In this document: in pieces, positions 1-64,000 of the stretch
Numbering within the stretch: position 1 is the first letter of the stretch
Layout of the letters: every line of letters begins with the position of its first letter
IMG/VR virus record: IMGVR_UViG_3300032313_001465
Span: 1-64,000 of that record
Source of the DNA: a virus
DNA length: 64,000 bases
Direction: 5' to 3' (one strand)
Made by a program: the position numbers and the translations under genes
Notes under the pieces: generated by a model
The model's database searches: none
The model's input: the letters and a program-made list of their open reading frames with translations, nothing else
Told to the model about the DNA's origin: nothing

Positions 1-330
1 GAAGAAGTTCGTAAAGTATTAAACGAGGCTATGTCTTGGGACAAAAACACAATTAACAAATTTTTTGCATATTTGAAACGTCAGCACGGTATGAAAGCAG
101 TCCCTGAATTTAAAACAGATACCACAGGTTATGTTGAAATTCTTATGGGTGGTCCTGCATTTGATGCTAACTTTATGGTAGATGGAACTAATCTTATACT
201 TAAACCTGACTCCACTTCCGATACGACTGCTGCAGAGTTTCTTAGCGACATAAACTCAGATAATGAAAGAACAAAAAATACAGAATACAAATTCCAACAA
301 AAAGGAAGATCAGTTATTATAAGTTTATAA
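1..330 (+). CDS. 5'-truncated hypothetical protein with shared '...EEVRKVLNE' leader
   Basis: Frame 1 is open from base 1 and reads EEVRKVLNEA-MSWDK, matching the leader of 387..791 and 20582..20920, so the true start lies upstream of the window. Confidence 0.75.
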   Translation, partial: EEVRKVLNEAMSWDKNTINKFFAYLKRQHGMKAVPEFKTDTTGYVEILMGGPAFDANFMVDGTNLILKPDSTSDTTAAEFLSDINSDNERTKNTEYKFQQKGRSVIISL

Positions 331-386
331 TTCATTTAATAACAACATACGATAACAAATAAACAATCAAAAACAATCAAAAACAA

Positions 387-791
387 ATGAAAATTACAGA
401 ATTTAAAAAACTAATCAAAGAAGAAGTACGCAAAGTATTAAAAGAAAACAATTCTTTAACATTCGATAGAATCCAACAATATATAATGGGTGGAGGAAAG
501 GGCAATCTTGATTTAAATAATCTCTCAGTTACCTCATTACCAGATAATTTAAGGGTTAGAGGTACTCTTGATCTAGCAAATAATCCAATTACCACATTAC
601 CAGATGATCTATGGGTTAGTGTTGATCTTATTTTAATAAATACTAAAATTACCTCATTACCAAAGGGTCTAGAAGTTGGTGGTACTCTTTATTTAAGTAA
701 TACTCCAATAAGTAAAGAATATTCCAAGTATGAACTTGAAAAGATGGTTCCTGGAGTAAGACGAGTCATTGCTTATAACGAAAATTTCTAA
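387..791 (+). CDS. Short leucine-rich-repeat-like protein with MKITEFKKLIKEEVRKVLKE leader
   Basis: About four 20-aa repeats (LDLxNxxITSLPxxLxVxG), also visible as 60-bp DNA repeats. Confidence 0.75.
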   Translation: MKITEFKKLIKEEVRKVLKENNSLTFDRIQQYIMGGGKGNLDLNNLSVTSLPDNLRVRGTLDLANNPITTLPDDLWVSVDLILINTKITSLPKGLEVGGTLYLSNTPISKEYSKYELEKMVPGVRRVIAYNENF

Positions 792-867
792 ATATTTAAG
801 AGATTCATGCAAATATAAATAACAACATACGGAACTTAGGACCCGTTATAGTTACCCAACAGGTGAC

Positions 868-910
868 AAATCCGAACAAAGTATCGCTACCTAGTTCGGA
901 TTTCCTTTTT
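868..910 (+). terminator. Intrinsic terminator-like hairpin ending a candidate structured RNA
   Basis: AATCCGAAC...GTTCGGATT stem followed by TCCTTTTT. Confidence 0.6.
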
Positions 911-974
911 CATCAAGAATATTTGGTTATCTGAGGTAATTATATTATCATTATCAGAATAAAGGTTATAAAGT

Positions 975-2234
975 ATGTTTTATATTATTGAGAATTATGA
1001 ACAATTAAAGGAATTTTACTACAAGGAAATTGAGGAAGCATTTGTAGAAATAATTCCATTTAATGATCATATTCATCCAACAATAAACAATGTATCTTTA
1101 ATTTATATTAGACCAATAAACGATAATAAAGGTTATATATTGTGTGTAGAACATAATGATACATTACAATTAAGTATAAACGATATAACAACGATTCTTA
1201 ATAAGATCAATAAAATATATGTACGAGATAAAAAGGAGTTTTTACACTACCTTATACACCCGAATATAGTTGATATCACATTAGAACACATTTATGAGAG
1301 ACCCACAACCTCAGCTCATGATTATTTTTATCGTAATTATCAACATATTGATGATCTTAATAAGATTATACCTATATCCAAACATTATGAAGTTTGTGAA
1401 AAAATATTTAACGATTTAAAAGAAAAAATAAATGAACCAATTAACTTATTTTATAACGATAAAGCATCCTTGGTGTTTAACGCAATTGAACGGAATGGTT
1501 TACGAATACAAAGAGAAAAATTCAAAGACCACTTCTATCATGTTGATGCCGACTACATATATAGTCAATACAACTTTAAGACTACAACAAGAAGACCAGC
1601 CAACAGATTTGGGGGTGTAAATTATGCTGCCTTAAATAAGGAGAACGGAAGTAGAGAAGTATTTATCCCTAGAAATGATAAACTAGTAGAAATAGATCTA
1701 TCAGCATTTCATCCCACATTAATTAGTAAACTTATGGGTTATGATTTTGGAGATAAGAACATATACCATGAAATTGAAGAAGAATGTAATGTAAGTTATG
1801 ATGATGCCAAAAAGATAGTATTTAAAAACCTTAATGGTAATATTTTTGAAGAATACAAAAATGTAGAATTTTTCTCCCGTCTTCAACATTTCAAAGATAA
1901 ATTATGGGAACAATTCCAAAATGAAGGATTTATTGAAGATAAAACAAGTGGATGGAAGTTTTACAAAGATAAATTGGAAAATATGAACCCAAACAAGCTA
2001 CTAAATTATCTACTTCAGACGACTGAAACTTCAACAAATATTAACATTATATGGGATATGTTGAAAATATTAAGAGGTAAAAATACAAAACTAATACTTT
2101 TTACTTACGATGCATTTTTATTGGATTTGGATGAAGATGAAGAAGATTTGATAAATAAAATATTGGAAATATTTAAAACATATAAATTCGATGTCAAAAT
2201 TAAAACAGGTTACAATTACAATAATTTAAAATAA
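975..2234 (+). CDS. Small divergent family A DNA polymerase-like protein
   Basis: TTRRPAN, motif A-like EIDLSAFHP, motif B-like AKKIVFKNLNG, LNYLLQ, motif C-like LFTYDAFLLD. Confidence 0.7.
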   Translation: MFYIIENYEQLKEFYYKEIEEAFVEIIPFNDHIHPTINNVSLIYIRPINDNKGYILCVEHNDTLQLSINDITTILNKINKIYVRDKKEFLHYLIHPNIVDITLEHIYERPTTSAHDYFYRNYQHIDDLNKIIPISKHYEVCEKIFNDLKEKINEPINLFYNDKASLVFNAIERNGLRIQREKFKDHFYHVDADYIYSQYNFKTTTRRPANRFGGVNYAALNKENGSREVFIPRNDKLVEIDLSAFHPTLISKLMGYDFGDKNIYHEIEEECNVSYDDAKKIVFKNLNGNIFEEYKNVEFFSRLQHFKDKLWEQFQNEGFIEDKTSGWKFYKDKLENMNPNKLLNYLLQTTETSTNINIIWDMLKILRGKNTKLILFTYDAFLLDLDEDEEDLINKILEIFKTYKFDVKIKTGYNYNNLK

Positions 2235-2239
2235 AATTT

Positions 2240-2710
2240 ATGAATCAAAACTCGATTTTTGATAGTTCTATTAATATGTATGATACGACATATGATTATG
2301 ACTTATACGACCCTAATATGAACATTCAAAACAAATTGTTTTGTACCTTTACTAAAGTAGATAAAATAGAGGACTTAATAGAATCGATTCAAAGTAAATA
2401 TAACGTATTATACGGGAAGATATTTGCATTGCATATCAAAACTAATGACGAGTATGTATTAACATATAATATTGAACTTGGAAATTTATCTGATATTCCT
2501 GAGAACACTATCCTAGTTCATAGAAAAAAAGAAACAAATAGTTTATACTCAATAAACGCCCTAAACCAACTCATTAAAAGTCTAAATAATGGAATGTTAG
2601 ATTCTAAATTCGTTATAGACTGGAACAACTACAGAAATTGTATTTTGTTAACTCAACAGGGGGAATTAAAAAGGCTAGATACTAAAATTTATAAGATTAT
2701 TAGTCTGTAA
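2240..2710 (+). CDS. Hypothetical protein
   Basis: 156-aa ORF between the PolA-like and SSB genes. Confidence 0.7.
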   Translation: MNQNSIFDSSINMYDTTYDYDLYDPNMNIQNKLFCTFTKVDKIEDLIESIQSKYNVLYGKIFALHIKTNDEYVLTYNIELGNLSDIPENTILVHRKKETNSLYSINALNQLIKSLNNGMLDSKFVIDWNNYRNCILLTQQGELKRLDTKIYKIISL

Positions 2711-2773
2711 ATTTGGCTTCTAAAAAATAGGTTATTACATTAAATATATTATAAACAAAAAAAGTTATTAAAC

Positions 2774-3604
2774 ATGGATTTAAACACAATTAGACAAAAG
2801 CTTTCTAATATGAATTCAAAGAACAACAAAGGTGGTTCTAAAGTGGATTATGAAAAATTATATTGGAAGCCATCCATTGGAAAACAAACAATTAGAATTG
2901 TTCCTTCCAAATTCGACGACAAATCACCATTTAAAGAATTGTTCTTTTATTATGGTATTGGAAACAAGATGATGCTTTCTCCACTTTCTTGGGGTGAAAA
3001 AGATCCAATTGCTGAATTCGTAAAACAATTACGTAAATCAAGCGACAAAGAAGATTGGAGATTAGCTAAAAAATTAGAACCGAAGTTAAGAGTATTCGCT
3101 CCTGTAATTGTACGTGGTGAAGAAGATAAAGGAGTTCGTTTATGGCAATTTGGTAAAGAAGTATACATGGAATTTTTATCAATGGCTGACGATGAAGATA
3201 TTCAGGATTTTACTGACGTTGCAGAAGGTAGAGATTTTACAGTAGATACAGTAGGACCAGATACTACAGGAACCGCTTATAATAAATCATCTATTCGTCC
3301 TAAAACTAAAATTTCCCCTCTAGCTTCAACTAAGGAAGAAATTGAAAAATATCTAAACAACCAACCTGATCCATCTGAAGCATTTAAACGTTATACATTT
3401 GATGAAATGAAAAGTGCATTACAAAGTTGGTTAGCACCTGATGAAGATGGTGGAGAGGAGGAAGATGAAGAAGAAGTAATTCCACCAACAACAGATTTAC
3501 CTTGGGACAAACCTACAGTAAAATCTAAGCCAGCATCAAATTATACTTTATCTACTAAAAAAGATAATAAGTCAAAATTTGATGATTTGTTTGAAAAAGA
3601 CTAA
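2774..3604 (+). CDS. Single-stranded DNA-binding protein (T4 gp32-like)
   Basis: YWKP...IRIVP, GRDFTV motif, acidic C-terminus ending FDDLFEKD, located before the recombinase. Confidence 0.75.
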   Translation: MDLNTIRQKLSNMNSKNNKGGSKVDYEKLYWKPSIGKQTIRIVPSKFDDKSPFKELFFYYGIGNKMMLSPLSWGEKDPIAEFVKQLRKSSDKEDWRLAKKLEPKLRVFAPVIVRGEEDKGVRLWQFGKEVYMEFLSMADDEDIQDFTDVAEGRDFTVDTVGPDTTGTAYNKSSIRPKTKISPLASTKEEIEKYLNNQPDPSEAFKRYTFDEMKSALQSWLAPDEDGGEEEDEEEVIPPTTDLPWDKPTVKSKPASNYTLSTKKDNKSKFDDLFEKD

Positions 3605-3649
3605 TAACAATTAGGGGGTGATTTAGCCCCCATTTAAAACTAAAAATTT

Positions 3650-4738
3650 ATGGCAAAAACAAAAAAGTCGCTTACAGAAGCGGTAGGGGAAGAACTTAAG
3701 TCAAAATTCTCACTTGATAAATTCAAGGAGAAAAAAGGATTAGACAATAATGTAAAGTTCAAAGAACAGAAATTTATCCCATTCAGTAAACCTATTCAAG
3801 ATGCTCTTTCTATAGAAGGAATTCCAATGGGTCATTTAACTATAGCTAGGGGAAGATCAGACTCTGGTAAAACAACACTATTAATTGAGACAGCTATAAA
3901 TGCTCAAAAACAAGGAATTCTTCCTATATTCATAATAACTGAAATGAAGTGGGATTTTGAACATGCTGCTCAAATGGGATTTGAATTAAATAGAATAATA
4001 GATCCCGAGGATCCAACAAATATAAATTATGAAGGTTTTTTTATGTATGTAGATAGATCAACAATTAATGTTATAGAAGATGTATCAGCATTTATATTGG
4101 ATATATTAGATGAACAAAAGAAAGGGAATTTACCTTATGATCTTTGCTTTTTATGGGACTCCGTTGGTTCAATTCCATGTAAAATGAGTGTTGAAGCTAA
4201 AAGTAACAACCCTCAATGGAATGCAGGAGCTATGGCTACTCAATTTGGTAATTTTGTGAATCAAAAATTCACAATGTCTCGTAAATCTAATTATCCTTAT
4301 ACAAATACATTCTTTATTATTAATAAAGTTGGAGTACAACCCGCTGAATCACCCATGGGAAGGCCAAAAATGACAAATAAAGGAGGAGATGCTATGTATT
4401 GGGATGCGACTTTGGTAATAACCTTTGGTAATATAACTAATAGTGGAACATCTAAAATCAAAGCTGTTAAAGATAAAAAGAATGTAGAATTTGCTAAAAG
4501 AACCAAAATAGCAATAGATAAAATTCACACAGGAATAGGAATAGCTACTCAATCAACAGTAATTGTTACTCCTCATGGTTTTATTCCTGATACCGATAAT
4601 TCAATAGCTAAATATAAAAAAGAATATTCACGTAATTGGTTTGAAGAAGTAGATGGGGATATATTGATTGTTGAAGACTCGAGTGAGTGGGATGAAAGAG
4701 AAAATATTTCTGATATATTGGAATCTATTAAAGAATAG
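3650..4738 (+). CDS. uvsX: RecA/UvsX-like recombinase
   Basis: GIPMG, Walker A GRSDSGKT, Walker B LWDSVG, GGDAM. Confidence 0.85.
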   Translation: MAKTKKSLTEAVGEELKSKFSLDKFKEKKGLDNNVKFKEQKFIPFSKPIQDALSIEGIPMGHLTIARGRSDSGKTTLLIETAINAQKQGILPIFIITEMKWDFEHAAQMGFELNRIIDPEDPTNINYEGFFMYVDRSTINVIEDVSAFILDILDEQKKGNLPYDLCFLWDSVGSIPCKMSVEAKSNNPQWNAGAMATQFGNFVNQKFTMSRKSNYPYTNTFFIINKVGVQPAESPMGRPKMTNKGGDAMYWDATLVITFGNITNSGTSKIKAVKDKKNVEFAKRTKIAIDKIHTGIGIATQSTVIVTPHGFIPDTDNSIAKYKKEYSRNWFEEVDGDILIVEDSSEWDERENISDILESIKE

Positions 4739-4739
4739 T

Positions 4740-5768
4740 ATGAAAAATAAAAATTTACTTAAACTCTTGAATGAAGTCCAAGAAAACACAGACTCAATTC
4801 CTAATAAACATGAAAGAGTACTATTAATTGATGGTCTCAATCTATTTTTTAGAAACTTTGCAATTTTAAATCTAATAAATAGTCATGGGGTTCATATCGG
4901 GGGTTTAGGTGGTTTTCTTAGATCATTAGGAACCTTAGTTAAGGAAATAAAACCTACATCTGTATATGTTGTTTTTGATGGACCTGGATCTTCAGCAAGT
5001 CGAAAAAATATGATTCCTGAATATAAATCAAGTCGAAATATTAATAGAATTACTAATTGGGATATTTTTGATGATATTGAGGAAGAACATGATTCTAAAA
5101 TTAATCAAATAGTACGTTTGATGCATTATTTGGGATGTTTACCTATTAAAGTACTAAGTATTCCTAAAGTAGAAGCAGATGATATTTTAGCTTGTTTGAG
5201 TCAACAGATATCATCAAATCCAAATAATAAATCATTTATAGTATCCGCAGATAAAGACTTCCTCCAGCTAGTCACCAATAACATCACAGTCTATCGTCCC
5301 GTTGAAAAAGAATATTATACGCCACAGACTGTAATTGATAAGTTTCAACTTACACCACATAACTTTATCTTACAAAAAACATTACTTGGAGACAATTCAG
5401 ATAATGTTAAAGGAATTAAGGGGTTAGGTGAGAAGGGACTTTTAAAAAAATTCCCGGAATTAAAAGAAAGAAATTTATCACTTCAAGATATATTTGATAT
5501 ATGTGAAGAAAAACTTAAAGACCATGTTGTATATGCTCGAATATTAATGGAGCGAAATGAGATAGAGAGCAAATATAAAGTTATGGATCTAAGTAAACCT
5601 TTAGTAAGTGAACAGGATATAGAAGATCTACAATCAATAATTGAAGATGATGAATTATCTTTTGAACCCGAAGAATTTGTACGAATGTATAATGAAGACG
5701 AATTGGGGAAAATAATTAAAAATGTAGATTTTTGGATTAAAGAAAATTTTTTATATTTAAAAAAATAG
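4740..5768 (+). CDS. 5'-3' exonuclease / flap endonuclease (T4 RNase H-like)
   Basis: LIDGLN, VFDG, YKSSR, EADD, SADKDF, GDNSDNVKGIKGLGEK; ATG start placed at 4740. Confidence 0.9.
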   Translation: MKNKNLLKLLNEVQENTDSIPNKHERVLLIDGLNLFFRNFAILNLINSHGVHIGGLGGFLRSLGTLVKEIKPTSVYVVFDGPGSSASRKNMIPEYKSSRNINRITNWDIFDDIEEEHDSKINQIVRLMHYLGCLPIKVLSIPKVEADDILACLSQQISSNPNNKSFIVSADKDFLQLVTNNITVYRPVEKEYYTPQTVIDKFQLTPHNFILQKTLLGDNSDNVKGIKGLGEKGLLKKFPELKERNLSLQDIFDICEEKLKDHVVYARILMERNEIESKYKVMDLSKPLVSEQDIEDLQSIIEDDELSFEPEEFVRMYNEDELGKIIKNVDFWIKENFLYLKK

Positions 5769-5778
5769 AACAAAAGTT

Positions 5779-7149
5779 ATGACAACAACAAGATTAAATT
5801 CTTTAGAGGAATACGGGCCTTCTTTCCAAACTAAAGTAATATCTTCACTACTAACACATAAGAAATTTTTACTATCAATACATGATGTTTTAACTGATGA
5901 ATACTTCAGTACACAAGCATCAAAATGGATTGTAGGTCAAATTTTAAGATATTATAGTGAATATCACTGCCCACCAACAATGGAAGTTCTAAAAGTAGAA
6001 ATGAAGAAAATTACAAACGATGTACTTCAAATTGCTATTAAAGAACAATTAAAACAATCTTATTCAGCCTCTGAAGATGATTTAGAATACATTGAAAATG
6101 AATTCTCAGGCTTCTGTAAAAATCAACAATTAAAAAGAGCATTACTAGATTCAGTAGACTTACTTAAGGGTGGGGAATATGATTCTATTAGATTTTTAAT
6201 TGATAGTGCTCTTAAAGCGGGTCAAGATAAAAATATAGGTCATGAATACGATAAAGATACTGAATCCAGATATCGTGAAGAAAATAGAATTATTATCCCT
6301 ACTCCTTGGGATAAAATAAATGAATTAATACAGGGTGGATTAGGAAATGGAGATTTTGGTTTAGTATTTGGTAATCCTGGAGGTGGTAAGTCATGGGCTT
6401 TAGTAGCATTAGGAGGATGTGCTGTCCAATTAGGATATAATGTAGTACACTATACTTTAGAATTAGGAGAAGATTATGTTGGAAAAAGATATGATGCTTT
6501 CTTTACGGGTATTCCTGTAGATAAACTTAAAAATTTTAAATCAAAAGTTCAAGAAACGATAGTTGAACTCCCAGGTAAATTAATTATAAAAGAATACACA
6601 CCTGGAAAGGCTAGTATTTCTACTTTAGAGAGCCACATTAAAAAATGTGAGGATTTAGGTTTTAAAGTAGATTTAATAATTATAGATTACGTTGACTTAC
6701 TTTCATCAAAAAGAAAAAATAGGGAGAGAAAAGATGAAATTGATGATATTTATATCAGTACTAAAGGATTAGCTCGAGAATTAAATCTACCTGTATGGTC
6801 AGTATCACAGGTTAATAGAACTGGAGCTAAAGAAAATATTATAGAAGGCACAGCAGCGGCCGGAAGTTATGATAAAATTATGATTTCTGATCTATGCTTA
6901 ACCCTCTCAAGAAAAAAAGAAGACAAAGTTAACGGAACCGGTAGAATTCACGTTATGAAAAATAGATATGGAGCGGATGGTATGACTTATAATGCCAAGA
7001 TAGACACATCTAGAGGATATATAGAAATTGAAGACGAATATAATGAGGATGATGAAGACACTAAACCAGCCGTTAAAAAGTTTGATAGTGACTTTGATAA
7101 ATTTGATAAACAGCTTTTAAAAAATAAATTTTTTGAATTAAATAAATAA
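5779..7149 (+). CDS. Replicative DnaB-like helicase (gp41-like)
   Basis: GNPGGGKS, TLEL, IIIDYVD, SQVNR, KNRYG. Confidence 0.9.
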   Translation: MTTTRLNSLEEYGPSFQTKVISSLLTHKKFLLSIHDVLTDEYFSTQASKWIVGQILRYYSEYHCPPTMEVLKVEMKKITNDVLQIAIKEQLKQSYSASEDDLEYIENEFSGFCKNQQLKRALLDSVDLLKGGEYDSIRFLIDSALKAGQDKNIGHEYDKDTESRYREENRIIIPTPWDKINELIQGGLGNGDFGLVFGNPGGGKSWALVALGGCAVQLGYNVVHYTLELGEDYVGKRYDAFFTGIPVDKLKNFKSKVQETIVELPGKLIIKEYTPGKASISTLESHIKKCEDLGFKVDLIIIDYVDLLSSKRKNRERKDEIDDIYISTKGLARELNLPVWSVSQVNRTGAKENIIEGTAAAGSYDKIMISDLCLTLSRKKEDKVNGTGRIHVMKNRYGADGMTYNAKIDTSRGYIEIEDEYNEDDEDTKPAVKKFDSDFDKFDKQLLKNKFFELNK

Positions 7150-7157
7150 TAAAATAA

Positions 7158-10085
7158 ATGAATACAGAAACCCGAATCCTATCCGAAGTTACTACTTACC
7201 TCAAATACTCTAAGTATGTTCCCGACTTTCAAAGAAGAGAAACATGGGGAGAACTAGTAACAAGAAACAAACAAATGCATCAAGGTAAATTTCCTCAACT
7301 ACATGATGAAATAGAAGAAGCATACAAATTGGTATATGATAAAAAAGTATTACCATCCATGAGAAGCTTACAATTTGCTGGAAAGCCTATTGAACTAAAC
7401 AATTCTCGCATTTTTAACTGCTCATATATGCCTATCGATAATTGGAGGGCATTTAGCGAAATTATGTTTTTATTATTATCGGGATGTGGAGTAGGTTATA
7501 GTGTTCAACTTCATCACATAGAATCTCTTCCTGAGATTACAATTCCTGTTAAACATAAACGTTATTTAGTAGGTGATAGTATTGAAGGATGGGCAGACGC
7601 TATTCGAATGTTATGTAAAGCATATTTTAATGGAGGATCTCTTCCAATATTTGATTTTAGAGATATTAGACCAAAAGGAGCTCAATTAATTACAGTAGGA
7701 GGAAAAGCACCTGGTCCTGAACCTTTAAAAGAATGTTTATTTCAATTACAAAAAATTCTTGATCGTAAAGGAAATGGTAGCAGATTAACATCAGTAGAAG
7801 CTCATGATATGGCATGTCATATTGCGGATGCTGTATTAAGTGGAGGAATAAGAAGAGCAGCATTAATAGCTTTATTTAATTTAAATGATGAAGATATGTT
7901 GACTTGTAAGTTTGGAAATTGGTGGGAAGAAAACCCACAACGTGGACGAGCAAATAACTCAGCAGTATTATTACGTCATAAAATTGATCAAGAAGAATTC
8001 CTTAAACTGTGGAAAAAAATAGAACTAAGCAACTCAGGAGAACCTGGTGTTTATTTTAGTAATGATAAAGATTGGGGAACTAACCCTTCATTAAGAGCAG
8101 GTACTAAAGTAATGACTACAGATGGAATAATTAACATTGAAGAATTACAAGATAAAACATTCAAAGTTAAAAATCTAAATGGAGATGTAAGTGATGCTAA
8201 GTGTTGGTTATCAGGGAAAGAAAAGCAACTATATGAAATAACATTAAAGGGAGGACATAAATATTGGTCAACCCCAGAACATGAATGGCCAATTTGGGAT
8301 GGAAAAACGTGGGTAAAATATTCAACAGATAAAATTACTAAAGGAATGAAATTGCCTGTTTTAAAGCAAAATTCACTATTCAATGGTTCTTTAGGAACAT
8401 ATAGCGATGGATTTGTTTTGGGGTGGTGTTTAGGGGATGGTAATTTATCTACTTCTAATGTTGGAAAAAAACAACTAGGTTTCGTATTTTCAAAAGAAGA
8501 TCAAATATTAGGAATATCTGAAAAAATAATAGAGTTTTTAAATAAAATAGGAGAAACAAACATTAAAGGTCATCAACATAAGCACGGTACTTTAGAAATT
8601 CAAACTACAAATAGTAAAATAATAAAATATTTTGAACATTTTGGATTTATTCATAAATCTAAAGGATTACCAACAAAAATATGGAAAGAAGGATCTGAAG
8701 AATTCATTAAAGGAATTATAAGTGGGTTAATAAGTTCTGATGGTTCGATATCTAGTAATAAATCCAAAAGAATTACATTTAGTTCTTCATATGAAAAATT
8801 GATTAAGGATGTATCCGAATTGTTAGGATTTTATGGGATAAAAACCTCTATATATGAAAGAATAACTGAAGGTAGTTTTCCTAACAAGAAATATAATGGA
8901 AAACTATATAAAGGATATTCATTGGTTATAAATTCAAATGATTCTTTAAGACATTTTTATAAAATATTTTCATTAGAACACTCAATTAAACAAGAAAAAT
9001 TAAATAATTTAATACAATCTTTAAAGAAAGCTAATAATAGGAATGAAAATACATTAGAAATAATAGACATTAAATTATCCGAAATAAAAGAAGATGTTTG
9101 GGACATTAGCGTTTCAGATAAAACACACTGTTTTCAGATTGCCCATGTTATAACAGGAAATTGTTGTGAGATTGCACTTAGACCTTTTCAATTTTGTAAC
9201 CTTTGTGAAGTAAATGTTTCGGATATTGTAGATCAAGAAGATTTAGATAATAGAGTAAAAGTGGCAGCATTCATTGGGACTTTACAAGCAGCATATACCG
9301 ATTTTCATTATTTAAGAGATATTTGGAGAAAAACAACTGAAAAAGAAGCTTTACTTGGAGTTGGAATGACAGGAATAGCTTCAGGTACAGTATTAGGTTT
9401 GAATCTTAAAAAATCAGCAACTATAGCTAAAAATGAAAATGCTCGTGTTGCAGAAATTATTGGTACTAATAAAGCAGCTCGTGTAACTACAGTAAAACCA
9501 AGTGGTACTAGTTCATTAGTATTAGGATGTAGTAGTGGTATTCATAGCTGGCATGATAGATTCTATATTAGAAGAGTAAGAATCGGAAAAAACGAACCAA
9601 TATACTCATACTTAGCAGCAAATCACCCAGAATTAGTTGAAGATGATTTCTTTAAACCAACTATCCAAGCTGTTATTTCAATCCCACAAAAAGCACCTAA
9701 CAATGCTATTATTCGTAGTGAAGAAACAGCATTGGAATTATTAGAACGTGTTAAAAAATTCAATATTGAATGGGTAAAAGAAGGTCATCGTAAAGGAGCA
9801 AATACAAACAATGTATCTGCAACTATTTCTATTAAACCTGAAGAATGGAGTGAAGTAGGAGAATGGATGTGGGAAAATAAAAATACATTCAATGGGTTAT
9901 CAGTGTTGCCTTTCTCAGATCATACTTATGTTCAAAGTCCATTTGAAACTTGCACTGAAGAACAATTCAATGAAATGGTACAACACTTACATAATATTGA
10001 TTTAAGTAAGATAGTAGAATTTGATGATAATACTGTATTAGGGGATAGCGTTGCATGTGGAGCAGGAGGATGTGAAATCGTATAG
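7158..10085 (+). CDS. nrdJ: Class II (adenosylcobalamin-dependent) ribonucleotide reductase with intein
   Basis: LPSMR, FNCS, IRRAA, TNP|CCEI active-site loop, TVKPSGT, C-terminal CGAGGCEI; no small-subunit gene adjacent. Confidence 0.85.
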   Translation: MNTETRILSEVTTYLKYSKYVPDFQRRETWGELVTRNKQMHQGKFPQLHDEIEEAYKLVYDKKVLPSMRSLQFAGKPIELNNSRIFNCSYMPIDNWRAFSEIMFLLLSGCGVGYSVQLHHIESLPEITIPVKHKRYLVGDSIEGWADAIRMLCKAYFNGGSLPIFDFRDIRPKGAQLITVGGKAPGPEPLKECLFQLQKILDRKGNGSRLTSVEAHDMACHIADAVLSGGIRRAALIALFNLNDEDMLTCKFGNWWEENPQRGRANNSAVLLRHKIDQEEFLKLWKKIELSNSGEPGVYFSNDKDWGTNPSLRAGTKVMTTDGIINIEELQDKTFKVKNLNGDVSDAKCWLSGKEKQLYEITLKGGHKYWSTPEHEWPIWDGKTWVKYSTDKITKGMKLPVLKQNSLFNGSLGTYSDGFVLGWCLGDGNLSTSNVGKKQLGFVFSKEDQILGISEKIIEFLNKIGETNIKGHQHKHGTLEIQTTNSKIIKYFEHFGFIHKSKGLPTKIWKEGSEEFIKGIISGLISSDGSISSNKSKRITFSSSYEKLIKDVSELLGFYGIKTSIYERITEGSFPNKKYNGKLYKGYSLVINSNDSLRHFYKIFSLEHSIKQEKLNNLIQSLKKANNRNENTLEIIDIKLSEIKEDVWDISVSDKTHCFQIAHVITGNCCEIALRPFQFCNLCEVNVSDIVDQEDLDNRVKVAAFIGTLQAAYTDFHYLRDIWRKTTEKEALLGVGMTGIASGTVLGLNLKKSATIAKNENARVAEIIGTNKAARVTTVKPSGTSSLVLGCSSGIHSWHDRFYIRRVRIGKNEPIYSYLAANHPELVEDDFFKPTIQAVISIPQKAPNNAIIRSEETALELLERVKKFNIEWVKEGHRKGANTNNVSATISIKPEEWSEVGEWMWENKNTFNGLSVLPFSDHTYVQSPFETCTEEQFNEMVQHLHNIDLSKIVEFDDNTVLGDSVACGAGGCEIV
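8088..9161 (+). mobile_element. Intein (358 aa) with LAGLIDADG homing endonuclease in nrdJ
   Basis: Starts SLRAGTKV after TNP, contains TPEH block B, LGWCLGDG and ISGLISSDG motifs, VWDISV block F, ends TGN before +1 Cys. Confidence 0.9.
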
Positions 10086-10087
10086 AA

Positions 10088-10152
10088 GTCATATAAACGT
10101 CATATAAAACGTTTGGAGATTCTAGAATTTGTTCGTATATTTATACTATAAT
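10088..10152 (+). promoter_or_regulatory. GTCAT-box promoter, copy 1 of 13
   Basis: GTCAT-N6-GTCAT-N9-TTGG-N17-CGTATATT. Confidence 0.75.
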
Positions 10153-10166
10153 AAAAATTAAATAAT

Positions 10167-10328
10167 ATGGACAAAGATCAAGAAAAACAACCAGCACAGT
10201 ATGAACAACCAACTCCATACGAACAAGAAGAATTTGATGAAATAATCAAACAATACGTATCGGATCACGAAGATTCAGAAATAGGACTTCAATATTATGA
10301 ACTTATTCAATCCATTAATTACAACTAA
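10167..10328 (+). CDS. Small acidic hypothetical protein (53 aa, not in ORF track)
   Basis: MDKDQEKQPAQ...INYN*, directly after the promoter; stop overlaps the next ATG. Confidence 0.6.
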   Translation: MDKDQEKQPAQYEQPTPYEQEEFDEIIKQYVSDHEDSEIGLQYYELIQSINYN

Positions 10329-10864
10329 TGGTTTCAAGAGAAGACATATTAAAAGAATATAACATACATGCATCTTTTAAAGCACCACCTAAACCACCTC
10401 GATTAAATTTTAACAAATTTTATTGGTGGAGAAGATACCCTGTTTCTAAATCACTTGATAAACACTATTCTTTTGTATCTAAAATAAATCATGGTGATTT
10501 TGACTATTCACCATATGCATTTCAGATTTCATACGAAGGACAGTGGCTTGCTGATGAAGTTGTTAAACTTAGAAATACTATCCAAAATTGGGGAGTCCTT
10601 AAAGAAAAAGAAAATGAGTTACGATCCATATATAATAAAAGAGTTCGAAAACTACAGGATGACTTTGCAAAAGATGAACGGGAAAGGATGAATTCATTCA
10701 AAGAACACCTGAAAAAAGAATGTGGCGGTACTATAGAACAAGTTTCTGAATTCATTGAGAATTCAGCAGAAGGAACCTTATTAGAAGTAGTTGAACAATA
10801 TAAAACATATTTAAAAAATGAAAAACATAAAAAAGTTGATAAATTCTTTGAAATCTTTATCTAA
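10328..10864 (+). CDS. Hypothetical protein
   Basis: 178-aa ORF in operon. Confidence 0.65.
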   Translation: MVSREDILKEYNIHASFKAPPKPPRLNFNKFYWWRRYPVSKSLDKHYSFVSKINHGDFDYSPYAFQISYEGQWLADEVVKLRNTIQNWGVLKEKENELRSIYNKRVRKLQDDFAKDERERMNSFKEHLKKECGGTIEQVSEFIENSAEGTLLEVVEQYKTYLKNEKHKKVDKFFEIFI

Positions 10865-11429
10865 GAAATTAAATGGTTGGGTTTGGTTAAAAATAGGTTG
10901 GAGAATAAGGGATGTAAATAGATCTATCCAAAGTTTAATTAAATGGTTTCCTATTATCTGGAAAGATAGAGATTGGGATGATTCATTCATTTTTACTATT
11001 TTAAAGTTTAAACTCCAAAACCAAGCAAAATACATTGGGAAACAAGACCGTCATACTCGAGCAAAACGAGATGCGGAAATTATGACCACTTGTGTTCGTT
11101 TAATAGAAAGGGTACAAGATGAATATTATTCTATGGAATATATGGATTATGAAGATAGGATTTTTGACTTTATATTATCACCTACAGAACCTGAAGTATA
11201 TGAACTACATACAGAAACAAAAAGTGAAAATTACAATGCTTATCACAAAAAATATCCACTAATATATAAAAGAGTATTGAATGGAGAAGGTCTATTTGAT
11301 ATTAAAGATAGAGATGAGGAAAGCATGAAACAAGTAATTGCAATGAATATAGGATATATAAACCACTCTAGAGCTAAAAAGCTATTATTTTCTCTATTAG
11401 AACACAATATTGAAAAGTGGTGGGATTAG
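10818..11429 (+). CDS. Hypothetical phage protein
   Basis: 203-aa ORF with WKDRDWD and C-terminal WWD. Confidence 0.65.
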   Translation: MKNIKKLINSLKSLSKKLNGWVWLKIGWRIRDVNRSIQSLIKWFPIIWKDRDWDDSFIFTILKFKLQNQAKYIGKQDRHTRAKRDAEIMTTCVRLIERVQDEYYSMEYMDYEDRIFDFILSPTEPEVYELHTETKSENYNAYHKKYPLIYKRVLNGEGLFDIKDRDEESMKQVIAMNIGYINHSRAKKLLFSLLEHNIEKWWD

Positions 11430-11478
11430 TGGAAAACTAAAAAATAGTTTATATATTTATTATTAAGAAAGTTAAGTT

Positions 11479-12270
11479 ATGAAATTAAGTTTTGAATCCC
11501 CATTAAGTTTACTTACAAACTCATTAGAATACAATGATTATCAATACATTCTCCCGCATTTATCTGATTTATACCCAGAATATAAGGAATTTATGTTATC
11601 TTATAGACAACATCCTGACTCCTTTATTATTATGGATAATGGGTTATTCGAAAATGTAAAACACACTCAAGAAGATCTAATTGAAAAAATAGATCTATTC
11701 GAACCTGATATTTTTATTTCTCCTGATGAATGGAATAATTCATGGAGAACTTCCAAGAACGCTAAGTATTGGATGAATACTATTAAACCCCAATTACCCG
11801 AACGAACTAAATTAATGGTCGTAATACAGGGTGAAACATTAGGGGATATTATTTCATTATATTCTGATTGTTATGATATGGGTTATAGACATTTTGCCTT
11901 TAATCATTCATTAAAATTATATAGTGAAATGTTCCCACACAAAAATAAATTATTTTCCCAAATGATGGGGCGTATTTTATTAATAAATGTCCTTAATTCA
12001 AGACATATGTTAGATACTAATTCATATCATCATCTATTAGGAGCATCAGATATAAATGAATTTAAGTTCTATAAAGGATATGATTTTATTAAGTCAGCAG
12101 ACACAAGTGCACCTATAATAAACGCATTTAAAAACGTTTTATTTGATATGGGTGTTGAATATACTAAACCATCCGAAAAAATAGAAGAATTTATTAACAC
12201 GCCTATATCATCTGATATCATTAACAACATTAATCACAATATAAAACAATTAAGATCATGCCTATTGTAA
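11479..12270 (+). CDS. TGT-fold transglycosylase, DpdA-like (7-deazaguanine insertion)
   Basis: IMDNG, PDEW, VIQG, HHLLG, SADTSAP motifs; lies upstream of queC/D/E/folE. Confidence 0.65.
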   Translation: MKLSFESPLSLLTNSLEYNDYQYILPHLSDLYPEYKEFMLSYRQHPDSFIIMDNGLFENVKHTQEDLIEKIDLFEPDIFISPDEWNNSWRTSKNAKYWMNTIKPQLPERTKLMVVIQGETLGDIISLYSDCYDMGYRHFAFNHSLKLYSEMFPHKNKLFSQMMGRILLINVLNSRHMLDTNSYHHLLGASDINEFKFYKGYDFIKSADTSAPIINAFKNVLFDMGVEYTKPSEKIEEFINTPISSDIINNINHNIKQLRSCLL

Positions 12271-12533
12271 CAAAACACACTCAAGATTTAGGAACATATA
12301 TGTCATTATTTGACTTCCTAGGAAAACCAGCTGGAAACAAGATTGGAAAAGAAGTATTTGATTACTCGAAAAAAATTAGAATAACTATTAAATATAGAGA
12401 TATTACAACCCCTAAATATACTGGAAATGTATGTCTTTATCCTTTAGGATTTTTAACATTATATTTTAATAGTGAGAACAACTTAAATGTAGTAGTAGAA
12501 GAACCTAAAGAGAAAGCTGATTTACCATTTTAA
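12258..12533 (+). CDS. Hypothetical protein
   Basis: 91-aa ORF in operon. Confidence 0.6.
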   Translation: MPIVTKHTQDLGTYMSLFDFLGKPAGNKIGKEVFDYSKKIRITIKYRDITTPKYTGNVCLYPLGFLTLYFNSENNLNVVVEEPKEKADLPF

Positions 12534-12542
12534 ATTAAAAAT

Positions 12543-13451
12543 ATGAAAAAACAAAAAGACCATGTAGTACTTTCATTAAGTGGAGGTTTAGATTCAAGCA
12601 CATTATTATTACGTTGCTTATCCGAGTACAAAAGTGTTACAGCTATCTCATTCTTTTATGGACAAAAACATTCAGTAGAGTTAGAGAGAGCTCAATCATT
12701 GGTATATTATTTAAACCAACAATCTGGACCTAATGCTCTTATCAAACCTATTACTTATCGTCAAATTAGATTGGAAGGATTATCTGATTTACTTGTGAGT
12801 GGATTAGTAGATAATGATTCTATGGAAATGAAAAAAGGACATTATGCTCATGAGAACGCATTAACTTCCGTTGTACCTAACCGTAATGCCATATTTGCAT
12901 CCATTACTTATGCTGTAGCTCTTTCTGTAGCTAAAAGAACTGGAGAAAGATGTGACATAGCACTTGGAACGCATATGGGGGATTTTAATAATAAAACTCA
13001 ATCTGGAATATATCCAGATTGTTCTGAAGAATTTAAATCTGCATTAGAACACGCATTTAAAATAGGAAATTGGGATTCAGATAAAGTAAATTATTGGGCC
13101 CCATATAATGTTACAGATAAAACTGGAGTATTAGAAGATGGTATAAAGAATTGCGAATTATTAGGTTTAGATTATAGAGAAATATATAAACGTACTAATA
13201 CTAGTTATTCTCCCATATTTGTTAAAGATGAAGAAAAAACAAAATTAGCAGGACTAACAGAATCTACTCCGGGAATTGGGGTTTGGTATAGTGATATATA
13301 TTCAGGATCTAGTATTGAAAGGTGTGAGAGTTTTATTAAGTTAGGATTGGAAGATCCATTACAATACTGTGAAAATGATGGAACTTTAGTATCTTGGGAT
13401 TATGTTAAAGAAAAGGTAGAAGAAATTTGTAAAGAATTTAACTCTAAATAA
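12543..13451 (+). CDS. queC: 7-cyano-7-deazaguanine synthase
   Basis: SLSGGLDSS, YGQKH, VPNRN, YPDCSEEF. Confidence 0.9.
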   Translation: MKKQKDHVVLSLSGGLDSSTLLLRCLSEYKSVTAISFFYGQKHSVELERAQSLVYYLNQQSGPNALIKPITYRQIRLEGLSDLLVSGLVDNDSMEMKKGHYAHENALTSVVPNRNAIFASITYAVALSVAKRTGERCDIALGTHMGDFNNKTQSGIYPDCSEEFKSALEHAFKIGNWDSDKVNYWAPYNVTDKTGVLEDGIKNCELLGLDYREIYKRTNTSYSPIFVKDEEKTKLAGLTESTPGIGVWYSDIYSGSSIERCESFIKLGLEDPLQYCENDGTLVSWDYVKEKVEEICKEFNSK

Positions 13452-13462
13452 AAATAAATAAA

Positions 13463-13708
13463 ATGAAACAACTATTAGTAATATCAACTACATGGTGTGC
13501 TCCATGTCAAACACTCAAACCAGTTATCCAAGAATTATCTCAAACGTATAATATTTCAATGATAGATGCGGATGCAAACCCGGAAATAACATCTCAATAC
13601 TCCGTTAGAGGAGTTCCTACTGTAATTTTACTTGAAAACGGAGTAGAGAAAAACAGATTCTCAGGATTTAAAACAAAAGAACAAATTATTAACTTTTATA
13701 ACAACTAA
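13463..13708 (+). CDS. Thioredoxin
   Basis: WCAPC, VRGVPT. Confidence 0.9.
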   Translation: MKQLLVISTTWCAPCQTLKPVIQELSQTYNISMIDADANPEITSQYSVRGVPTVILLENGVEKNRFSGFKTKEQIINFYNN

Positions 13709-13711
13709 AAA

Positions 13712-13951
13712 ATGGCAGAATACTCAAAACAATGGTGTGAAATTAATGATCCTAATGGATTATCATATGATTTCGATATCTTAGAAGAAGCAAACCAATT
13801 AAAACCAGAACATTATGTATCTTTAATTTGTGAAGGATTTGGTTTTACAGCAATTGGAAAAGACAAAGACGGTAATATTTTATTAGGCGTTCCAACAAAC
13901 GAAGTACCTAATGAAATAGTTTGGAAATCTTATAATGAAGTAATAAAATGA
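13712..13951 (+). CDS. Hypothetical protein
   Basis: 79-aa ORF in operon. Confidence 0.6.
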   Translation: MAEYSKQWCEINDPNGLSYDFDILEEANQLKPEHYVSLICEGFGFTAIGKDKDGNILLGVPTNEVPNEIVWKSYNEVIK

Positions 13952-14103
13952 ACCACCCAAACCCAAAACAACACCAAACAATAAGTTTTATTAAATCCAT
14001 AGTAAGAATGCTAGGATATATAGGGTTATTAGTAAATCTACCTTTAGCTATTACCTTGTTGGTATTCTCAGAAATTATAGGTATATTAGAAGAATTAGTA
14101 TAA
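13948..14103 (+). CDS. Small hydrophobic protein (51 aa, not in ORF track)
   Basis: MNHPNPKQHQTISFIKSIVRMLGYIGLL...IGILEELV*; ATGA overlap with the upstream gene. Confidence 0.6.
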   Translation: MNHPNPKQHQTISFIKSIVRMLGYIGLLVNLPLAITLLVFSEIIGILEELV

Positions 14104-14116
14104 ATAAAAACATAAA

Positions 14117-14584
14117 ATGAAAAAATTTATTTCAACAAAATTATTTGATGGATACTCTGCATGCTTTCGTCAATGGAAAGCAGATGGTACTCATTGTAAG
14201 TTTTTACACGGTTATGCGGTTTCGTTTAGAGTGTGGTTTGAAGGTGATTTAGATCAACGTAATTGGGTATTTGACTTTGGTGGTATGAAGCGAGCTAAAA
14301 ATAAAATACATGGTTTATCTCCTAAAGATTATTTTGCACATCTCTTGGATCACACAACTATTATATCACAGGATGATCCTTATTTAGAGCAATTTAAACA
14401 AATGGATATGGATGGTATAATTCAATTAAGAATTATGGATAATGTAGGATGTGAACGTTTTGCTGAGTACCTATATCACACTATTAACGACTTCCTTGAA
14501 TTAGAAACTGAAGGTAGAGTAAAAGCCATTAAAGTAGAAGTTTACGAACATGAAAGAAACTCAGCAAGTTATCAAGAAAATTAA
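14117..14584 (+). CDS. queD: 6-carboxytetrahydropterin synthase
   Basis: CKFLHGY, DFG, LDHT, ERFA, VYEH. Confidence 0.85.
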   Translation: MKKFISTKLFDGYSACFRQWKADGTHCKFLHGYAVSFRVWFEGDLDQRNWVFDFGGMKRAKNKIHGLSPKDYFAHLLDHTTIISQDDPYLEQFKQMDMDGIIQLRIMDNVGCERFAEYLYHTINDFLELETEGRVKAIKVEVYEHERNSASYQEN

Positions 14585-14591
14585 AAATAAT

Positions 14592-15374
14592 ATGAAACCA
14601 GGTAGATTAAGATATTTTGACAAACCTTTACAAATAATAGAATTATATTACTGTATTCAATCTGAAGGTTCAAGAGCAGGTAAACCTACTGTTGCAATTA
14701 GAACAACCGGTTGTACCCATAGATGTTGGTTTGGAGAAGGGGGGTGGTGTGATTCATGGTACACCTCAATTCACCCTGAAAAAGGTACATTTACATTTAA
14801 CGACATTATTAAAATGTATGATAATAGACCAGATATTACAGAAATGATGCTTACAGGTGGGAGCCCAACAATGCATCCAGATTTAGTAAATGAATTAACT
14901 CACTTTGCTAATGAAAGAGGTATTGTAATAACTATGGAAACTGAAGGATCACATTTTATTGAAACTGATTATCCAATTGGCTTAATATCATTATCTCCTA
15001 AATTTTCAAATTCCATACCTAAAATTGGAATTCCAATGCCAAATGGAGAATTAACAGATGAAAAGTTAATAATTAAGCATAATAGTTTAAGAATAAACAA
15101 AGAAGCTATTAGACAAACACTATCATACCATACAGATTACCATTTTAAACCAGTTTGTAACCCAGTAGAGATGATGGATACTTGGAATGAAATAGAAGAA
15201 TTTAGAACACAAATGGGAATTCCTAAATCTAAAACTTGGTTAATGCCTCCTGGAAGTACAAGAAATGAACTTATTAGAGTATATCCTATGGTAATTGATT
15301 TTTGTACTAATAATGGATATAATTTTACAGGTCGTGAACATATAATTGCTTTTGATGAAAAGCGTGGAGTCTAA
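14592..15374 (+). CDS. queE: 7-carboxy-7-deazaguanine synthase (radical SAM)
   Basis: IQSEG, RTTGCTHRC...WCDS, TGGSP, ETEG, SPK. Confidence 0.88.
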   Translation: MKPGRLRYFDKPLQIIELYYCIQSEGSRAGKPTVAIRTTGCTHRCWFGEGGWCDSWYTSIHPEKGTFTFNDIIKMYDNRPDITEMMLTGGSPTMHPDLVNELTHFANERGIVITMETEGSHFIETDYPIGLISLSPKFSNSIPKIGIPMPNGELTDEKLIIKHNSLRINKEAIRQTLSYHTDYHFKPVCNPVEMMDTWNEIEEFRTQMGIPKSKTWLMPPGSTRNELIRVYPMVIDFCTNNGYNFTGREHIIAFDEKRGV

Positions 15375-15388
15375 ATATTTATTATAAA

Positions 15389-15664
15389 ATGATATCAATT
15401 ACCAACAAAAACCAACTTCCACAAAACGGAACTCAAATATTATATTTTACATCTGAAGGATGTGGGGCATGTAATATGCTTACCCCTAAATTATCTCGTT
15501 TAGTTGAAAATAAAGGATATGATAACTGGTATAGTGTAGATATTAATAAACATGAATTACTAGGAGAACAGTTTAAAGTAGAGTTTATTCCAACCGTTAT
15601 TGTCTTAAAAGATGGTAAGGAAGTAAGACGAGCTACTGGTATCAAGAATATAGAAAGTATTTAG
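15389..15664 (+). CDS. Thioredoxin-like protein
   Basis: CGAC, IPT. Confidence 0.8.
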   Translation: MISITNKNQLPQNGTQILYFTSEGCGACNMLTPKLSRLVENKGYDNWYSVDINKHELLGEQFKVEFIPTVIVLKDGKEVRRATGIKNIESI

Positions 15665-15719
15665 ACATACTTGGAAAATCAAAATAAAAGTTGTATATTT
15701 TAAAATAAAAGTTATATTA

Positions 15720-16352
15720 ATGGAATTATTAAAAAAATCAAACGGTAATCATCCCCGTACTCAAGAAGAGATAGAGCAGATGATAGAAAATGCATCTGAA
15801 GCATATGGTAAATTCCTTACAGCATTGGGGTTTGATTATAAAGCAGATAGACAAACAGTCGATACTCCAAGGAGAGTCGCAAAATCCTTCTTGAAAGACC
15901 TAATCGTAGGTTCAATTACTGACGAACCAAATATTACAGTTTTCCCTAATGATGAAAATTATGACGGACTAGTAATTCAAGCAGGCATTCCTATTGTTAG
16001 TATGTGTGCACATCACAATTTAGCATTCACTGGGTTTGCTACTGTAGCATATATTCCTGCTGAAAATGTAATTGGATTAAGTAAATTAAATCGTATTGTA
16101 GAATGGTTTTCTCGTCGCCCACAAATGCAAGAATCATTAACCACCCAAATTCATGATTATGTTGCTGATAAAATGCAATGCCAATCAGTAGCAGTTAGTA
16201 TTGCTTGTAAACATACTTGTTGTAGTTCAAGAGGTATTAAACACGGATCAGTAATGACTACCAACAAATTCTCAGGTGTATTTATAGAACCTAATAATAT
16301 GGTTCGTGATGAATTTCTCCATGCCATCGAAGTAAATGGTGCTAAATTTTAA
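15720..16352 (+). CDS. folE: GTP cyclohydrolase I
   Basis: DTPRRVAK, SMCAHH, GLSKLNR, RPQMQE, HTCCSSRG. Confidence 0.93.
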   Translation: MELLKKSNGNHPRTQEEIEQMIENASEAYGKFLTALGFDYKADRQTVDTPRRVAKSFLKDLIVGSITDEPNITVFPNDENYDGLVIQAGIPIVSMCAHHNLAFTGFATVAYIPAENVIGLSKLNRIVEWFSRRPQMQESLTTQIHDYVADKMQCQSVAVSIACKHTCCSSRGIKHGSVMTTNKFSGVFIEPNNMVRDEFLHAIEVNGAKF

Positions 16353-16370
16353 AATAAAAAATAATAATAC

Positions 16371-16826
16371 ATGGTAACAATATACGCTCATAAAAACACA
16401 GATAATGCCGTTATTCCAACGGTAGCCTACAATTCGACAAGTGCCTGCTTTGATATAACTTGCACTGAAACAACAGTTATACCTGCAGGTAAATCAGCAG
16501 TAGTACCTAATGGGTTAAATTTAACACTACCTCAAAACCAAAAGTTTTGGATGCAGATACAATTACGTAGTTCTAAAGGATTTAAACATGAATTAATCCC
16601 ACATTATGGAACTGTAGATCCGGGATATACTGGAGATTTAGGAGTAAAAATATATAATGTAGGTGATGTTGATGTTACTATTGAGGAAGGAGAAAGATAT
16701 GCTCAAATAGCAGTAATCCCAATCCCACAATATGAAATTGTTGAACTAAACGACGAAGAATTTAACGAATTAAAAAACACACAATCTAGAGGCGACAAAG
16801 GATTTGGAAGTTCAGGTAAAAATTAA
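16371..16826 (+). CDS. dut: Trimeric dUTPase
   Basis: RSSKG, GTVDPGYTG, RYAQ, RGDKGFGSSG. Confidence 0.92.
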   Translation: MVTIYAHKNTDNAVIPTVAYNSTSACFDITCTETTVIPAGKSAVVPNGLNLTLPQNQKFWMQIQLRSSKGFKHELIPHYGTVDPGYTGDLGVKIYNVGDVDVTIEEGERYAQIAVIPIPQYEIVELNDEEFNELKNTQSRGDKGFGSSGKN

Positions 16827-16837
16827 ATAAAAATAAA

Positions 16838-17113
16838 ATGGAAAAATTACTAGAAATTATAAGTCAATTAAGACATGTCACTGAATGGTCTCAACCTAAT
16901 ATAAAATTTGTTGAAATCATGGCTCTTATTAATGAATTAGAGGAAGAAATTAGGAACCCTAAAGAAATAGAGGTTGTGGATGTAATTGTAGAAGAAGAAG
17001 TGGTTGAAGAACCAATAATCGAAACACCAAAGATAGAGGAAACAGTAGTTACTGAAGAAGTCCCTAAAAAAAGAAACTACCATTTTAAAAAGAAAGAAAC
17101 CCCAGCAGAATAA
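16838..17113 (+). CDS. Hypothetical protein, acidic with basic tail
   Basis: 91-aa ORF. Confidence 0.55.
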   Translation: MEKLLEIISQLRHVTEWSQPNIKFVEIMALINELEEEIRNPKEIEVVDVIVEEEVVEEPIIETPKIEETVVTEEVPKKRNYHFKKKETPAE

Positions 17114-17114
17114 A

Positions 17115-18872
17115 TTGTACCAATCAATATACTTTGACCGATCTACCTATAATATCTTTTTAAGAGATGATAAAAGTGGATGGCATCAATTTAAACATAA
17201 CCCTATTTTTTATAAACGAGTAAAGCACCAACAAGACGGTGCTTTACCTGTATTAACTGGAGGATATTGTATCCCAGTTAATGGGAAAGCGGATTGGAGT
17301 GATCCGGATTTATTAGAAAAGGATATAAATCCTGAGTTATACACTTTGAGAGAATTATATTATAATCAAGAAGATGTTATTCCTGAATGGCATAATACTG
17401 TATTTTTGGATATTGAGATTGAAATGGGAGGAGCGCTTACAATTCAATACATAAAAGATGCCCAAGCTCCTATTACTTCCATAGCTTTAATAGACTTAAC
17501 TACTAAAACTAAAATATGTTTTATCGTTGATAAATCAAAAGAAATTGAGGAAATTAATGATGGGAATATTCATGTTATTCCTTGTAGAACCGAAAGAGAA
17601 TTAATATTAAAGTTTTTAGATAAGTGGGAAGAAATAGACCCAACTATAGTAGTAGGATGGAATAGTGAATATTTCGATATACCTTATCTATACTTTAGAC
17701 TAGGAAATATAGTACATGAAGAAGATAGACTTAGACTTTCCCCAATCCGTAAAATACAGGTTCAAGATTATAACCCAAATGTTTTATCAGTTAGATTAGG
17801 TGGTATCAATCATCTAGATTATATGCTTTTACATAAAAAATATATAACCAAGGAAGAACCATCATATAAATTAGGTGATATTGGAGAAAAATATGTTAAA
17901 TTAGGGAAAGTAGAATATGAAGGTAATTTGAATACTTTATTTAAAACAGATAAACAAAAATTTATTGAATATAATCTTCGAGATGTTGAGATTGTTGAGA
18001 AATTAGAAGAAAAACTTAAATTTATCGAGTTAACTATTATGATAAGTCATATTTGTAATACTCCATATGATCAAATCTATTATAACACAGTCTTAGGTGA
18101 AGGGGCAATATTAAAATACTTACGAGGATCAAAAATTATCTCTCCTAATAAACCAACTACTCATAATCCATCAAGAAAAAATAGAGAAGAAACATACGCT
18201 GGAGGATATCTTTTAGATCCTGTACCTGGATTATATTATGATTGTATAGATTTAGATTATACCTCACTATATCCTAGTATTATTAAATCCCTTAATTTAG
18301 GTATTGAAACATTAGTTGGAAGGATTGAAGTAAATTCTACATACGAACAAAATTATTCATTAGAAAAGTTAGAACAAAGGGATCCAAATGAAGAAATAAT
18401 AATACAACGTTTAAATAAAATTAATTATACTCTAGATTCAAAGGAGATTAAATTAGGAGAACTTATACAAATAATTAAGGACAATAAATACACAATATCA
18501 GCATCCGGAGCATTATTTAGAACTGATAAACAAAGTGTTACAGCTAACATTTTAGAAAAGTGGTTTGAGAAACGTGAACATTATAGGGGAATGAAAAAGC
18601 AAGCTGGTAAATCAGAAGATTGGGGTAAATTTGCATTATATGATACGTTTCAACTAGCTTTTAAGATTCTTCAAAATGCGATGTACGGTACATTTGCTAA
18701 AAACGTTTGGAGATATACTGATGGTCATATGATATGTAGTTGTGCCATTACAAACAGTGGTCAAAGATTAACTAAATCCTCTATCGATTATGTAAATGGT
18801 GAATTAGGTAATGTTATGGAAATGTCTAAAGATGAATTAATGGAATATTTTGAATTAGACTCTAAAAAGTAA
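17115..18872 (+). CDS. Family B DNA polymerase, N-terminal part (exonuclease plus motifs A and B)
   Basis: DIEI, GWNSEYFD, YNLRDV, YAGG, DYTSLYPSII, KILQNAMYG; TTG start. Confidence 0.9.
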   Translation: MYQSIYFDRSTYNIFLRDDKSGWHQFKHNPIFYKRVKHQQDGALPVLTGGYCIPVNGKADWSDPDLLEKDINPELYTLRELYYNQEDVIPEWHNTVFLDIEIEMGGALTIQYIKDAQAPITSIALIDLTTKTKICFIVDKSKEIEEINDGNIHVIPCRTERELILKFLDKWEEIDPTIVVGWNSEYFDIPYLYFRLGNIVHEEDRLRLSPIRKIQVQDYNPNVLSVRLGGINHLDYMLLHKKYITKEEPSYKLGDIGEKYVKLGKVEYEGNLNTLFKTDKQKFIEYNLRDVEIVEKLEEKLKFIELTIMISHICNTPYDQIYYNTVLGEGAILKYLRGSKIISPNKPTTHNPSRKNREETYAGGYLLDPVPGLYYDCIDLDYTSLYPSIIKSLNLGIETLVGRIEVNSTYEQNYSLEKLEQRDPNEEIIIQRLNKINYTLDSKEIKLGELIQIIKDNKYTISASGALFRTDKQSVTANILEKWFEKREHYRGMKKQAGKSEDWGKFALYDTFQLAFKILQNAMYGTFAKNVWRYTDGHMICSCAITNSGQRLTKSSIDYVNGELGNVMEMSKDELMEYFELDSKK

Positions 18873-18878
18873 ATTTAT

Positions 18879-19778
18879 ATGGATAAAAACTTCATTCTTT
18901 TAAGTGACACAGATAGTTTGTACATAGAGCTTAAACCTGTTTTAGATTATATGAAATCTAAGGGTATAGAAATTAATGACGAAAATAAAAATGAATTTGT
19001 TCTTAAAATAGCTAGTAAGATTCAGTCTAAAGCAAACGATAACTTAGAGAACGTTTGTAATAAATTGTTTAACATTCCAAAAAACAAATATTTTCAATTA
19101 AAACAAGAGGTAATTGCTTCTACTATATTAGCTACAGGTAAAAGAAGATATGGAATGTGGGTTACTAATAAGGAAGGAGTTACAATTCCTTCCGATCATA
19201 AAGATGCACTAGATCTAAAGGGTTTGGAGATAATGAAGTCTAATATGAATCCGATTTTTAAAAAATTTGGAGAAAGTTTTATCAAGAATATTTTATTTAA
19301 CACTCCAAAACAAGAATTAGACAATTCCATAATAGATTTTTACAATTTGTTAAAACAAACAGACCCGAGATTATTAGGTAAACCAACTGGTGTTAAACAA
19401 ATAAATTCATATAGAATACCTCCAACATCCGGAGAGATATTTAGTAAATTTAAACTTAAAGCTCCAAGTAATACAAAAGCAGCAGTACGTTACTCAGACT
19501 TACTTAGATTTAGAAAATTAGATAAAAAATTCGAAACAATAATAGAAGGAGATAAAATACTTATTATTAACCTAAAACAAAATCCATATCAAATAGATAC
19601 TATAGGGTTACCAAATTCAAAGATACCTGATGAGATTGATAAGTTCGTTAAAGAATATATTGACGTTGATAAAATATTTGAATCGATGCTTTTGAATAAG
19701 TTGAAAGAACTATATCTTGATTTAAAATGGGATTTTCCTAGTTTAAATCCAAACATTGGGAAGTTTTTCTCCTTCTAA
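18879..19778 (+). CDS. Family B DNA polymerase, C-terminal part (motif C, thumb)
   Basis: SDTDSLY, KRRY, KGLE; separate ORF 6 nt after the upstream stop. Confidence 0.88.
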   Translation: MDKNFILLSDTDSLYIELKPVLDYMKSKGIEINDENKNEFVLKIASKIQSKANDNLENVCNKLFNIPKNKYFQLKQEVIASTILATGKRRYGMWVTNKEGVTIPSDHKDALDLKGLEIMKSNMNPIFKKFGESFIKNILFNTPKQELDNSIIDFYNLLKQTDPRLLGKPTGVKQINSYRIPPTSGEIFSKFKLKAPSNTKAAVRYSDLLRFRKLDKKFETIIEGDKILIINLKQNPYQIDTIGLPNSKIPDEIDKFVKEYIDVDKIFESMLLNKLKELYLDLKWDFPSLNPNIGKFFSF

Positions 19779-19809
19779 AAAAGTTCGTATATTAATTAAA
19801 AATAAAAAT

Positions 19810-20547
19810 ATGATGCATAAATCCGTTTTACAGAGTGTTATTTCTAAATATTATTTAGGTGGAATAATTGAAGCAGCCAAACTAAGTGTTGAGGATGATA
19901 AATTACAAATTAAATTTGTATCACCTAATAAAGATATGATTGGAAGTTTACAACACAATAATTTCCCAATCCCTAATTGTGTATTACCTATATTTAATAC
20001 TACTCAATTACTTAAATTATTAAGTATTACTAGTAATGATATTTCACTTCTTACTGAAAAGAAACAAAAAGTATTTACTAAACTATACATTTCAGATACT
20101 AATTTTAATTTATCATATGCTTTAGCTGATGAGTTTTTATTACCAAAAGTAGGTGAAGTTACTGAGCCCCAAGAATATGAAATCAAAATTCCACTAAATG
20201 TTGAAAATATAGATTCTTTAATTAAAGCTAAAAATGCATTACCAGGAGTAGATTTTATGACAATACGAAGTGATATTAATTTAGATGATCAAAAACCAAT
20301 TGTTGAATTTACATTTGGAGAGGATAACGAACATTCAAATAAAATAACATATAATATACCTGCAGAAGTTAATTCAGGTAGAATTAGTATTCCATTCAAC
20401 TCAGAAATATTCAAAGAAATATTAGTAGCAAATAAAGATATGGGAGGTGGAGTTATAAGTATAAGTGAGAAAGGATTAATGGTAATGGAATTTGAAAAGA
20501 ATGAAATTAAAACTAAATATTTCTTAGTAAGATTACAAGGAGCATAA
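19810..20547 (+). CDS. Sliding clamp (gp45/PCNA-like)
   Basis: About 245 aa, beta-rich, ends KYFLV; follows PolB and precedes clamp-loader genes. Confidence 0.65.
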   Translation: MMHKSVLQSVISKYYLGGIIEAAKLSVEDDKLQIKFVSPNKDMIGSLQHNNFPIPNCVLPIFNTTQLLKLLSITSNDISLLTEKKQKVFTKLYISDTNFNLSYALADEFLLPKVGEVTEPQEYEIKIPLNVENIDSLIKAKNALPGVDFMTIRSDINLDDQKPIVEFTFGEDNEHSNKITYNIPAEVNSGRISIPFNSEIFKEILVANKDMGGGVISISEKGLMVMEFEKNEIKTKYFLVRLQGA

Positions 20548-20581
20548 TATTTATATTAAACAATTAAACTTAAACAAAAAA

Positions 20582-20920
20582 ATGAAAATAACAGCTTTCA
20601 GAAAACTAATTAGAGAAGAAGTTAGAAAAGTATTAAACGAACAACAATCTAATATTGAGTTGATAGGTCCAAACGTTGATGAGTTATTGGATGCTATCAA
20701 CTTTATTAACAAAGGTGATACTTCTAATGTGGGAATGATTCCACACTCATTTGGAAAAAACACACTTAAAGCGTTAGATAATGACGGACATTCAATAGGT
20801 GGTGGTAAATTCTCAATTAGTGTTCAAACTAAAGTTCCTAACGAAAGTTCATACATTAGACAAGTCAATGACCTGCTAGCTGATCATGGGTTTAAATGTA
20901 GATTGAGTATTGTAAAATAA
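20582..20920 (+). CDS. Hypothetical protein with MKITAFRKLIREEVRKVLNE leader
   Basis: Leader nearly identical to that of 387..791; TAATATTTAT upstream. Confidence 0.7.
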   Translation: MKITAFRKLIREEVRKVLNEQQSNIELIGPNVDELLDAINFINKGDTSNVGMIPHSFGKNTLKALDNDGHSIGGGKFSISVQTKVPNESSYIRQVNDLLADHGFKCRLSIVK

Positions 20921-21005
20921 AAACAAAATAAAAATAACAGAATTCAGAAAGGTGAGTTGGTAATTTAATTTACCTTTATTATATTAATCAAACAAAAAAA
21001 TAGTT

Positions 21006-21299
21006 ATGAAAAAATTAGAAGCATTATTTGATGCAGTTATCGTTAAACCAATTGAGGAAGATGAGTCCAAATTTGGTTCAATAGTAGTTCCTGATATGGG
21101 GAATGAAAAAAACAAACAAGCCACAGTAGTAGACGTAGGTCCTGGAAAATTCTCAATCACTGGAGATCATTTTATTAACACCGTACTTAAAGTAGGAGAT
21201 AAAGTAGTATTACCTTCTATGGGATTTACAAAGTTAGAATTTGAAGGTGAAGAATATTTCATTGGATGCGAAAACAGTATACTTGCTAAAATTAATTAA
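21006..21299 (+). CDS. groES: Co-chaperonin GroES
   Basis: ALFDAVIV, GSIVVPD, VGPG, VGDKV, ILAK. Confidence 0.9.
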   Translation: MKKLEALFDAVIVKPIEEDESKFGSIVVPDMGNEKNKQATVVDVGPGKFSITGDHFINTVLKVGDKVVLPSMGFTKLEFEGEEYFIGCENSILAKIN

Positions 21300-21311
21300 A
21301 AAGTTATAAAT

Positions 21312-22919
21312 ATGTCAAAACAAAAAATTGAATTGGGAGCTAACTCCCGAAAGAAGTTATTACAAGGAATTAATAAAATATCCGACGTAGTTACTAGTAC
21401 ATTAGGTCCTCATGGTAGAAATATCATCTATTCAGATGGAAATTCTGTTAACAGTACAAAAGATGGGGTTTCAGTAGCAAAGAGAGTAAATGTATTAGAA
21501 GATCCTATTGAAGATTTGGGTGCACAATTAATTAAACAAGCATCAATCAAAACAGCAGATGCAGCAGGTGATGGTACAACAACATCTACCCTATTAGCTA
21601 GTAAAATGATTAATGATGGTTTTAAATACCTTAATAATGGTGAAAATGCAGTTCAAATCAAAAGAGATATTGATATTGCTGTTAAACAAGTAGTAGAATA
21701 CATCCATAAAGATATTAAAGAAACAATTTCATCAGAAGATCAACTTGAGCAAATTGCTACTATCTCAGCTAATAATGATGTTGAAACTGGAAAATTAATA
21801 GCAACCGCTATGAGTAAGGTAGGGATTGAAGGAGTAGTACACATTGAAGAAAGTAAAACCGGAGAAACATATTTAGAAACAGTAGAAGGCATGCAATTCG
21901 ATAGAGGATACAAATCTCACTATTTTGTTACTGATAATAACACTATGTCTTGTTTATTAGATAACCCATATATCCTAATAGCAGATAGTAGATTTAATAC
22001 AGTAAAAGAACTTTTACCAATTTTGGAAGGAGTTTCAAATACTGGTCGTTCGCTTTTAATTATCGCCGAAGATATTGATAATGAAGCATTAGCCACTCTT
22101 ATTGTTAATAAAATGAGAGGTACAATCAAAGTATGTGCTGTTAAAGCCCCTGATTTTGGAGATAGACGTAAATTAATCCTAGAAGATATTGCAGTTCTAA
22201 CAGGAGGACAAGTGTTTAGTAAAGAAAAAGGAATGAAATTAGAGAAATTTAATTGGGATTGGTTTGGTGAAGCTAGAATTGTTACTGTTAAAAAAGAACA
22301 AACCACAATTGTTGATGGTAAAGGTAATGAGACAAGTATTTCTTCACGTATTGAAGAATTAAAACTTCAAATTGAAAAATCAACAACCGCTTTTGAAACT
22401 GAAAAATTACAAGAACGTTTAGCTAAATTTACGGGTGGAGTAGCAATTATTCATGTTGGTGGCAATACAGAAACTGAGATGAAAGAGAAAAAAGACAGAG
22501 TAGATGATGCTTTACATGCTACTAAAGCAGCTATTGATGAAGGCATCGTTCCGGGTGGTGGTATTGCTTTAATTAAGGCTCGTAAAAGTATCACTAATAA
22601 AAGTATAGGATCTCAAATAGTATACGAAGCATGTTCAGCTCCATTTAAAAAAATATTATCAAATGCCGGACATAGTGACGAAAGTATTTATAAAATTATG
22701 ACTAGTTTACCTGATAAGTTAGTTTGGGGAGGTTATGATTTAAAAAATGATAAGTATGTAAATATGAAAGATAAAGGCATTATCGATCCTGCTAAAGTAG
22801 TAAGATGTGCTTTAGAAAATGCAGCTTCAGTAGCTGGTATTGTATTATTAACTGAAGGAGCTATTATAGATGTTCCTGAAGAAAAGAATACAGCTGTTGA
22901 CCCACAACAGTTTTATTAA
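21312..22919 (+). CDS. groEL: Chaperonin GroEL
   Basis: [45 protein letters not shown]. Confidence 0.97.
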
Positions 22920-22929
22920 AAATAAATAT

Positions 22930-22964
22930 GAGGGGTTGGTTTTACCAACTCCTCTACTTATCTT
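22930..22964 (+). terminator. Hairpin after groEL overlapping a TTGG-N19-TATCTT promoter
   Basis: GAGGGGTTGG...CCAACTCCTC stem. Confidence 0.5.
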
Positions 22965-22981
22965 ATATTAAATAAAAAGTT

Positions 22982-23917
22982 ATGAAAAAAGACCATTTTT
23001 TATGGGGAGAGAAGTTCCGTCCTGATACTTTAGATACTTTTATATGTTCTGAAGAACACAAGTTAAAATTTAAGGAATATATTGACACACAACAAATTCC
23101 TCATCTTCTATTTGCTGGAAAACCGGGTTCTGGAAAAACCACATTAGCTAAGATATTAGTAAATAATATTGATTGTGATTATATTTATTTGAATGCTACT
23201 GAACATAGAAGCATGGATGATATTAAAGATAAAGTAGGTTCATTTGCTTCGTCTGCAACATTCAAACCATTAAAGATAATCATTTTAGATGAAGCTACTC
23301 ATTTACTTCAAGCATCACAAGTATTATTACTTAATATGATGGAAACTTATAGTTTCAATGTTAGATTTATTTTAACAGGTAATTATGCTGAAAGGTTAAT
23401 AGATCCATTAAGAAGTAGATGTACTGAATTTGATTTAGTAGCTCCATCCAAAAAAGATATTGCATTCTTTATGGATAGTATTCTTACACAAGAAAATATT
23501 CAGTATGAGAAGGATGATTTAGCTATTATTATTAAAAAATATTATCCCGATCTCAGAAAAACAATCAATGCCTTCCAAAAATATAGTAGCGATGGGAAGC
23601 TCATACTTAATGTAAGAGAATTAAATGCAAATGATGCTTACTTAAATGGTATATTAAACGAATTAAAAAAACCCACATACAGCAGTTTTACAAACATTAG
23701 ACAATTATTGGCGGACGCTGATTTATCTTCATACGAAGACGTTTATCGGTTCTTATATGAGCAGATTGAAAACTACGCCCTTAATAGAGAAGGTATGATA
23801 ACAATAATTCTTGAAGAATATATGTATCATTCATCATTCGTCTTAGATAAAGAAATTAATATAGTTGCCTGTATTTCTCGTATATTAGAAACAATTAAAC
23901 AAAAACAAATTATATAA
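22982..23917 (+). CDS. Clamp loader ATPase subunit (gp44/RFC-like)
   Basis: EKFRP, GKPGSGKT, LNAT, ILDEA, LRSRC, PDLRK. Confidence 0.92.
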   Translation: MKKDHFLWGEKFRPDTLDTFICSEEHKLKFKEYIDTQQIPHLLFAGKPGSGKTTLAKILVNNIDCDYIYLNATEHRSMDDIKDKVGSFASSATFKPLKIIILDEATHLLQASQVLLLNMMETYSFNVRFILTGNYAERLIDPLRSRCTEFDLVAPSKKDIAFFMDSILTQENIQYEKDDLAIIIKKYYPDLRKTINAFQKYSSDGKLILNVRELNANDAYLNGILNELKKPTYSSFTNIRQLLADADLSSYEDVYRFLYEQIENYALNREGMITIILEEYMYHSSFVLDKEINIVACISRILETIKQKQII

Positions 23918-23918
23918 A

Positions 23919-24185
23919 ATGAACGGACCATCACAAGTAAATCAACCAAAAATTGATATTAAATTAGCAACAACTGTATTTTCACCTGAAGGAAATTGTG
24001 TATTTACAGAAGGAGTAATTTTGAAAAAATTATCTAAATTCGTAGCAGGTTCCCCAGAGGATGTTATTATTCCCGTACCTTGCTTCTATGATTTAGTAAC
24101 TAAAAAAGTACTAATAGAATTACTTCCTCGGGAAATGCAGCAAGAGTTTAGAGATCTATATGAAAAAGAAGACCCAACAAAATAA
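23919..24185 (+). CDS. Hypothetical protein
   Basis: 88-aa ORF. Confidence 0.65.
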   Translation: MNGPSQVNQPKIDIKLATTVFSPEGNCVFTEGVILKKLSKFVAGSPEDVIIPVPCFYDLVTKKVLIELLPREMQQEFRDLYEKEDPTK

Positions 24186-24251
24186 AAAAAATCCTCTTTT
24201 TCAAAAGGATTAATTTTGCAATATTTATTATCGCCAAACAAAAATATTGCG

Positions 24252-24908
24252 ATGATACATACTACTAAAATATATCTTTTACACAGAGGAGATAATATTC
24301 CCTTTTACATAGGAAAAACCACTCAACCTTTAAAAAAAAGAAATAAGCAACATCTAGAAAATTTTGGGATTTGTTATTTAGAAGAAATTGATGAGATTCC
24401 AACTTCTGAATGGAAATTTTGGGAATGTCATTATATATCACTATATAAAAGTTGGGGTTTTATACTTAAAAATAAGAATAAAGGGGGAGGTGGTTTAACA
24501 TTTATGGATGAAAAATCTAAAGATAAAATTCGAAATAAACTTAAAAATAGAATTTATAAAGATGAATGGAAATTAAATGTATCTAAGGCAACTGCTGGTA
24601 AAACTAAGAACCACCCAATAACTCGAGGAGTAAATATAAGTAAAGCTAAAAAAGGAATTTCAAATCCAAACTTATCACTCTCAAGAATAGGAGTACCTCA
24701 CCCAAAGAAATTTAGGACATTATATCAATTTGACTTAACGGGGGTATTAATTAAAGAGTGGAAATCCGAAGATATATTTAATATACCTAAATTTGAAAGA
24801 AATAACATATGGGCGGCTGCTCGAGGAAAACAAAAAACCTCAGGAGGTTATGTGTGGAAATATGAAAATAAAATTAATTTATATGAAAAAGAAGATCCAA
24901 CAAAATAG
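24252..24908 (+). mobile_element. Free-standing GIY-YIG-like homing endonuclease with NUMOD-type repeats
   Basis: KIYLL...FYIGKT...R..QH, NKNKGGGG, C-terminal YQFDLTG...KTSGGYVWKY; flanked by a direct repeat. Confidence 0.75.
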
Positions 24909-25341
24909 TTCATTATCATTATTTGATTGGATAAAACAAATTATTAATCTGAAAAAAGATTGGAATTATTTTTCTGAAGAAGATAAAAAGACATATAATG
25001 TTTTTATGATTAACAAATTCCTTTCAATGAACCAAGATTATTTAGATATAGTTAACTATGTTCAGAAACTGAATATCCAAGATAAAGAAAAATCATATAT
25101 AGTATATTGCTCCCTAATTCCTAAAGCTACAAAAACATATTTTCCATATATTAAATCTACTAAGAAACCCCAAGACCCAGAGTTGCTAGATAATATATCT
25201 AAATACTATGAATGTTCTAATAGAGAGGCTTCAGAATATTTAGAACTCTTATCTAAAGATGAGGTAAAAGATATTCTAGATAGTATGGGGATAAATGAAT
25301 CTCAACCTAAAAAACCAAAGAAGAATGCCAGTAAAATATGA
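24883..25341 (+). CDS. Clamp loader small subunit (gp62-like)
   Basis: LFDWI, YNVFMINKFLSM, ISKYYECSNREASEYLELL. Confidence 0.75.
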   Translation: MKKKIQQNSSLSLFDWIKQIINLKKDWNYFSEEDKKTYNVFMINKFLSMNQDYLDIVNYVQKLNIQDKEKSYIVYCSLIPKATKTYFPYIKSTKKPQDPELLDNISKYYECSNREASEYLELLSKDEVKDILDSMGINESQPKKPKKNASKI

Positions 25342-25543
25342 TGATTTTACCCCCGACTCTATAGTTCAATCAATTATTGAACGATTTGTTGAACGAGCTA
25401 AATTTGGGGAGAAAAAGTATGGAACAAATCTCGATAGATCTGACTTATCATTAGAAGATTGGCTAGAACATTCCATCCAAGAAAAGTTAGACGATATTTT
25501 ATACATGCAAAAAGCATTAAAAGAACTACAAGATGGCCGGTAA
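25325..25543 (+). CDS. Small helical protein, possibly all-alpha NTP-pyrophosphatase-like
   Basis: GEKKYGTNLDR...WLEHSIQEKLDDILY. Confidence 0.4.
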   Translation: MPVKYDDFTPDSIVQSIIERFVERAKFGEKKYGTNLDRSDLSLEDWLEHSIQEKLDDILYMQKALKELQDGR

Positions 25544-26477
25544 AAAAATTCCATCAATAGTTAAATCTATACAAAAGTATAAATTACCTGAGTTAAATTA
25601 TGCTTATCAAAAATCTATTTCATATAGTCAATTATCTACCTTTACTAATTGTCCAAAACAGTGGGAATTAAAATATAGAGATGGAAACTATTTATTTGAT
25701 GCTAGTATAAACTCCATATTTGGAACAAGCATGCACAATACTATCCAAAAATATATCACAGTAATGTACACTCAAAGTATAGTGGCAGCAGATCAGTTAG
25801 ATTTAGAGGAAGATTTTGCAGAAAATTTTAGAACTGAATATAGAACAACTTACGAGAAAAATAATAACATACATTTTAGTAATCCTGAGGAAATGAGGGA
25901 GTATTTTGATGATGGGATAGAGATTTTAGACTTTCTTAAAAAGAAAAAGGGATCATATTTTAGTAAACGAGGATGGCACTTAGTAGGAGTTGAGATACCC
26001 ATATTAACAACGCCAAATAAACAATATAATAACGTTGTATTCAAAGGATTTATTGATTTGGTAATGTATCATGAACCTACGGAAACATTTAAAATTTATG
26101 ATTTTAAAACATCAAAAGGATCGTGGGGTGATTATCAAAAGAAAGATGAAAACAAAATAAATCAATTGTTATTATATAAACATTTCTTTTCTACTCAGTT
26201 TAATGTTGACATAAATAAAATTGAAGTAGAGTTTATGATCCTAAAACGAAAATTACCTGAACAATCTGAATATCCTCAAAAGAGAATACAAGAATTCATT
26301 CCTCCTTCAGGTAAAGGGAAGATAACTAAGGCAGTTAGTACATTAGATTTATTTATAAATGAATGTTTTACTAATGATGGGTATAAGTTATCGAGTTTTA
26401 ATCCAACCCCAAGTGAATGGGGGTGTAGGTTTTGTTCGTTTCTTAACACTAATTTTTGTAATTCTGGAGTTTCTTAG
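25533..26477 (+). CDS. PD-(D/E)XK nuclease (Cas4/RecB-like exonuclease)
   Basis: SYSQL..F..CP, FGT.MH, GFIDLV, IYDFKTS, QLLLY, CRFC. Confidence 0.85.
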   Translation: MAGKKIPSIVKSIQKYKLPELNYAYQKSISYSQLSTFTNCPKQWELKYRDGNYLFDASINSIFGTSMHNTIQKYITVMYTQSIVAADQLDLEEDFAENFRTEYRTTYEKNNNIHFSNPEEMREYFDDGIEILDFLKKKKGSYFSKRGWHLVGVEIPILTTPNKQYNNVVFKGFIDLVMYHEPTETFKIYDFKTSKGSWGDYQKKDENKINQLLLYKHFFSTQFNVDINKIEVEFMILKRKLPEQSEYPQKRIQEFIPPSGKGKITKAVSTLDLFINECFTNDGYKLSSFNPTPSEWGCRFCSFLNTNFCNSGVS

Positions 26478-26508
26478 AATACTCATATATGTATATATAA
26501 ATAATAAT

Positions 26509-26691
26509 ATGAGATCTTCAGAACAAAAACTCACAAGTGTAAAAGTAAATCCTGATCAATTTGAGGAATTTAAAATCTTAAGTATAAAATACAAGGGCAG
26601 TTTAAATAAATTAGTAGATGTTTGTATGAATTTATATATAAATGATGAAGAATTCCGAAAGATGGTTAATAATTCAACAATATCCAAATAG
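26509..26691 (+). CDS. Small ribbon-helix-helix-like DNA-binding protein
   Basis: LTSVKV strand followed by two predicted helices; 60 aa. Confidence 0.55.
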   Translation: MRSSEQKLTSVKVNPDQFEEFKILSIKYKGSLNKLVDVCMNLYINDEEFRKMVNNSTISK

Positions 26692-26739
26692 TAATTTGGA
26701 AATTTAAAAAAATAGTTTTATATTAAAAATAAAAAGTTT

Positions 26740-28182
26740 ATGAAAGAAAAAGTAGGTTATAAACCCCCAAACCAAAGACGTCGCATTTTACTAATATGCG
26801 ATGATATTCGCGCATTTTCCGGAGTTGCAAACATTGCGCGTGAAATAGTAGTAAATACATGTCATCACTATGATTGGGTAACATTAGGAGGAGCAATCAC
26901 CCACCCTGAAAAAGGTAAAAGATTAGACTTATCTGCAGATACAAATAACTTAGCTGGAATCAATGATTCTAGTGTAATAATGTATCCGACTGATGGTTAT
27001 GGGAATCCTGAATTATTAAGGGCAATTATAAAATTAGATAAACCTGATGCTATAATGCTTATAACTGATCCAAGATATTTTGTTTGGTTATTTCAAATGG
27101 AGAATGAGCTTAGAAAACAAATTCCTATAGTTTATCTTAATATATGGGATAGTGTTCCTGCTCCAATGTATAATAAAGAATTTTATGAAAGTTGTGATGC
27201 TTTATTAGGTATATCTAAGCAAACTGTCTTTATTAATAAGAACGTTTTAGGTAGTAAAGCTAAAAATAAAATCATATCATACGTACCTCATGGTTTAAAT
27301 CATAAATCTTTTCGTCCATTAAGTGAAGAAGAATTAAATTCTAAAGAGTATATAGAATATAAAAATAATATTACTAAGGGTAAAGAATATGATTTCATAT
27401 TGTTCTTCAACTCTAGAAACATCAGACGAAAAAGCATTCCTGATACTATCTTAGCTTGGAAGATGTTTAATGATCAACTTACAGAAGCCGAGAAAAAGAA
27501 ATGTTTATTTGTTCTACATACTAATGCAATAGATGAGAATGGAACTGATTTACCAGCAGTAATTGAGTATTTATGTAGTGAAGAAAACAATGTTGTTATT
27601 GATGAATCCAAAGCATCAATAGATCAAATGAATTGGTTATACAATATGGCTGATGGTACTATTTTGTTGACTTCAAATGAAGGTTGGGGATTATCATTAA
27701 CTGAAAGTATGTTAGCAGGTACTCCGATAATTGGAAACGTAACTGGAGGTATGCAAGATCAAATGAGATTTGAAGATGAAAATGGAAATTGGTTTACTCC
27801 AGATGAAAATATACCTTCTAATCATAAAGGAACATTTAAAAAATGTGGTAAATGGGCAATTCCAGTATTCCCAACAAATAACTCATTAGTAGGTTCAATT
27901 CCTACTCCATATATTTTTGATGATAAATGTCAATCAGAAGATGCAGCTCAAGCAATTATGGAATTATATAAAAAATCTAAAGATGAAAAGAAAGAAATGA
28001 GCGATGCAGCAAGAGAATGGGCAATAAGTGATGAAGCTGGATTTACAGCAGAAAAAATGAGTAATAGAGTTATTAAAAGTATTGATGAATTATTTAGTAC
28101 CTGGAAACCTAGAGAAAAATATGAATTGTTAAGAGATACTGACTATGAACCGAGGACTCTCAAACACAAATTAGTATATTAA
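26740..28182 (+). CDS. GT-B (GT4-like) glycosyltransferase
   Basis: SGVA, YVPHG, RNIRRK, NEGWGLSLTESM, GGMQDQ. Confidence 0.85.
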   Translation: MKEKVGYKPPNQRRRILLICDDIRAFSGVANIAREIVVNTCHHYDWVTLGGAITHPEKGKRLDLSADTNNLAGINDSSVIMYPTDGYGNPELLRAIIKLDKPDAIMLITDPRYFVWLFQMENELRKQIPIVYLNIWDSVPAPMYNKEFYESCDALLGISKQTVFINKNVLGSKAKNKIISYVPHGLNHKSFRPLSEEELNSKEYIEYKNNITKGKEYDFILFFNSRNIRRKSIPDTILAWKMFNDQLTEAEKKKCLFVLHTNAIDENGTDLPAVIEYLCSEENNVVIDESKASIDQMNWLYNMADGTILLTSNEGWGLSLTESMLAGTPIIGNVTGGMQDQMRFEDENGNWFTPDENIPSNHKGTFKKCGKWAIPVFPTNNSLVGSIPTPYIFDDKCQSEDAAQAIMELYKKSKDEKKEMSDAAREWAISDEAGFTAEKMSNRVIKSIDELFSTWKPREKYELLRDTDYEPRTLKHKLVY

Positions 28183-28241
28183 TTTTAAATAAGAAATATA
28201 TCTTTGTATACCTTTTTATATCTTTACATATTTATAATAAA

Positions 28242-28385
28242 ATGAAAAAATCTATAATTATTAACGAAGAAATCCATACTCAATTAAAAAAATATTGTGA
28301 TGAAAGAGGATTAAAACTTCAAAAATTTATAGAAAAATTAATTTTAAAAAATATTAAAGATGAAAAAACAATGCCCCAATTGTAA
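28242..28385 (+). CDS. Small RHH-like protein (47 aa, not in ORF track)
   Basis: MKKSIIINEEIHTQLKKYCDERGLKLQKFIEKLI...; overlaps the HNH start. Confidence 0.55.
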   Translation: MKKSIIINEEIHTQLKKYCDERGLKLQKFIEKLILKNIKDEKTMPQL

Positions 28386-29001
28386 AGAAGAAAAACAACA
28401 TAGTGAATTTTATAAATGTTCTTCTAAAATTGATGGTTTACAATCATATTGTAAATTGTGTACGAAAGAGAAATTTAAAGAGTCTAAAAGGAAAAGTGAT
28501 AAAAAATATCAAAGTAAGTACTATTCTATTTTAAATAATAAAAATAAGAGAAAAGAATATATTAGAGAATATCAATCCGCTAATCCTGAAAAGCAGAAAT
28601 GCTATGTTAAAAAACATAGCCAAACTACAAAAGGCATTCAGACTCGAAAGAGTTGGAGAAAGAAAGAATATCAAGAAAAATATGGTAAAGATCCCATATT
28701 TACTTTAAAAATAACTTTAAGGAATAGATTAAAAAACGCAATGCATAAAGGATTTAAAAAAGGTAAAACTTTAGATATGTTAGGTTGTTCTATTGAAGAA
28801 TTTAAATTATATTTAGAACAACAGTTTAAACCTGAGATGAATTGGAGTAATTATGGAAAATACTGGGAATTAGATCATATTAAACCATGTGACTCTTTTA
28901 ATTTAGAAATTTTGAAAGAACAATATGAATGTTTTAATTATAAAAATATTCAACCTTTAGAAGTAAGTAAAAATAGAATTAAATCAAATAAATATGAATA
29001 A
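28360..29001 (+). mobile_element. Free-standing HNH endonuclease
   Basis: N-terminal CPNC...CKLC; WELDHIKP...FNYKNIQPL...NRIKSNK. Confidence 0.8.
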
Positions 29002-30313
29002 ATTAAAATGTGTAATTTACGCCCCTATTAATTGCTATAGCGGATATTCAGCACGCTCACGCGATATTGTTAAAGCATTAATTGATCTTTATAAGGACAC
29101 TTGGGATATTAAAATATTTCCTTGTAGATGGGGAAACACACCTCAAGGATTCTCAGATGATAATCCTGAATGGAAATTCTTAGAAGAATATTCGCTAACA
29201 ACTCCACAATTACAATATCAACCGGATATAATGATATGGATAACAATTCCAGCTGAATTCCAAAAAGTAGGAAAAGTAAATATAGGTATTACAGCCGGTA
29301 TAGAAACAACAATATGTGATGGTTCTTGGATTGAAGGCTGTAATAGAATGGATTTGGTGTTAGTTTCATCTGAACATGCTAAAACAGTATTTAAAAATAC
29401 TAAATTCAATAGACAAAACCCACAAACCCAACAACTAGAAGGTAAAGTTGAATTATCAACTAAGATGGAAGTACTATTTGAAGGGGCTAATTTATCAGTA
29501 TATAAACCAATCCCCTCAGAAGATGTTAAAAATATTGATCTAAGCTCAGTTAAAGAACAATTTGCTTTCTTATTTTGTGGACATTGGATGAATGGAGAAT
29601 TTGGGGAAGATCGCAAAAATGTATCTTTATTAGTTAAAGCATTTTACGAGACATTTAAAAACAAAACCAATCAACCTGCTCTTATCCTAAAAACTAGTGG
29701 TGGTGCCTCATCTTATATGGATAGAAGAGAAATACTTAAGAAATTAGATAGTATTCGAAAATCTGTAAATTCTAACAAAATCCCACCTGTTTATTTATTA
29801 CATGGAGAATTCTCAGATGGTGAAATGAACGAATTATATAACCACCCAAAAATAAAAGCAATGGTTTCACTTACTAAAGGTGAAGGATTTGGTAGACCAT
29901 TACTTGAATTTAGCATGATTAATAAACCAATTATAGCATCTAATTGGAGTGGACATATTGATTTTCTTGATCCTGAATTTAGTTATTTGGTTAATGGTGA
30001 ATTAAAAAATGTACATCCATCAACTGTTGTTCCAAATATGATATTAGCTGAGTCTCAGTGGTTTTCTCCAAATCATGGAGAAATAGGAAATGCATTTAGA
30101 ACAGTATTTGAAAACTATAAAGATGCAGCTGTAAAGGGTAAAAGACTTGGATTTAAGAATAGAAAGGAATTTAGTTGGGATGCTATGAAGGATAAAATGA
30201 AGATCATTTTTGATGAAATTGATGCTAAAATTCCTCGTGCCGTAGCTCTTAAGTTACCTCAACTTCGTAAAATAGAGCTTCCAAAACTCACTAAAATTGA
30301 ACCACAAAAATAA
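28994..30313 (+). CDS. GT-B (GT4-like) glycosyltransferase
   Basis: SGYSARSRD, DRKN, GEGFGRPLLEF, WSGHIDF. Confidence 0.85.
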   Translation: MNKLKCVIYAPINCYSGYSARSRDIVKALIDLYKDTWDIKIFPCRWGNTPQGFSDDNPEWKFLEEYSLTTPQLQYQPDIMIWITIPAEFQKVGKVNIGITAGIETTICDGSWIEGCNRMDLVLVSSEHAKTVFKNTKFNRQNPQTQQLEGKVELSTKMEVLFEGANLSVYKPIPSEDVKNIDLSSVKEQFAFLFCGHWMNGEFGEDRKNVSLLVKAFYETFKNKTNQPALILKTSGGASSYMDRREILKKLDSIRKSVNSNKIPPVYLLHGEFSDGEMNELYNHPKIKAMVSLTKGEGFGRPLLEFSMINKPIIASNWSGHIDFLDPEFSYLVNGELKNVHPSTVVPNMILAESQWFSPNHGEIGNAFRTVFENYKDAAVKGKRLGFKNRKEFSWDAMKDKMKIIFDEIDAKIPRAVALKLPQLRKIELPKLTKIEPQK

Positions 30314-30319
30314 AATAAA

Positions 30320-30793
30320 ATGAAAGATAATTTAATTACATGTCCGATGACTAAAGAACCATTATGCTACGTAACTGAAGTAGCTCCTGGTATTAATAAC
30401 TATATGAGTTTATCTTCGGGTTATTTCACTAATTCATTGATGATAGAAGGAGAAGATTTTTATAATGAACAAATCGAACTTCTACCTGAATTATATAAAC
30501 AATTAGCTTGGAAAGACCCTGAAACCGAAATGGTTTGGTTACCACAAAGTATTAATTTACCAGCATCAGGAATGGTGTTTATAAACGGAACTTCAGTTGA
30601 AGATTGGGAATGGGTAGGAGTATTAGCAACTAAGGTTACTGATGAAGAAAAAGAAAAATATCCAGTTCCAGGTAAAAAAGGTGAATTTTATGAATATAAA
30701 ATGGATATGAAGACTATGAAAAAATTTGGTAAAAATGGCTTTATTGATTCTTTAGATTATATAGGAGTTATGCCTAGAGGTGTGGAGAACTAA
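30320..30793 (+). CDS. Hypothetical protein
   Basis: 157-aa ORF. Confidence 0.65.
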   Translation: MKDNLITCPMTKEPLCYVTEVAPGINNYMSLSSGYFTNSLMIEGEDFYNEQIELLPELYKQLAWKDPETEMVWLPQSINLPASGMVFINGTSVEDWEWVGVLATKVTDEEKEKYPVPGKKGEFYEYKMDMKTMKKFGKNGFIDSLDYIGVMPRGVEN

Positions 30794-30816
30794 AATATAT
30801 TTATTATATTAACTCC

Positions 30817-31470
30817 ATGAAATTATCATATTGTATTTGTGCCCATAATGAACATGTTGAATTAGAAAAATTACTTCATTTTTTAAAGGAAAATATCCGA
30901 GAAGAGGACGAAGTAATAATTCAACTAGACTCAACATATACTCCTGAAGTGTTAGAGGTTTGTAATTTATTTACTAATTTTAATCATAAAGGACATATTG
31001 AATCTCAATCCATACTTAATAGTAAATGGTATATATTCCCACTAAATAACGACTTTGCTTCGTTTAAAAATGAATTAATACGCAATGCTAGTGGAGATGT
31101 TCTAATACAATTAGATGCAGATGAGATTCCACACCCATGTTTAATAAAAAATTTACCAATAGTAATAGAAGAAAATCCTGAAATAGATGTATTCATTATT
31201 CCTAGAGAAAATTTTACTATTGGAATAGAGGAGAAACATTTGAAAGAATGGGGATGGAATATAGATGAAAAGGGTAGAAACTGTTGGCCTGATTTCCAAA
31301 TGCGAGCTTTTAGATTAAATAGAGGAATATGTTGGAAGAATCGAGTTCATGAAGTTTTAACTAACTATCAAACATATACTGCTTTCCCTGCAGACGAAAT
31401 ATGGAGTTTAAATCACACAAAAACAATCCAAAGACAAGAAATACAAAACCACTACTATAATACGTTATGA
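30817..31470 (+). CDS. GT2-like glycosyltransferase
   Basis: SYCICAHNE, LDADE, WPDFQ.R, VHE. Confidence 0.85.
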   Translation: MKLSYCICAHNEHVELEKLLHFLKENIREEDEVIIQLDSTYTPEVLEVCNLFTNFNHKGHIESQSILNSKWYIFPLNNDFASFKNELIRNASGDVLIQLDADEIPHPCLIKNLPIVIEENPEIDVFIIPRENFTIGIEEKHLKEWGWNIDEKGRNCWPDFQMRAFRLNRGICWKNRVHEVLTNYQTYTAFPADEIWSLNHTKTIQRQEIQNHYYNTL

Positions 31471-32279
31471 AATTATTTGTAAATCACCTTAGTGAGGAAA
31501 ATATAAAAAAAAATCTTAAATCAATAGAACATACAGATTTTTCTTTATTTATTGATGATATTCCAAAATTTCAAAATAATTTATCCTCAATTAATATCTT
31601 AGTACTTCAAGAACCAAATGAATATTTTGGTTTACATGATTGGGCTATTCAAAATAAAAACTTATTCTCATTCATATTAACTTGGGATGATAAGATATTA
31701 AATAATTGTGAAAACGCTATATTTCTTCCATTTGGTCATACTTGGTTTACTTCAGATCAATATGAACGAGATTACAATAAAGAATTCAAAATATCTCATT
31801 TAAGAGGGAACTTATTAAAGTCATATGGACATCAAATGCGTTGGGATATTCTAGATAGAAAAAATGAAATAAAAATTCCCACTAAATTTTTTGATGTATA
31901 TGGTGATAGATATGATATTAAAGATGCTAAGAAAGGTAAAGAAGAAGTTTTTGGAGATTCAATGTTTGGAATAGCTATTGAAAATTTTTCTCACCGAGGA
32001 TATTTCACTGAAAAAATATTAGATTGTTTTTTATTAAAAACTATTCCCATATATAATGGGTGTTCTAATATAGGTGATTTCTTTAATAAAGAAGGAATTA
32101 TAGAATTTGGAAATGTGGATGATTTTATTTATATTAGTAATCAATTAACCGAAGAATTTTATATATCTAAAAAACATATTATAGAAGAAAACTACCAATT
32201 AGCCCTTCAGTATGTTGATTATGAACAAAACATAATTAATAAAATAAAAGAAATATTTAACCTAAATCAATTAATATGA
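31467..32279 (+). CDS. GT10-like (fucosyltransferase-type) glycosyltransferase
   Basis: FGIAIENF...YFTEKILDCF...PIY.G. Confidence 0.75.
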   Translation: MKLFVNHLSEENIKKNLKSIEHTDFSLFIDDIPKFQNNLSSINILVLQEPNEYFGLHDWAIQNKNLFSFILTWDDKILNNCENAIFLPFGHTWFTSDQYERDYNKEFKISHLRGNLLKSYGHQMRWDILDRKNEIKIPTKFFDVYGDRYDIKDAKKGKEEVFGDSMFGIAIENFSHRGYFTEKILDCFLLKTIPIYNGCSNIGDFFNKEGIIEFGNVDDFIYISNQLTEEFYISKKHIIEENYQLALQYVDYEQNIINKIKEIFNLNQLI

Positions 32280-33418
32280 AAAAAGTATGGTATGCCCCTT
32301 ATAAATTTGAATCTTATGGAGAAGAAGAAATTAAAGCTGTAGAAGAATCTCTTCGTTCAGGATGGTTGGGGGGACAAGGTCCTAAATCTATTGAATTTGA
32401 AGAAGAAATAGCTAAACGTTTTGGTAAAAAATATGGTGTATTTGTTAACTCAGGTTCATCTGCTAATTTATTAGCTTTAGCAGCTTTAAATTTACCAAAA
32501 GGTAGTAAAATAATTACTCCAGCATGTACTTTTGCTACAACACTTGCCCCAATTATCCAACTAGGATATATTCCTATTTTTGTGGACGTGGTTTTAGACA
32601 GTTATGTAGCAGATATTGATCAAATCATTAAAGCCATTACCCCAGAAATAAAAGCTATTATAATACCCAATTTAATAGGAAATAAAATTGATTGGAAAAA
32701 ACTTAAAGATAATTTAAGATTATTAGGAAGAAAAGATATATACTTAATTGAAGATTCCGCAGATACTATTACATATACTTCTGAGAGTGATGTATCTACT
32801 ACTAGTTTTTATGCTTCACATATTATAACGGCAGGTGGAGTAGGGGGAATGGTTATGTTTAATGATAAGAAACAAGTTGAATTGTGTCTACAATATAGAG
32901 ATTGGGGTAGAATTGGTGGTGACTCTGAAGCTATGGAAGATCGTTTTAACCATAAAGTGGATGGTATTCCATATGATCATAAATTTTTATATGGTGTTTT
33001 AGGTTATCATATGAAAGCTTGTGAAATGAATGCTGCTTTTGGTTTAGTTCAATTAAATCGTTTTGAAAAATTTTCTCAAATAAGAAGACAAAATATTAAA
33101 CGTTATATAGAAAACTTACAAAATGTAGGAGATTTAATTCTTCCTGATGACTCTATTGAACCTAATTGGTTAGCAATTCCATTACAAACAGAAAATCGTT
33201 ATGAGTTGCTTAATTTTTTAGAAACAAATAATATCCAAACTCGCGTAACATTTGCTGGTAATGTAACTCGCCATCCTATTTACAGAGAATATCTACAACC
33301 ATTTGAAAACTCGGATGTTATTATGAAAAATGGGTTTTTATTAGGTGCCCACCATGGAATGAATATTGAAGACGTAGATTATGTTTGTAATAAAATTAAA
33401 GAATTTTTTAATAGATAA
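32276..33418 (+). CDS. DegT-family PLP/PMP enzyme, RfbH/ColD-type NDP-4-keto-6-deoxysugar 3-dehydratase
   Basis: VNSGSSANL, EDSAD, SFYASHIIT (His at the usual Lys position), DWGR. Confidence 0.8.
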   Translation: MKKVWYAPYKFESYGEEEIKAVEESLRSGWLGGQGPKSIEFEEEIAKRFGKKYGVFVNSGSSANLLALAALNLPKGSKIITPACTFATTLAPIIQLGYIPIFVDVVLDSYVADIDQIIKAITPEIKAIIIPNLIGNKIDWKKLKDNLRLLGRKDIYLIEDSADTITYTSESDVSTTSFYASHIITAGGVGGMVMFNDKKQVELCLQYRDWGRIGGDSEAMEDRFNHKVDGIPYDHKFLYGVLGYHMKACEMNAAFGLVQLNRFEKFSQIRRQNIKRYIENLQNVGDLILPDDSIEPNWLAIPLQTENRYELLNFLETNNIQTRVTFAGNVTRHPIYREYLQPFENSDVIMKNGFLLGAHHGMNIEDVDYVCNKIKEFFNR

Positions 33419-34029
33419 TGGATTTAAAAAAACGAATAGTCGAAATTGCTTTTAAACACAAATTAGGTCATTTAGGAAGCTATCTTTCTAGTGTTGAAAT
33501 AATAAATGAAATATATTCTAAAATGGATAAAGATGATATATTCATCTTATCCTCAGGGCATGCTTCATTAGCGATGTATGTTTGTATAGAAAAATATTTT
33601 GGTATTAATGCAGAAATGTTATTTTTAAAACATGGGGGCCATCCCCACAGAGATGAAGAAAATAAGATTCACTGTTCAACAGGTAGTTTAGGTTTAGGTT
33701 TACCAATTGCATTAGGTAGAGCTTTATCTAATCGTACTAGAAAAGTATGGGTACTAATTAGCGATGGTGAAGCAGCTGAAGGTAGTATATGGGAATCACT
33801 CAAAACTATACAAGAGTTGGAAATTGATAATATTGAAGTGTTTGTAAATATAAATGGAGTTTGTGCCTACAAGGAAGTAAACCCAGAGTATATGACGGCA
33901 AGGCTTAAAGCATTTTTATCAAGAATACAGTTAAGATATACTACAGTCGAGCAATATCCTTTTTTAAAAGGACTTAATGCTCATTATCACATTATGGATG
34001 ATCACGATTATAAATCAACACTATTATGA
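33418..34029 (+). CDS. Transketolase-like, N-terminal TPP-binding subunit
   Basis: GHLGS, LSSGHA, STGSLGLG, SDGEAAEG. Confidence 0.88.
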   Translation: MDLKKRIVEIAFKHKLGHLGSYLSSVEIINEIYSKMDKDDIFILSSGHASLAMYVCIEKYFGINAEMLFLKHGGHPHRDEENKIHCSTGSLGLGLPIALGRALSNRTRKVWVLISDGEAAEGSIWESLKTIQELEIDNIEVFVNINGVCAYKEVNPEYMTARLKAFLSRIQLRYTTVEQYPFLKGLNAHYHIMDDHDYKSTLL

Positions 34030-34502
34030 GAAAAGCATTTGCACAACTTTTGCACGCTGAAATGGCTACCAATCCAGATATTTATCTAATTACAGGTGAT
34101 TTAGGATATGGATTATGGGATAAGGTTAGAGACGATTACCCAGATAGATTTTATAATGTAGGCTCTTCTGAGATGGTTATGATGGGAGCAGCTATTGGAT
34201 TAGCTATGGATAAAAAGATACCTTATGTTTATTCCATTACACCATTTGCAATTTACAGACCTTTTGAAATGATACGTAACTATCTTGATCATGAAAAGAT
34301 ACCAGTAAACATCATAGGTGGAGGAAGAGATAAAGAATATGGTTATTTAGGGTTTTCACACTGGTCTCACGATGATAAAAAGATAATGAGTGTATTTGAT
34401 AATATTAAGTCTTTTTGGCCTGAAAATGAGGAAGAAATGGCTATTACGTTTAATCAAACGTTGACAAAAAAAGTCCCAACTTACATAAATTTAAAACGAT
34501 GA
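34026..34502 (+). CDS. Transketolase-like, pyrimidine-binding subunit
   Basis: TGDLG, NVGSSE, RPFEMIR, GFSH. Confidence 0.85.
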   Translation: MRKAFAQLLHAEMATNPDIYLITGDLGYGLWDKVRDDYPDRFYNVGSSEMVMMGAAIGLAMDKKIPYVYSITPFAIYRPFEMIRNYLDHEKIPVNIIGGGRDKEYGYLGFSHWSHDDKKIMSVFDNIKSFWPENEEEMAITFNQTLTKKVPTYINLKR

Positions 34503-35278
34503 AAATATTAATAACAGGAGGTAACGGATACATTGCTAAGAGCTTAAACAAAGCTTTTAAGGATGCTTATGATGTTACTCTAATCACACGACAAGACTTT
34601 GATCTACTAGATAGTAGGGCTGTAAACTTCTGGTTTAAGGATAAATATTTTGATGTTGTGATACACACCGCTGTAGCTGGTGGTAGCAGGTTAAAACCTG
34701 ATATCGCTGAAGTATTAGATATAAACCTGATAATGTATTATAATTTAATTAGCAATCGTGATAGGTTTGATAAATTTATACATTTTGGATCGGGTGCTGA
34801 GCTATTAATGAAAGATACACCTTATGGTTTAAGTAAGCATATTATTCGAGAGTCTTTATTGATTAAAGCGAATTGCTATAACATTAGAATATATGGAGTA
34901 TTTGATGAAAACGAATTAGATACAAGATTTGTTAAATCAAATATAAAACGGTATATTAATAAAGGGCCAATGCTAGTACAAGATAAAAAAATGTCTTTTT
35001 TCTATATGGAGGATTTAGTTATGCTGGTCAAACATCACATAGATACAGATGCATCAAAATTAATGCAAGAATGTAGTTGTGCATATATACAAGAGACATC
35101 TTTATTGGATATCGCTAACATAATTAATCAATTGAGTGATTACAGAATACCAATTTACATGGATACACAACCTAGCATGGACTATCAATCAGAACTTAAT
35201 GCACCGTATGGATTAAAGTATATTGGGCTAAGACAAGGAATAATAAACACTTATAATAAATTAAAAAATGAATATTAA
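34499..35278 (+). CDS. NAD-dependent epimerase/dehydratase (extended SDR)
   Basis: ITGGNGYI, YGLSK. Confidence 0.88.
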   Translation: MKILITGGNGYIAKSLNKAFKDAYDVTLITRQDFDLLDSRAVNFWFKDKYFDVVIHTAVAGGSRLKPDIAEVLDINLIMYYNLISNRDRFDKFIHFGSGAELLMKDTPYGLSKHIIRESLLIKANCYNIRIYGVFDENELDTRFVKSNIKRYINKGPMLVQDKKMSFFYMEDLVMLVKHHIDTDASKLMQECSCAYIQETSLLDIANIINQLSDYRIPIYMDTQPSMDYQSELNAPYGLKYIGLRQGIINTYNKLKNEY

Positions 35279-36209
35279 AATAATGCTCCACATAATGCCG
35301 TGGGATATAGATTATGCATTGTTAATTTTTGATAAGTTGAAGCAGTCCTCTTATTTTATAAATAGTGATGATAAAATTTATATTGATTCTTTTTTAAATT
35401 TATCGCATGATATAATTGATTGGGATAATTCTACATTTCCAAAAGAATATTTTATAAAAAAATATCAAGTATTAGATGACTTAATAAAAAATGTTTTTAT
35501 TCATAAACCATTTATATATGATAAAGAGGGGATTTATGGTCATTTAGATTCCCAAAAAACAATAATTGAATCACATATTGATTACTATATAGGGTTATGT
35601 CCCGATGTTGATTTTCAAGAACATCTTCTTTATTACTTAATAGAATCGGCTAAACAAATAAAAAATGAATATTTTGTTTTAACACCACAAATTTTTAAAT
35701 GTTGGGATTCAAGTTGGGATATTTTAGTAAATTCAAAATTCCAACAAATTCCATATAGTCAATGTTACAATATTGATATCCATAAAATACGACATGATTG
35801 TTTAGAATTAGATACTCCTATATTAAAAAAATCTCCTGTTTTTAAATTTGCCGGTTGGCTAGATTTATACAATAAGAACTTTTATGAGAAATTAATTCCT
35901 ACCTTAGATGAATGGAAAGGTTACGGTCCTTGGGATCTATACGCTATGAATGTGTGTGAGATAGCTAAATCTAAAGGGGTAGATGTAGAACAATACATTT
36001 TGGAAAATCAAGTAATATGGTTTAAAGATGTGGGTTGTTGGCAAAATAAAGAAGAACATGCAGGTCATGGGAAAATAAGATTAATTTATAAAGATTTTTT
36101 ATCAATAATAATTGGAAGACAAGAACAGAGATCATATATTGATACAAATATGGTTCAATATTTAAATCAATGGGTAGAATATGCTAAAAATAATAATATA
36201 ATTAAATAA
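35268..36209 (+). CDS. Hypothetical protein, possibly a divergent GT-A glycosyltransferase
   Basis: PDVD, GYGPWD; within the sugar cluster. Confidence 0.5.
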   Translation: MNIKIMLHIMPWDIDYALLIFDKLKQSSYFINSDDKIYIDSFLNLSHDIIDWDNSTFPKEYFIKKYQVLDDLIKNVFIHKPFIYDKEGIYGHLDSQKTIIESHIDYYIGLCPDVDFQEHLLYYLIESAKQIKNEYFVLTPQIFKCWDSSWDILVNSKFQQIPYSQCYNIDIHKIRHDCLELDTPILKKSPVFKFAGWLDLYNKNFYEKLIPTLDEWKGYGPWDLYAMNVCEIAKSKGVDVEQYILENQVIWFKDVGCWQNKEEHAGHGKIRLIYKDFLSIIIGRQEQRSYIDTNMVQYLNQWVEYAKNNNIIK

Positions 36210-36212
36210 AAT

Positions 36213-36908
36213 ATGAAAACAATTACAACTTATGAAGATCTAGTCCAAGATCTTATTGATAATAAAATTACTATGGTTCGACCAGATGAATTTAAAACTA
36301 TACTTAAGCACTATCCTAAAATATCTGAGGTAGAAGGAGATATAGTAGAATGTGGGGTCTGGAGAGGTGGATTTTCAATATTTCTAAGTTACATATTTCA
36401 AGATAAAAATATCTGGGTATGTGACTCATATGAAGGATTTCAACCTTTAGAAACTGCTAAACATAAATATGATAAAGAAAGACATATTCCCCAATATACA
36501 CATAATGCTATAGGCCCATTAGGTATTAGTTTAGAAGAAGTTCAATCCCATTTTAGAAATTATGGTTTAGGAGATCAAGATCGAATTAAATTTTTAAAAG
36601 GATTTGTTAAAGATACCCTACCAACATCAGGAATTGAGAAAATAGCTTTATTAAGGATAGATGTGGACGCATATTCAGCTACATTAGAAACTTTAGAAGA
36701 ACTATATGATAAAGTTCAACCTAGGGGATATATTATTTTTGATGATTCATGTTTATATGAAACTCTAGATGCTATAAAAGTATTTTTTAAACAAAGAAAT
36801 TTACCTGAATTTATAAACCACCCAGTAACTGGTCAACCTTTAAATATTAATGAAAAACACACTGATGATAATTCAGGGTTACCAGCAGGATGTTATATTA
36901 TAAAATAA
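36213..36908 (+). CDS. TylF/MycF-family sugar O-methyltransferase
   Basis: GDIVECGVWRGG, DSYEG, LRIDVD.Y, IFDD. Confidence 0.88.
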   Translation: MKTITTYEDLVQDLIDNKITMVRPDEFKTILKHYPKISEVEGDIVECGVWRGGFSIFLSYIFQDKNIWVCDSYEGFQPLETAKHKYDKERHIPQYTHNAIGPLGISLEEVQSHFRNYGLGDQDRIKFLKGFVKDTLPTSGIEKIALLRIDVDAYSATLETLEELYDKVQPRGYIIFDDSCLYETLDAIKVFFKQRNLPEFINHPVTGQPLNINEKHTDDNSGLPAGCYIIK

Positions 36909-36915
36909 ATAAGAT

Positions 36916-37623
36916 ATGAAAAAAACACTAACACAAATCGCAAATTCAATTGGAATTGATAAAGGAACAATTACAAATTCATGCCATGGATTTACAAAAA
37001 TGTATGATGATATATTAACTCCTTTAAGAGAAAAATCTATTATTATGTTAGAAATAGGAGTATCTGGGGGCGGTTCTCTTAAAATGTGGGAAGAATATTT
37101 TTCGGATGCTATAATTATTGCTCTAGACATTGTTAATGAGACTCATTTATCAAATGATAAAACTTTTGTTTACCAATTAGATCAATCTGATGAAACTCAA
37201 TTACAAAATTTTGTAAATCAATGTAAAGAAAACGGATACGAATTTGATTTTATTATTGATGATGGAAGTCACCATATGCAAGATCAACAATTAACATTAG
37301 CTTATCTCTTTCCATTATTAAAGTCTCAAGGAATATATGTTATAGAAGATCTCCATACATCTTTACTTCCTAATGGTTATCCATTATACGGAAAACTTAC
37401 AGAAATCTTCCCGGATAGATATAATACTACATTAAATTATCTTTCTCATGGTGTAGATAGTATTTATATTACTGCAGAACAAAATATATATTTAAATAAA
37501 AATATTGATTCTATTAATATACATAATATATTTAATCCTATTATAGATACATGGCATGAATCTTTAGGTGTAGGAAAACCATATATGGGAAGAAGCATAA
37601 CATCATTTATAATTAAAAAATAA
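36916..37623 (+). CDS. SAM-dependent methyltransferase
   Basis: LEIGV..GGSL, IIDDGSH, YVIED. Confidence 0.82.
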   Translation: MKKTLTQIANSIGIDKGTITNSCHGFTKMYDDILTPLREKSIIMLEIGVSGGGSLKMWEEYFSDAIIIALDIVNETHLSNDKTFVYQLDQSDETQLQNFVNQCKENGYEFDFIIDDGSHHMQDQQLTLAYLFPLLKSQGIYVIEDLHTSLLPNGYPLYGKLTEIFPDRYNTTLNYLSHGVDSIYITAEQNIYLNKNIDSINIHNIFNPIIDTWHESLGVGKPYMGRSITSFIIKK

Positions 37624-37627
37624 GAAT

Positions 37628-38209
37628 ATGAAGATAATTCAAATAGGAGCTAATAATGGAAAAGATAGTGTTTTTGACTTTATTAAAGAAAATCAAAAAT
37701 TTTTAGAGTTAGCTATACTAGTAGAACCTATACCTTTTATTATTGATGAATTAAAATCTCAATATGAAGGTATAAATAATGTTGTAGTAGAAAATATAGC
37801 TATAACTGACGAAGAAAATTCTGAAAAAATGACTCTATATTATTTAGGAGATAGTAATTATGAGGTAAGTTCCTTTAGTAAGGATCATGTCATAACCCAT
37901 AAACCTCCAGGTTCATCATTTTCATTAGAATCATTAGAAGTTTCTTGTTTAACTATTAATAAGATTATGACTAAATATAATTTAGAAGTAATAGACTATC
38001 TATTTATAGATACAGAAGGATTAGATGTTCATATAATAGCTAGTATTGATTTTACAAAATATAAAATTAAAAATATCATATTTGAAGCTGTTCATACTGA
38101 TGGTGCATTTCATAAAGGGGAAAATTTTAATAAGATATGTAATTATCTAAATCAATTAGAATATAGTCTATCAAATATAGATCAATTAAATATAAAAGCT
38201 AGTCTATGA
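37628..38209 (+). CDS. FkbM-family methyltransferase
   Basis: QIGANNG, VEP, IDTEG. Confidence 0.85.
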   Translation: MKIIQIGANNGKDSVFDFIKENQKFLELAILVEPIPFIIDELKSQYEGINNVVVENIAITDEENSEKMTLYYLGDSNYEVSSFSKDHVITHKPPGSSFSLESLEVSCLTINKIMTKYNLEVIDYLFIDTEGLDVHIIASIDFTKYKIKNIIFEAVHTDGAFHKGENFNKICNYLNQLEYSLSNIDQLNIKASL

Positions 38210-38934
38210 AAATAATATATAGAATATCAGATTCTGGTTATAACAAAGTAAAACCAGACTATATTACAAACGAAAACTGTCTTAAAAATTTTGTTTACGT
38301 ATTTGGTAATCAAAATCTTGAGATTATAGCAGATAATTGTAGCAAAGAAACACTACAAATGATTACTAAATATGTTTATCCTAACAAAATATCCTCAGTA
38401 TCAGTGGGTCATGGAGCTGGGACATTTAATTTAGCCCTAGATATGGCTTTAAAATGGGATGATGATGAAATAGTTTATTTTGTAGAAAATGATTATTTAC
38501 ATTTACAAAATTCTCCTCAAATACTAGAAGAAGGGTTTAAATTAGGAGCTCCATATGTAACTTTATATCTTCATCCTGATAAATTTATCTCACCCACAAG
38601 TGGTGGGAATCCTGAGGTTGGTGATGATGGTGGGTACTTAACTAGAATTTATAGAGGTGAAACTCAATTATTTGGGATGTTTAATAGTACAACTATGACT
38701 TTTGCTGCTAAAGTAAAAACATTAAAAGAAGATGAGGAAATATTAAGAAAATGGACAAATGGAACTCACCCTGATGATTTTAGAATGTTTCTTGAATTAA
38801 GAGATAAAGGAAATGCATTATTATGTCCCTTAAACACATTCAGCACACATGGTGAAACAAATTGGTTGGCCCCTTTATATAAAATAAAACAAGAAAATCT
38901 AGTTGAAGAATGGAAAAAACACTTATTTCAGTAA
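38206..38934 (+). CDS. GT-A-like glycosyltransferase
   Basis: IADN, YFVENDYLH, STHGE. Confidence 0.6.
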   Translation: MKIIYRISDSGYNKVKPDYITNENCLKNFVYVFGNQNLEIIADNCSKETLQMITKYVYPNKISSVSVGHGAGTFNLALDMALKWDDDEIVYFVENDYLHLQNSPQILEEGFKLGAPYVTLYLHPDKFISPTSGGNPEVGDDGGYLTRIYRGETQLFGMFNSTTMTFAAKVKTLKEDEEILRKWTNGTHPDDFRMFLELRDKGNALLCPLNTFSTHGETNWLAPLYKIKQENLVEEWKKHLFQ

Positions 38935-39674
38935 TTATCCCAACTTACAAATCCCCAGAAATGTTAGATTTATGTCTACGTTCTGCTATTGAGGGCCAAC
39001 AAAATAAAAATCAAATTATAGTTGTTGTAGATGGATTTTATGAATTAAATAAAGAGGTACTTGAAAAATGGTCTGAACATATTGATATTTTAAATCTAGA
39101 ACAAAATGTAGGTTTATGTAGAGGTACTAATTTAGGAGTATATAATGCTAAACACGATAAAGTACTTATTGTGAATGATGACAATGTATTTCCATATGGA
39201 TGGGACAAAGAATTATTGAAAGACTATATCCCAAATTCCGTAATATCCCCAAATCAAATTGAACCCACACCTAGTATGTTTAATCAATTTTATATTAGAG
39301 ATTGTGGGCGTGATCCTAAAACATTTAGTTTAGAAAATTATTGGAAATACGAAGAACCACTACGTGGATTTTTTCCTGATGAAAGTGGTTCTACACTACC
39401 TATTTTCATGTCTAAAATAGATTATTTAAAAGTAGGTGGTTGGGATGAAAACTATGAACAAGGGATGGTAGCAGACTGGGATTTCTTTTTAAAATGTCAA
39501 CTCTCAGGTCTTAAAATGCTTAGAACATATAATTGTCATTTTTACCATTTTGCTTCAGTTTCAGTTAATGGAGAAAAAAGAAGACAAGCTGAAATTCAAG
39601 GTCACGAATATGCTAAATATAAATGGGGGAATTATATAAAACATAACCCAAATACTAACCTTAAATATTTATAA
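38910..39674 (+). CDS. GT2 glycosyltransferase
   Basis: ISVIIPTY, VVVDG, VNDD, GGWDE, DWDF. Confidence 0.9.
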   Translation: MEKTLISVIIPTYKSPEMLDLCLRSAIEGQQNKNQIIVVVDGFYELNKEVLEKWSEHIDILNLEQNVGLCRGTNLGVYNAKHDKVLIVNDDNVFPYGWDKELLKDYIPNSVISPNQIEPTPSMFNQFYIRDCGRDPKTFSLENYWKYEEPLRGFFPDESGSTLPIFMSKIDYLKVGGWDENYEQGMVADWDFFLKCQLSGLKMLRTYNCHFYHFASVSVNGEKRRQAEIQGHEYAKYKWGNYIKHNPNTNLKYL

Positions 39675-39686
39675 TAAACTAATATT

Positions 39687-39998
39687 ATGGAAGAGGTAAA
39701 AGTAAGAAAACCAAAGGAGTTAGTTATTAATTATAATAATGAGACTGATTTGAATGAACTATGCACTTCAGATGTATTTTCAGATTTCATATTAAGTGAA
39801 ACCTTAGAAGCAATAGAAGAAGCTATTGAAACTAACAAAACCGAAGCACATATAATTAATATATCCAACTATAGATTTAAAATTACTATTAATAGAGAAC
39901 AATTTGAATCAGCTATCAATAGTGTTTTGAAAAAATATGAGAAAGAGGAAAATTATGATAAGTGTATTTATTTAACTCAATTAATAAAAAAGATATGA
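39687..39998 (+). CDS. Hypothetical protein with UVR-like C-terminal motif
   Basis: EKEENYDKC; resembles 41467..41772 (EKYEDYEGC). Confidence 0.55.
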   Translation: MEEVKVRKPKELVINYNNETDLNELCTSDVFSDFILSETLEAIEEAIETNKTEAHIINISNYRFKITINREQFESAINSVLKKYEKEENYDKCIYLTQLIKKI

Positions 39999-40159
39999 AC
40001 GAAGAATACGGGTTTTTTTCCAAGAGTGATGATAAACAAGAGATTATTTATAAAGCAAAAAGTATAAGTAAAAGAGATGCTATTGAATTATTTGCTCGAA
40101 TAAAAAATTTAACTATCGATATTTTTAAATCATTATATTCTGTAATTAAAATACGATAA
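39995..40159 (+). CDS. Hypothetical protein
   Basis: ATGA overlap with the upstream gene. Confidence 0.55.
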   Translation: MNEEYGFFSKSDDKQEIIYKAKSISKRDAIELFARIKNLTIDIFKSLYSVIKIR

Positions 40160-40638
40160 TGGACCCAAAGAAAAATATTCAAGAATTACTCCAACAAATT
40201 ATTGGAGCTAAGATTACTTTAGAAGAACACACTATAGATAGTGATAAAGAAATATTTTGTAATATTTTAGAATCATGGGTCGCATCTTGGGAAAAACAAC
40301 AATATATCTATGAACTATATCAAATCGATCTTCAAGGTTATGATGAAAGTTTATATGAAATAATTGATGCTTTTGTTATGTTGTATTTTAAAAACTCTAG
40401 ACTGTCTGATTTAATATTATGGTATGTTTATGAGAGGAAAAATATATTTGGTGGAGAAGAAGAATATGCTAAATTATACAATTCAAAAAGCGATAAAGAA
40501 ATAGACATCACCACTCCCGAGAAATTCTGGGATCTAATCCAGGAAATTATAAATAATACTGTTAAAGTAGATGACCTGGAAGTTATTGGGTTAGAAGAGG
40601 AAGATGAAGATGATGAGGATGATGAAGAGGAAGAATAA
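40159..40638 (+). CDS. Hypothetical protein with acidic tail
   Basis: 159 aa, poly-D/E C-terminus. Confidence 0.65.
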   Translation: MDPKKNIQELLQQIIGAKITLEEHTIDSDKEIFCNILESWVASWEKQQYIYELYQIDLQGYDESLYEIIDAFVMLYFKNSRLSDLILWYVYERKNIFGGEEEYAKLYNSKSDKEIDITTPEKFWDLIQEIINNTVKVDDLEVIGLEEEDEDDEDDEEEE

Positions 40639-41291
40639 TGAGAGTAAAACATATAACTAAAGAGGATTGCTTACGAGCAATGAGACATACTAAATCAAAT
40701 AGAGCGGCTGCTCGGTATTTAGGAGTATCATATCAACACTATAGAAAATTTGCTTTATTATATAAAAATGAAGAAGGCAAATCCCTTCTAGATGTACATT
40801 CTAACCCGTCAGGTAAAGGTATAAGAAAATTTGTTACGGATCCTAATAAACACCCCCATTCCAAACAAGAGATAGCAATGGTTGACTTGATGGAAGGAAG
40901 AATAGATCCATCCCACTATACTGCTAAAAGAATAAAAACTAGACTAATTAATGATGGTATTCTAAAAGATGAATGCTATAGGTGTGGCTTTCATGAATAC
41001 CGAGTAGTAGATTACAAAATACCATTAGTATTACATTTTAAAGACAAAAATAAACGAAATTTCGGAGTAGATAACTTGGAACTGTTGTGTTATAATTGTT
41101 ATTTTCTTTATGTTACTGATTTATTCAATACCAAAGACCTATCAGCATTAGAAGATAATTTAGATGTAACATTCAAAACCTCGGAACATGTTGAATTAGA
41201 ATTAGATGAATATAACTTACAGAAGTTAAGAGAATTAGGATTAATGGATGATAAACCTGAAGATGGTTCTGAATTTATTTCTAGAACATAA
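40638..41291 (+). CDS. HTH plus degenerate HNH-like protein
   Basis: RAAARYLGVSY HTH; CYRCG...LHFKD...N...NLELLCYNC. Confidence 0.6.
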   Translation: MRVKHITKEDCLRAMRHTKSNRAAARYLGVSYQHYRKFALLYKNEEGKSLLDVHSNPSGKGIRKFVTDPNKHPHSKQEIAMVDLMEGRIDPSHYTAKRIKTRLINDGILKDECYRCGFHEYRVVDYKIPLVLHFKDKNKRNFGVDNLELLCYNCYFLYVTDLFNTKDLSALEDNLDVTFKTSEHVELELDEYNLQKLRELGLMDDKPEDGSEFISRT

Positions 41292-41308
41292 TATTTATTG
41301 TAAAATAG

Positions 41309-41467
41309 ATGGCTAAGCATAAAAAACATGACAAAATCGTCTCCGACTATTCAGCCCAAAAACAAAAACACTTAGAAAAACTAGCAACTCAACTTTTAAA
41401 ACAAGATGAAACAAATCAGAAATTAAAAGAGAAACAAATTAATCCTAACTTCCTAAATTTATTTTAA
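41309..41467 (+). CDS. Small hypothetical protein (52 aa, not in ORF track)
   Basis: MAKHKKHDKIV...FLNLF*; TAATATTTAT upstream; stop overlaps the next ATG. Confidence 0.55.
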   Translation: MAKHKKHDKIVSDYSAQKQKHLEKLATQLLKQDETNQKLKEKQINPNFLNLF

Positions 41468-41772
41468 TGAGTGTTTATAAAATTAAAGTCAATACTTTAG
41501 AGGAATGGGAGAACATAGTGAAAGATCAAAATTATGATGTATCAAAAGCTGTTGTTAATAAAATATTAGAAAATCTCCACACTAAAAAACGATTTATCCC
41601 AATATTAGAAATTGAAATAAATGATAATGGGGAAATTTATGATATTACTCTAGACAGAAAAAATATGTTAAATACTCTTCAAGTAAATTTAAAAATATTT
41701 GAAAAATATGAAGATTATGAAGGATGTGATAGCATTATAAAAGCTATTAATACCATATCATCTAAACGTTAG
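41467..41772 (+). CDS. Hypothetical protein with UVR-like motif
   Basis: FEKYEDYEGC. Confidence 0.55.
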   Translation: MSVYKIKVNTLEEWENIVKDQNYDVSKAVVNKILENLHTKKRFIPILEIEINDNGEIYDITLDRKNMLNTLQVNLKIFEKYEDYEGCDSIIKAINTISSKR

Positions 41773-41780
41773 TGCAAGGC

Positions 41781-41836
41781 GTCATGTAAGCGTCATACGA
41801 AATGGTTGGCAAATCGAAACCCCATTCGTATATTGA
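41781..41836 (+). promoter_or_regulatory. GTCAT-box promoter
   Basis: Exact motif spacing. Confidence 0.8.
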
Positions 41837-41858
41837 TTGCACAAGAAAAATAAAGGTT

Positions 41859-41966
41859 ATGAAAAATACATTAAAAATTATCGTAGGTTCGTTATTAGTA
41901 ATGTCAATAATCGGTGGTTCAATCGCCGCATTATGGATAATCGCAATATTGCAAGGTAATATATAA
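41859..41966 (+). CDS. Small membrane peptide (35 aa)
   Basis: MKNTLKIIVGSLLVMSIIGGSIAALWIIAILQGNI*, between two promoters. Confidence 0.55.
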   Translation: MKNTLKIIVGSLLVMSIIGGSIAALWIIAILQGNI

Positions 41967-41969
41967 GAC

Positions 41970-42033
41970 GTCATACCTACGTCATACGAGAAGGTTGGCA
42001 AATCGAAACACCGTTCGTATATTGACGTATAAT
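41970..42033 (+). promoter_or_regulatory. GTCAT-box promoter
   Basis: Exact motif spacing. Confidence 0.8.
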
Positions 42034-42052
42034 AAAAATTAAAATAAAAAAT

Positions 42053-42292
42053 ATGAAATTTACATTTAAAACAAAAGCGAGCTACAACGCAGCATGTAGA
42101 ACTGGTAGAATTGACCATTATGATATGGTAAGAATTGTTAGAAAATTGAAAAACGGAGATGAGTGGGATATTCCAACTCATAGTGAAGAAGAATTCAATG
42201 AATTAATGGACAAATGGAAAAAAGATCCAAATGTGGTTGAGATAACTCACTATCCAGATGTATCATTTTATGACTTAGAAGAGTACTTGTAG
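42053..42292 (+). CDS. Hypothetical protein
   Basis: 79 aa, directly after a promoter. Confidence 0.65.
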   Translation: MKFTFKTKASYNAACRTGRIDHYDMVRIVRKLKNGDEWDIPTHSEEEFNELMDKWKKDPNVVEITHYPDVSFYDLEEYL

Positions 42293-42366
42293 GGAAGTTT
42301 GGCTTCCCAGGAAACCTGTATTATATTTACTGCATAGGAAAAATTAATAAAATAAAAATTTTAAAA

Positions 42367-43167
42367 ATGTTAGACATCAACAACGGTCAATTTAAGACAC
42401 AAAACGAATTGAAAAAATTAGCCCCTTCAATTTTTACCAAAACGGGTTCGGATAGTACATCTGAAAAATACATTCACATTTCAACTGATAGAGTTATCCA
42501 AGATATGGAAACTTTGGGATGGGGTGTGGTGGATGCTAAGGAAGTAAAAGCCCGTAAACAAGTAGGGTTCCAAAAACACTTAGTTGTATTTAGAAACAAT
42601 GATATCATGGTTACAGGTAATGATGGAGATGTTGTATATCCACAAATCCTATTAACAAATTCTCATGATGGAAAAAATGCATTTACGTTTACTGCTGGAA
42701 TGTTCCGAATGATTTGTGAGAATGGTTTAGTGGTTTCTACTCAGGAATTTGAGAATATGAAGATCCGTCATTATGGTTACAATTTTGAAACATTACAAGG
42801 AACTATTAAAAACATTGTGGAAGCATTACCTTTAACAGTTGAATCTATGAATAGATTTAAGGGGATTGAACTTGAGCAAGAACAAGCCATTGAGTTTGCT
42901 AAACGTGCTGTTGGTTGTCGTTTTACTGAAGAAGAAATTGAAAATGTAAAAATTGATTGGGAGGATTTATTGACACCAACACGTCCCGAAGATCGTGGAA
43001 CCGATTTGTGGAGTGTATTTAATGTGGTTCAAGAGAAATTGGTACATGGTATGTTTAATTACAAGGCTGGTGGTAAGAATAGAAAAGCCCGTAAAATTAA
43101 GAACTTTAAACAAGATATAGTTTTAAATGAGAAACTTTGGGAAGTAGCTGAAGAATTTTGTAATTAG
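42367..43167 (+). CDS. DUF932/DUF945-family protein
   Basis: SEKY, NSHDG, FRMICENGL, DLWSVFNVVQE. Confidence 0.8.
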   Translation: MLDINNGQFKTQNELKKLAPSIFTKTGSDSTSEKYIHISTDRVIQDMETLGWGVVDAKEVKARKQVGFQKHLVVFRNNDIMVTGNDGDVVYPQILLTNSHDGKNAFTFTAGMFRMICENGLVVSTQEFENMKIRHYGYNFETLQGTIKNIVEALPLTVESMNRFKGIELEQEQAIEFAKRAVGCRFTEEEIENVKIDWEDLLTPTRPEDRGTDLWSVFNVVQEKLVHGMFNYKAGGKNRKARKIKNFKQDIVLNEKLWEVAEEFCN

Positions 43168-43174
43168 AAATTAA

Positions 43175-43287
43175 TAACCTGTACCCTTGAAAAACTCGTA
43201 TTAGTAATGACAATACCCTGAGCGTGAGTATATAACCGTTGGTTAAAACATTATGAGATAAGCAGGTTAGTTCGAAATAAAAGGGTA
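43175..43287 (+). ncRNA. Candidate pseudoknotted RNA
   Basis: Interleaved pairings TAACCTG/CAGGTTA and TACCCTT/AAGGGTA plus inner stems. Confidence 0.45.
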
Positions 43288-43304
43288 AGAGAATAAGAAC
43301 AAAT

Positions 43305-43382
43305 GGTCAGGTATGGTAGACACAGTAGGGAGAGCCAAAGAGGTATCTACTAAAGTTACAGGTTCGATTCCTGTCCTGACTA
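43305..43382 (+). ncRNA. tRNA-scaffold RNA copy 1 (degenerate D arm)
   Basis: GGTCAGG/CCTGACT acceptor stem; ACAGG-TTCGATT-CCTGT T arm. Confidence 0.7.
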
Positions 43383-43397
43383 CAATAAAATAAAAGT

Positions 43398-43487
43398 ATG
43401 AATAAAGAAGAAAAACAACAGCATTTGATAGTTTGGGTCATAATAGGAATACCTTTATTAGCTTTACTTTATTGTTTATTAACATAA
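43398..43487 (+). CDS. 29-aa hydrophobic peptide
   Basis: MNKEEKQQHLIVWVIIGIPLLALLYCLLT*. Confidence 0.45.
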   Translation: MNKEEKQQHLIVWVIIGIPLLALLYCLLT

Positions 43488-43490
43488 CAT

Positions 43491-43594
43491 AGTCAGGTGG
43501 TGTAATAGAGGCAACACGTGGTTCGAGTCCACAATCTATCTAGTAACGATAGATGCTGATAGGAGCGATACAGGTTCGATTCCTGTCCTGACTA
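43491..43594 (+). ncRNA. tRNA-scaffold RNA copy 2 (extra internal T-loop hairpin)
   Basis: AGTCAGG/CCTGACT, D-like arm, GTGG-TTCGAGT-CCAC, ATCTATC/GATAGAT, T arm. Confidence 0.75.
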
Positions 43595-43623
43595 CTAAAT
43601 TAAATAACTTAAAAAATAAAAAT

Positions 43624-43905
43624 ATGTTAAAAATCGAAGACAAACCAAATTACTTTCTTATAGTAACTCCTGGAGTATATGATGGTCATGAGTTTAATAT
43701 TCTTGACACGGATAAAGGATTATACATCATGTTTAAAGACTATTACGAAAAGGACCCACAATCATTCAATGATATCCAGGAAGAAATTAAAAGCCAGTAT
43801 TTAAACACTAGAGTATCAGGATTAGATGTTGGTTGTAAGTTTAATATGGCTGGTGGCTTTGAACAAGATATTTTTGAAGAATTTGTACGTTACAATGATA
43901 AATAG
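43624..43905 (+). CDS. Hypothetical protein
   Basis: 93 aa. Confidence 0.6.
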   Translation: MLKIEDKPNYFLIVTPGVYDGHEFNILDTDKGLYIMFKDYYEKDPQSFNDIQEEIKSQYLNTRVSGLDVGCKFNMAGGFEQDIFEEFVRYNDK

Positions 43906-44191
43906 AGAATTTAGATTTTTAGATGCTCGTACTAGCGTTAGTGAGTTAGTAAAGGAGTCGGCTGTTAATTTCATGTATGGATTTATTGCTAACACAATCA
44001 CTGTGTTTGTAATTATGAAATATGATATTGCAGTGTTGATTAATTTTCTAATATATTATATGTTTGTGAGTATAGTTATTAATAGAGACAAGTATGAAAC
44101 CCGAGTAGGAAAATACATGATATTTCCAGCTGCCGCTGCATTAGGAGCATTTGTTGGATACAAATTAGCATTCTTTCTTTCACTAAAATAA
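43895..44191 (+). CDS. Membrane protein
   Basis: About three hydrophobic segments; ATG placed at 43895. Confidence 0.6.
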   Translation: MINREFRFLDARTSVSELVKESAVNFMYGFIANTITVFVIMKYDIAVLINFLIYYMFVSIVINRDKYETRVGKYMIFPAAAALGAFVGYKLAFFLSLK

Positions 44192-44217
44192 TTTATTAAT
44201 ATTTATTATAAAATGAT

Positions 44218-44655
44218 ATGGTAAAATTAATAGATATCCTAAATGAAATAGGAGATGCTACATCCAAAAAGTATGATTGGAAGGAAGTTTATAATAATGG
44301 ATATATTGATGAACCAGATGGGGAATCTGAATATGAATTTAAAACCGATTCGGGTATTGAATATGGTGTTCAAATCCATAATATTGGGAAATATTTGGAT
44401 GTTGATTTTGTAGCTGATGGTACTTATGATGAAGTAAATAAAGGAGAGGTTTTTAGTGTGATGGCTACTATTGTCGATATTATAAAAAGCATAGTAGATA
44501 AAGGAGGAATTAAAGGAATTAGATATATAGCTAAATCCAAAGGGAATGATGCTGGTATTGCAAGAGATAGATTATATAGAATATATATTTCAAAACTATA
44601 CCCTAATGTCACTTTTCTACAACAAGGTGGAACAATATTCGCTACACTTAAATAA
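44218..44655 (+). CDS. Hypothetical protein with MVKLIDILNE leader
   Basis: Short leader ending L-N-E; TAATATTTAT upstream. Confidence 0.65.
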   Translation: MVKLIDILNEIGDATSKKYDWKEVYNNGYIDEPDGESEYEFKTDSGIEYGVQIHNIGKYLDVDFVADGTYDEVNKGEVFSVMATIVDIIKSIVDKGGIKGIRYIAKSKGNDAGIARDRLYRIYISKLYPNVTFLQQGGTIFATLK

Positions 44656-44667
44656 AATAAAATAAAA

Positions 44668-44946
44668 ATGCCAAGTTTTACAGAATACCAAGACGTTGAG
44701 ATGGAAATCGAAATCGATCCATCAGATTACTTAGATAGTTGCAGTGATGATGACATAGATGAACTAATTGAAGAATTAGTGGAAAGAGGTTTCATTAAGA
44801 ATAATGACATAATTGACCAATCAGCATTATCAAATAATCTTGATTTCGTTCAAAATATTATGAAATTAGCTAATCCATACAATCGTATGCTTCTAACAGT
44901 AGAAGAGGAGCAGATTTTGGAAAAAATGGCTAGTAGATTTTTATAA
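44668..44946 (+). CDS. Acidic hypothetical protein
   Basis: 92 aa. Confidence 0.6.
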   Translation: MPSFTEYQDVEMEIEIDPSDYLDSCSDDDIDELIEELVERGFIKNNDIIDQSALSNNLDFVQNIMKLANPYNRMLLTVEEEQILEKMASRFL

Positions 44947-44954
44947 TACGAGAC

Positions 44955-45018
44955 CTCATAGCTGAGTCATACGAAATGGTTGGCAAATCCAAATAACGTT
45001 TGTATATTGATGTATAAT
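44955..45018 (+). promoter_or_regulatory. GTCAT-box promoter
   Basis: CTCAT-N6-GTCAT-N9-TTGG-N17-TGTATATT. Confidence 0.75.
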
Positions 45019-45033
45019 TAAAAAATAAAGGTT

Positions 45034-46107
45034 ATGAAATTATCAACACTGTATTCTAGGTCGGTAAACGGCAAGATAAATACATTTACAATTCACATTG
45101 AAGGAAACAAGTATTATACTGTAACTGGATTTTTAGATGGAGTTAAAACTCAATCCCTCCCAACAGTATGTAATGCCAAAACGTATTGTACTGCTGAAGA
45201 GCAAGCAATAAAAGAGGCCACAGCAATTCATCGAAAGAAAATGGAAAGCGGTTCATTTGAAAATGTTTCCGATATTGATAATGAGACATTTTTTGAACCG
45301 ATGCTCGCTCACGATTTCAATAAGGAAAAGCACAAAATCAAATATCCCCTTTATAGTCAACCGAAACTAGATGGTATCCGTTGTTTGGTGAAACGAGACG
45401 GAATGTGGTCAAGAACAGGCAAACCAATAATTTCAGCCCCACACATATTTGAAGCGTTAAAACCATTATTTGAAATTAATCCAAATCTTATATTTGATGG
45501 AGAGTTATATGCTGATAAATTTGCAACCGACTTTAACGCTATATGTTCCTTAGTAAAGAAAACAAAACCAACTCAGCAAGATTTAGAAGATAGTTCTAAA
45601 GCTATTGAATATCACATTTATGATTTACCAAGTTGTAGTGGTGTGTTTTCTGATAGATATGAAGTATTACTTGAATTAATTTTGCCAAAATGTTGTAAAT
45701 TAGTTGAAACCCGCATTGCTAATAATGAAACTGAACTAATGGCTTATTATGAGAACTATGTTGTTAACAACTATGAAGGACAAATGGTTCGTTTAAATAG
45801 CAAATATGAAAATAAAAGATCAAAGTCCTTACTTAAGCACAAGTCATTTATTGATGAAGAATATACAATTTTAGATATTGAAGAAGGAATTGGGAATAAA
45901 AGTGGGATGGTAGGAGCATTTGTATTTGAAAATAGAGATGGTAAACGCTTTAAAGCTAGTCCTAAATTTAATTGGGAAGAATGTACAAAAATGTGGAATA
46001 CAAAACACCAACTAATCGGAAAAACAGCAACAGTTAAATATTTCAACCTAACTCCAGATCATATACCGAGATTTGGATATGTGATTCAGGTAGATCGTTG
46101 GTATTAG
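45034..46107 (+). CDS. ATP-dependent DNA ligase
   Basis: PMLA, QPKLDGIR, FDGELY, YDL, YEGQMVR, RSKSLLK. Confidence 0.92.
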   Translation: MKLSTLYSRSVNGKINTFTIHIEGNKYYTVTGFLDGVKTQSLPTVCNAKTYCTAEEQAIKEATAIHRKKMESGSFENVSDIDNETFFEPMLAHDFNKEKHKIKYPLYSQPKLDGIRCLVKRDGMWSRTGKPIISAPHIFEALKPLFEINPNLIFDGELYADKFATDFNAICSLVKKTKPTQQDLEDSSKAIEYHIYDLPSCSGVFSDRYEVLLELILPKCCKLVETRIANNETELMAYYENYVVNNYEGQMVRLNSKYENKRSKSLLKHKSFIDEEYTILDIEEGIGNKSGMVGAFVFENRDGKRFKASPKFNWEECTKMWNTKHQLIGKTATVKYFNLTPDHIPRFGYVIQVDRWY

Positions 46108-46113
46108 TAAAAC

Positions 46114-46177
46114 GTCATGTAAGTGTCATGCGAAAAATTTGGCAATCCTACACTTTGTTTGTATATTGATGTATAAT
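46114..46177 (+). promoter_or_regulatory. GTCAT-box promoter
   Basis: Exact motif spacing. Confidence 0.8.
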
Positions 46178-46192
46178 TAAAAAATAAAGGTT

Positions 46193-46480
46193 ATGACAAA
46201 GAAAGAATTAAAAAATTTACAGTTAAAAAGCATATTTGCTGCTATTAAAGAAAATTATAATGTAACTTCTGATTTCGAAGATATGGAAGGACATGGATAT
46301 TTCACATTTCAAATTACAGTAGATGGTGTACAATATGCTTTTGATTTAAGCAGAAATGACTTTAGTGTTATAGGATATAAGCTAAAGGGAGATATAGATT
46401 TTACAGAACAAAGGATTCTTGAAACTGAAATAGAACATCTAATTGAACAAACATTAAATAATATTTTTAAATATAAATAA
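46193..46480 (+). CDS. Hypothetical protein
   Basis: 95 aa, after a promoter. Confidence 0.6.
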   Translation: MTKKELKNLQLKSIFAAIKENYNVTSDFEDMEGHGYFTFQITVDGVQYAFDLSRNDFSVIGYKLKGDIDFTEQRILETEIEHLIEQTLNNIFKYK

Positions 46481-46481
46481 A

Positions 46482-46703
46482 ATGATAGTAGATAAGAAAA
46501 AACGAGTAAAAAGTAAGTTGGAGCTTGACCTGTCGGGGCCGGAAGGTAATGCGTTTGTGTTGATGGGCATTGCTCAAAGATGGGCGAAGGAATTGGGATT
46601 GGATAGTAAAGCAGTTATTGCTGACATGATGAGTGGTGACTATGAGCATTTACTTTCAGTAATGGAGAAACATTTTGGTGATCACATTATAATGTATAGA
46701 TAA
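46482..46703 (+). CDS. Hypothetical phage protein
   Basis: DLSGPEGNAFVLMG...MMSGDYEHL. Confidence 0.65.
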   Translation: MIVDKKKRVKSKLELDLSGPEGNAFVLMGIAQRWAKELGLDSKAVIADMMSGDYEHLLSVMEKHFGDHIIMYR

Positions 46704-46849
46704 TATGAAATTTAAGTATAGATTAGCAGTAATAGTTTTAGTGGTGCCTTGCTTATTAATTGATACAATTACCTTACCTATTTTGTTTGTGAATTGGATA
46801 ATAACAGGACATATATTTTCATCTTTCACTCAAGAAATATTAGAACAAC

Positions 46850-47047
46850 ATGAGAAATAGTATGACAGCAGTAGAATGGTTGAAAGAGCAATATTATCAA
46901 TCAGAAGGGAAATTAACAAGGCATGACTTTGAACAAGCCAAGCAAATGGAGAAGGAACAACTAGAAAATGCTTGGTATGCTGGAGATGAAGATGGAGCTA
47001 TACATGAATTCGAATATTATTACAACGAAACTTTTAAAAAAGACTAA
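46850..47047 (+). CDS. Hypothetical protein, QAKxMEKEQ paralog family
   Basis: TAVEWL...QAKQMEKEQ...YYNETFK. Confidence 0.65.
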   Translation: MRNSMTAVEWLKEQYYQSEGKLTRHDFEQAKQMEKEQLENAWYAGDEDGAIHEFEYYYNETFKKD

Positions 47048-47048
47048 A

Positions 47049-47531
47049 ATGGCACAAACAGCAGTAGAAAACATAATCGAAAAACTTAAAGAACAAATAA
47101 GAAAATCTGCTCACAACAAATTAGGAACTAATAGAACTGGAGATTATCGAATTGGATTAATTAAAGCAATAGATCTTTGTAATCAAGCCAAAGAAATGGA
47201 GAAGGAGCAGATGATGAATGCTTGGGCAAAAGGTGTTACAAGTGAAAATAATGTAACAGCAGAACAATACTACAATCAAACATTTAAAAAAGATCAAGCC
47301 AAAGAAATGGAAAAAGACACTGTGAAAGCGAAAGAAGAAACACTAGCAGCTGAAATAAGTTTAAGAATTGATGGAGTATTAACACGATTCATTCACGAAG
47401 ATGAATATAAATCCATAATAGATGCTTATGAAAAAGAAGTAAAGGAATTACATGATAGAATTAGGAATCAATCTAAAATAATAAAGGATTCGATGGATGT
47501 ATTAGGTAAAATCAATAGCTTAATAAAATAA
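47049..47531 (+). CDS. Hypothetical protein, QAKxMEKEQ paralog family
   Basis: QTAVE...QAKEMEKEQ...EQYYNQTF. Confidence 0.65.
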   Translation: MAQTAVENIIEKLKEQIRKSAHNKLGTNRTGDYRIGLIKAIDLCNQAKEMEKEQMMNAWAKGVTSENNVTAEQYYNQTFKKDQAKEMEKDTVKAKEETLAAEISLRIDGVLTRFIHEDEYKSIIDAYEKEVKELHDRIRNQSKIIKDSMDVLGKINSLIK

Positions 47532-47538
47532 AATAAAA

Positions 47539-47769
47539 ATGGAAAAGACACAAACAGCAATTGAAAGCCTAATCGAAAAAATACAACCTCTTATTGATAG
47601 AAGCAAAATAAGCGACACTATGCTTTATAGTTTAGTTGAGGAGCATTTAGAAATGGAAAAAGAACAGGTAATAGATGCTTTTGTAGATAGCAGAATTTTA
47701 TCTATTGCTAATAATTGCAGTAGCGGAGAACAATACTACAACGAAACTTATAAACAACAAGATAAATGA
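47539..47769 (+). CDS. Hypothetical protein, QAKxMEKEQ paralog family
   Basis: QTAIE...EMEKEQ...EQYYNETY. Confidence 0.65.
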   Translation: MEKTQTAIESLIEKIQPLIDRSKISDTMLYSLVEEHLEMEKEQVIDAFVDSRILSIANNCSSGEQYYNETYKQQDK

Positions 47770-48500
47770 AAATTTGGCATATAAGCGACACGCACACCTA
47801 CCATGACTTACTACAAGTTCCTGAAGGAATAGATATGGTAATACACTCAGGTGATTGTAGCAATCCTAGAGACCCATACGCTAATGAATCCGAAGTGAGA
47901 TGTTTTTTAACTTGGTTCTATTCATTAAATATCAAGTATAAAATATACGTTGCTGGTAATCATGATTCAAGCATTGAGAAAGGATTGGTTGATAAGCAAA
48001 CCTTTGATGATTTAGGTATAGTGTATCTTGAGAATGATTACGTTATAATTGAAGGTATAAAAATATGGGGTTCGCCATATACACCTACTTTTGGTCATTG
48101 GTGTTTTATGAAAGCAAGAGATAAGATTAGTAGAGTATGGGAGCACATTCCTGACGACACTGATGTTATTATAACACACGGACCACCTAAAGGAATACTC
48201 GACTTTTCGTATAGTATAGATGGTATGTTTGAAAGATGTGGTTGTAGTGCTTTGATGAAAAGAGTAATTAAGGTACAACCTACATTGTGTTTATTTGGTC
48301 ACATCCACAATTGTGAAGACATCATTAATGCAGGTACTGTGAAGCTTTCAAATTACAAGACCATTTTTAGTAATGGAAGTGTGGTTACTGATGGAAAGTT
48401 TGGTAGATTGAGTAGTAACGGAAATATTTTAGAAATAACAACACCATATGTTTCAGATGACTTTCAAATTGGACCTGATGGTGCTTATGAACATATTTAA
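47766..48500 (+). CDS. Calcineurin-like metallophosphoesterase
   Basis: SDTH, HSGD, AGNHD, THGPP, FGHIH. Confidence 0.9.
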   Translation: MKIWHISDTHTYHDLLQVPEGIDMVIHSGDCSNPRDPYANESEVRCFLTWFYSLNIKYKIYVAGNHDSSIEKGLVDKQTFDDLGIVYLENDYVIIEGIKIWGSPYTPTFGHWCFMKARDKISRVWEHIPDDTDVIITHGPPKGILDFSYSIDGMFERCGCSALMKRVIKVQPTLCLFGHIHNCEDIINAGTVKLSNYKTIFSNGSVVTDGKFGRLSSNGNILEITTPYVSDDFQIGPDGAYEHI

Positions 48501-48587
48501 AAAATTAACAAATGAAAGTACTAATAGTAATAATTGCATGGGAATTAAGTAAATGGATTGTAAATAAAATTTTTAATAAATACTTCA

Positions 48588-48824
48588 ATGACTAAAGGAA
48601 CACTTAAAAAAACAAAAGCAGGTTGGATAGTAATCTATGATGAGATTCTTGGAGAAAACATTGTAAAGAAAAATCAAAACTCATTACCACTACATCCAGA
48701 AGATGTAGAAAAGTTTAAATTATTATCCGAAATGTTTGATAATTTTGAAGCAAGAGTTAATGATGATCCCGAAGTAGAATTTGAAATTATCGATAACACA
48801 GCTAAACTAATACACAACATATGA
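48588..48824 (+). CDS. Hypothetical protein
   Basis: 78 aa. Confidence 0.55.
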   Translation: MTKGTLKKTKAGWIVIYDEILGENIVKKNQNSLPLHPEDVEKFKLLSEMFDNFEARVNDDPEVEFEIIDNTAKLIHNI

Positions 48825-49048
48825 TGTACAGAATTAAAATAGATTACTATAACAAACAAAAAGAAACTTATACGCCACAGGTAAAAGGACTTTTATTTTG
48901 GAGCAATTTAGATACTACAGGGGAAATTTCATGGTTAGGTGGTGGATACTACAATAAAGACTTAGCACTTGGTGCTATTAATAAACACGATTTTAAATAT
49001 GGGAAACCTAGATCTTCTAAAATAGAATATATAAATTTAACAAATTAA
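48821..49048 (+). CDS. Hypothetical protein
   Basis: 75 aa. Confidence 0.55.
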   Translation: MMYRIKIDYYNKQKETYTPQVKGLLFWSNLDTTGEISWLGGGYYNKDLALGAINKHDFKYGKPRSSKIEYINLTN

Positions 49049-49060
49049 AATAAACAAGTT

Positions 49061-49591
49061 ATGATATATTATTATTCAAAACAAGAATTAACAATGAAAA
49101 AGGTGTCTATACTGAATTATGTATGGGCACTATTGATTATACTACTTGTAGGTAGTTCCTTAGGATTCAGCGGAGCCATCAAAGTGAATGATTTCATAGA
49201 AAAGGTACCCGTTATAATAAGACCTAATCAAGAGGTGTTAAACGAAAAGAACCTAAGAAACGAAATTAAAAAGCTAAATTTAAAGTATGAAGACGTTATT
49301 GTAGCCCAATACAAAATTGAGTCTAATGAAGGTAAATCTCATATTTACTTGGAAAACCATAACTTTTTAGGCTTAAAAGAAGCTAAGTTAAGACCAACTA
49401 CTGCTTTAGGGACCAACCTTGGTCACGCTTATTATGATAGGTGGGAATCGTGTCTAATTGACTATAGTTTATGGCAATTATCCAACACTAGAGGCATTAA
49501 TTCGCAGGAAGAATACATTCAGTTGTTAGGTTCAATGTATGCTGAAGACGATTCGTACATGAACAAAATCTACAAGATATTAAATAAATAA
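49061..49591 (+). CDS. Membrane-anchored glucosaminidase (GH73)-like cell-wall hydrolase
   Basis: N-terminal hydrophobic segment; AQYKIES...HNFLGLK...YAED..Y. Confidence 0.6.
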   Translation: MIYYYSKQELTMKKVSILNYVWALLIILLVGSSLGFSGAIKVNDFIEKVPVIIRPNQEVLNEKNLRNEIKKLNLKYEDVIVAQYKIESNEGKSHIYLENHNFLGLKEAKLRPTTALGTNLGHAYYDRWESCLIDYSLWQLSNTRGINSQEEYIQLLGSMYAEDDSYMNKIYKILNK

Positions 49592-49594
49592 GGC

Positions 49595-49652
49595 GTCATG
49601 TAAATGTCATGCGAAAAATTTGGTAATTCCATATTTTATTCGTATATTGATG
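49595..49652 (+). promoter_or_regulatory. GTCAT-box promoter
   Basis: Exact motif spacing. Confidence 0.8.
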
Positions 49653-49672
49653 AATAATAAAAACGTAGAAAT

Positions 49673-49924
49673 ATGAAAGCATATCAAGTATTTAGAGGAG
49701 AAGAAAATAAACATGGATTTCAAGTCTATGATTTAGTTGCTACGTATTTTGATAAAGAAAGGGCATTACAACAATGTGAGCAAATAGTAGCAGAAGAACA
49801 AATATCATCAGGAGATATTTTACAGGAATATGAATCTCATGGAGGTAAATATAAAAGTTGGAATGCTGTAGGTTGGGATATAGTTACCATTGCCCAACTC
49901 AGAGAAATAGAAATAACAAAATAA
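49673..49924 (+). CDS. Hypothetical protein
   Basis: 83 aa. Confidence 0.6.
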   Translation: MKAYQVFRGEENKHGFQVYDLVATYFDKERALQQCEQIVAEEQISSGDILQEYESHGGKYKSWNAVGWDIVTIAQLREIEITK

Positions 49925-49938
49925 CAATAACAATTAAA

Positions 49939-50283
49939 ATGAAAAATCAAGAAACAATTGCACAGCAATTAAAAGTAAAAGAATTCCCATTTGTAATTAG
50001 GGATTCTAAAGGTAATAAAATTTATTGGGAAAACAGTGTTGGGTTATGGTACAAATATGAATATGATTCCAAAAATAATGAAACACATTGGGAATCCAGT
50101 AGTGGATATTGGGAAAGTAGAGAATATGATTCTAAGGGTCTCTGTGTTTATTTCGAAACCAGTAATGGTGTAGTTTTGGATGTTAGAATATTATTACCTA
50201 GAAAAGAAAATGTAGAATTAACTATGGATGAGATAGCAACTAAATTTGGGGTTGATGTAAACCTTTTAAAAATTAAAAAATAA
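49939..50283 (+). CDS. Hypothetical protein with YD-like repeats
   Basis: Repeated EYDSKG/N...W units. Confidence 0.6.
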   Translation: MKNQETIAQQLKVKEFPFVIRDSKGNKIYWENSVGLWYKYEYDSKNNETHWESSSGYWESREYDSKGLCVYFETSNGVVLDVRILLPRKENVELTMDEIATKFGVDVNLLKIKK

Positions 50284-50285
50284 CA

Positions 50286-51605
50286 ATGTTAAATAATCAA
50301 TCAGAGAACCCAAACTATAGAGCTAAAATAGTTCAACTAAGTAATGGTAAGAAACACAGTAATGCAGACAAATTAATGTGTTGGAATATAGATTTCCAAA
50401 ACGTTATCACCAATCTCGACTATAAGGATGGTGATGTAGTAGTCTACTTTCCTGTAGAGTGTACTATAAACAAGGATTTAATCAGTTATATTGATGGATT
50501 TGAGGACACAACTAAAAACAATAACCCTGAATATAAAGGATTTTTCAATAAACATGCTAGAGTTAGAGCCATTTCATTAAGGGGAGAAAAATCTCAAGGG
50601 TTTGTTTTAAAATCATCCATATTTGAAAATTGGTTGAAACTTGATCTCACAACAATGTATGACTATATTGGTCAAGAGTTTGATAGTGTTATGATAGGAC
50701 ATAACAATATTTCTATTTGTAGAAAATATGTTCCTGTTACACAATCTAAAGGTACTCAACCAAATAAAGGAAAACAACCAGTTTCTAGAATATCTAGATT
50801 AGTAGAAAATCAGTTTAGATTACACAACGATACTTCTAACTTGAGGAAAAATATTGATAAAATATATCCAGACGATATCATTAGTATACATTATAAGAAA
50901 CATGGTACTTCATTTGTAGTTGGAAATGTTTTGTGTAATAGGAAGCTAACATGGTATGAAAAACTAATTAAAAAACTGGGAATCAACGTTTCATCTACTG
51001 AGTACGATATCATATATTCTTCAAGAAGAGTTGTTAAAAACCAGTATGAAACTAGAGGTGCCACTTCATATTATGAGGAAGATATTTGGGGAATTGTTAA
51101 AGAGGAAATTAAAGACAAAATACCTAAAGGAATTACTTTATATGGTGAAATTGTTGGATTTTTACCAAATGGTGGTGAAATTCAAAAGGGTTATGATTAT
51201 GGGTGTAAACCAAATGAACATAATACCTATATTTACAGAATAACTTTTACTAACGAAAATGGTGATGTGTTTGAATTCACAGATAAACAAATTGAGGAAT
51301 TTTGTAAAAAGTATGATTTGTTGTATAGCGATACATTCTTTTATTATGGAAAAGCTAGACATTATTATAATGATATGATAATAGATTTACAATCTTGGAG
51401 AGAAGGTCTTTTAAGATATTTAGAAAAACAATACAACGAAAAAGATTGCTCGATGTGTACCAATAAAGTACCAGAAGAAGGTATTATCGTTAGAGTAGAA
51501 AAGCTATACGAATATGAAGCATATAAATTAAAAAGTGCTAGATTCTTGGAATGGGAAACAAAACAACTAGATTCAGAAGAAACAAATATTGAAGACAATG
51601 CCTAA
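50286..51605 (+). CDS. RNA ligase (Rnl2/DRB0094-like) with N-terminal tRNA-binding-type OB domain
   Basis: HSNADKL...LRGEKSQG; motif I KKHGTS, YGEIVG, EEGIIVR, YKLKS. Confidence 0.82.
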   Translation: MLNNQSENPNYRAKIVQLSNGKKHSNADKLMCWNIDFQNVITNLDYKDGDVVVYFPVECTINKDLISYIDGFEDTTKNNNPEYKGFFNKHARVRAISLRGEKSQGFVLKSSIFENWLKLDLTTMYDYIGQEFDSVMIGHNNISICRKYVPVTQSKGTQPNKGKQPVSRISRLVENQFRLHNDTSNLRKNIDKIYPDDIISIHYKKHGTSFVVGNVLCNRKLTWYEKLIKKLGINVSSTEYDIIYSSRRVVKNQYETRGATSYYEEDIWGIVKEEIKDKIPKGITLYGEIVGFLPNGGEIQKGYDYGCKPNEHNTYIYRITFTNENGDVFEFTDKQIEEFCKKYDLLYSDTFFYYGKARHYYNDMIIDLQSWREGLLRYLEKQYNEKDCSMCTNKVPEEGIIVRVEKLYEYEAYKLKSARFLEWETKQLDSEETNIEDNA

Positions 51606-52023
51606 ATGCTATATTTTAATTGGAATGCCCACAAGCGGAAAATCAACTTGGGCTAAAAAACAAGGATTGCCTATCATATCATGTGATGAGATAAGAAAAG
51701 AATTTGGAACTAATTACGATCCCGAACAGGAAAAAATGGTTTGGGATTGTTTTTATAAAAGATTACCTTTGTTTACAAAAAGTTTTATTGTTGATAACAC
51801 AAACAGTAAATCAGGTTATATTAATAAAATTAAAGAATGCTTAGGTAAAGACTTCGAAATTGAATACGTTTGGTTTGATATTCCACTATGGAAAGCATAT
51901 TATAGAAATGTAGTTAGGTATCTTATTCAAGGTAAGTGGATTCCATTTAAAGTATTAGATAGTATGTATAACAATTACAATAAATTAAAAAATCACAATG
52001 AAAAAGGTAAAACTTTTTGGTAA
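51598..52023 (+). CDS. Polynucleotide kinase-like P-loop protein
   Basis: GMPTSGKST, SCDEIR, VDNTN. Confidence 0.8.
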   Translation: MPKCYILIGMPTSGKSTWAKKQGLPIISCDEIRKEFGTNYDPEQEKMVWDCFYKRLPLFTKSFIVDNTNSKSGYINKIKECLGKDFEIEYVWFDIPLWKAYYRNVVRYLIQGKWIPFKVLDSMYNNYNKLKNHNEKGKTFW

Positions 52024-52603
52024 AAGTATAGGAGAATTTTCTGATGTATTCTTCTCTTCGGACCTGCACATAAATCATGAGCGAGTTATCACATTCGGTA
52101 GGAATTTTGAGAATGTTGAAGTAATGAATGATTATGTTATAGATGAGATTAATCGATTGTGTGATGCTGATTCATTATTAGTGCTTTTAGGAGATACTTT
52201 AATGATAGACAAAAATTATAACTCATTCATCTCTAAATTACAATGTAACTTAATTATGTTATATGGTAACCATTGTAACAGAAACAGATTCAACGAAGTT
52301 ACTGGAGAATGTTCTAACCGATTACTATATCATGGTGATTATTGTGAATTAGCAGTTGATAAACAAATATTTTGCTGCAGTCATTATCCTATGATGCATT
52401 GGAATTATCAAGATGAGGGTAGCATTAGTTTGCATGGACACACTCACGCATTTGAAAGTGATATTTTATATCAAATACATAAATACAAGTCACTTGATGT
52501 TGGAATTGATTCGTTTTATCAAAAATATGGGGTGTATTCGATATTTTCCTATTCAAACATAGTTGCTTACCTTAACAGCAATAAAACAGCAGACAGACAT
52601 TAA
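51998..52603 (+). CDS. Calcineurin-like phosphoesterase
   Basis: SDLH..H, LGD, GNH, HYP, HGHTH, DVGID. Confidence 0.85.
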   Translation: MKKVKLFGKSIGEFSDVFFSSDLHINHERVITFGRNFENVEVMNDYVIDEINRLCDADSLLVLLGDTLMIDKNYNSFISKLQCNLIMLYGNHCNRNRFNEVTGECSNRLLYHGDYCELAVDKQIFCCSHYPMMHWNYQDEGSISLHGHTHAFESDILYQIHKYKSLDVGIDSFYQKYGVYSIFSYSNIVAYLNSNKTADRH

Positions 52604-52613
52604 AAATAAAATT

Positions 52614-53207
52614 ATGGCAAAAGAAACACTAATATACCAAGGCGACTCTAAGTGGTCAAGAAACGCATACATAAAGTTTGTAGATAATAAAATTGTATTT
52701 GATTGTTCTGATGGAGAGTATGGACCAATTGAAGTTGATATTCAAATGTTTTATGAAGCCGAATTAAAACATGCTCATGATATTCCAAATGAAGTGGATG
52801 ACTTGGAGGGGAAGGCTGAAATAGGTGAGGTTGAGACCCATTGGCTTACTGATGAAGATGTCTCAAATTTTTCAACTAACACCTACATGGATGAGTTGGA
52901 AAATCAAAACAAAAATCGCATATCGATATGTATGTCAAAAGAAGATACTTGCAATTGGACACTAGTTCGTGAGAAGGATGGTTTAACTAAGCAATCTAAG
53001 GATATAACGTGGATAGAATGGGATGAAGATGGAGCATTTAAGGCTCGATATAAGGAAATTGCGGTAGGTAGATCATTACTTATGTCACCATTTAATATAT
53101 ATTTTACTTGGCAAACCACACAAATAACTGAGATTTTGGAGGAAAAGGAACATTACATTAAGTTTAAAACACTTAATAGTACTTACGAACTTTTTAAATT
53201 AGTATAA
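52614..53207 (+). CDS. Hypothetical protein
   Basis: ORF in operon. Confidence 0.6.
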   Translation: MAKETLIYQGDSKWSRNAYIKFVDNKIVFDCSDGEYGPIEVDIQMFYEAELKHAHDIPNEVDDLEGKAEIGEVETHWLTDEDVSNFSTNTYMDELENQNKNRISICMSKEDTCNWTLVREKDGLTKQSKDITWIEWDEDGAFKARYKEIAVGRSLLMSPFNIYFTWQTTQITEILEEKEHYIKFKTLNSTYELFKLV

Positions 53208-53216
53208 ACAAAAGAT

Positions 53217-53459
53217 ATGGCAAAGGTAATTATTGAATTTGATCCAGTTGAAGAAGCAGAAGAACTCAGAGCTGCATTAGATGGATATAAGTATAAAAAT
53301 CTTATTTATGAACTAGATCAGAAATTACGTAGCGTATGTAAATATGGAGCTGCTATTGAAGGTACCGGAGAAGCAACTGAAGCAGAGCAAGATGCGTGTG
53401 ATAAACTAAGAGATATTATTAGAGAGATGTTACGAGAAGATAATTTAACAATAGAATAA
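53217..53459 (+). CDS. Hypothetical protein
   Basis: 80 aa. Confidence 0.6.
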   Translation: MAKVIIEFDPVEEAEELRAALDGYKYKNLIYELDQKLRSVCKYGAAIEGTGEATEAEQDACDKLRDIIREMLREDNLTIE

Positions 53460-53460
53460 A

Positions 53461-54657
53461 ATGAATAAACTAGATAAACAATACACAGACCTACTTCAAG
53501 ACATCTTAGATAATGGAGTAAAGAAACAAACCAGAAATGGAGAAGTGCTATCAGTATTTGGAAGACAAATACGTCATAAAATGAGTGATGGGTTTCCTTT
53601 ACTCACAACTAAAAAGATGGCTTGGAAACAAATCGTAACTGAGTTGATATGGTTCTTACGTGGTGATACAAATATCAAGTATTTGGTTGATAACGATTGT
53701 CATATTTGGGATGGTGATGCTTATAAAAAGTTTACAAAAACTTATGAAAGTATAGATGGTGAGATTACACTACCTCCAGATGACTATATCAATGATGGTG
53801 GTGAGTTACTATCACAAGAAGAATTCATTAACAAAATCAAAACAGATGATGAGTTTGCTAGACAGTGGGGTGATTTAGGACCAATCTACGGTAAGCAATG
53901 GAGAAGATGGACTAAAAAGAAAATGTATCTATCAACCGATGGTTCATATGAGAACATCTATGATGAAGCTGACCAAACGGTTGTTGACCAAATATCAATC
54001 CTAATCAACGACCTTAAAACAAATCCTGATTCAAGACGATTAATGGTTAATGCTTGGAATGTAGGTGAATTAAGTCAAATGACTCTACCGCCTTGTCATT
54101 ATGGATTTCAAGTTTATACAAGAGAGTTGAGTGATGATGAACAGAGAGCTAGATGTCATCCTACAACACCTAACGCATGGGACGACTTAAAAGAGTTTGC
54201 TCGACTGACGGGTAATAGCGTTGAAGAAGCAGCAAAGGCAGTAAGAATATCAACCAGAGCAATCTCATTAATGTGGAATCAACGTTCAGTAGATACATTC
54301 TTAGGTTTACCATTCAACATAGCATCTTATGGATTGCTACTTGAAATAATCGCCAAGGCAGTTAATATGGTTCCAGATGAGCTTATTGGAAATTTAGGTG
54401 ATGTACATTTATATTCAAATCATGTTGAACAAGCTAAAGAACAAATTGGTAGAGAACCATATGGATTACCTAAATTGAACATCAACACAGAGTTTTGGCG
54501 TTATGAAGGTGGTGAGTGTGGTGAAGGACCTTTAGATGCAGCGGCTATTTTTGAATCATTTAAAAATGATGACTTTTGTAGATGCTTATTAGAAGAAGAC
54601 ATACAATTAGGTGATTATCAATCACATCCAACAATTAAAGCACCACTATCAAATTAA
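53461..54657 (+). CDS. thyA: Thymidylate synthase with insertions
   Basis: FPLLTTKK, ELIWF, GPIYGKQW, DSRR, LPPCH, QRSVD.FLGLPFNIASY, HLYSNH. Confidence 0.95.
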   Translation: MNKLDKQYTDLLQDILDNGVKKQTRNGEVLSVFGRQIRHKMSDGFPLLTTKKMAWKQIVTELIWFLRGDTNIKYLVDNDCHIWDGDAYKKFTKTYESIDGEITLPPDDYINDGGELLSQEEFINKIKTDDEFARQWGDLGPIYGKQWRRWTKKKMYLSTDGSYENIYDEADQTVVDQISILINDLKTNPDSRRLMVNAWNVGELSQMTLPPCHYGFQVYTRELSDDEQRARCHPTTPNAWDDLKEFARLTGNSVEEAAKAVRISTRAISLMWNQRSVDTFLGLPFNIASYGLLLEIIAKAVNMVPDELIGNLGDVHLYSNHVEQAKEQIGREPYGLPKLNINTEFWRYEGGECGEGPLDAAAIFESFKNDDFCRCLLEEDIQLGDYQSHPTIKAPLSN

Positions 54658-54726
54658 AAATGAAGAGTAACAAGACCTTCTTTCCTAATAATTCAGAACT
54701 AAGTCTTAAAACATTAAACGTATGAT

Positions 54727-55074
54727 ATGGAAATTAAAAAAATAACATACCAAGAAGTTAAGAAAGAATTTGAGGAACTAAAACCCGATCTATTAGATGA
54801 ATATGCTACCTACTTTGGTTGTTTCATCAAAGATGATTTAGTAGGAGTAGTATCTTATGTTGAGCATCCTGCTGTCATTTACTTGTGTCATGCCTATGTT
54901 AAAGAGGAACATAGAGAAAAAGGAATATACAAACTATTATGGAACTATAGAGATTCAAAAATCAAAGATTCCACCAAAATCATCTACGCTCACTGCAATG
55001 TAGATAGTCTAAAACACTTCATCAATAATGGATATAATATTGAGAAGGCACTATTCAAGGTAGTAAAAAAATAA
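54727..55074 (+). CDS. GNAT acetyltransferase
   Basis: AYVKEEHREKGIY; FINNGY. Confidence 0.75.
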   Translation: MEIKKITYQEVKKEFEELKPDLLDEYATYFGCFIKDDLVGVVSYVEHPAVIYLCHAYVKEEHREKGIYKLLWNYRDSKIKDSTKIIYAHCNVDSLKHFINNGYNIEKALFKVVKK

Positions 55075-55093
55075 TACATACGTTAAATCATGA

Positions 55094-55117
55094 ATGGGCC
55101 TGAGAAATCAGGCCCAT
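55094..55117 (+). terminator. Perfect hairpin with GAAA loop
   Basis: ATGGGCCTGA-GAAA-TCAGGCCCAT; no strong T tract. Confidence 0.55.
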
Positions 55118-55125
55118 CATAATGA

Positions 55126-55188
55126 GTCATATAAACGTCATATAAAGCGGTTGGCCTTCATGCAAATCGGTCGTATATTGATGTATAA
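55126..55188 (+). promoter_or_regulatory. GTCAT-box promoter
   Basis: Exact motif spacing. Confidence 0.8.
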
Positions 55189-55204
55189 ATAAAAACGTAA
55201 AAAT

Positions 55205-55555
55205 ATGAAACGTACAGTAAATACAAAATTCTACGAATATTCACAAAACAATACTGGTGGTTCGTTTGAAAATTCTGAAACAGATGGAATTTGTGAATAT
55301 GTGATTATTGAAGCATTGAATGCAAACCATGCAAATGCGAGAGCAGAAGATATAGGACTTTATTTTGATGGATGTGAAAATGATATGGATTGTGATTGTT
55401 GTGGTGATAGATGGTACAGAGCAGATGAAAGTGATGGTTCTGATATTCCTTCAATATATGGTACTCCTTTAGAGGACGTGACAAAGACTTTATTTAGAGA
55501 AGAATGTTTTATTCATTATTTAGATGGTACTATTTCTAAAATTATTTTCAAATAA
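55205..55555 (+). CDS. Cys-containing hypothetical phage protein
   Basis: QNNTGG...DCDCCGDRW. Confidence 0.65.
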   Translation: MKRTVNTKFYEYSQNNTGGSFENSETDGICEYVIIEALNANHANARAEDIGLYFDGCENDMDCDCCGDRWYRADESDGSDIPSIYGTPLEDVTKTLFREECFIHYLDGTISKIIFK

Positions 55556-55556
55556 A

Positions 55557-56333
55557 ATGAAAAATTTACACTTAATAAGTACGGACAAATATTCTCCATT
55601 AGCATACTCCACAAATGGAGGTGGACACTTATTTAAAAGCGAACACTACTCACCAATGAAAGAAATGGGAGACTCTTACAAAAATATCTACATCACTTCT
55701 GATGAAGAAATTAAAGTAGGTGACTGGGTTTATTGTAACATAGAGGGTTTTGAACCTGTATTAAAACAAAAAGTTAATCCAATGGAAGTAAATAATAACC
55801 TCTTAATGAAAAAAATCATCGTAACAACAGACCAATCATTAGATGGTATACAAAGTATTGATGATGAGTTCTTAGAATGGTTCGTTAAGAATAGTAGTTG
55901 TGAGGAAGTGCAGGTAGTAACAGATAGAGTTTTTAGATTTGATGAATTTCATCAAAGAGAATTTTTTAATAGACACAAAATCATCATCCCTAAAGAAGAA
56001 CCTAAACTAAACTTATCATTATTAGAATCAAAACTTGATAAAGCACTATCTAAGGAAACAGAAGAATCTCTTACTGATTGGGTGAATGGAAAAAGAACTA
56101 AACAAGAAACACTTGAAGAACGAGCAGCTAGATATGATAATATAAAATTTCCAATACCTTATGGTTATGTTGGTGCAGCAAATGATTTTATTAATGGCTA
56201 TCAATTAGCACAAGAAAGAATGTATAGTGAGGAAGAAGTATTAGATATTTTAGATAAGTTTCTAACATCAATGGTTAAAGGTGAAAAAACAGGTTTAATT
56301 GAACAATGGTTTAATCAATTTAAAAAGAAATAA
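55557..56333 (+). CDS. Hypothetical protein
   Basis: IYITSDEEIK, QETLEE, MYSEEEV. Confidence 0.65.
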   Translation: MKNLHLISTDKYSPLAYSTNGGGHLFKSEHYSPMKEMGDSYKNIYITSDEEIKVGDWVYCNIEGFEPVLKQKVNPMEVNNNLLMKKIIVTTDQSLDGIQSIDDEFLEWFVKNSSCEEVQVVTDRVFRFDEFHQREFFNRHKIIIPKEEPKLNLSLLESKLDKALSKETEESLTDWVNGKRTKQETLEERAARYDNIKFPIPYGYVGAANDFINGYQLAQERMYSEEEVLDILDKFLTSMVKGEKTGLIEQWFNQFKKK

Positions 56334-56337
56334 AATT

Positions 56338-56697
56338 ATGAACAAAGAATTTATTCCATACGAACAAGCACTAGTACTTAAAGAATTAGGATTTGATGAA
56401 CCTTGCTTTGGTTGGTGGTTTGCAGACGAAGAAATGCTTATTATAGATAAATCAACTAAATCTACATCTGAAAACATAATACAAGCACCACTATACCAAC
56501 AAGCATTTAAATTTTTTAGAGAGAAGTATAAGTTATCAGGAACACCTCATTACTTCACAGGTGGGTTTTATTGTTATACAATTAATGACATGAAAGACAC
56601 CAAAGAAAGTAATAGACTATTTACTGAGTTTGAAACCTACAAAGAAGCAGAACTTGAATGCCTTAAAAAATTAATAGAAATAGTTAAAAAGAAATAA
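56338..56697 (+). CDS. Hypothetical protein, KEFIPYEQAL paralog 1
   Basis: Shares both termini with 56699..57148. Confidence 0.7.
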   Translation: MNKEFIPYEQALVLKELGFDEPCFGWWFADEEMLIIDKSTKSTSENIIQAPLYQQAFKFFREKYKLSGTPHYFTGGFYCYTINDMKDTKESNRLFTEFETYKEAELECLKKLIEIVKKK

Positions 56698-56698
56698 C

Positions 56699-57148
56699 AT
56701 GGATAAAGAATTTATTCCATACGAACAAGCATTAGAACTTAAAGAATTAGGGTTTAATGAACCTTGTTTTGGATACCATCTTAACAACGAGTTTCAATTT
56801 TTTGCTAATATAAGAAGTTGCAATAATAATTCAGAGTTTAAATTTTATCCAACTGCACCAACATTCTCTCAATGTTTCAAATGGTTTAGGGATAAGTATG
56901 ATTTAGTACACGAAATAAGTTGGAGTAAGTATAAAGGTGGATTGAATTTTGATTACGATGTTTTCAGTTTAGTTTTACCTACTGATGATGAATTAGGGGA
57001 TGAAGATGATATCGCATCAGATAAATCAATGGAAACATACGATAGTTTGGTTGATAAAGACTTTAGGCACCATGAGTCTAATACCTACGAAGAAGCAGAA
57101 CTTGCTTGTCTTAAAAAATTAATTGAAATAGTAAAAAATGAAAAATAA
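56699..57148 (+). CDS. Hypothetical protein, KEFIPYEQAL paralog 2
   Basis: Shares both termini with 56338..56697. Confidence 0.7.
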   Translation: MDKEFIPYEQALELKELGFNEPCFGYHLNNEFQFFANIRSCNNNSEFKFYPTAPTFSQCFKWFRDKYDLVHEISWSKYKGGLNFDYDVFSLVLPTDDELGDEDDIASDKSMETYDSLVDKDFRHHESNTYEEAELACLKKLIEIVKNEK

Positions 57149-57635
57149 AACACAAATGACACAAAAATTAACAGTAAAAGTAACCGAGGTTTTAAAAATA
57201 CATGAAATAGCATGTCCAAGATGGAAAGCAACCATCTCATCTTATCTATCTAGAATAGATGAAGATCAAAACATAACGTTTTTTCCTGAAGAAATTAAAT
57301 GTATGTTTAAAGCAGCAACCGAAAGTCAATTACCTGTGTTGGAAGAGGTATTTGGTAAAGTAGCAGTGGTAATAGAGTATGATAAATTAAAGACGGGATC
57401 TATTGTTAAATTACATAAAAATAAAAAGGGACAATGTGTTGGAGGTACTGGTGACATGGATCTATCTAAAACGGTGAATATAGTTTTTGCCAACACACCA
57501 CATTCAATAGATTTTCGGGGCAAATTCGTTAAAAAATGTTATTATGCTAGCTATTATACATTTGAACAAAATGGTGTTTTTGCAAGATATAGTTCTGATG
57601 AGTTGGATTACATAGCCGAAGTAATAGAATATTAA
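57138..57635 (+). CDS. Hypothetical protein
   Basis: LKIHEIACPRWK...AAT..Q..VLEEVFG resembles the C-terminus of 63113..63751. Confidence 0.6.
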   Translation: MKNKTQMTQKLTVKVTEVLKIHEIACPRWKATISSYLSRIDEDQNITFFPEEIKCMFKAATESQLPVLEEVFGKVAVVIEYDKLKTGSIVKLHKNKKGQCVGGTGDMDLSKTVNIVFANTPHSIDFRGKFVKKCYYASYYTFEQNGVFARYSSDELDYIAEVIEY

Positions 57636-57652
57636 TCATTTAAAACCGTAAA

Positions 57653-57910
57653 ATGACAGCAGATAGAATCAAAGAAATACAAATGGCAACTACTTATCCT
57701 GATAGTGTAAGTGTTCAACAAGCATTGTTACAAGTTTGGAATGAATGTGAGCAGGAGCACCAAAATAAAGCACATGATGTAACAAGATTTGAAGTTGTTA
57801 GTTGTGATGAGGAAGGCAGAGTATACACAAATTACAATTGCAAAGTGGTATTGTCTTATCAAGATGATGGCAAAACTTTAAAAGCATTTATCACCACAAG
57901 AAACAAATAA
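57653..57910 (+). CDS. Hypothetical protein
   Basis: 85 aa. Confidence 0.6.
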   Translation: MTADRIKEIQMATTYPDSVSVQQALLQVWNECEQEHQNKAHDVTRFEVVSCDEEGRVYTNYNCKVVLSYQDDGKTLKAFITTRNK

Positions 57911-57914
57911 AAAT

Positions 57915-58100
57915 ATGAGAAAAATTACACAAATGTATAGTACAGCAAAGTCTGAGATCATGAGTTTTAAAAAGGAATTTGATGGGTTAGAAACCACAGC
58001 TTTAAAGGTTGTCGTAGGAGGTATCCTGTTTGCTGTGGCTCTATGGTTTGGTTTGTATGTATCTCTTTGGTTAATTGTAATATTACAGGGTTGTGCTTAG
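57915..58100 (+). CDS. Small membrane protein
   Basis: C-terminal hydrophobic segment ending WLIVILQG. Confidence 0.55.
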   Translation: MRKITQMYSTAKSEIMSFKKEFDGLETTALKVVVGGILFAVALWFGLYVSLWLIVILQGCA

Positions 58101-58809
58101 ACACATAATATAGGGCCCAATTCAACGCTGTATAAACGCTTTAACGGCGGTAATGATAGGGAATAAGAATTATGGTGTGTGGAAGTAGATCGTTGGATAA
58201 GAGCAGGTAAATGCGGTGAGGAAAGGGTGTATGTTACCTGTATGCGGGATGGGGACCGTGGAGAGATGGAGGAAGGTAACCAATTTTTCGCGCGCTCGCA
58301 CCCTCTCCGTCGATAACCCTAAAAAAACGTTTCGGGCGCCCTAAACCTCTGTTTATAGCACACGAATAACTAACGCACTATAACATCTGAAAATATTTTG
58401 CAAAAAAATCGACTTTACTATCCTCCTAACATATGTATCGGCAGCAATTACGACGCGAGACATAAGTGTTGGCTACGGCGTAGTGAGTAGTAGATCCCAC
58501 CTCAGTGTGTATATGAATGATACGAACCTCACCTTCACAACAAATGCATCAAAATCGCAATATGCTACAATAAATTAAAGTAGATGGTCTTACCAAAACC
58601 ATTAGGTGTGATGTAACGCGATGCGAAAAGTACCTAACCCAAAACATTAGGATTAATACCCTACCACCATGTAAACCATATTACGGACCATTGCCCGTTG
58701 ACGCAATAAAATTTATATGCTATCTTACTGCCTGTGTTATTGATACACATATTGCTAACACTCTACATATACACGCTGTTCATATCCATGAACGGCTACC
58801 TTTGACTAC
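58101..58809. other. Long GC-enriched non-coding block
   Basis: About 700 bp with no ORF of 60 aa or more; G-rich then C-rich; several palindromes. Confidence 0.6.
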
Positions 58810-58873
58810 GTCATAACTGAGTCATATGAAATGGTTGGCTAGGCGAAACACCGTTCGTATATTGATGTATAAT
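58810..58873 (+). promoter_or_regulatory. GTCAT-box promoter
   Basis: Exact motif spacing. Confidence 0.8.
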
Positions 58874-58888
58874 TAAAAATAACAAATT

Positions 58889-59476
58889 ATGAGTAAAATT
58901 AAAAAGAAACTAAAATTAGTAGATGTAAGTGATATTAAATCTGAAAAATGGTATTTTATTAAACATGATAATCCTAATAATCCATGTTATTTAGTTGAAG
59001 GAGATGATGCTCTTAGAATAATATTTAAATGGTGTGGATTTGATTTTGATGACAAAGAAAAAATGGATAAATTAGGAGGAATAAAATATCTACAAGAAAA
59101 TGATCCAATTCTTAATTTAGCAGAAGGATATGTTGAGAAACCAGGTAAAGGTAGAGGTAGAGGAATGGTTATTTTTGAATTATTTGAATATGAGGAAGGT
59201 GAAAAGAAAATCGATGATTTATTAGGATTAATACCTGGAAAAAGATATTATAGACATAAAAAATGTAAGAGTGGTGTTTATCAAGGGAGTTATTTGGTAG
59301 ATGGAGAGGAAGAGATTCGTTTTAAATATTCTTGGAACCATGATTATAATTGTACATTAATGGAGCTTCATGATAATGATATATGTTTTAAAAATGGAAA
59401 ATGGAGAGATTATACTGAATGTAATGAAGAATTTGATACTAGTTTATGGGATAAAATATATAATATTAAGAAATAA
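58889..59476 (+). CDS. Hypothetical protein
   Basis: 195 aa, after a promoter. Confidence 0.65.
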   Translation: MSKIKKKLKLVDVSDIKSEKWYFIKHDNPNNPCYLVEGDDALRIIFKWCGFDFDDKEKMDKLGGIKYLQENDPILNLAEGYVEKPGKGRGRGMVIFELFEYEEGEKKIDDLLGLIPGKRYYRHKKCKSGVYQGSYLVDGEEEIRFKYSWNHDYNCTLMELHDNDICFKNGKWRDYTECNEEFDTSLWDKIYNIKK

Positions 59477-59488
59477 AAAATAACAAAT

Positions 59489-59698
59489 ATGAAATGGATT
59501 GAAACAAACAAATTGGCTCCCGAATTCGAAAAATTAGTGCTTGGTTATACTGATTCGAAGAAGATAGTTATTGTAAAATGTATTGAAAAAAGATCTCGTA
59601 AAAATGGTGACCAATACTATTGGGAATATGCTGAAGGAGAGGATTGTTATTGTTGTGTTACACATTGGATGGAATTACCATCCGCACCAGAAATGTAA
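59489..59698 (+). CDS. DUF551-like protein
   Basis: MKWI...P...VL...VTHWMELP. Confidence 0.7.
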   Translation: MKWIETNKLAPEFEKLVLGYTDSKKIVIVKCIEKRSRKNGDQYYWEYAEGEDCYCCVTHWMELPSAPEM

Positions 59699-59758
59699 TA
59701 ATATAGTCATATCAGAGAGTTGGCAAATCGAAACACTGTTCGTATATTGATGTATAAT
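59695..59758 (+). promoter_or_regulatory. GTCAT-box promoter
   Basis: GTAAT-N6-GTCAT-N9-TTGG-N17-CGTATATT. Confidence 0.75.
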
Positions 59759-59777
59759 AAAAATTAAAATAAAAAAT

Positions 59778-60236
59778 ATGAAAAATCAATTAATCCAAGT
59801 ATTAAACAGTGATATCCAAAGTGATGTGTTTTATGGTTCATTCCGTACCAAAGTAAAAGGTAAATATATTACAGTAAATGTATCTAACCACATTAAAGAC
59901 ACTACCAAAAAATATGAATTCAGAGCCGCATTCAAATGTAGAGCAGGATTCGTATCAATAGGTGATTATAATACAATACCATATGATGTTATTTCAAGAT
60001 GGGGCCATAATAACCTAATAAACGTTCAGGTGAAATCTGAAGGTGGGAATTGGTTTGATGTTTATACTACCAAAGGTGGTAAATGGTATTCAATTGATAA
60101 AGGATTTTTAGATGTTTTAACAGTTGGAATTATGAGAACATCATTCCCTGATATGTGTGATTATCATATTTGGGAAATTATGGACGCCAAAACATGGGCC
60201 GATAAAGCGTTTACACCAAACGTCATGGTTGCGTAA
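59778..60236 (+). CDS. Hypothetical protein
   Basis: 152 aa. Confidence 0.65.
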   Translation: MKNQLIQVLNSDIQSDVFYGSFRTKVKGKYITVNVSNHIKDTTKKYEFRAAFKCRAGFVSIGDYNTIPYDVISRWGHNNLINVQVKSEGGNWFDVYTTKGGKWYSIDKGFLDVLTVGIMRTSFPDMCDYHIWEIMDAKTWADKAFTPNVMVA

Positions 60237-60285
60237 TATAAAAAATTTGGCGAAGCGGAATAGTGTTCGTATATTGATGTATAAT
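60222..60285 (+). promoter_or_regulatory. GTCAT-box promoter
   Basis: GTCAT-N6-GTAAT-N9-TTGG-N17-CGTATATT. Confidence 0.75.
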
Positions 60286-60299
60286 AAAAAATTAAGAAA

Positions 60300-60521
60300 A
60301 TGATAAACGCAAAAACAAAAGCAGGAGAATTAGTATTAAAATTCATGAGGTTACAAGAACCTAATTATAATTGGTTCAATACAAGGTTAGCAGTAAAATG
60401 TGCTTTAATAACAGTTGATGAAATGTTAAATAACCCAAAGAACAATATGATGGATTTATCTGAGGAACTCCATGATGAATTTTGGAATGCAGTTAGAACA
60501 GAAATTAACCTTATTAAATAA
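60300..60521 (+). CDS. Hypothetical protein
   Basis: 73 aa. Confidence 0.6.
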   Translation: MINAKTKAGELVLKFMRLQEPNYNWFNTRLAVKCALITVDEMLNNPKNNMMDLSEELHDEFWNAVRTEINLIK

Positions 60522-60524
60522 GTA

Positions 60525-60588
60525 GTCACATCTAAGTCATATGAAAAATTTGGCGAAGCGGAACAGTGTTCGTATATTGATGTATAAT
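60525..60588 (+). promoter_or_regulatory. GTCAT-box promoter
   Basis: GTCAC-N6-GTCAT-N9-TTGG-N17-CGTATATT. Confidence 0.78.
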
Positions 60589-60602
60589 AAAAAAATAAAA
60601 AC

Positions 60603-60824
60603 ATGGCAACATTAATTAAAAAAGCAGTAGTACCAAAAATACAAGACATTCATAAATTCGAAATTGGTGAAGTGGTTGAATGGAGTAAACAATTCCATGA
60701 TGGCCGTAGTTATGAAACATGGAAATATTCAGGTGAGATTATCCGAATTAATCCTAAAACAGTTACTGTAGAGGATAGTAGTGGTAATATCTGGAGAGTA
60801 GGATATAAAGAAATTATTTTATAA
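60603..60824 (+). CDS. Small SH3/KOW-like beta-barrel protein
   Basis: FEIGEVV...GEIIRINPKTVTV...WRV. Confidence 0.55.
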   Translation: MATLIKKAVVPKIQDIHKFEIGEVVEWSKQFHDGRSYETWKYSGEIIRINPKTVTVEDSSGNIWRVGYKEIIL

Positions 60825-60826
60825 GT

Positions 60827-60890
60827 GTCATAACTAAGTCATACCGAAGGGTTGGCAGTTGTAAAAATGGTTTGTATATTGATGTATAAT
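60827..60890 (+). promoter_or_regulatory. GTCAT-box promoter
   Basis: Exact motif spacing. Confidence 0.8.
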
Positions 60891-60915
60891 TAAAAATTAA
60901 ATAAAAATAAAGGTT

Positions 60916-61386
60916 ATGTTTAAAGAAAGTAAAAAAATGGGTGAAGCAGTAAGAGCAGGTTCAGAACGTAGAGGTAGACCAGTTAAATCTGATAGTGCCC
61001 GTCAAATGAGATTAAATAAATTTGCTGAGTTAAAAGCAAATGGTATAGTAGTTAAAAGAGGTAGACCAGCTAAAGTAGTGGATCCAAATGCCCCGGTAAT
61101 TGTTAAAACACCTAAGGTTAAGGTACCTAAAGAACCTAAGGCGAAAAAAGCGAAATCAAGCGAGGTAAAAACGGAACCAACAGTTGTGTTGAGTGAGGGT
61201 GTAAACCATAAGACCGTTTCTCATCCAACAGGTAAACCAGTTACTTATATCCGTTCTCCTTATATAGTACAAGCAGCTGGTAAAGGATTTGAGGACGTAG
61301 CTCAAGACGGTGAATTAGAAATTGAAGATATCATTGTGGATGAGTTCGTTCCAAATGAAGATGATATTGCTGAATTAGAAGCATAG
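60916..61386 (+). CDS. AT-hook-containing protein with acidic tail
   Basis: RRGRP and KRGRP, Lys/Pro-rich linker, acidic C-terminus. Confidence 0.65.
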   Translation: MFKESKKMGEAVRAGSERRGRPVKSDSARQMRLNKFAELKANGIVVKRGRPAKVVDPNAPVIVKTPKVKVPKEPKAKKAKSSEVKTEPTVVLSEGVNHKTVSHPTGKPVTYIRSPYIVQAAGKGFEDVAQDGELEIEDIIVDEFVPNEDDIAELEA

Positions 61387-61473
61387 TATTGCTGAGAGAT
61401 AAAGAAGTAAATATATGGAAGAAGTGAGGTTAAGTCCCAACATAGTACATTAATGCTCAGTAATAAAATATAT

Positions 61474-61570
61474 AGTCAGGTGGCGCAATTGGTAGACGTT
61501 GTTCCTCTGTACAAGGAATGTAAAACGAGGTGATCCTCGTAGTATACAGGTTCAAATCCTGTCCTGACTA
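61474..61570 (+). tRNA. tRNA-Tyr(GTA)-like, non-canonical (scaffold copy 3)
   Basis: Acceptor stem, D arm with TGGTAGA, TTCCT-CTGTACA-AGGAA, long variable arm, T arm; 97 nt, C at position 37, no encoded CCA. Confidence 0.6.
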
Positions 61571-61604
61571 CAATTGTTGTGTTATTTTTAGTAATAAAAT
61601 ATAT

Positions 61605-61733
61605 AGTCAGGTGGCGAGTTGGAACACGCACCGAAACATTGACGTAAAAACTTTCTGACAGAAGTACAACGGAGTATCTGCTTTATCAATGTGCTGATGG
61701 ATACTATCACAGGTTCAAGTCCTGTCCTGACTA
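61605..61733 (+). ncRNA. tRNA-scaffold RNA copy 4 (129 nt, expanded core)
   Basis: Same acceptor and T stems and flanks as copy 3, with an unrelated core. Confidence 0.75.
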
Positions 61734-61764
61734 CAATTGTTGTGTTATTTTTTATTATTGGTAA

Positions 61765-61984
61765 TAGGGTCCTGCCATTAAATGGACCCCGACCGGCTGT
61801 ATTGGGATGGAAGCGTCCGCCTACATGCCGCTTTTTAAAAAACAACTTATGAAGTCTTCCGCACCGTAGTTGTTACTTACCATTTCGCTCATTGCGCAGC
61901 GCCGGAGGTAGGGTTGTTAGACGGAGTGAGGAGCAACACGGGATAGGCCGGGGCCAAACGTTGGTCCCTTGCCTCTCCCTTTTA
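61765..61984 (+). ncRNA. Candidate GC-rich structured RNA
   Basis: Multiple stems, ending in a long hairpin plus T tract. Confidence 0.5.
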
Positions 61985-62009
61985 ATGTCATCAATTAATT
62001 AATTATATA

Positions 62010-62267
62010 ATGAAAGTAAGAGCAAATTACTTAAACCGAAGTGCGAAACAAGCATTTTACACAGCACGTAAACGTAGTGGAGATGTTACTCGTATTGCTG
62101 AGGCAACCGGTTATTCAACATCACACATTTCAAATGTGATGTCAGGCCGAAGAAACGTTAATGATATTATTGCCAATGAAATGTACAATATATCAAGACG
62201 TAGAATGAAGAATAGTGATAAACCAGAGATGGTAGATTACGATTTTGAATTCGTAGTATCGTGGTAG
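62010..62267 (+). CDS. HTH DNA-binding protein
   Basis: TRIAEATGYSTSHISNVMSGRR. Confidence 0.7.
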   Translation: MKVRANYLNRSAKQAFYTARKRSGDVTRIAEATGYSTSHISNVMSGRRNVNDIIANEMYNISRRRMKNSDKPEMVDYDFEFVVSW

Positions 62268-62307
62268 GATAGGACAACGTACTTAGTAGGATAGGACTAC
62301 GTACTTA
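62264..62307. repeat. 22-bp tandem repeat, two copies
   Basis: GTAGGATAGGAC(A/T)ACGTACTTA twice. Confidence 0.85.
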
Positions 62308-62590
62308 GAACGTATGAGGTACTTGGGTGGGCGTATCGTACGGTCGCCCAGGTACGTTATATGCTCCCACGTGCGCCGTTATCCATCGATACGGCGGGCG
62401 ACGGAAAAGGTGCTTACATGTCCAAACCCATCGCATACGATCTCTCCACATCGATCTCATATATCCATATATATACAACATATGTAATCTATAATTTCCA
62501 AAATACCATTTCACGGCATTTTCACAACCCCACAACCCCTTCTTTTTATAACCCCTTTCACGTCGATAAACATATATACTTATATAAAGC

Positions 62591-62654
62591 GTCATGTAAG
62601 TGTCATATAAAATACTTGGCATCTCCAAATTTCGTTCGTATATTGATGTATAAT
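62591..62654 (+). promoter_or_regulatory. GTCAT-box promoter
   Basis: Exact motif spacing. Confidence 0.8.
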
Positions 62655-62667
62655 AAAAAACGTAAAA

Positions 62668-62859
62668 ATGAGTGAAACAACTAAGATTAGAAAGGGGCAT
62701 TACATCCACATTAAAAGTGGATTACACATCGTATTTTGTATGGGTGAGAAATATGGTTATTGGAACATATGGGATGATGAAGAAGAGTGGCAGATAGGAA
62801 TACCTACAAAATGGCAATGTATTGAAAAAATAGAAAAATTCTTTACCAACTTTAATTAA
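62668..62859 (+). CDS. Hypothetical protein
   Basis: 63 aa, after a promoter. Confidence 0.6.
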   Translation: MSETTKIRKGHYIHIKSGLHIVFCMGEKYGYWNIWDDEEEWQIGIPTKWQCIEKIEKFFTNFN

Positions 62860-62866
62860 ATAAATC

Positions 62867-63094
62867 ATGAAAGTAAAAGTAAGAACAAAATCAAATTTCA
62901 GACTTTTGAATGACAGATGGTTAGAATTGGTAGAGGTAGTAGGAACAAGAGTTACTACAAGACATTCATTTGCTGAATTCGGGACGCAGACCATAGACTT
63001 TACTCTAAGTGAAGTAGTGGAAATGGATACTACACAAAATGTAGAAAGGAATTTAGGTAGTATTTTTGATAGAGCACTTAAACCATTTATGTAA
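62867..63094 (+). CDS. Hypothetical protein
   Basis: 75 aa. Confidence 0.6.
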   Translation: MKVKVRTKSNFRLLNDRWLELVEVVGTRVTTRHSFAEFGTQTIDFTLSEVVEMDTTQNVERNLGSIFDRALKPFM

Positions 63095-63112
63095 TAATTT
63101 AAAATAATAAAA

Positions 63113-63751
63113 ATGAATAAGAAACTATTAAACACAAGAATTGAATCATTAACTGATGCTCATGGTATAGAAATTGTAGACTTTTATAAATCTCAAGGAT
63201 TTGATACTGGTGCATTTTGTGGTTATAATACTAGATTAGAGGGTAATACTCATAGATATTATGGGGTTAAAAGCAATGGTGATTTTTCTTCTTCTTCTTT
63301 TTCTACTGACTTCACCTTACTTACCCTAGAAGAAGCTAAACTATTAGTACAAGAAAAAACATATCCTAGAGTTATGTTGGTTAGTAATGTGAATAAGATT
63401 AAAACTGCTAAAAAAAGAGTAGTTTTTATGGAGAAAAATGGTAAATATCTAGCTTGGAATGGTGTAGAAACACTTGAAGAAGCAGAAAATGAAATGAATG
63501 TAGGTTATTGGGATTTTGCTTGGGAATTAGAAGAAAAAACAAGATTTCCATTTACATTAACTCCATTTAATGCCCAAAATATACTCAAAATAGCTTGTAA
63601 TAATTGGAAAGAGCCATTAGCTGAAAAATGGGCTAAAGACATAGTCTTAAACCAAAATATCTTAGTAGATGAACAATTCTACAAAGAAATGAGAAATGCT
63701 TGTACTACTCCACAAAATGAGCTATTTGACGAGATATTTGGTAAAGATTAA
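63113..63751 (+). CDS. Hypothetical protein
   Basis: 212 aa. Confidence 0.65.
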   Translation: MNKKLLNTRIESLTDAHGIEIVDFYKSQGFDTGAFCGYNTRLEGNTHRYYGVKSNGDFSSSSFSTDFTLLTLEEAKLLVQEKTYPRVMLVSNVNKIKTAKKRVVFMEKNGKYLAWNGVETLEEAENEMNVGYWDFAWELEEKTRFPFTLTPFNAQNILKIACNNWKEPLAEKWAKDIVLNQNILVDEQFYKEMRNACTTPQNELFDEIFGKD

Positions 63752-63961
63752 TAATTAAAGTTAAAAACAATCAAAAACAATTAAAATATGATAAGTAAAT
63801 ATTGGGGTTTAGTTTTTGGTGTTATTACTTTAATAGTGCTATTATTACTATTATTAAAAGGTGTTATATGGATTTTTACATAATAATATTGTTTAATTGA
63901 ACCATTATCGGAAATTGAAAGGGATAATTTAGAACTCCACACTCAAATTCAATTAAATAAA

Positions 63962-64000
63962 GTTGGGGTGGCGGAATAGTAGACGCAAATACATCCAGTT
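63962..64000 (+). tRNA. 5' part of a tRNA or tRNA-like RNA, cut by the window end
   Basis: GTTGGGG-TG-GCG-GAATAGTAGA-CGC D-arm pattern. Confidence 0.5.

Follow-up and report, generated by a model that had tools for sequence, protein, structure and literature searches.

tRNA-Leu-like frames with unrelated cores in an uncultured lake phage and its relatives

The stretch of 64,000 nucleotides analysed here (the window), part of the 148.6-kb genome of an uncultured lake phage, carries four elements on the plus strand, at 43305-43382, 43491-43594, 61474-61570 and 61605-61733 (copies 1 to 4; 78, 104, 97 and 129 nt). A preliminary description had placed them at exactly these positions and had proposed a common frame, which is indeed present in all four copies and comprises a 7-bp acceptor stem (AGUCAGG/CCUGACU), a T arm with a UUCRANY loop and the discriminator A. 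The 25-mer ACAGGTTCRADTCCTGTCCTGACTA, the 3' half of this frame, occurs four times in the window and four times in the whole genome, against an expectation of 0 (100 shuffles). A D arm, announced for three copies, is found in copies 2, 3 and 4, while of the D loop of copy 1 UGGUAGAC alone is kept and the 5' strand of the D stem is lost.

All features of both loci lie on the plus strand. Copy 1 is preceded by a conserved leader (43260..43304) beginning with AAGCAGGUUAGUUCGAAAUAAAAGGGUA, which is near-identical in the closest relatives, L150 and L151, where the downstream cores differ. Copy 1 itself has an acceptor stem with G1.U72, a T arm and A73, and in place of a core it has a 7-bp stem closing a 25-nt loop. 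This copy may be decayed, because its D stem is incomplete and an exact 20-mer search of IMG/VR found no relative of its core. A micro-ORF of 29 codons (43398..43487; translation MNKEEKQQHLIVWVIIGIPLLALLYCLLT) begins 16 nt past copy 1 and stops 3 nt short of copy 2. It occupies the exchangeable spacer between the two frames, and the spacers at the same place in L150, L151 and L282 are unrelated and non-coding. Copy 2 (43491..43594) comprises the acceptor stem, a 4-bp D arm, the T arm and A73, around a core of a second T-arm-like hairpin (GUGG-UUCGAGU-CCAC) followed by a 7-bp hairpin with the loop UAGUAAC.

At the second locus, copy 3 (61474..61570) follows a 15-nt leader (61459..61473) that equals the leader of copy 4. 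Its class II cloverleaf is complete and includes a 3-bp D stem, a long variable arm and an anticodon-like stem of 5 bp (GUUCC/GGAAU), which closes a loop of 9 nt, UCUGUACAA. The interval 61571..61604 holds the trailer of copy 3 (61571-61589, identical to that of copy 4) and then the leader of copy 4 (61590-61604). Copy 4 (61605..61733) has the acceptor stem, a 3-bp D stem, a G15:C48 pair, a core of 79 nt, the T arm and A73, and ends in the trailer CAAUUGUUGUGUUAUUUUU (61734..61752), which is also conserved behind the second frame of the relative L149. The flank identities reported earlier hold letter by letter (61459-61485 = 61590-61616; 61558-61589 = 61721-61752), and the identical 3' block begins one base earlier than described, at 61557/61720. 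Copies 3 and 4 have nothing in common but the leader, the trailer and the outermost 12-13 nt of the frame.

According to the preliminary description, the cores differ completely and each of them folds. Unrelated they are, their sole similarity being a GUACAA hexamer in copies 3 and 4, but the statement is too strong for copy 3, in which a hairpin resembling an anticodon arm and a class II variable arm are still present. Likewise, copies 2 and 3 fold better than their shuffles (z of -2.9 and -3.0), but copy 1 does so weakly (z of -1.7) and copy 4 does not (z of -0.4), so that energy alone does not establish the folding of copies 1 and 4. The cores of copies 2, 3 and 4 recur in other phages. In the copy 3 family, six relatives display nine pairs with compensatory changes (0/500 shuffles), and 98.5% of the cells are paired. 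The core of copy 2 is the same, and nearly invariant, in five metagenome contigs representing three different contexts; in these relatives the T stem varies in a covarying manner, from ACAGG/CCUGU to ACCAG/CUGGU. Acceptor and T stems covary among the relatives. A covarying, pseudoknotted core is also kept in a long RNA located 3' of DUF932 genes. Searches of the cores turned up no known RNA family (Rfam), no motif common to them and no antisense target. The suggestion that the frame may serve to mature or display cargo, such as anticodon-nuclease decoys, aptamers or regulators, is therefore a guess as far as the cargo is concerned.

The elements are not ordinary decoding tRNAs. Copies 1 and 4 go unreported by Rfam even at E<=5, copy 1 also receives no tRNA call from ARAGORN, and ARAGORN calls copy 3 tRNA-??? 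(gtac). Copies 2 and 3 score 38.5 and 36.8 bits with RF00005, above the Rfam gathering cut-off of 29 bits, in matches to the acceptor, D and T arms that are interrupted by long insertions; for copy 2, the alignment covers these arms only, with insertions of 25 nt and 24 nt. A 5-bp anticodon stem with a 7-nt loop carrying U33, an anticodon and a purine at position 37 is absent from copies 1, 2 and 4. Copy 3 can make the loop CUGUACA, but position 37 is then C, and the loops of its six relatives are 9 nt long and lack U33. No copy contains a Leu anticodon or a 7-nt anticodon loop, and with unrelated modules standing in for the anticodon and variable arms these RNAs cannot decode. An identity as tmRNA was rejected as well, since the elements measure 78-129 nt, have U:A at position 3:70 and draw no tmRNA call in the window from ARAGORN or Rfam. 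The Rfam models of tmRNA and YrlA gave no match to the window's elements.

A search for the frame in other genomes, as the preliminary description had proposed, retrieved its 25-nt 3' half in at least 120 IMG/VR contigs. Among the matches listed, a matching 5' strand lies 69-191 nt upstream at 135 of 150 sites, and the 188 distinct elements collected fall into about 164 core clusters. Out of 185,579 species genomes searched, 23 contigs match, all of them MAG contigs, with no normal tRNA among them. The elements thus represent a very large family in uncultured, mostly freshwater, phages, and we regard it as practically certain that the four elements of the window belong to it and share its architecture.

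Judged by its sequence, the frame is a bacterial-type class II tRNA-Leu body with the tertiary-core nucleotides of a real tRNA. Its D arm, UGGCGGAAU(U)GGUAGACGC, is that of the canonical tRNA-Leu genes on the same contigs, and G18G19 and A73 are kept. Among the 188 elements, U8 is conserved in 98%, A14 in 89%, A15 in 87% and U48 in 81%; a pyrimidine occupies position 48 in 91%, though this position adjoins the hypervariable core. Positions 15 and 48 covary (A15:U48 in 129/139, G15:C48 in 7/11; Fisher 1.7e-5), as they do in canonical tRNAs of the same contigs, and copy 4 of the window is an example of the G15:C48 variant. The tRNA-Leu identity features (A73, U8:A14, 15:48, G18G19, T loop) can be read in the sequences of copies 2, 3 and 4, copy 1 lacking the D stem. 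The flanks resemble those of tRNA genes too: T at -1 in 81% and C at +1 in 98% of the elements, compared with 66% and 100% in the real tRNA genes of the same contigs (n = 265), with identical trailers (CAA or CTA).

Comparison of related phages reveals how the cores are distributed. In L150, L151 and L149, the flanking proteins are 84-95% identical to those of the window and the frames, leaders and trailers are kept at both loci; the cores are entirely different. The segment 61602-61734, containing copy 4, recurs at 100% identity (133 nt) in L274 and L282 and at 98.5% in L294, each time with a leader and trailer of its own, and the genes adjoining this core in L274 and L282 are 79-83% identical. 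The homology of L282 to window positions 43569-44217 starts within the T arm, and in a lake-metagenome contig both halves of the frame are joined around a foreign core. We consider it very likely that whole modules, with adjacent spacers and genes, are swapped via crossovers inside the constant 5' and 3' halves. The earlier view that copies 3 and 4 are not a simple decaying duplication is borne out, as the frame is near-invariant and the cores are unrelated, conserved and replaced wholesale. A protein partner recurring near the elements was not found.

On balance, we favour the explanation that these are non-decoding, tRNA-shaped RNA genes built on a tRNA-Leu frame with exchangeable modules. 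The acceptor stem, D arm, T arm and discriminator A appear as the constant part, and the stretch from the D arm to position 48 as one of hundreds of unrelated, individually conserved modules with predicted structure. The elements would be transcribed together with their neighbours, excised by the host's own RNase P, tRNA 3'-end enzymes and CCA enzymes, and folded as an L shape. Such tRNA-like processing is probable, given the sequence features described above. The frame might then be charged with leucine by LeuRS. In E. coli, leucylation persists in tRNA-Leu variants without anticodon and variable arms and requires A73, the D/T-loop contacts, A15-U48 and G18G19 (PMC9976931). The parts kept here are exactly those that the E. 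coli enzyme needs, with the anticodon and variable arms ignored, and so the RNAs may be charged. Yet the class II body tolerates insertions and would thus be favoured anyway, so the tRNA-Leu type alone is no proof of charging, and these requirements are E. coli data that may not apply to the host, which is perhaps a member of the Bacteroidota. We rate leucylation as conceivable but somewhat doubtful. The variable module, finally, could be a stable RNA ligand that acts in trans, as a decoy, sponge or regulator, on a factor of the host or of a rival phage, which would explain both the turnover of modules and their horizontal exchange; we put forward this decoy or regulator role only tentatively.

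A different reading takes the frames as tRNA "punctuation" and recombination linkers, which would provide RNase P and RNase Z sites that free neighbouring micro-ORF mRNAs and small RNAs from long transcripts and would serve as conserved blocks of homology at which modules are shuffled, with the cores doing little. The 29-codon ORF lying between copies 1 and 2, at 16 nt and 3 nt from their frames, fits this, as do the inter-frame spacers, which are as variable among relatives as the cores, the mosaic junctions within frames and the tRNA-gene signature of the flanks. However, the cores of copies 2, 3 and 4 are kept across contexts with compensatory changes, the RNA next to DUF932 genes also keeps a covarying, pseudoknotted core, and an ordinary tRNA would be an equally good cut site. 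We deem this reading unlikely as a replacement for the module explanation, although punctuation and cargo roles could coexist.

Near-invariance of the frame could also reflect recombination or selfish spread rather than RNA function. The frame would then be a selfish mobile element, spread among co-infecting phages by recombination or by homing, for example with GIY-YIG or HNH endonucleases, which are common in the tRNA regions of phages, and its RNAs would bring no benefit. Its sequence is almost invariant in unrelated phage types, copy 4 is 100% identical where the flanking genes are about 80% identical, and SegE-like GIY-YIG genes are situated close to frames at eight loci. A parallel exists in T4, in which the GIY-YIG homing endonuclease SegB sits within the tRNA cluster; SegB is cited, in the reference list of PMC3014915, as necessary for the T4 tRNA region to be inherited preferentially. 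Against selfish spread, most loci have no endonuclease gene nearby, the cores covary at the RNA level, and the tertiary-core positions, A73 and processing flanks are conserved like those of functional tRNAs, a conservation for which a DNA-level element would have no need. It appears improbable to us.

Copy 3 at least might still be a decoding tRNA, either tRNA-Tyr(GUA)-like with C37 or with an expanded anticodon loop for a four-base codon or frameshifting. Its class II cloverleaf is complete and covarying, a sixth pair, U-A, would yield the loop CUGUACA with U33 followed by GUA, and ARAGORN proposes the four-base anticodon gtac. In the six relatives of copy 3, however, the loop has 9 nt and its first three bases are GAA, AAA or GAG, so that neither the sixth pair nor U33 can exist, and position 37 is C in all of them. 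Moreover, 164 non-decoding cores occur on the same frame, and stop-to-stop frames of at least 100 codons cover 88.7% of the genome with the standard code, to which readthrough of TAG or TGA adds only 2.5 points. We hold decoding to be highly improbable. Decaying tRNA pseudogenes after duplication, or intron-interrupted tRNA genes, are hardly credible and for copies 2-4 already contradicted: copy 1 is indeed without relatives and without half of its D stem, and ARAGORN in intron mode calls copies 2 and 3 tRNA-Pyl(cta) with "introns" of 14 nt and 4 nt, but decay would erode the frame as quickly as the core, whereas the frame has scarcely changed and whole cores have been swapped and are conserved between phages, while inserts of 20-130 nt are far below the size of group I introns and match no intron family in Rfam, removal of the ARAGORN "introns" leaves no normal anticodon loop, and the genome, having no TAG recoding, offers nothing for a CUA suppressor to serve.

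Extending the module explanation, one might speculate that phages of lake bacteria share horizontally a library of hundreds of RNA modules on one leucine-accepting, anticodon-less frame, the modules being weapons or regulators. The frame would be processed by the host, CCA-tailed and perhaps charged, new modules would be acquired through recombination at the constant ends, and host defence or translation factors would be their targets, with the modules acting for example as sponges or decoys. We consider this extension doubtful. If it is true, the engineered tRNA scaffold would have its counterpart in nature, and anti-defence gene cassettes, which are likewise exchangeable, would have an RNA analogue.

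With bacterial and phage class II tRNA-Leu (RF00005), the elements share the acceptor stem, 3-bp D stem, D-loop sequence, T arm, A73, U8, A14 and A15:U48 pair as well as the gene flanks of these phages' true tRNAs; they differ in that no copy has a 7-nt anticodon loop or a Leu anticodon. The closest known RNAs, compared here from sequence, are RNA1 and RNA2 of phage T5 and RNA C of phage T4, and the elements match their architecture of an acceptor helix and T arm around a large non-anticodon core. By analogy, these RNAs may serve as a precedent for expression. T5 RNA1 and RNA2 (AY543070, 30501-30644 and 32959-33083) carry the annotation "tRNA-like stable RNA with unknown functions", and both belong to a tRNA cluster that also contains small ORFs and homing-endonuclease genes. 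The acceptor helix of RNA1 has 7 pairs, with a single mismatch; the RNA also has a T arm and a D arm of the tRNA-Leu type (GCCGGAAUUGGUAGACGG), a core of about 75 nt takes the place of the anticodon arm, and RF00005 aligns to it end-to-end over 131 nt with 24 bits. RNA2 has the T arm GCAGGUUCGAAUCCUGU, a 7-bp acceptor and an internal second T-arm-like hairpin (CUCGUUCGAUUCGAG), comparable to copy 2 of the window and to L102. In contrast to the family described here, both have other acceptor sequences without the AGUCAGG frame, the residue past the acceptor helix is apparently U in RNA1 and G in RNA2 instead of A, and they are not known to have been presented as a single frame with many cargos.

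T4 RNA C (species 1, 139 nt) likewise ends in a T arm (CCGGG-UUCGAAU-CCCGG) and a 7-nt strand, which pairs with the 5' end, with two U.U mismatches, around a large core. It is expressed late and has been confirmed by Northern blotting (PMC9697503, PMC3014915). The cluster that holds the stable RNAs C and D also carries segB, a GIY-YIG homing endonuclease gene. RNA C differs in having no tRNA-Leu-type D arm and no sequence similarity to the frame, it does not match the Rfam tRNA model at E<=1, and RNA D has no tRNA shape. Further afield, tmRNA, the tRNA-like structures of plant viruses and bacterial YrlA are natural tRNA mimics with an acceptor/T-arm domain that do not decode and gain processing, stability or charging from it. 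Of these, tmRNA is specific for Ala (G3:U70), depends on SmpB and measures about 350 nt, the viral structures are located at RNA genome ends, and YrlA has a circularly different connectivity. To our knowledge, neither these mimics nor the engineered "tRNA scaffold" consists of hundreds of exchangeable inserts on a single frame. In its design, the engineered scaffold, which carries a foreign RNA at the site of the anticodon arm, is the same as the elements described here.

The best reading of the four elements at 43305-43382, 43491-43594, 61474-61570 and 61605-61733 (copies 1 to 4, all on the + strand) is that they encode tRNA-shaped carrier RNAs, which host enzymes would process, which are possibly charged with leucine, and which would present exchangeable RNA modules that act in trans. 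The full record measures 148,581 bp with direct terminal repeats, the window being its first 64 kb. Its G+C content is around 30%, nearly all genes lie on the + strand, and the DNA runs that contain part of the window come from lake and freshwater metagenomes; among public runs, no RNA run that contains the phage is listed. The ordinary tRNA genes of the genome are three (Glu, Gln and Met), located beyond the window at 71850-72084. Read in the standard code, 88.7% of the genome lies in stop-to-stop frames of 100 codons or more, and readthrough of TAG or TGA gains only 2.5 percentage points, which rules out an alternative genetic code or a suppressor tRNA. The preliminary description had delimited four elements on a shared scaffold, with identical flanks at copies 3 and 4. 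Its coordinates and flank identities are exact, and the genome contains the common 3' 25-mer four times, while shuffled sequences do not contain it. It had also expected pseudo- or undetermined tRNA calls throughout. ARAGORN makes such a call for copy 3 only ('tRNA-??? (gtac)', + strand) and leaves copies 1, 2 and 4 uncalled, and in Rfam copies 2 and 3 lie above the cut-off of the tRNA model (38.5 and 36.8 bits), with copies 1 and 4 unreported at E <= 5. For copies 2 and 3, the model aligns the acceptor, D and T arms only and skips the long insertions; no other Rfam family matches any of the four elements. ARAGORN's intron models of the window elements were rejected, as was a candidate fifth element at 27843-27913, a chance match inside a 480-codon ORF.

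The constant part of these elements (the frame, or chassis) recurs widely around variable inserts (the cores). Its 3' half, ACAGGTTCNANTCCTGTCCTGACTA, served as the query for a scan of IMG/VR and is present in at least 120 contigs at no fewer than 150 sites; among the matches listed, the matching RGTCAGG strand lies 69-191 nt upstream in 135 of 150 sites. A generic detector, based on a T loop, a 5-bp T stem and a perfect 7-bp acceptor, was run over the collected loci and yielded 188 distinct elements with the AGUCAGG frame, whose cores fall into 164 clusters. ARAGORN labels 24 of the 188 as tRNAs for Cys, Glu, Lys, Pro, Val and others; such arbitrary identities on one identical frame mark these calls as artefacts. 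For annotation this is a pitfall, as the genes are either missed or wrongly annotated as tRNAs whose anticodons are arbitrary. In its 5' constant part, U8-GGCGGAAU(U)GGUAGACGC, the frame has the D arm of a bacterial class II tRNA-Leu, and the same D arm occurs in the canonical tRNA-Leu genes of the contigs that carry frame elements. Across the 188 elements, U8 is kept in 98%, A14 in 89% and A15 in 87%, and the typical D loop contains G18G19. Position 48 immediately precedes the T stem, borders the hypervariable core and follows three random bases; it is U in 81% and a pyrimidine in 91%. It covaries with position 15: of the 139 elements with A15, 129 have U48, and of the 11 with G15, seven have C48 (Fisher 1.7e-5), copy 4 being a G15:C48 case, and the real tRNAs of the same contigs display an equal pattern. 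The maintenance of this tertiary pair points to a tRNA-like fold, since the pair would otherwise be pointless. Frames with other acceptors (RCUCAAG, GGUCAAG and UGUCAGG) exist as well, mostly with A73 and sometimes with G73, and their acceptor and T stems covary. Judged by this covariation, it is the tRNA shape of the frame, and not solely the AGUCAGG sequence, that is under selection. That the frames act purely as punctuation and linkers is an unlikely alternative.

In a scan of prokaryotes (185,579 species, one genome each), only 23 contigs match the frame. All come from metagenome-assembled bins, Bacteroidota in many cases, and no normal tRNA is among their elements; the frame is thus not a host tRNA gene. 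Among 50,697 records of cultured phages, neither of the two loci finds a match by megablast or blastn. In lake-metagenome contigs aligned to the window, the chassis halves are joined with other cores between them; in one example, the 34-nt insert is part of the core of a 75-nt element from another viral locus (L071). That the frame is a selfish mobile element is distinctly improbable. Two further RNAs were seen alongside chassis elements. A phage-borne tmRNA gene (L079:553-939; RF00023, 68.8 bits) adjoins two of them, and the Rfam orphan motif freshwater-1 appears near threshold (70.1 bits, cut-off 72) at L022:4124-4186 within an array of phage tRNAs and chassis RNAs.

The cores behave as modules to different extents. 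Roughly a dozen viral contigs contain relatives of copy 3; in the seven distinct sequences of this family, 98.5% of cells are paired and nine pairs show compensatory changes, versus none in 500 shuffles. Copy 3 exposes a 9-nt loop, NNNGUACAA, on a 5-bp stem (GUUCC/GGAAY). In locus L239, its core is mounted on another acceptor stem (GUUGGGA/UCCCAAC, with G73). In two members of the copy-3 family, L244:913-1009 and L245:256-351, the 5' frame, the core and the T arm are retained and unrelated sequence takes the place of the 3' acceptor strand after CCUGUCCU; they look like broken recombination products. An unusual decoder, a reading that concerns copy 3 only, is very doubtful. The core of copy 2 is found nearly unchanged in five metagenome contigs representing three unrelated contexts, across which the T stem changes from ACAGG/CCUGU to ACCAG/CUGGU. 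Its sub-class, defined by a second T-arm-like hairpin, also includes L045, L133 and RNA2 of phage T5. In L274 and L282, copy 4 recurs with 100% identity over 133 nt, and in L294 with 98.5%; leader and trailer differ in every case. For copy 1, an exact 20-mer search of IMG/VR gives no relative of the core, and the 5' strand of the D stem is lost; this copy may be decaying. Scans with 15-mers of cores 2 and 4 return largely chance matches, the genuine loci being three, all of core 4. No known RNA family is found in the cores of the window or of 15 related loci (Rfam, E <= 1). Neither do the cores have a common sequence motif: k-mer enrichment is weak and accounted for by sub-families, and GUACAA occurs nine times where about six are expected. 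The longest exact complementarity of the four cores to the phage genome is no longer than that of shuffled cores, which gives no sign of antisense pairing. The stretch GUACAAGG could pair with what we take to be a conserved part of 16S rRNA, to which we give no weight. Elements of L018 and L048 carry one 8-nt loop, UAAUGAAU, in the anticodon-arm position on different stems (ACCAC/GUGGU and CCUUGC/GCAAGG), which may be a small conserved loop motif.

Exchange of cores appears to take place at the constant ends. The closest relatives of the window phage, with flanking proteins 84-95% identical, conserve the frames at both loci together with leaders and trailers, and every core differs. The spacer between the first two frames is a 29-codon ORF in the window versus a non-coding RNA in the relatives; this ORF (43398-43487) has a hydrophobic tail and lies exactly between the two chassis RNAs, and the relatives' non-coding spacers are unrelated. 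Locus L282 comprises, in order, the copy-4 element, a homologue of genome positions 64314-64829 (79% identity), two more frames and a homologue of window positions 43569-44217 (83%), the last homology starting within the T arm. By this order of segments, L282 is mosaic, its junctions falling inside frames. Copies 3 and 4 agree only in leader, trailer and the outermost 12-13 nt of the frame, which is the expected remnant of crossovers in AGUCAGGUGGCG and in CCUGUCCUGACUA. Together, the core swaps of the relatives, the L282 mosaic and the outer sharing of copies 3 and 4 point to crossovers inside the frame. The preliminary description was therefore right that simple decaying duplication does not suffice: duplication and decay explain none of these observations, and pseudogenes or intron-bearing tRNAs are a highly improbable account of the elements.

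The flanks of the chassis elements were compared with those of 265 canonical tRNA genes on the same contigs, the elements being chosen without regard to their flanks. T is found at -1 in 81% of chassis elements and 66% of real tRNA genes, and C at +1 in 98% and 100%, respectively; in both groups A predominates at -2 and the trailer triplet is CAA or CTA. The four copies in the window show the pattern as well. Such tRNA-like flanks suggest that chassis RNAs pass through the maturation machinery of tRNAs (RNase P, 3'-end and CCA enzymes). A search of the phage genes for a CCA-adding enzyme, a class Ia synthetase, an L/F-transferase, FemAB or a cyclodipeptide synthase found none, so host enzymes would carry out the maturation; no phage gene for a transferase that uses aminoacyl-tRNA was found either. 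Escherichia coli LeuRS needs A73, the D/T-loop contacts (G18:U55, G19:C56 and U54:A58), A15:U48 and the D-loop geometry, while the anticodon and variable arm are dispensable and tRNA-Leu variants without anticodon and variable arms retain charging (reviewed in PMC9976931). The family keeps precisely the part that LeuRS requires, which makes leucylation of the chassis RNAs plausible.

No consistent partner protein accompanies the elements. Clustering of 2,275 ORFs from 143 loci gave no family present in more than 16 loci; the most frequent neighbours are the terminase large subunit, DUF932, a SegE-like GIY-YIG endonuclease and a metallophosphatase. The genome encodes two DUF932 paralogues (PF06067, phrog_12094), at window 42367-43167 and genome 66542-67330. 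The first, just upstream of copy 1, is strongly conserved, with counterparts of 64-95% identity in at least 80 viral contigs, where tRNA or tRNA-like genes usually follow. It has no sequence match in the PDB and its AlphaFold model (pLDDT 74) no credible PDB fold match, and it was dropped as a lead on function. In many related phages, a conserved tRNA-shaped RNA of 121-146 nt lies around 190 nt downstream of the DUF932 gene (L178:3758-3898, L204:3487-3628, L207:3487-3610, L220:3487-3626 and some 40 further loci), the place that copies 1 and 2 occupy in the window. This RNA shows covariation in the acceptor and T stems and has a conserved core, and some members have a hairpin insertion in the D loop. 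Within the core, the loop UUAUAG pairs with a downstream CUAUAA and covaries to UUAUAA/UUAUAA, which suggests a pseudoknot. Downstream of copy 4, the G+C-rich, structured segment 61765-61984 ends in a hairpin and T run and folds above shuffles (z -2.5); it is partially conserved in L149, one of the closest relatives, shows many 1-3-nt indels in lake-metagenome relatives, and fits a non-coding RNA. Elsewhere in the window, a 398-codon gene at 53461-54657 has a summed depth far above its neighbours in aligned lake-metagenome contigs, so it is probably widely conserved in lake phages or bacteria.

To our knowledge, the tRNA-like stable RNAs of phages T4 and T5 have been without an assigned function for about fifty years. 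These RNAs are precedents for the chassis RNAs, a kind that is known in outline and uncharacterised. T5 RNA1, annotated as a 'tRNA-like stable RNA with unknown functions', resembles the frame in its acceptor helix, tRNA-Leu-type D arm, core of around 75 nt and T arm, and matches RF00005 end to end (24 bits). The T arm of T5 RNA2 is nearly that of the frame, and this RNA also has an internal T-like hairpin. T4 RNA C, a product of late infection, has a large core enclosed by a T arm and an imperfectly paired acceptor helix. A literature search found no description of a single near-invariant tRNA-Leu frame, of hundreds of cargos or of cassette-like exchange; the bacterial tRNA mimics of a 2026 preprint belong to different families. 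With the design of the family defined as one tRNA-Leu frame with many cargos, the old question becomes testable through processing, CCA-tailing and leucylation of the frame, the targets of the modules, and module content in relation to host defence repertoires. If the modules are decoys or regulators, they would constitute a new RNA-borne layer of phage-host conflict, as well as a ready natural source of stable scaffolds for RNA display and of modules resembling aptamers. On the evidence of the window and its relatives, the tRNA-like RNAs of T4 and T5 are, rather than oddities, the cultured tip of a very large and actively exchanged family of phage RNAs.
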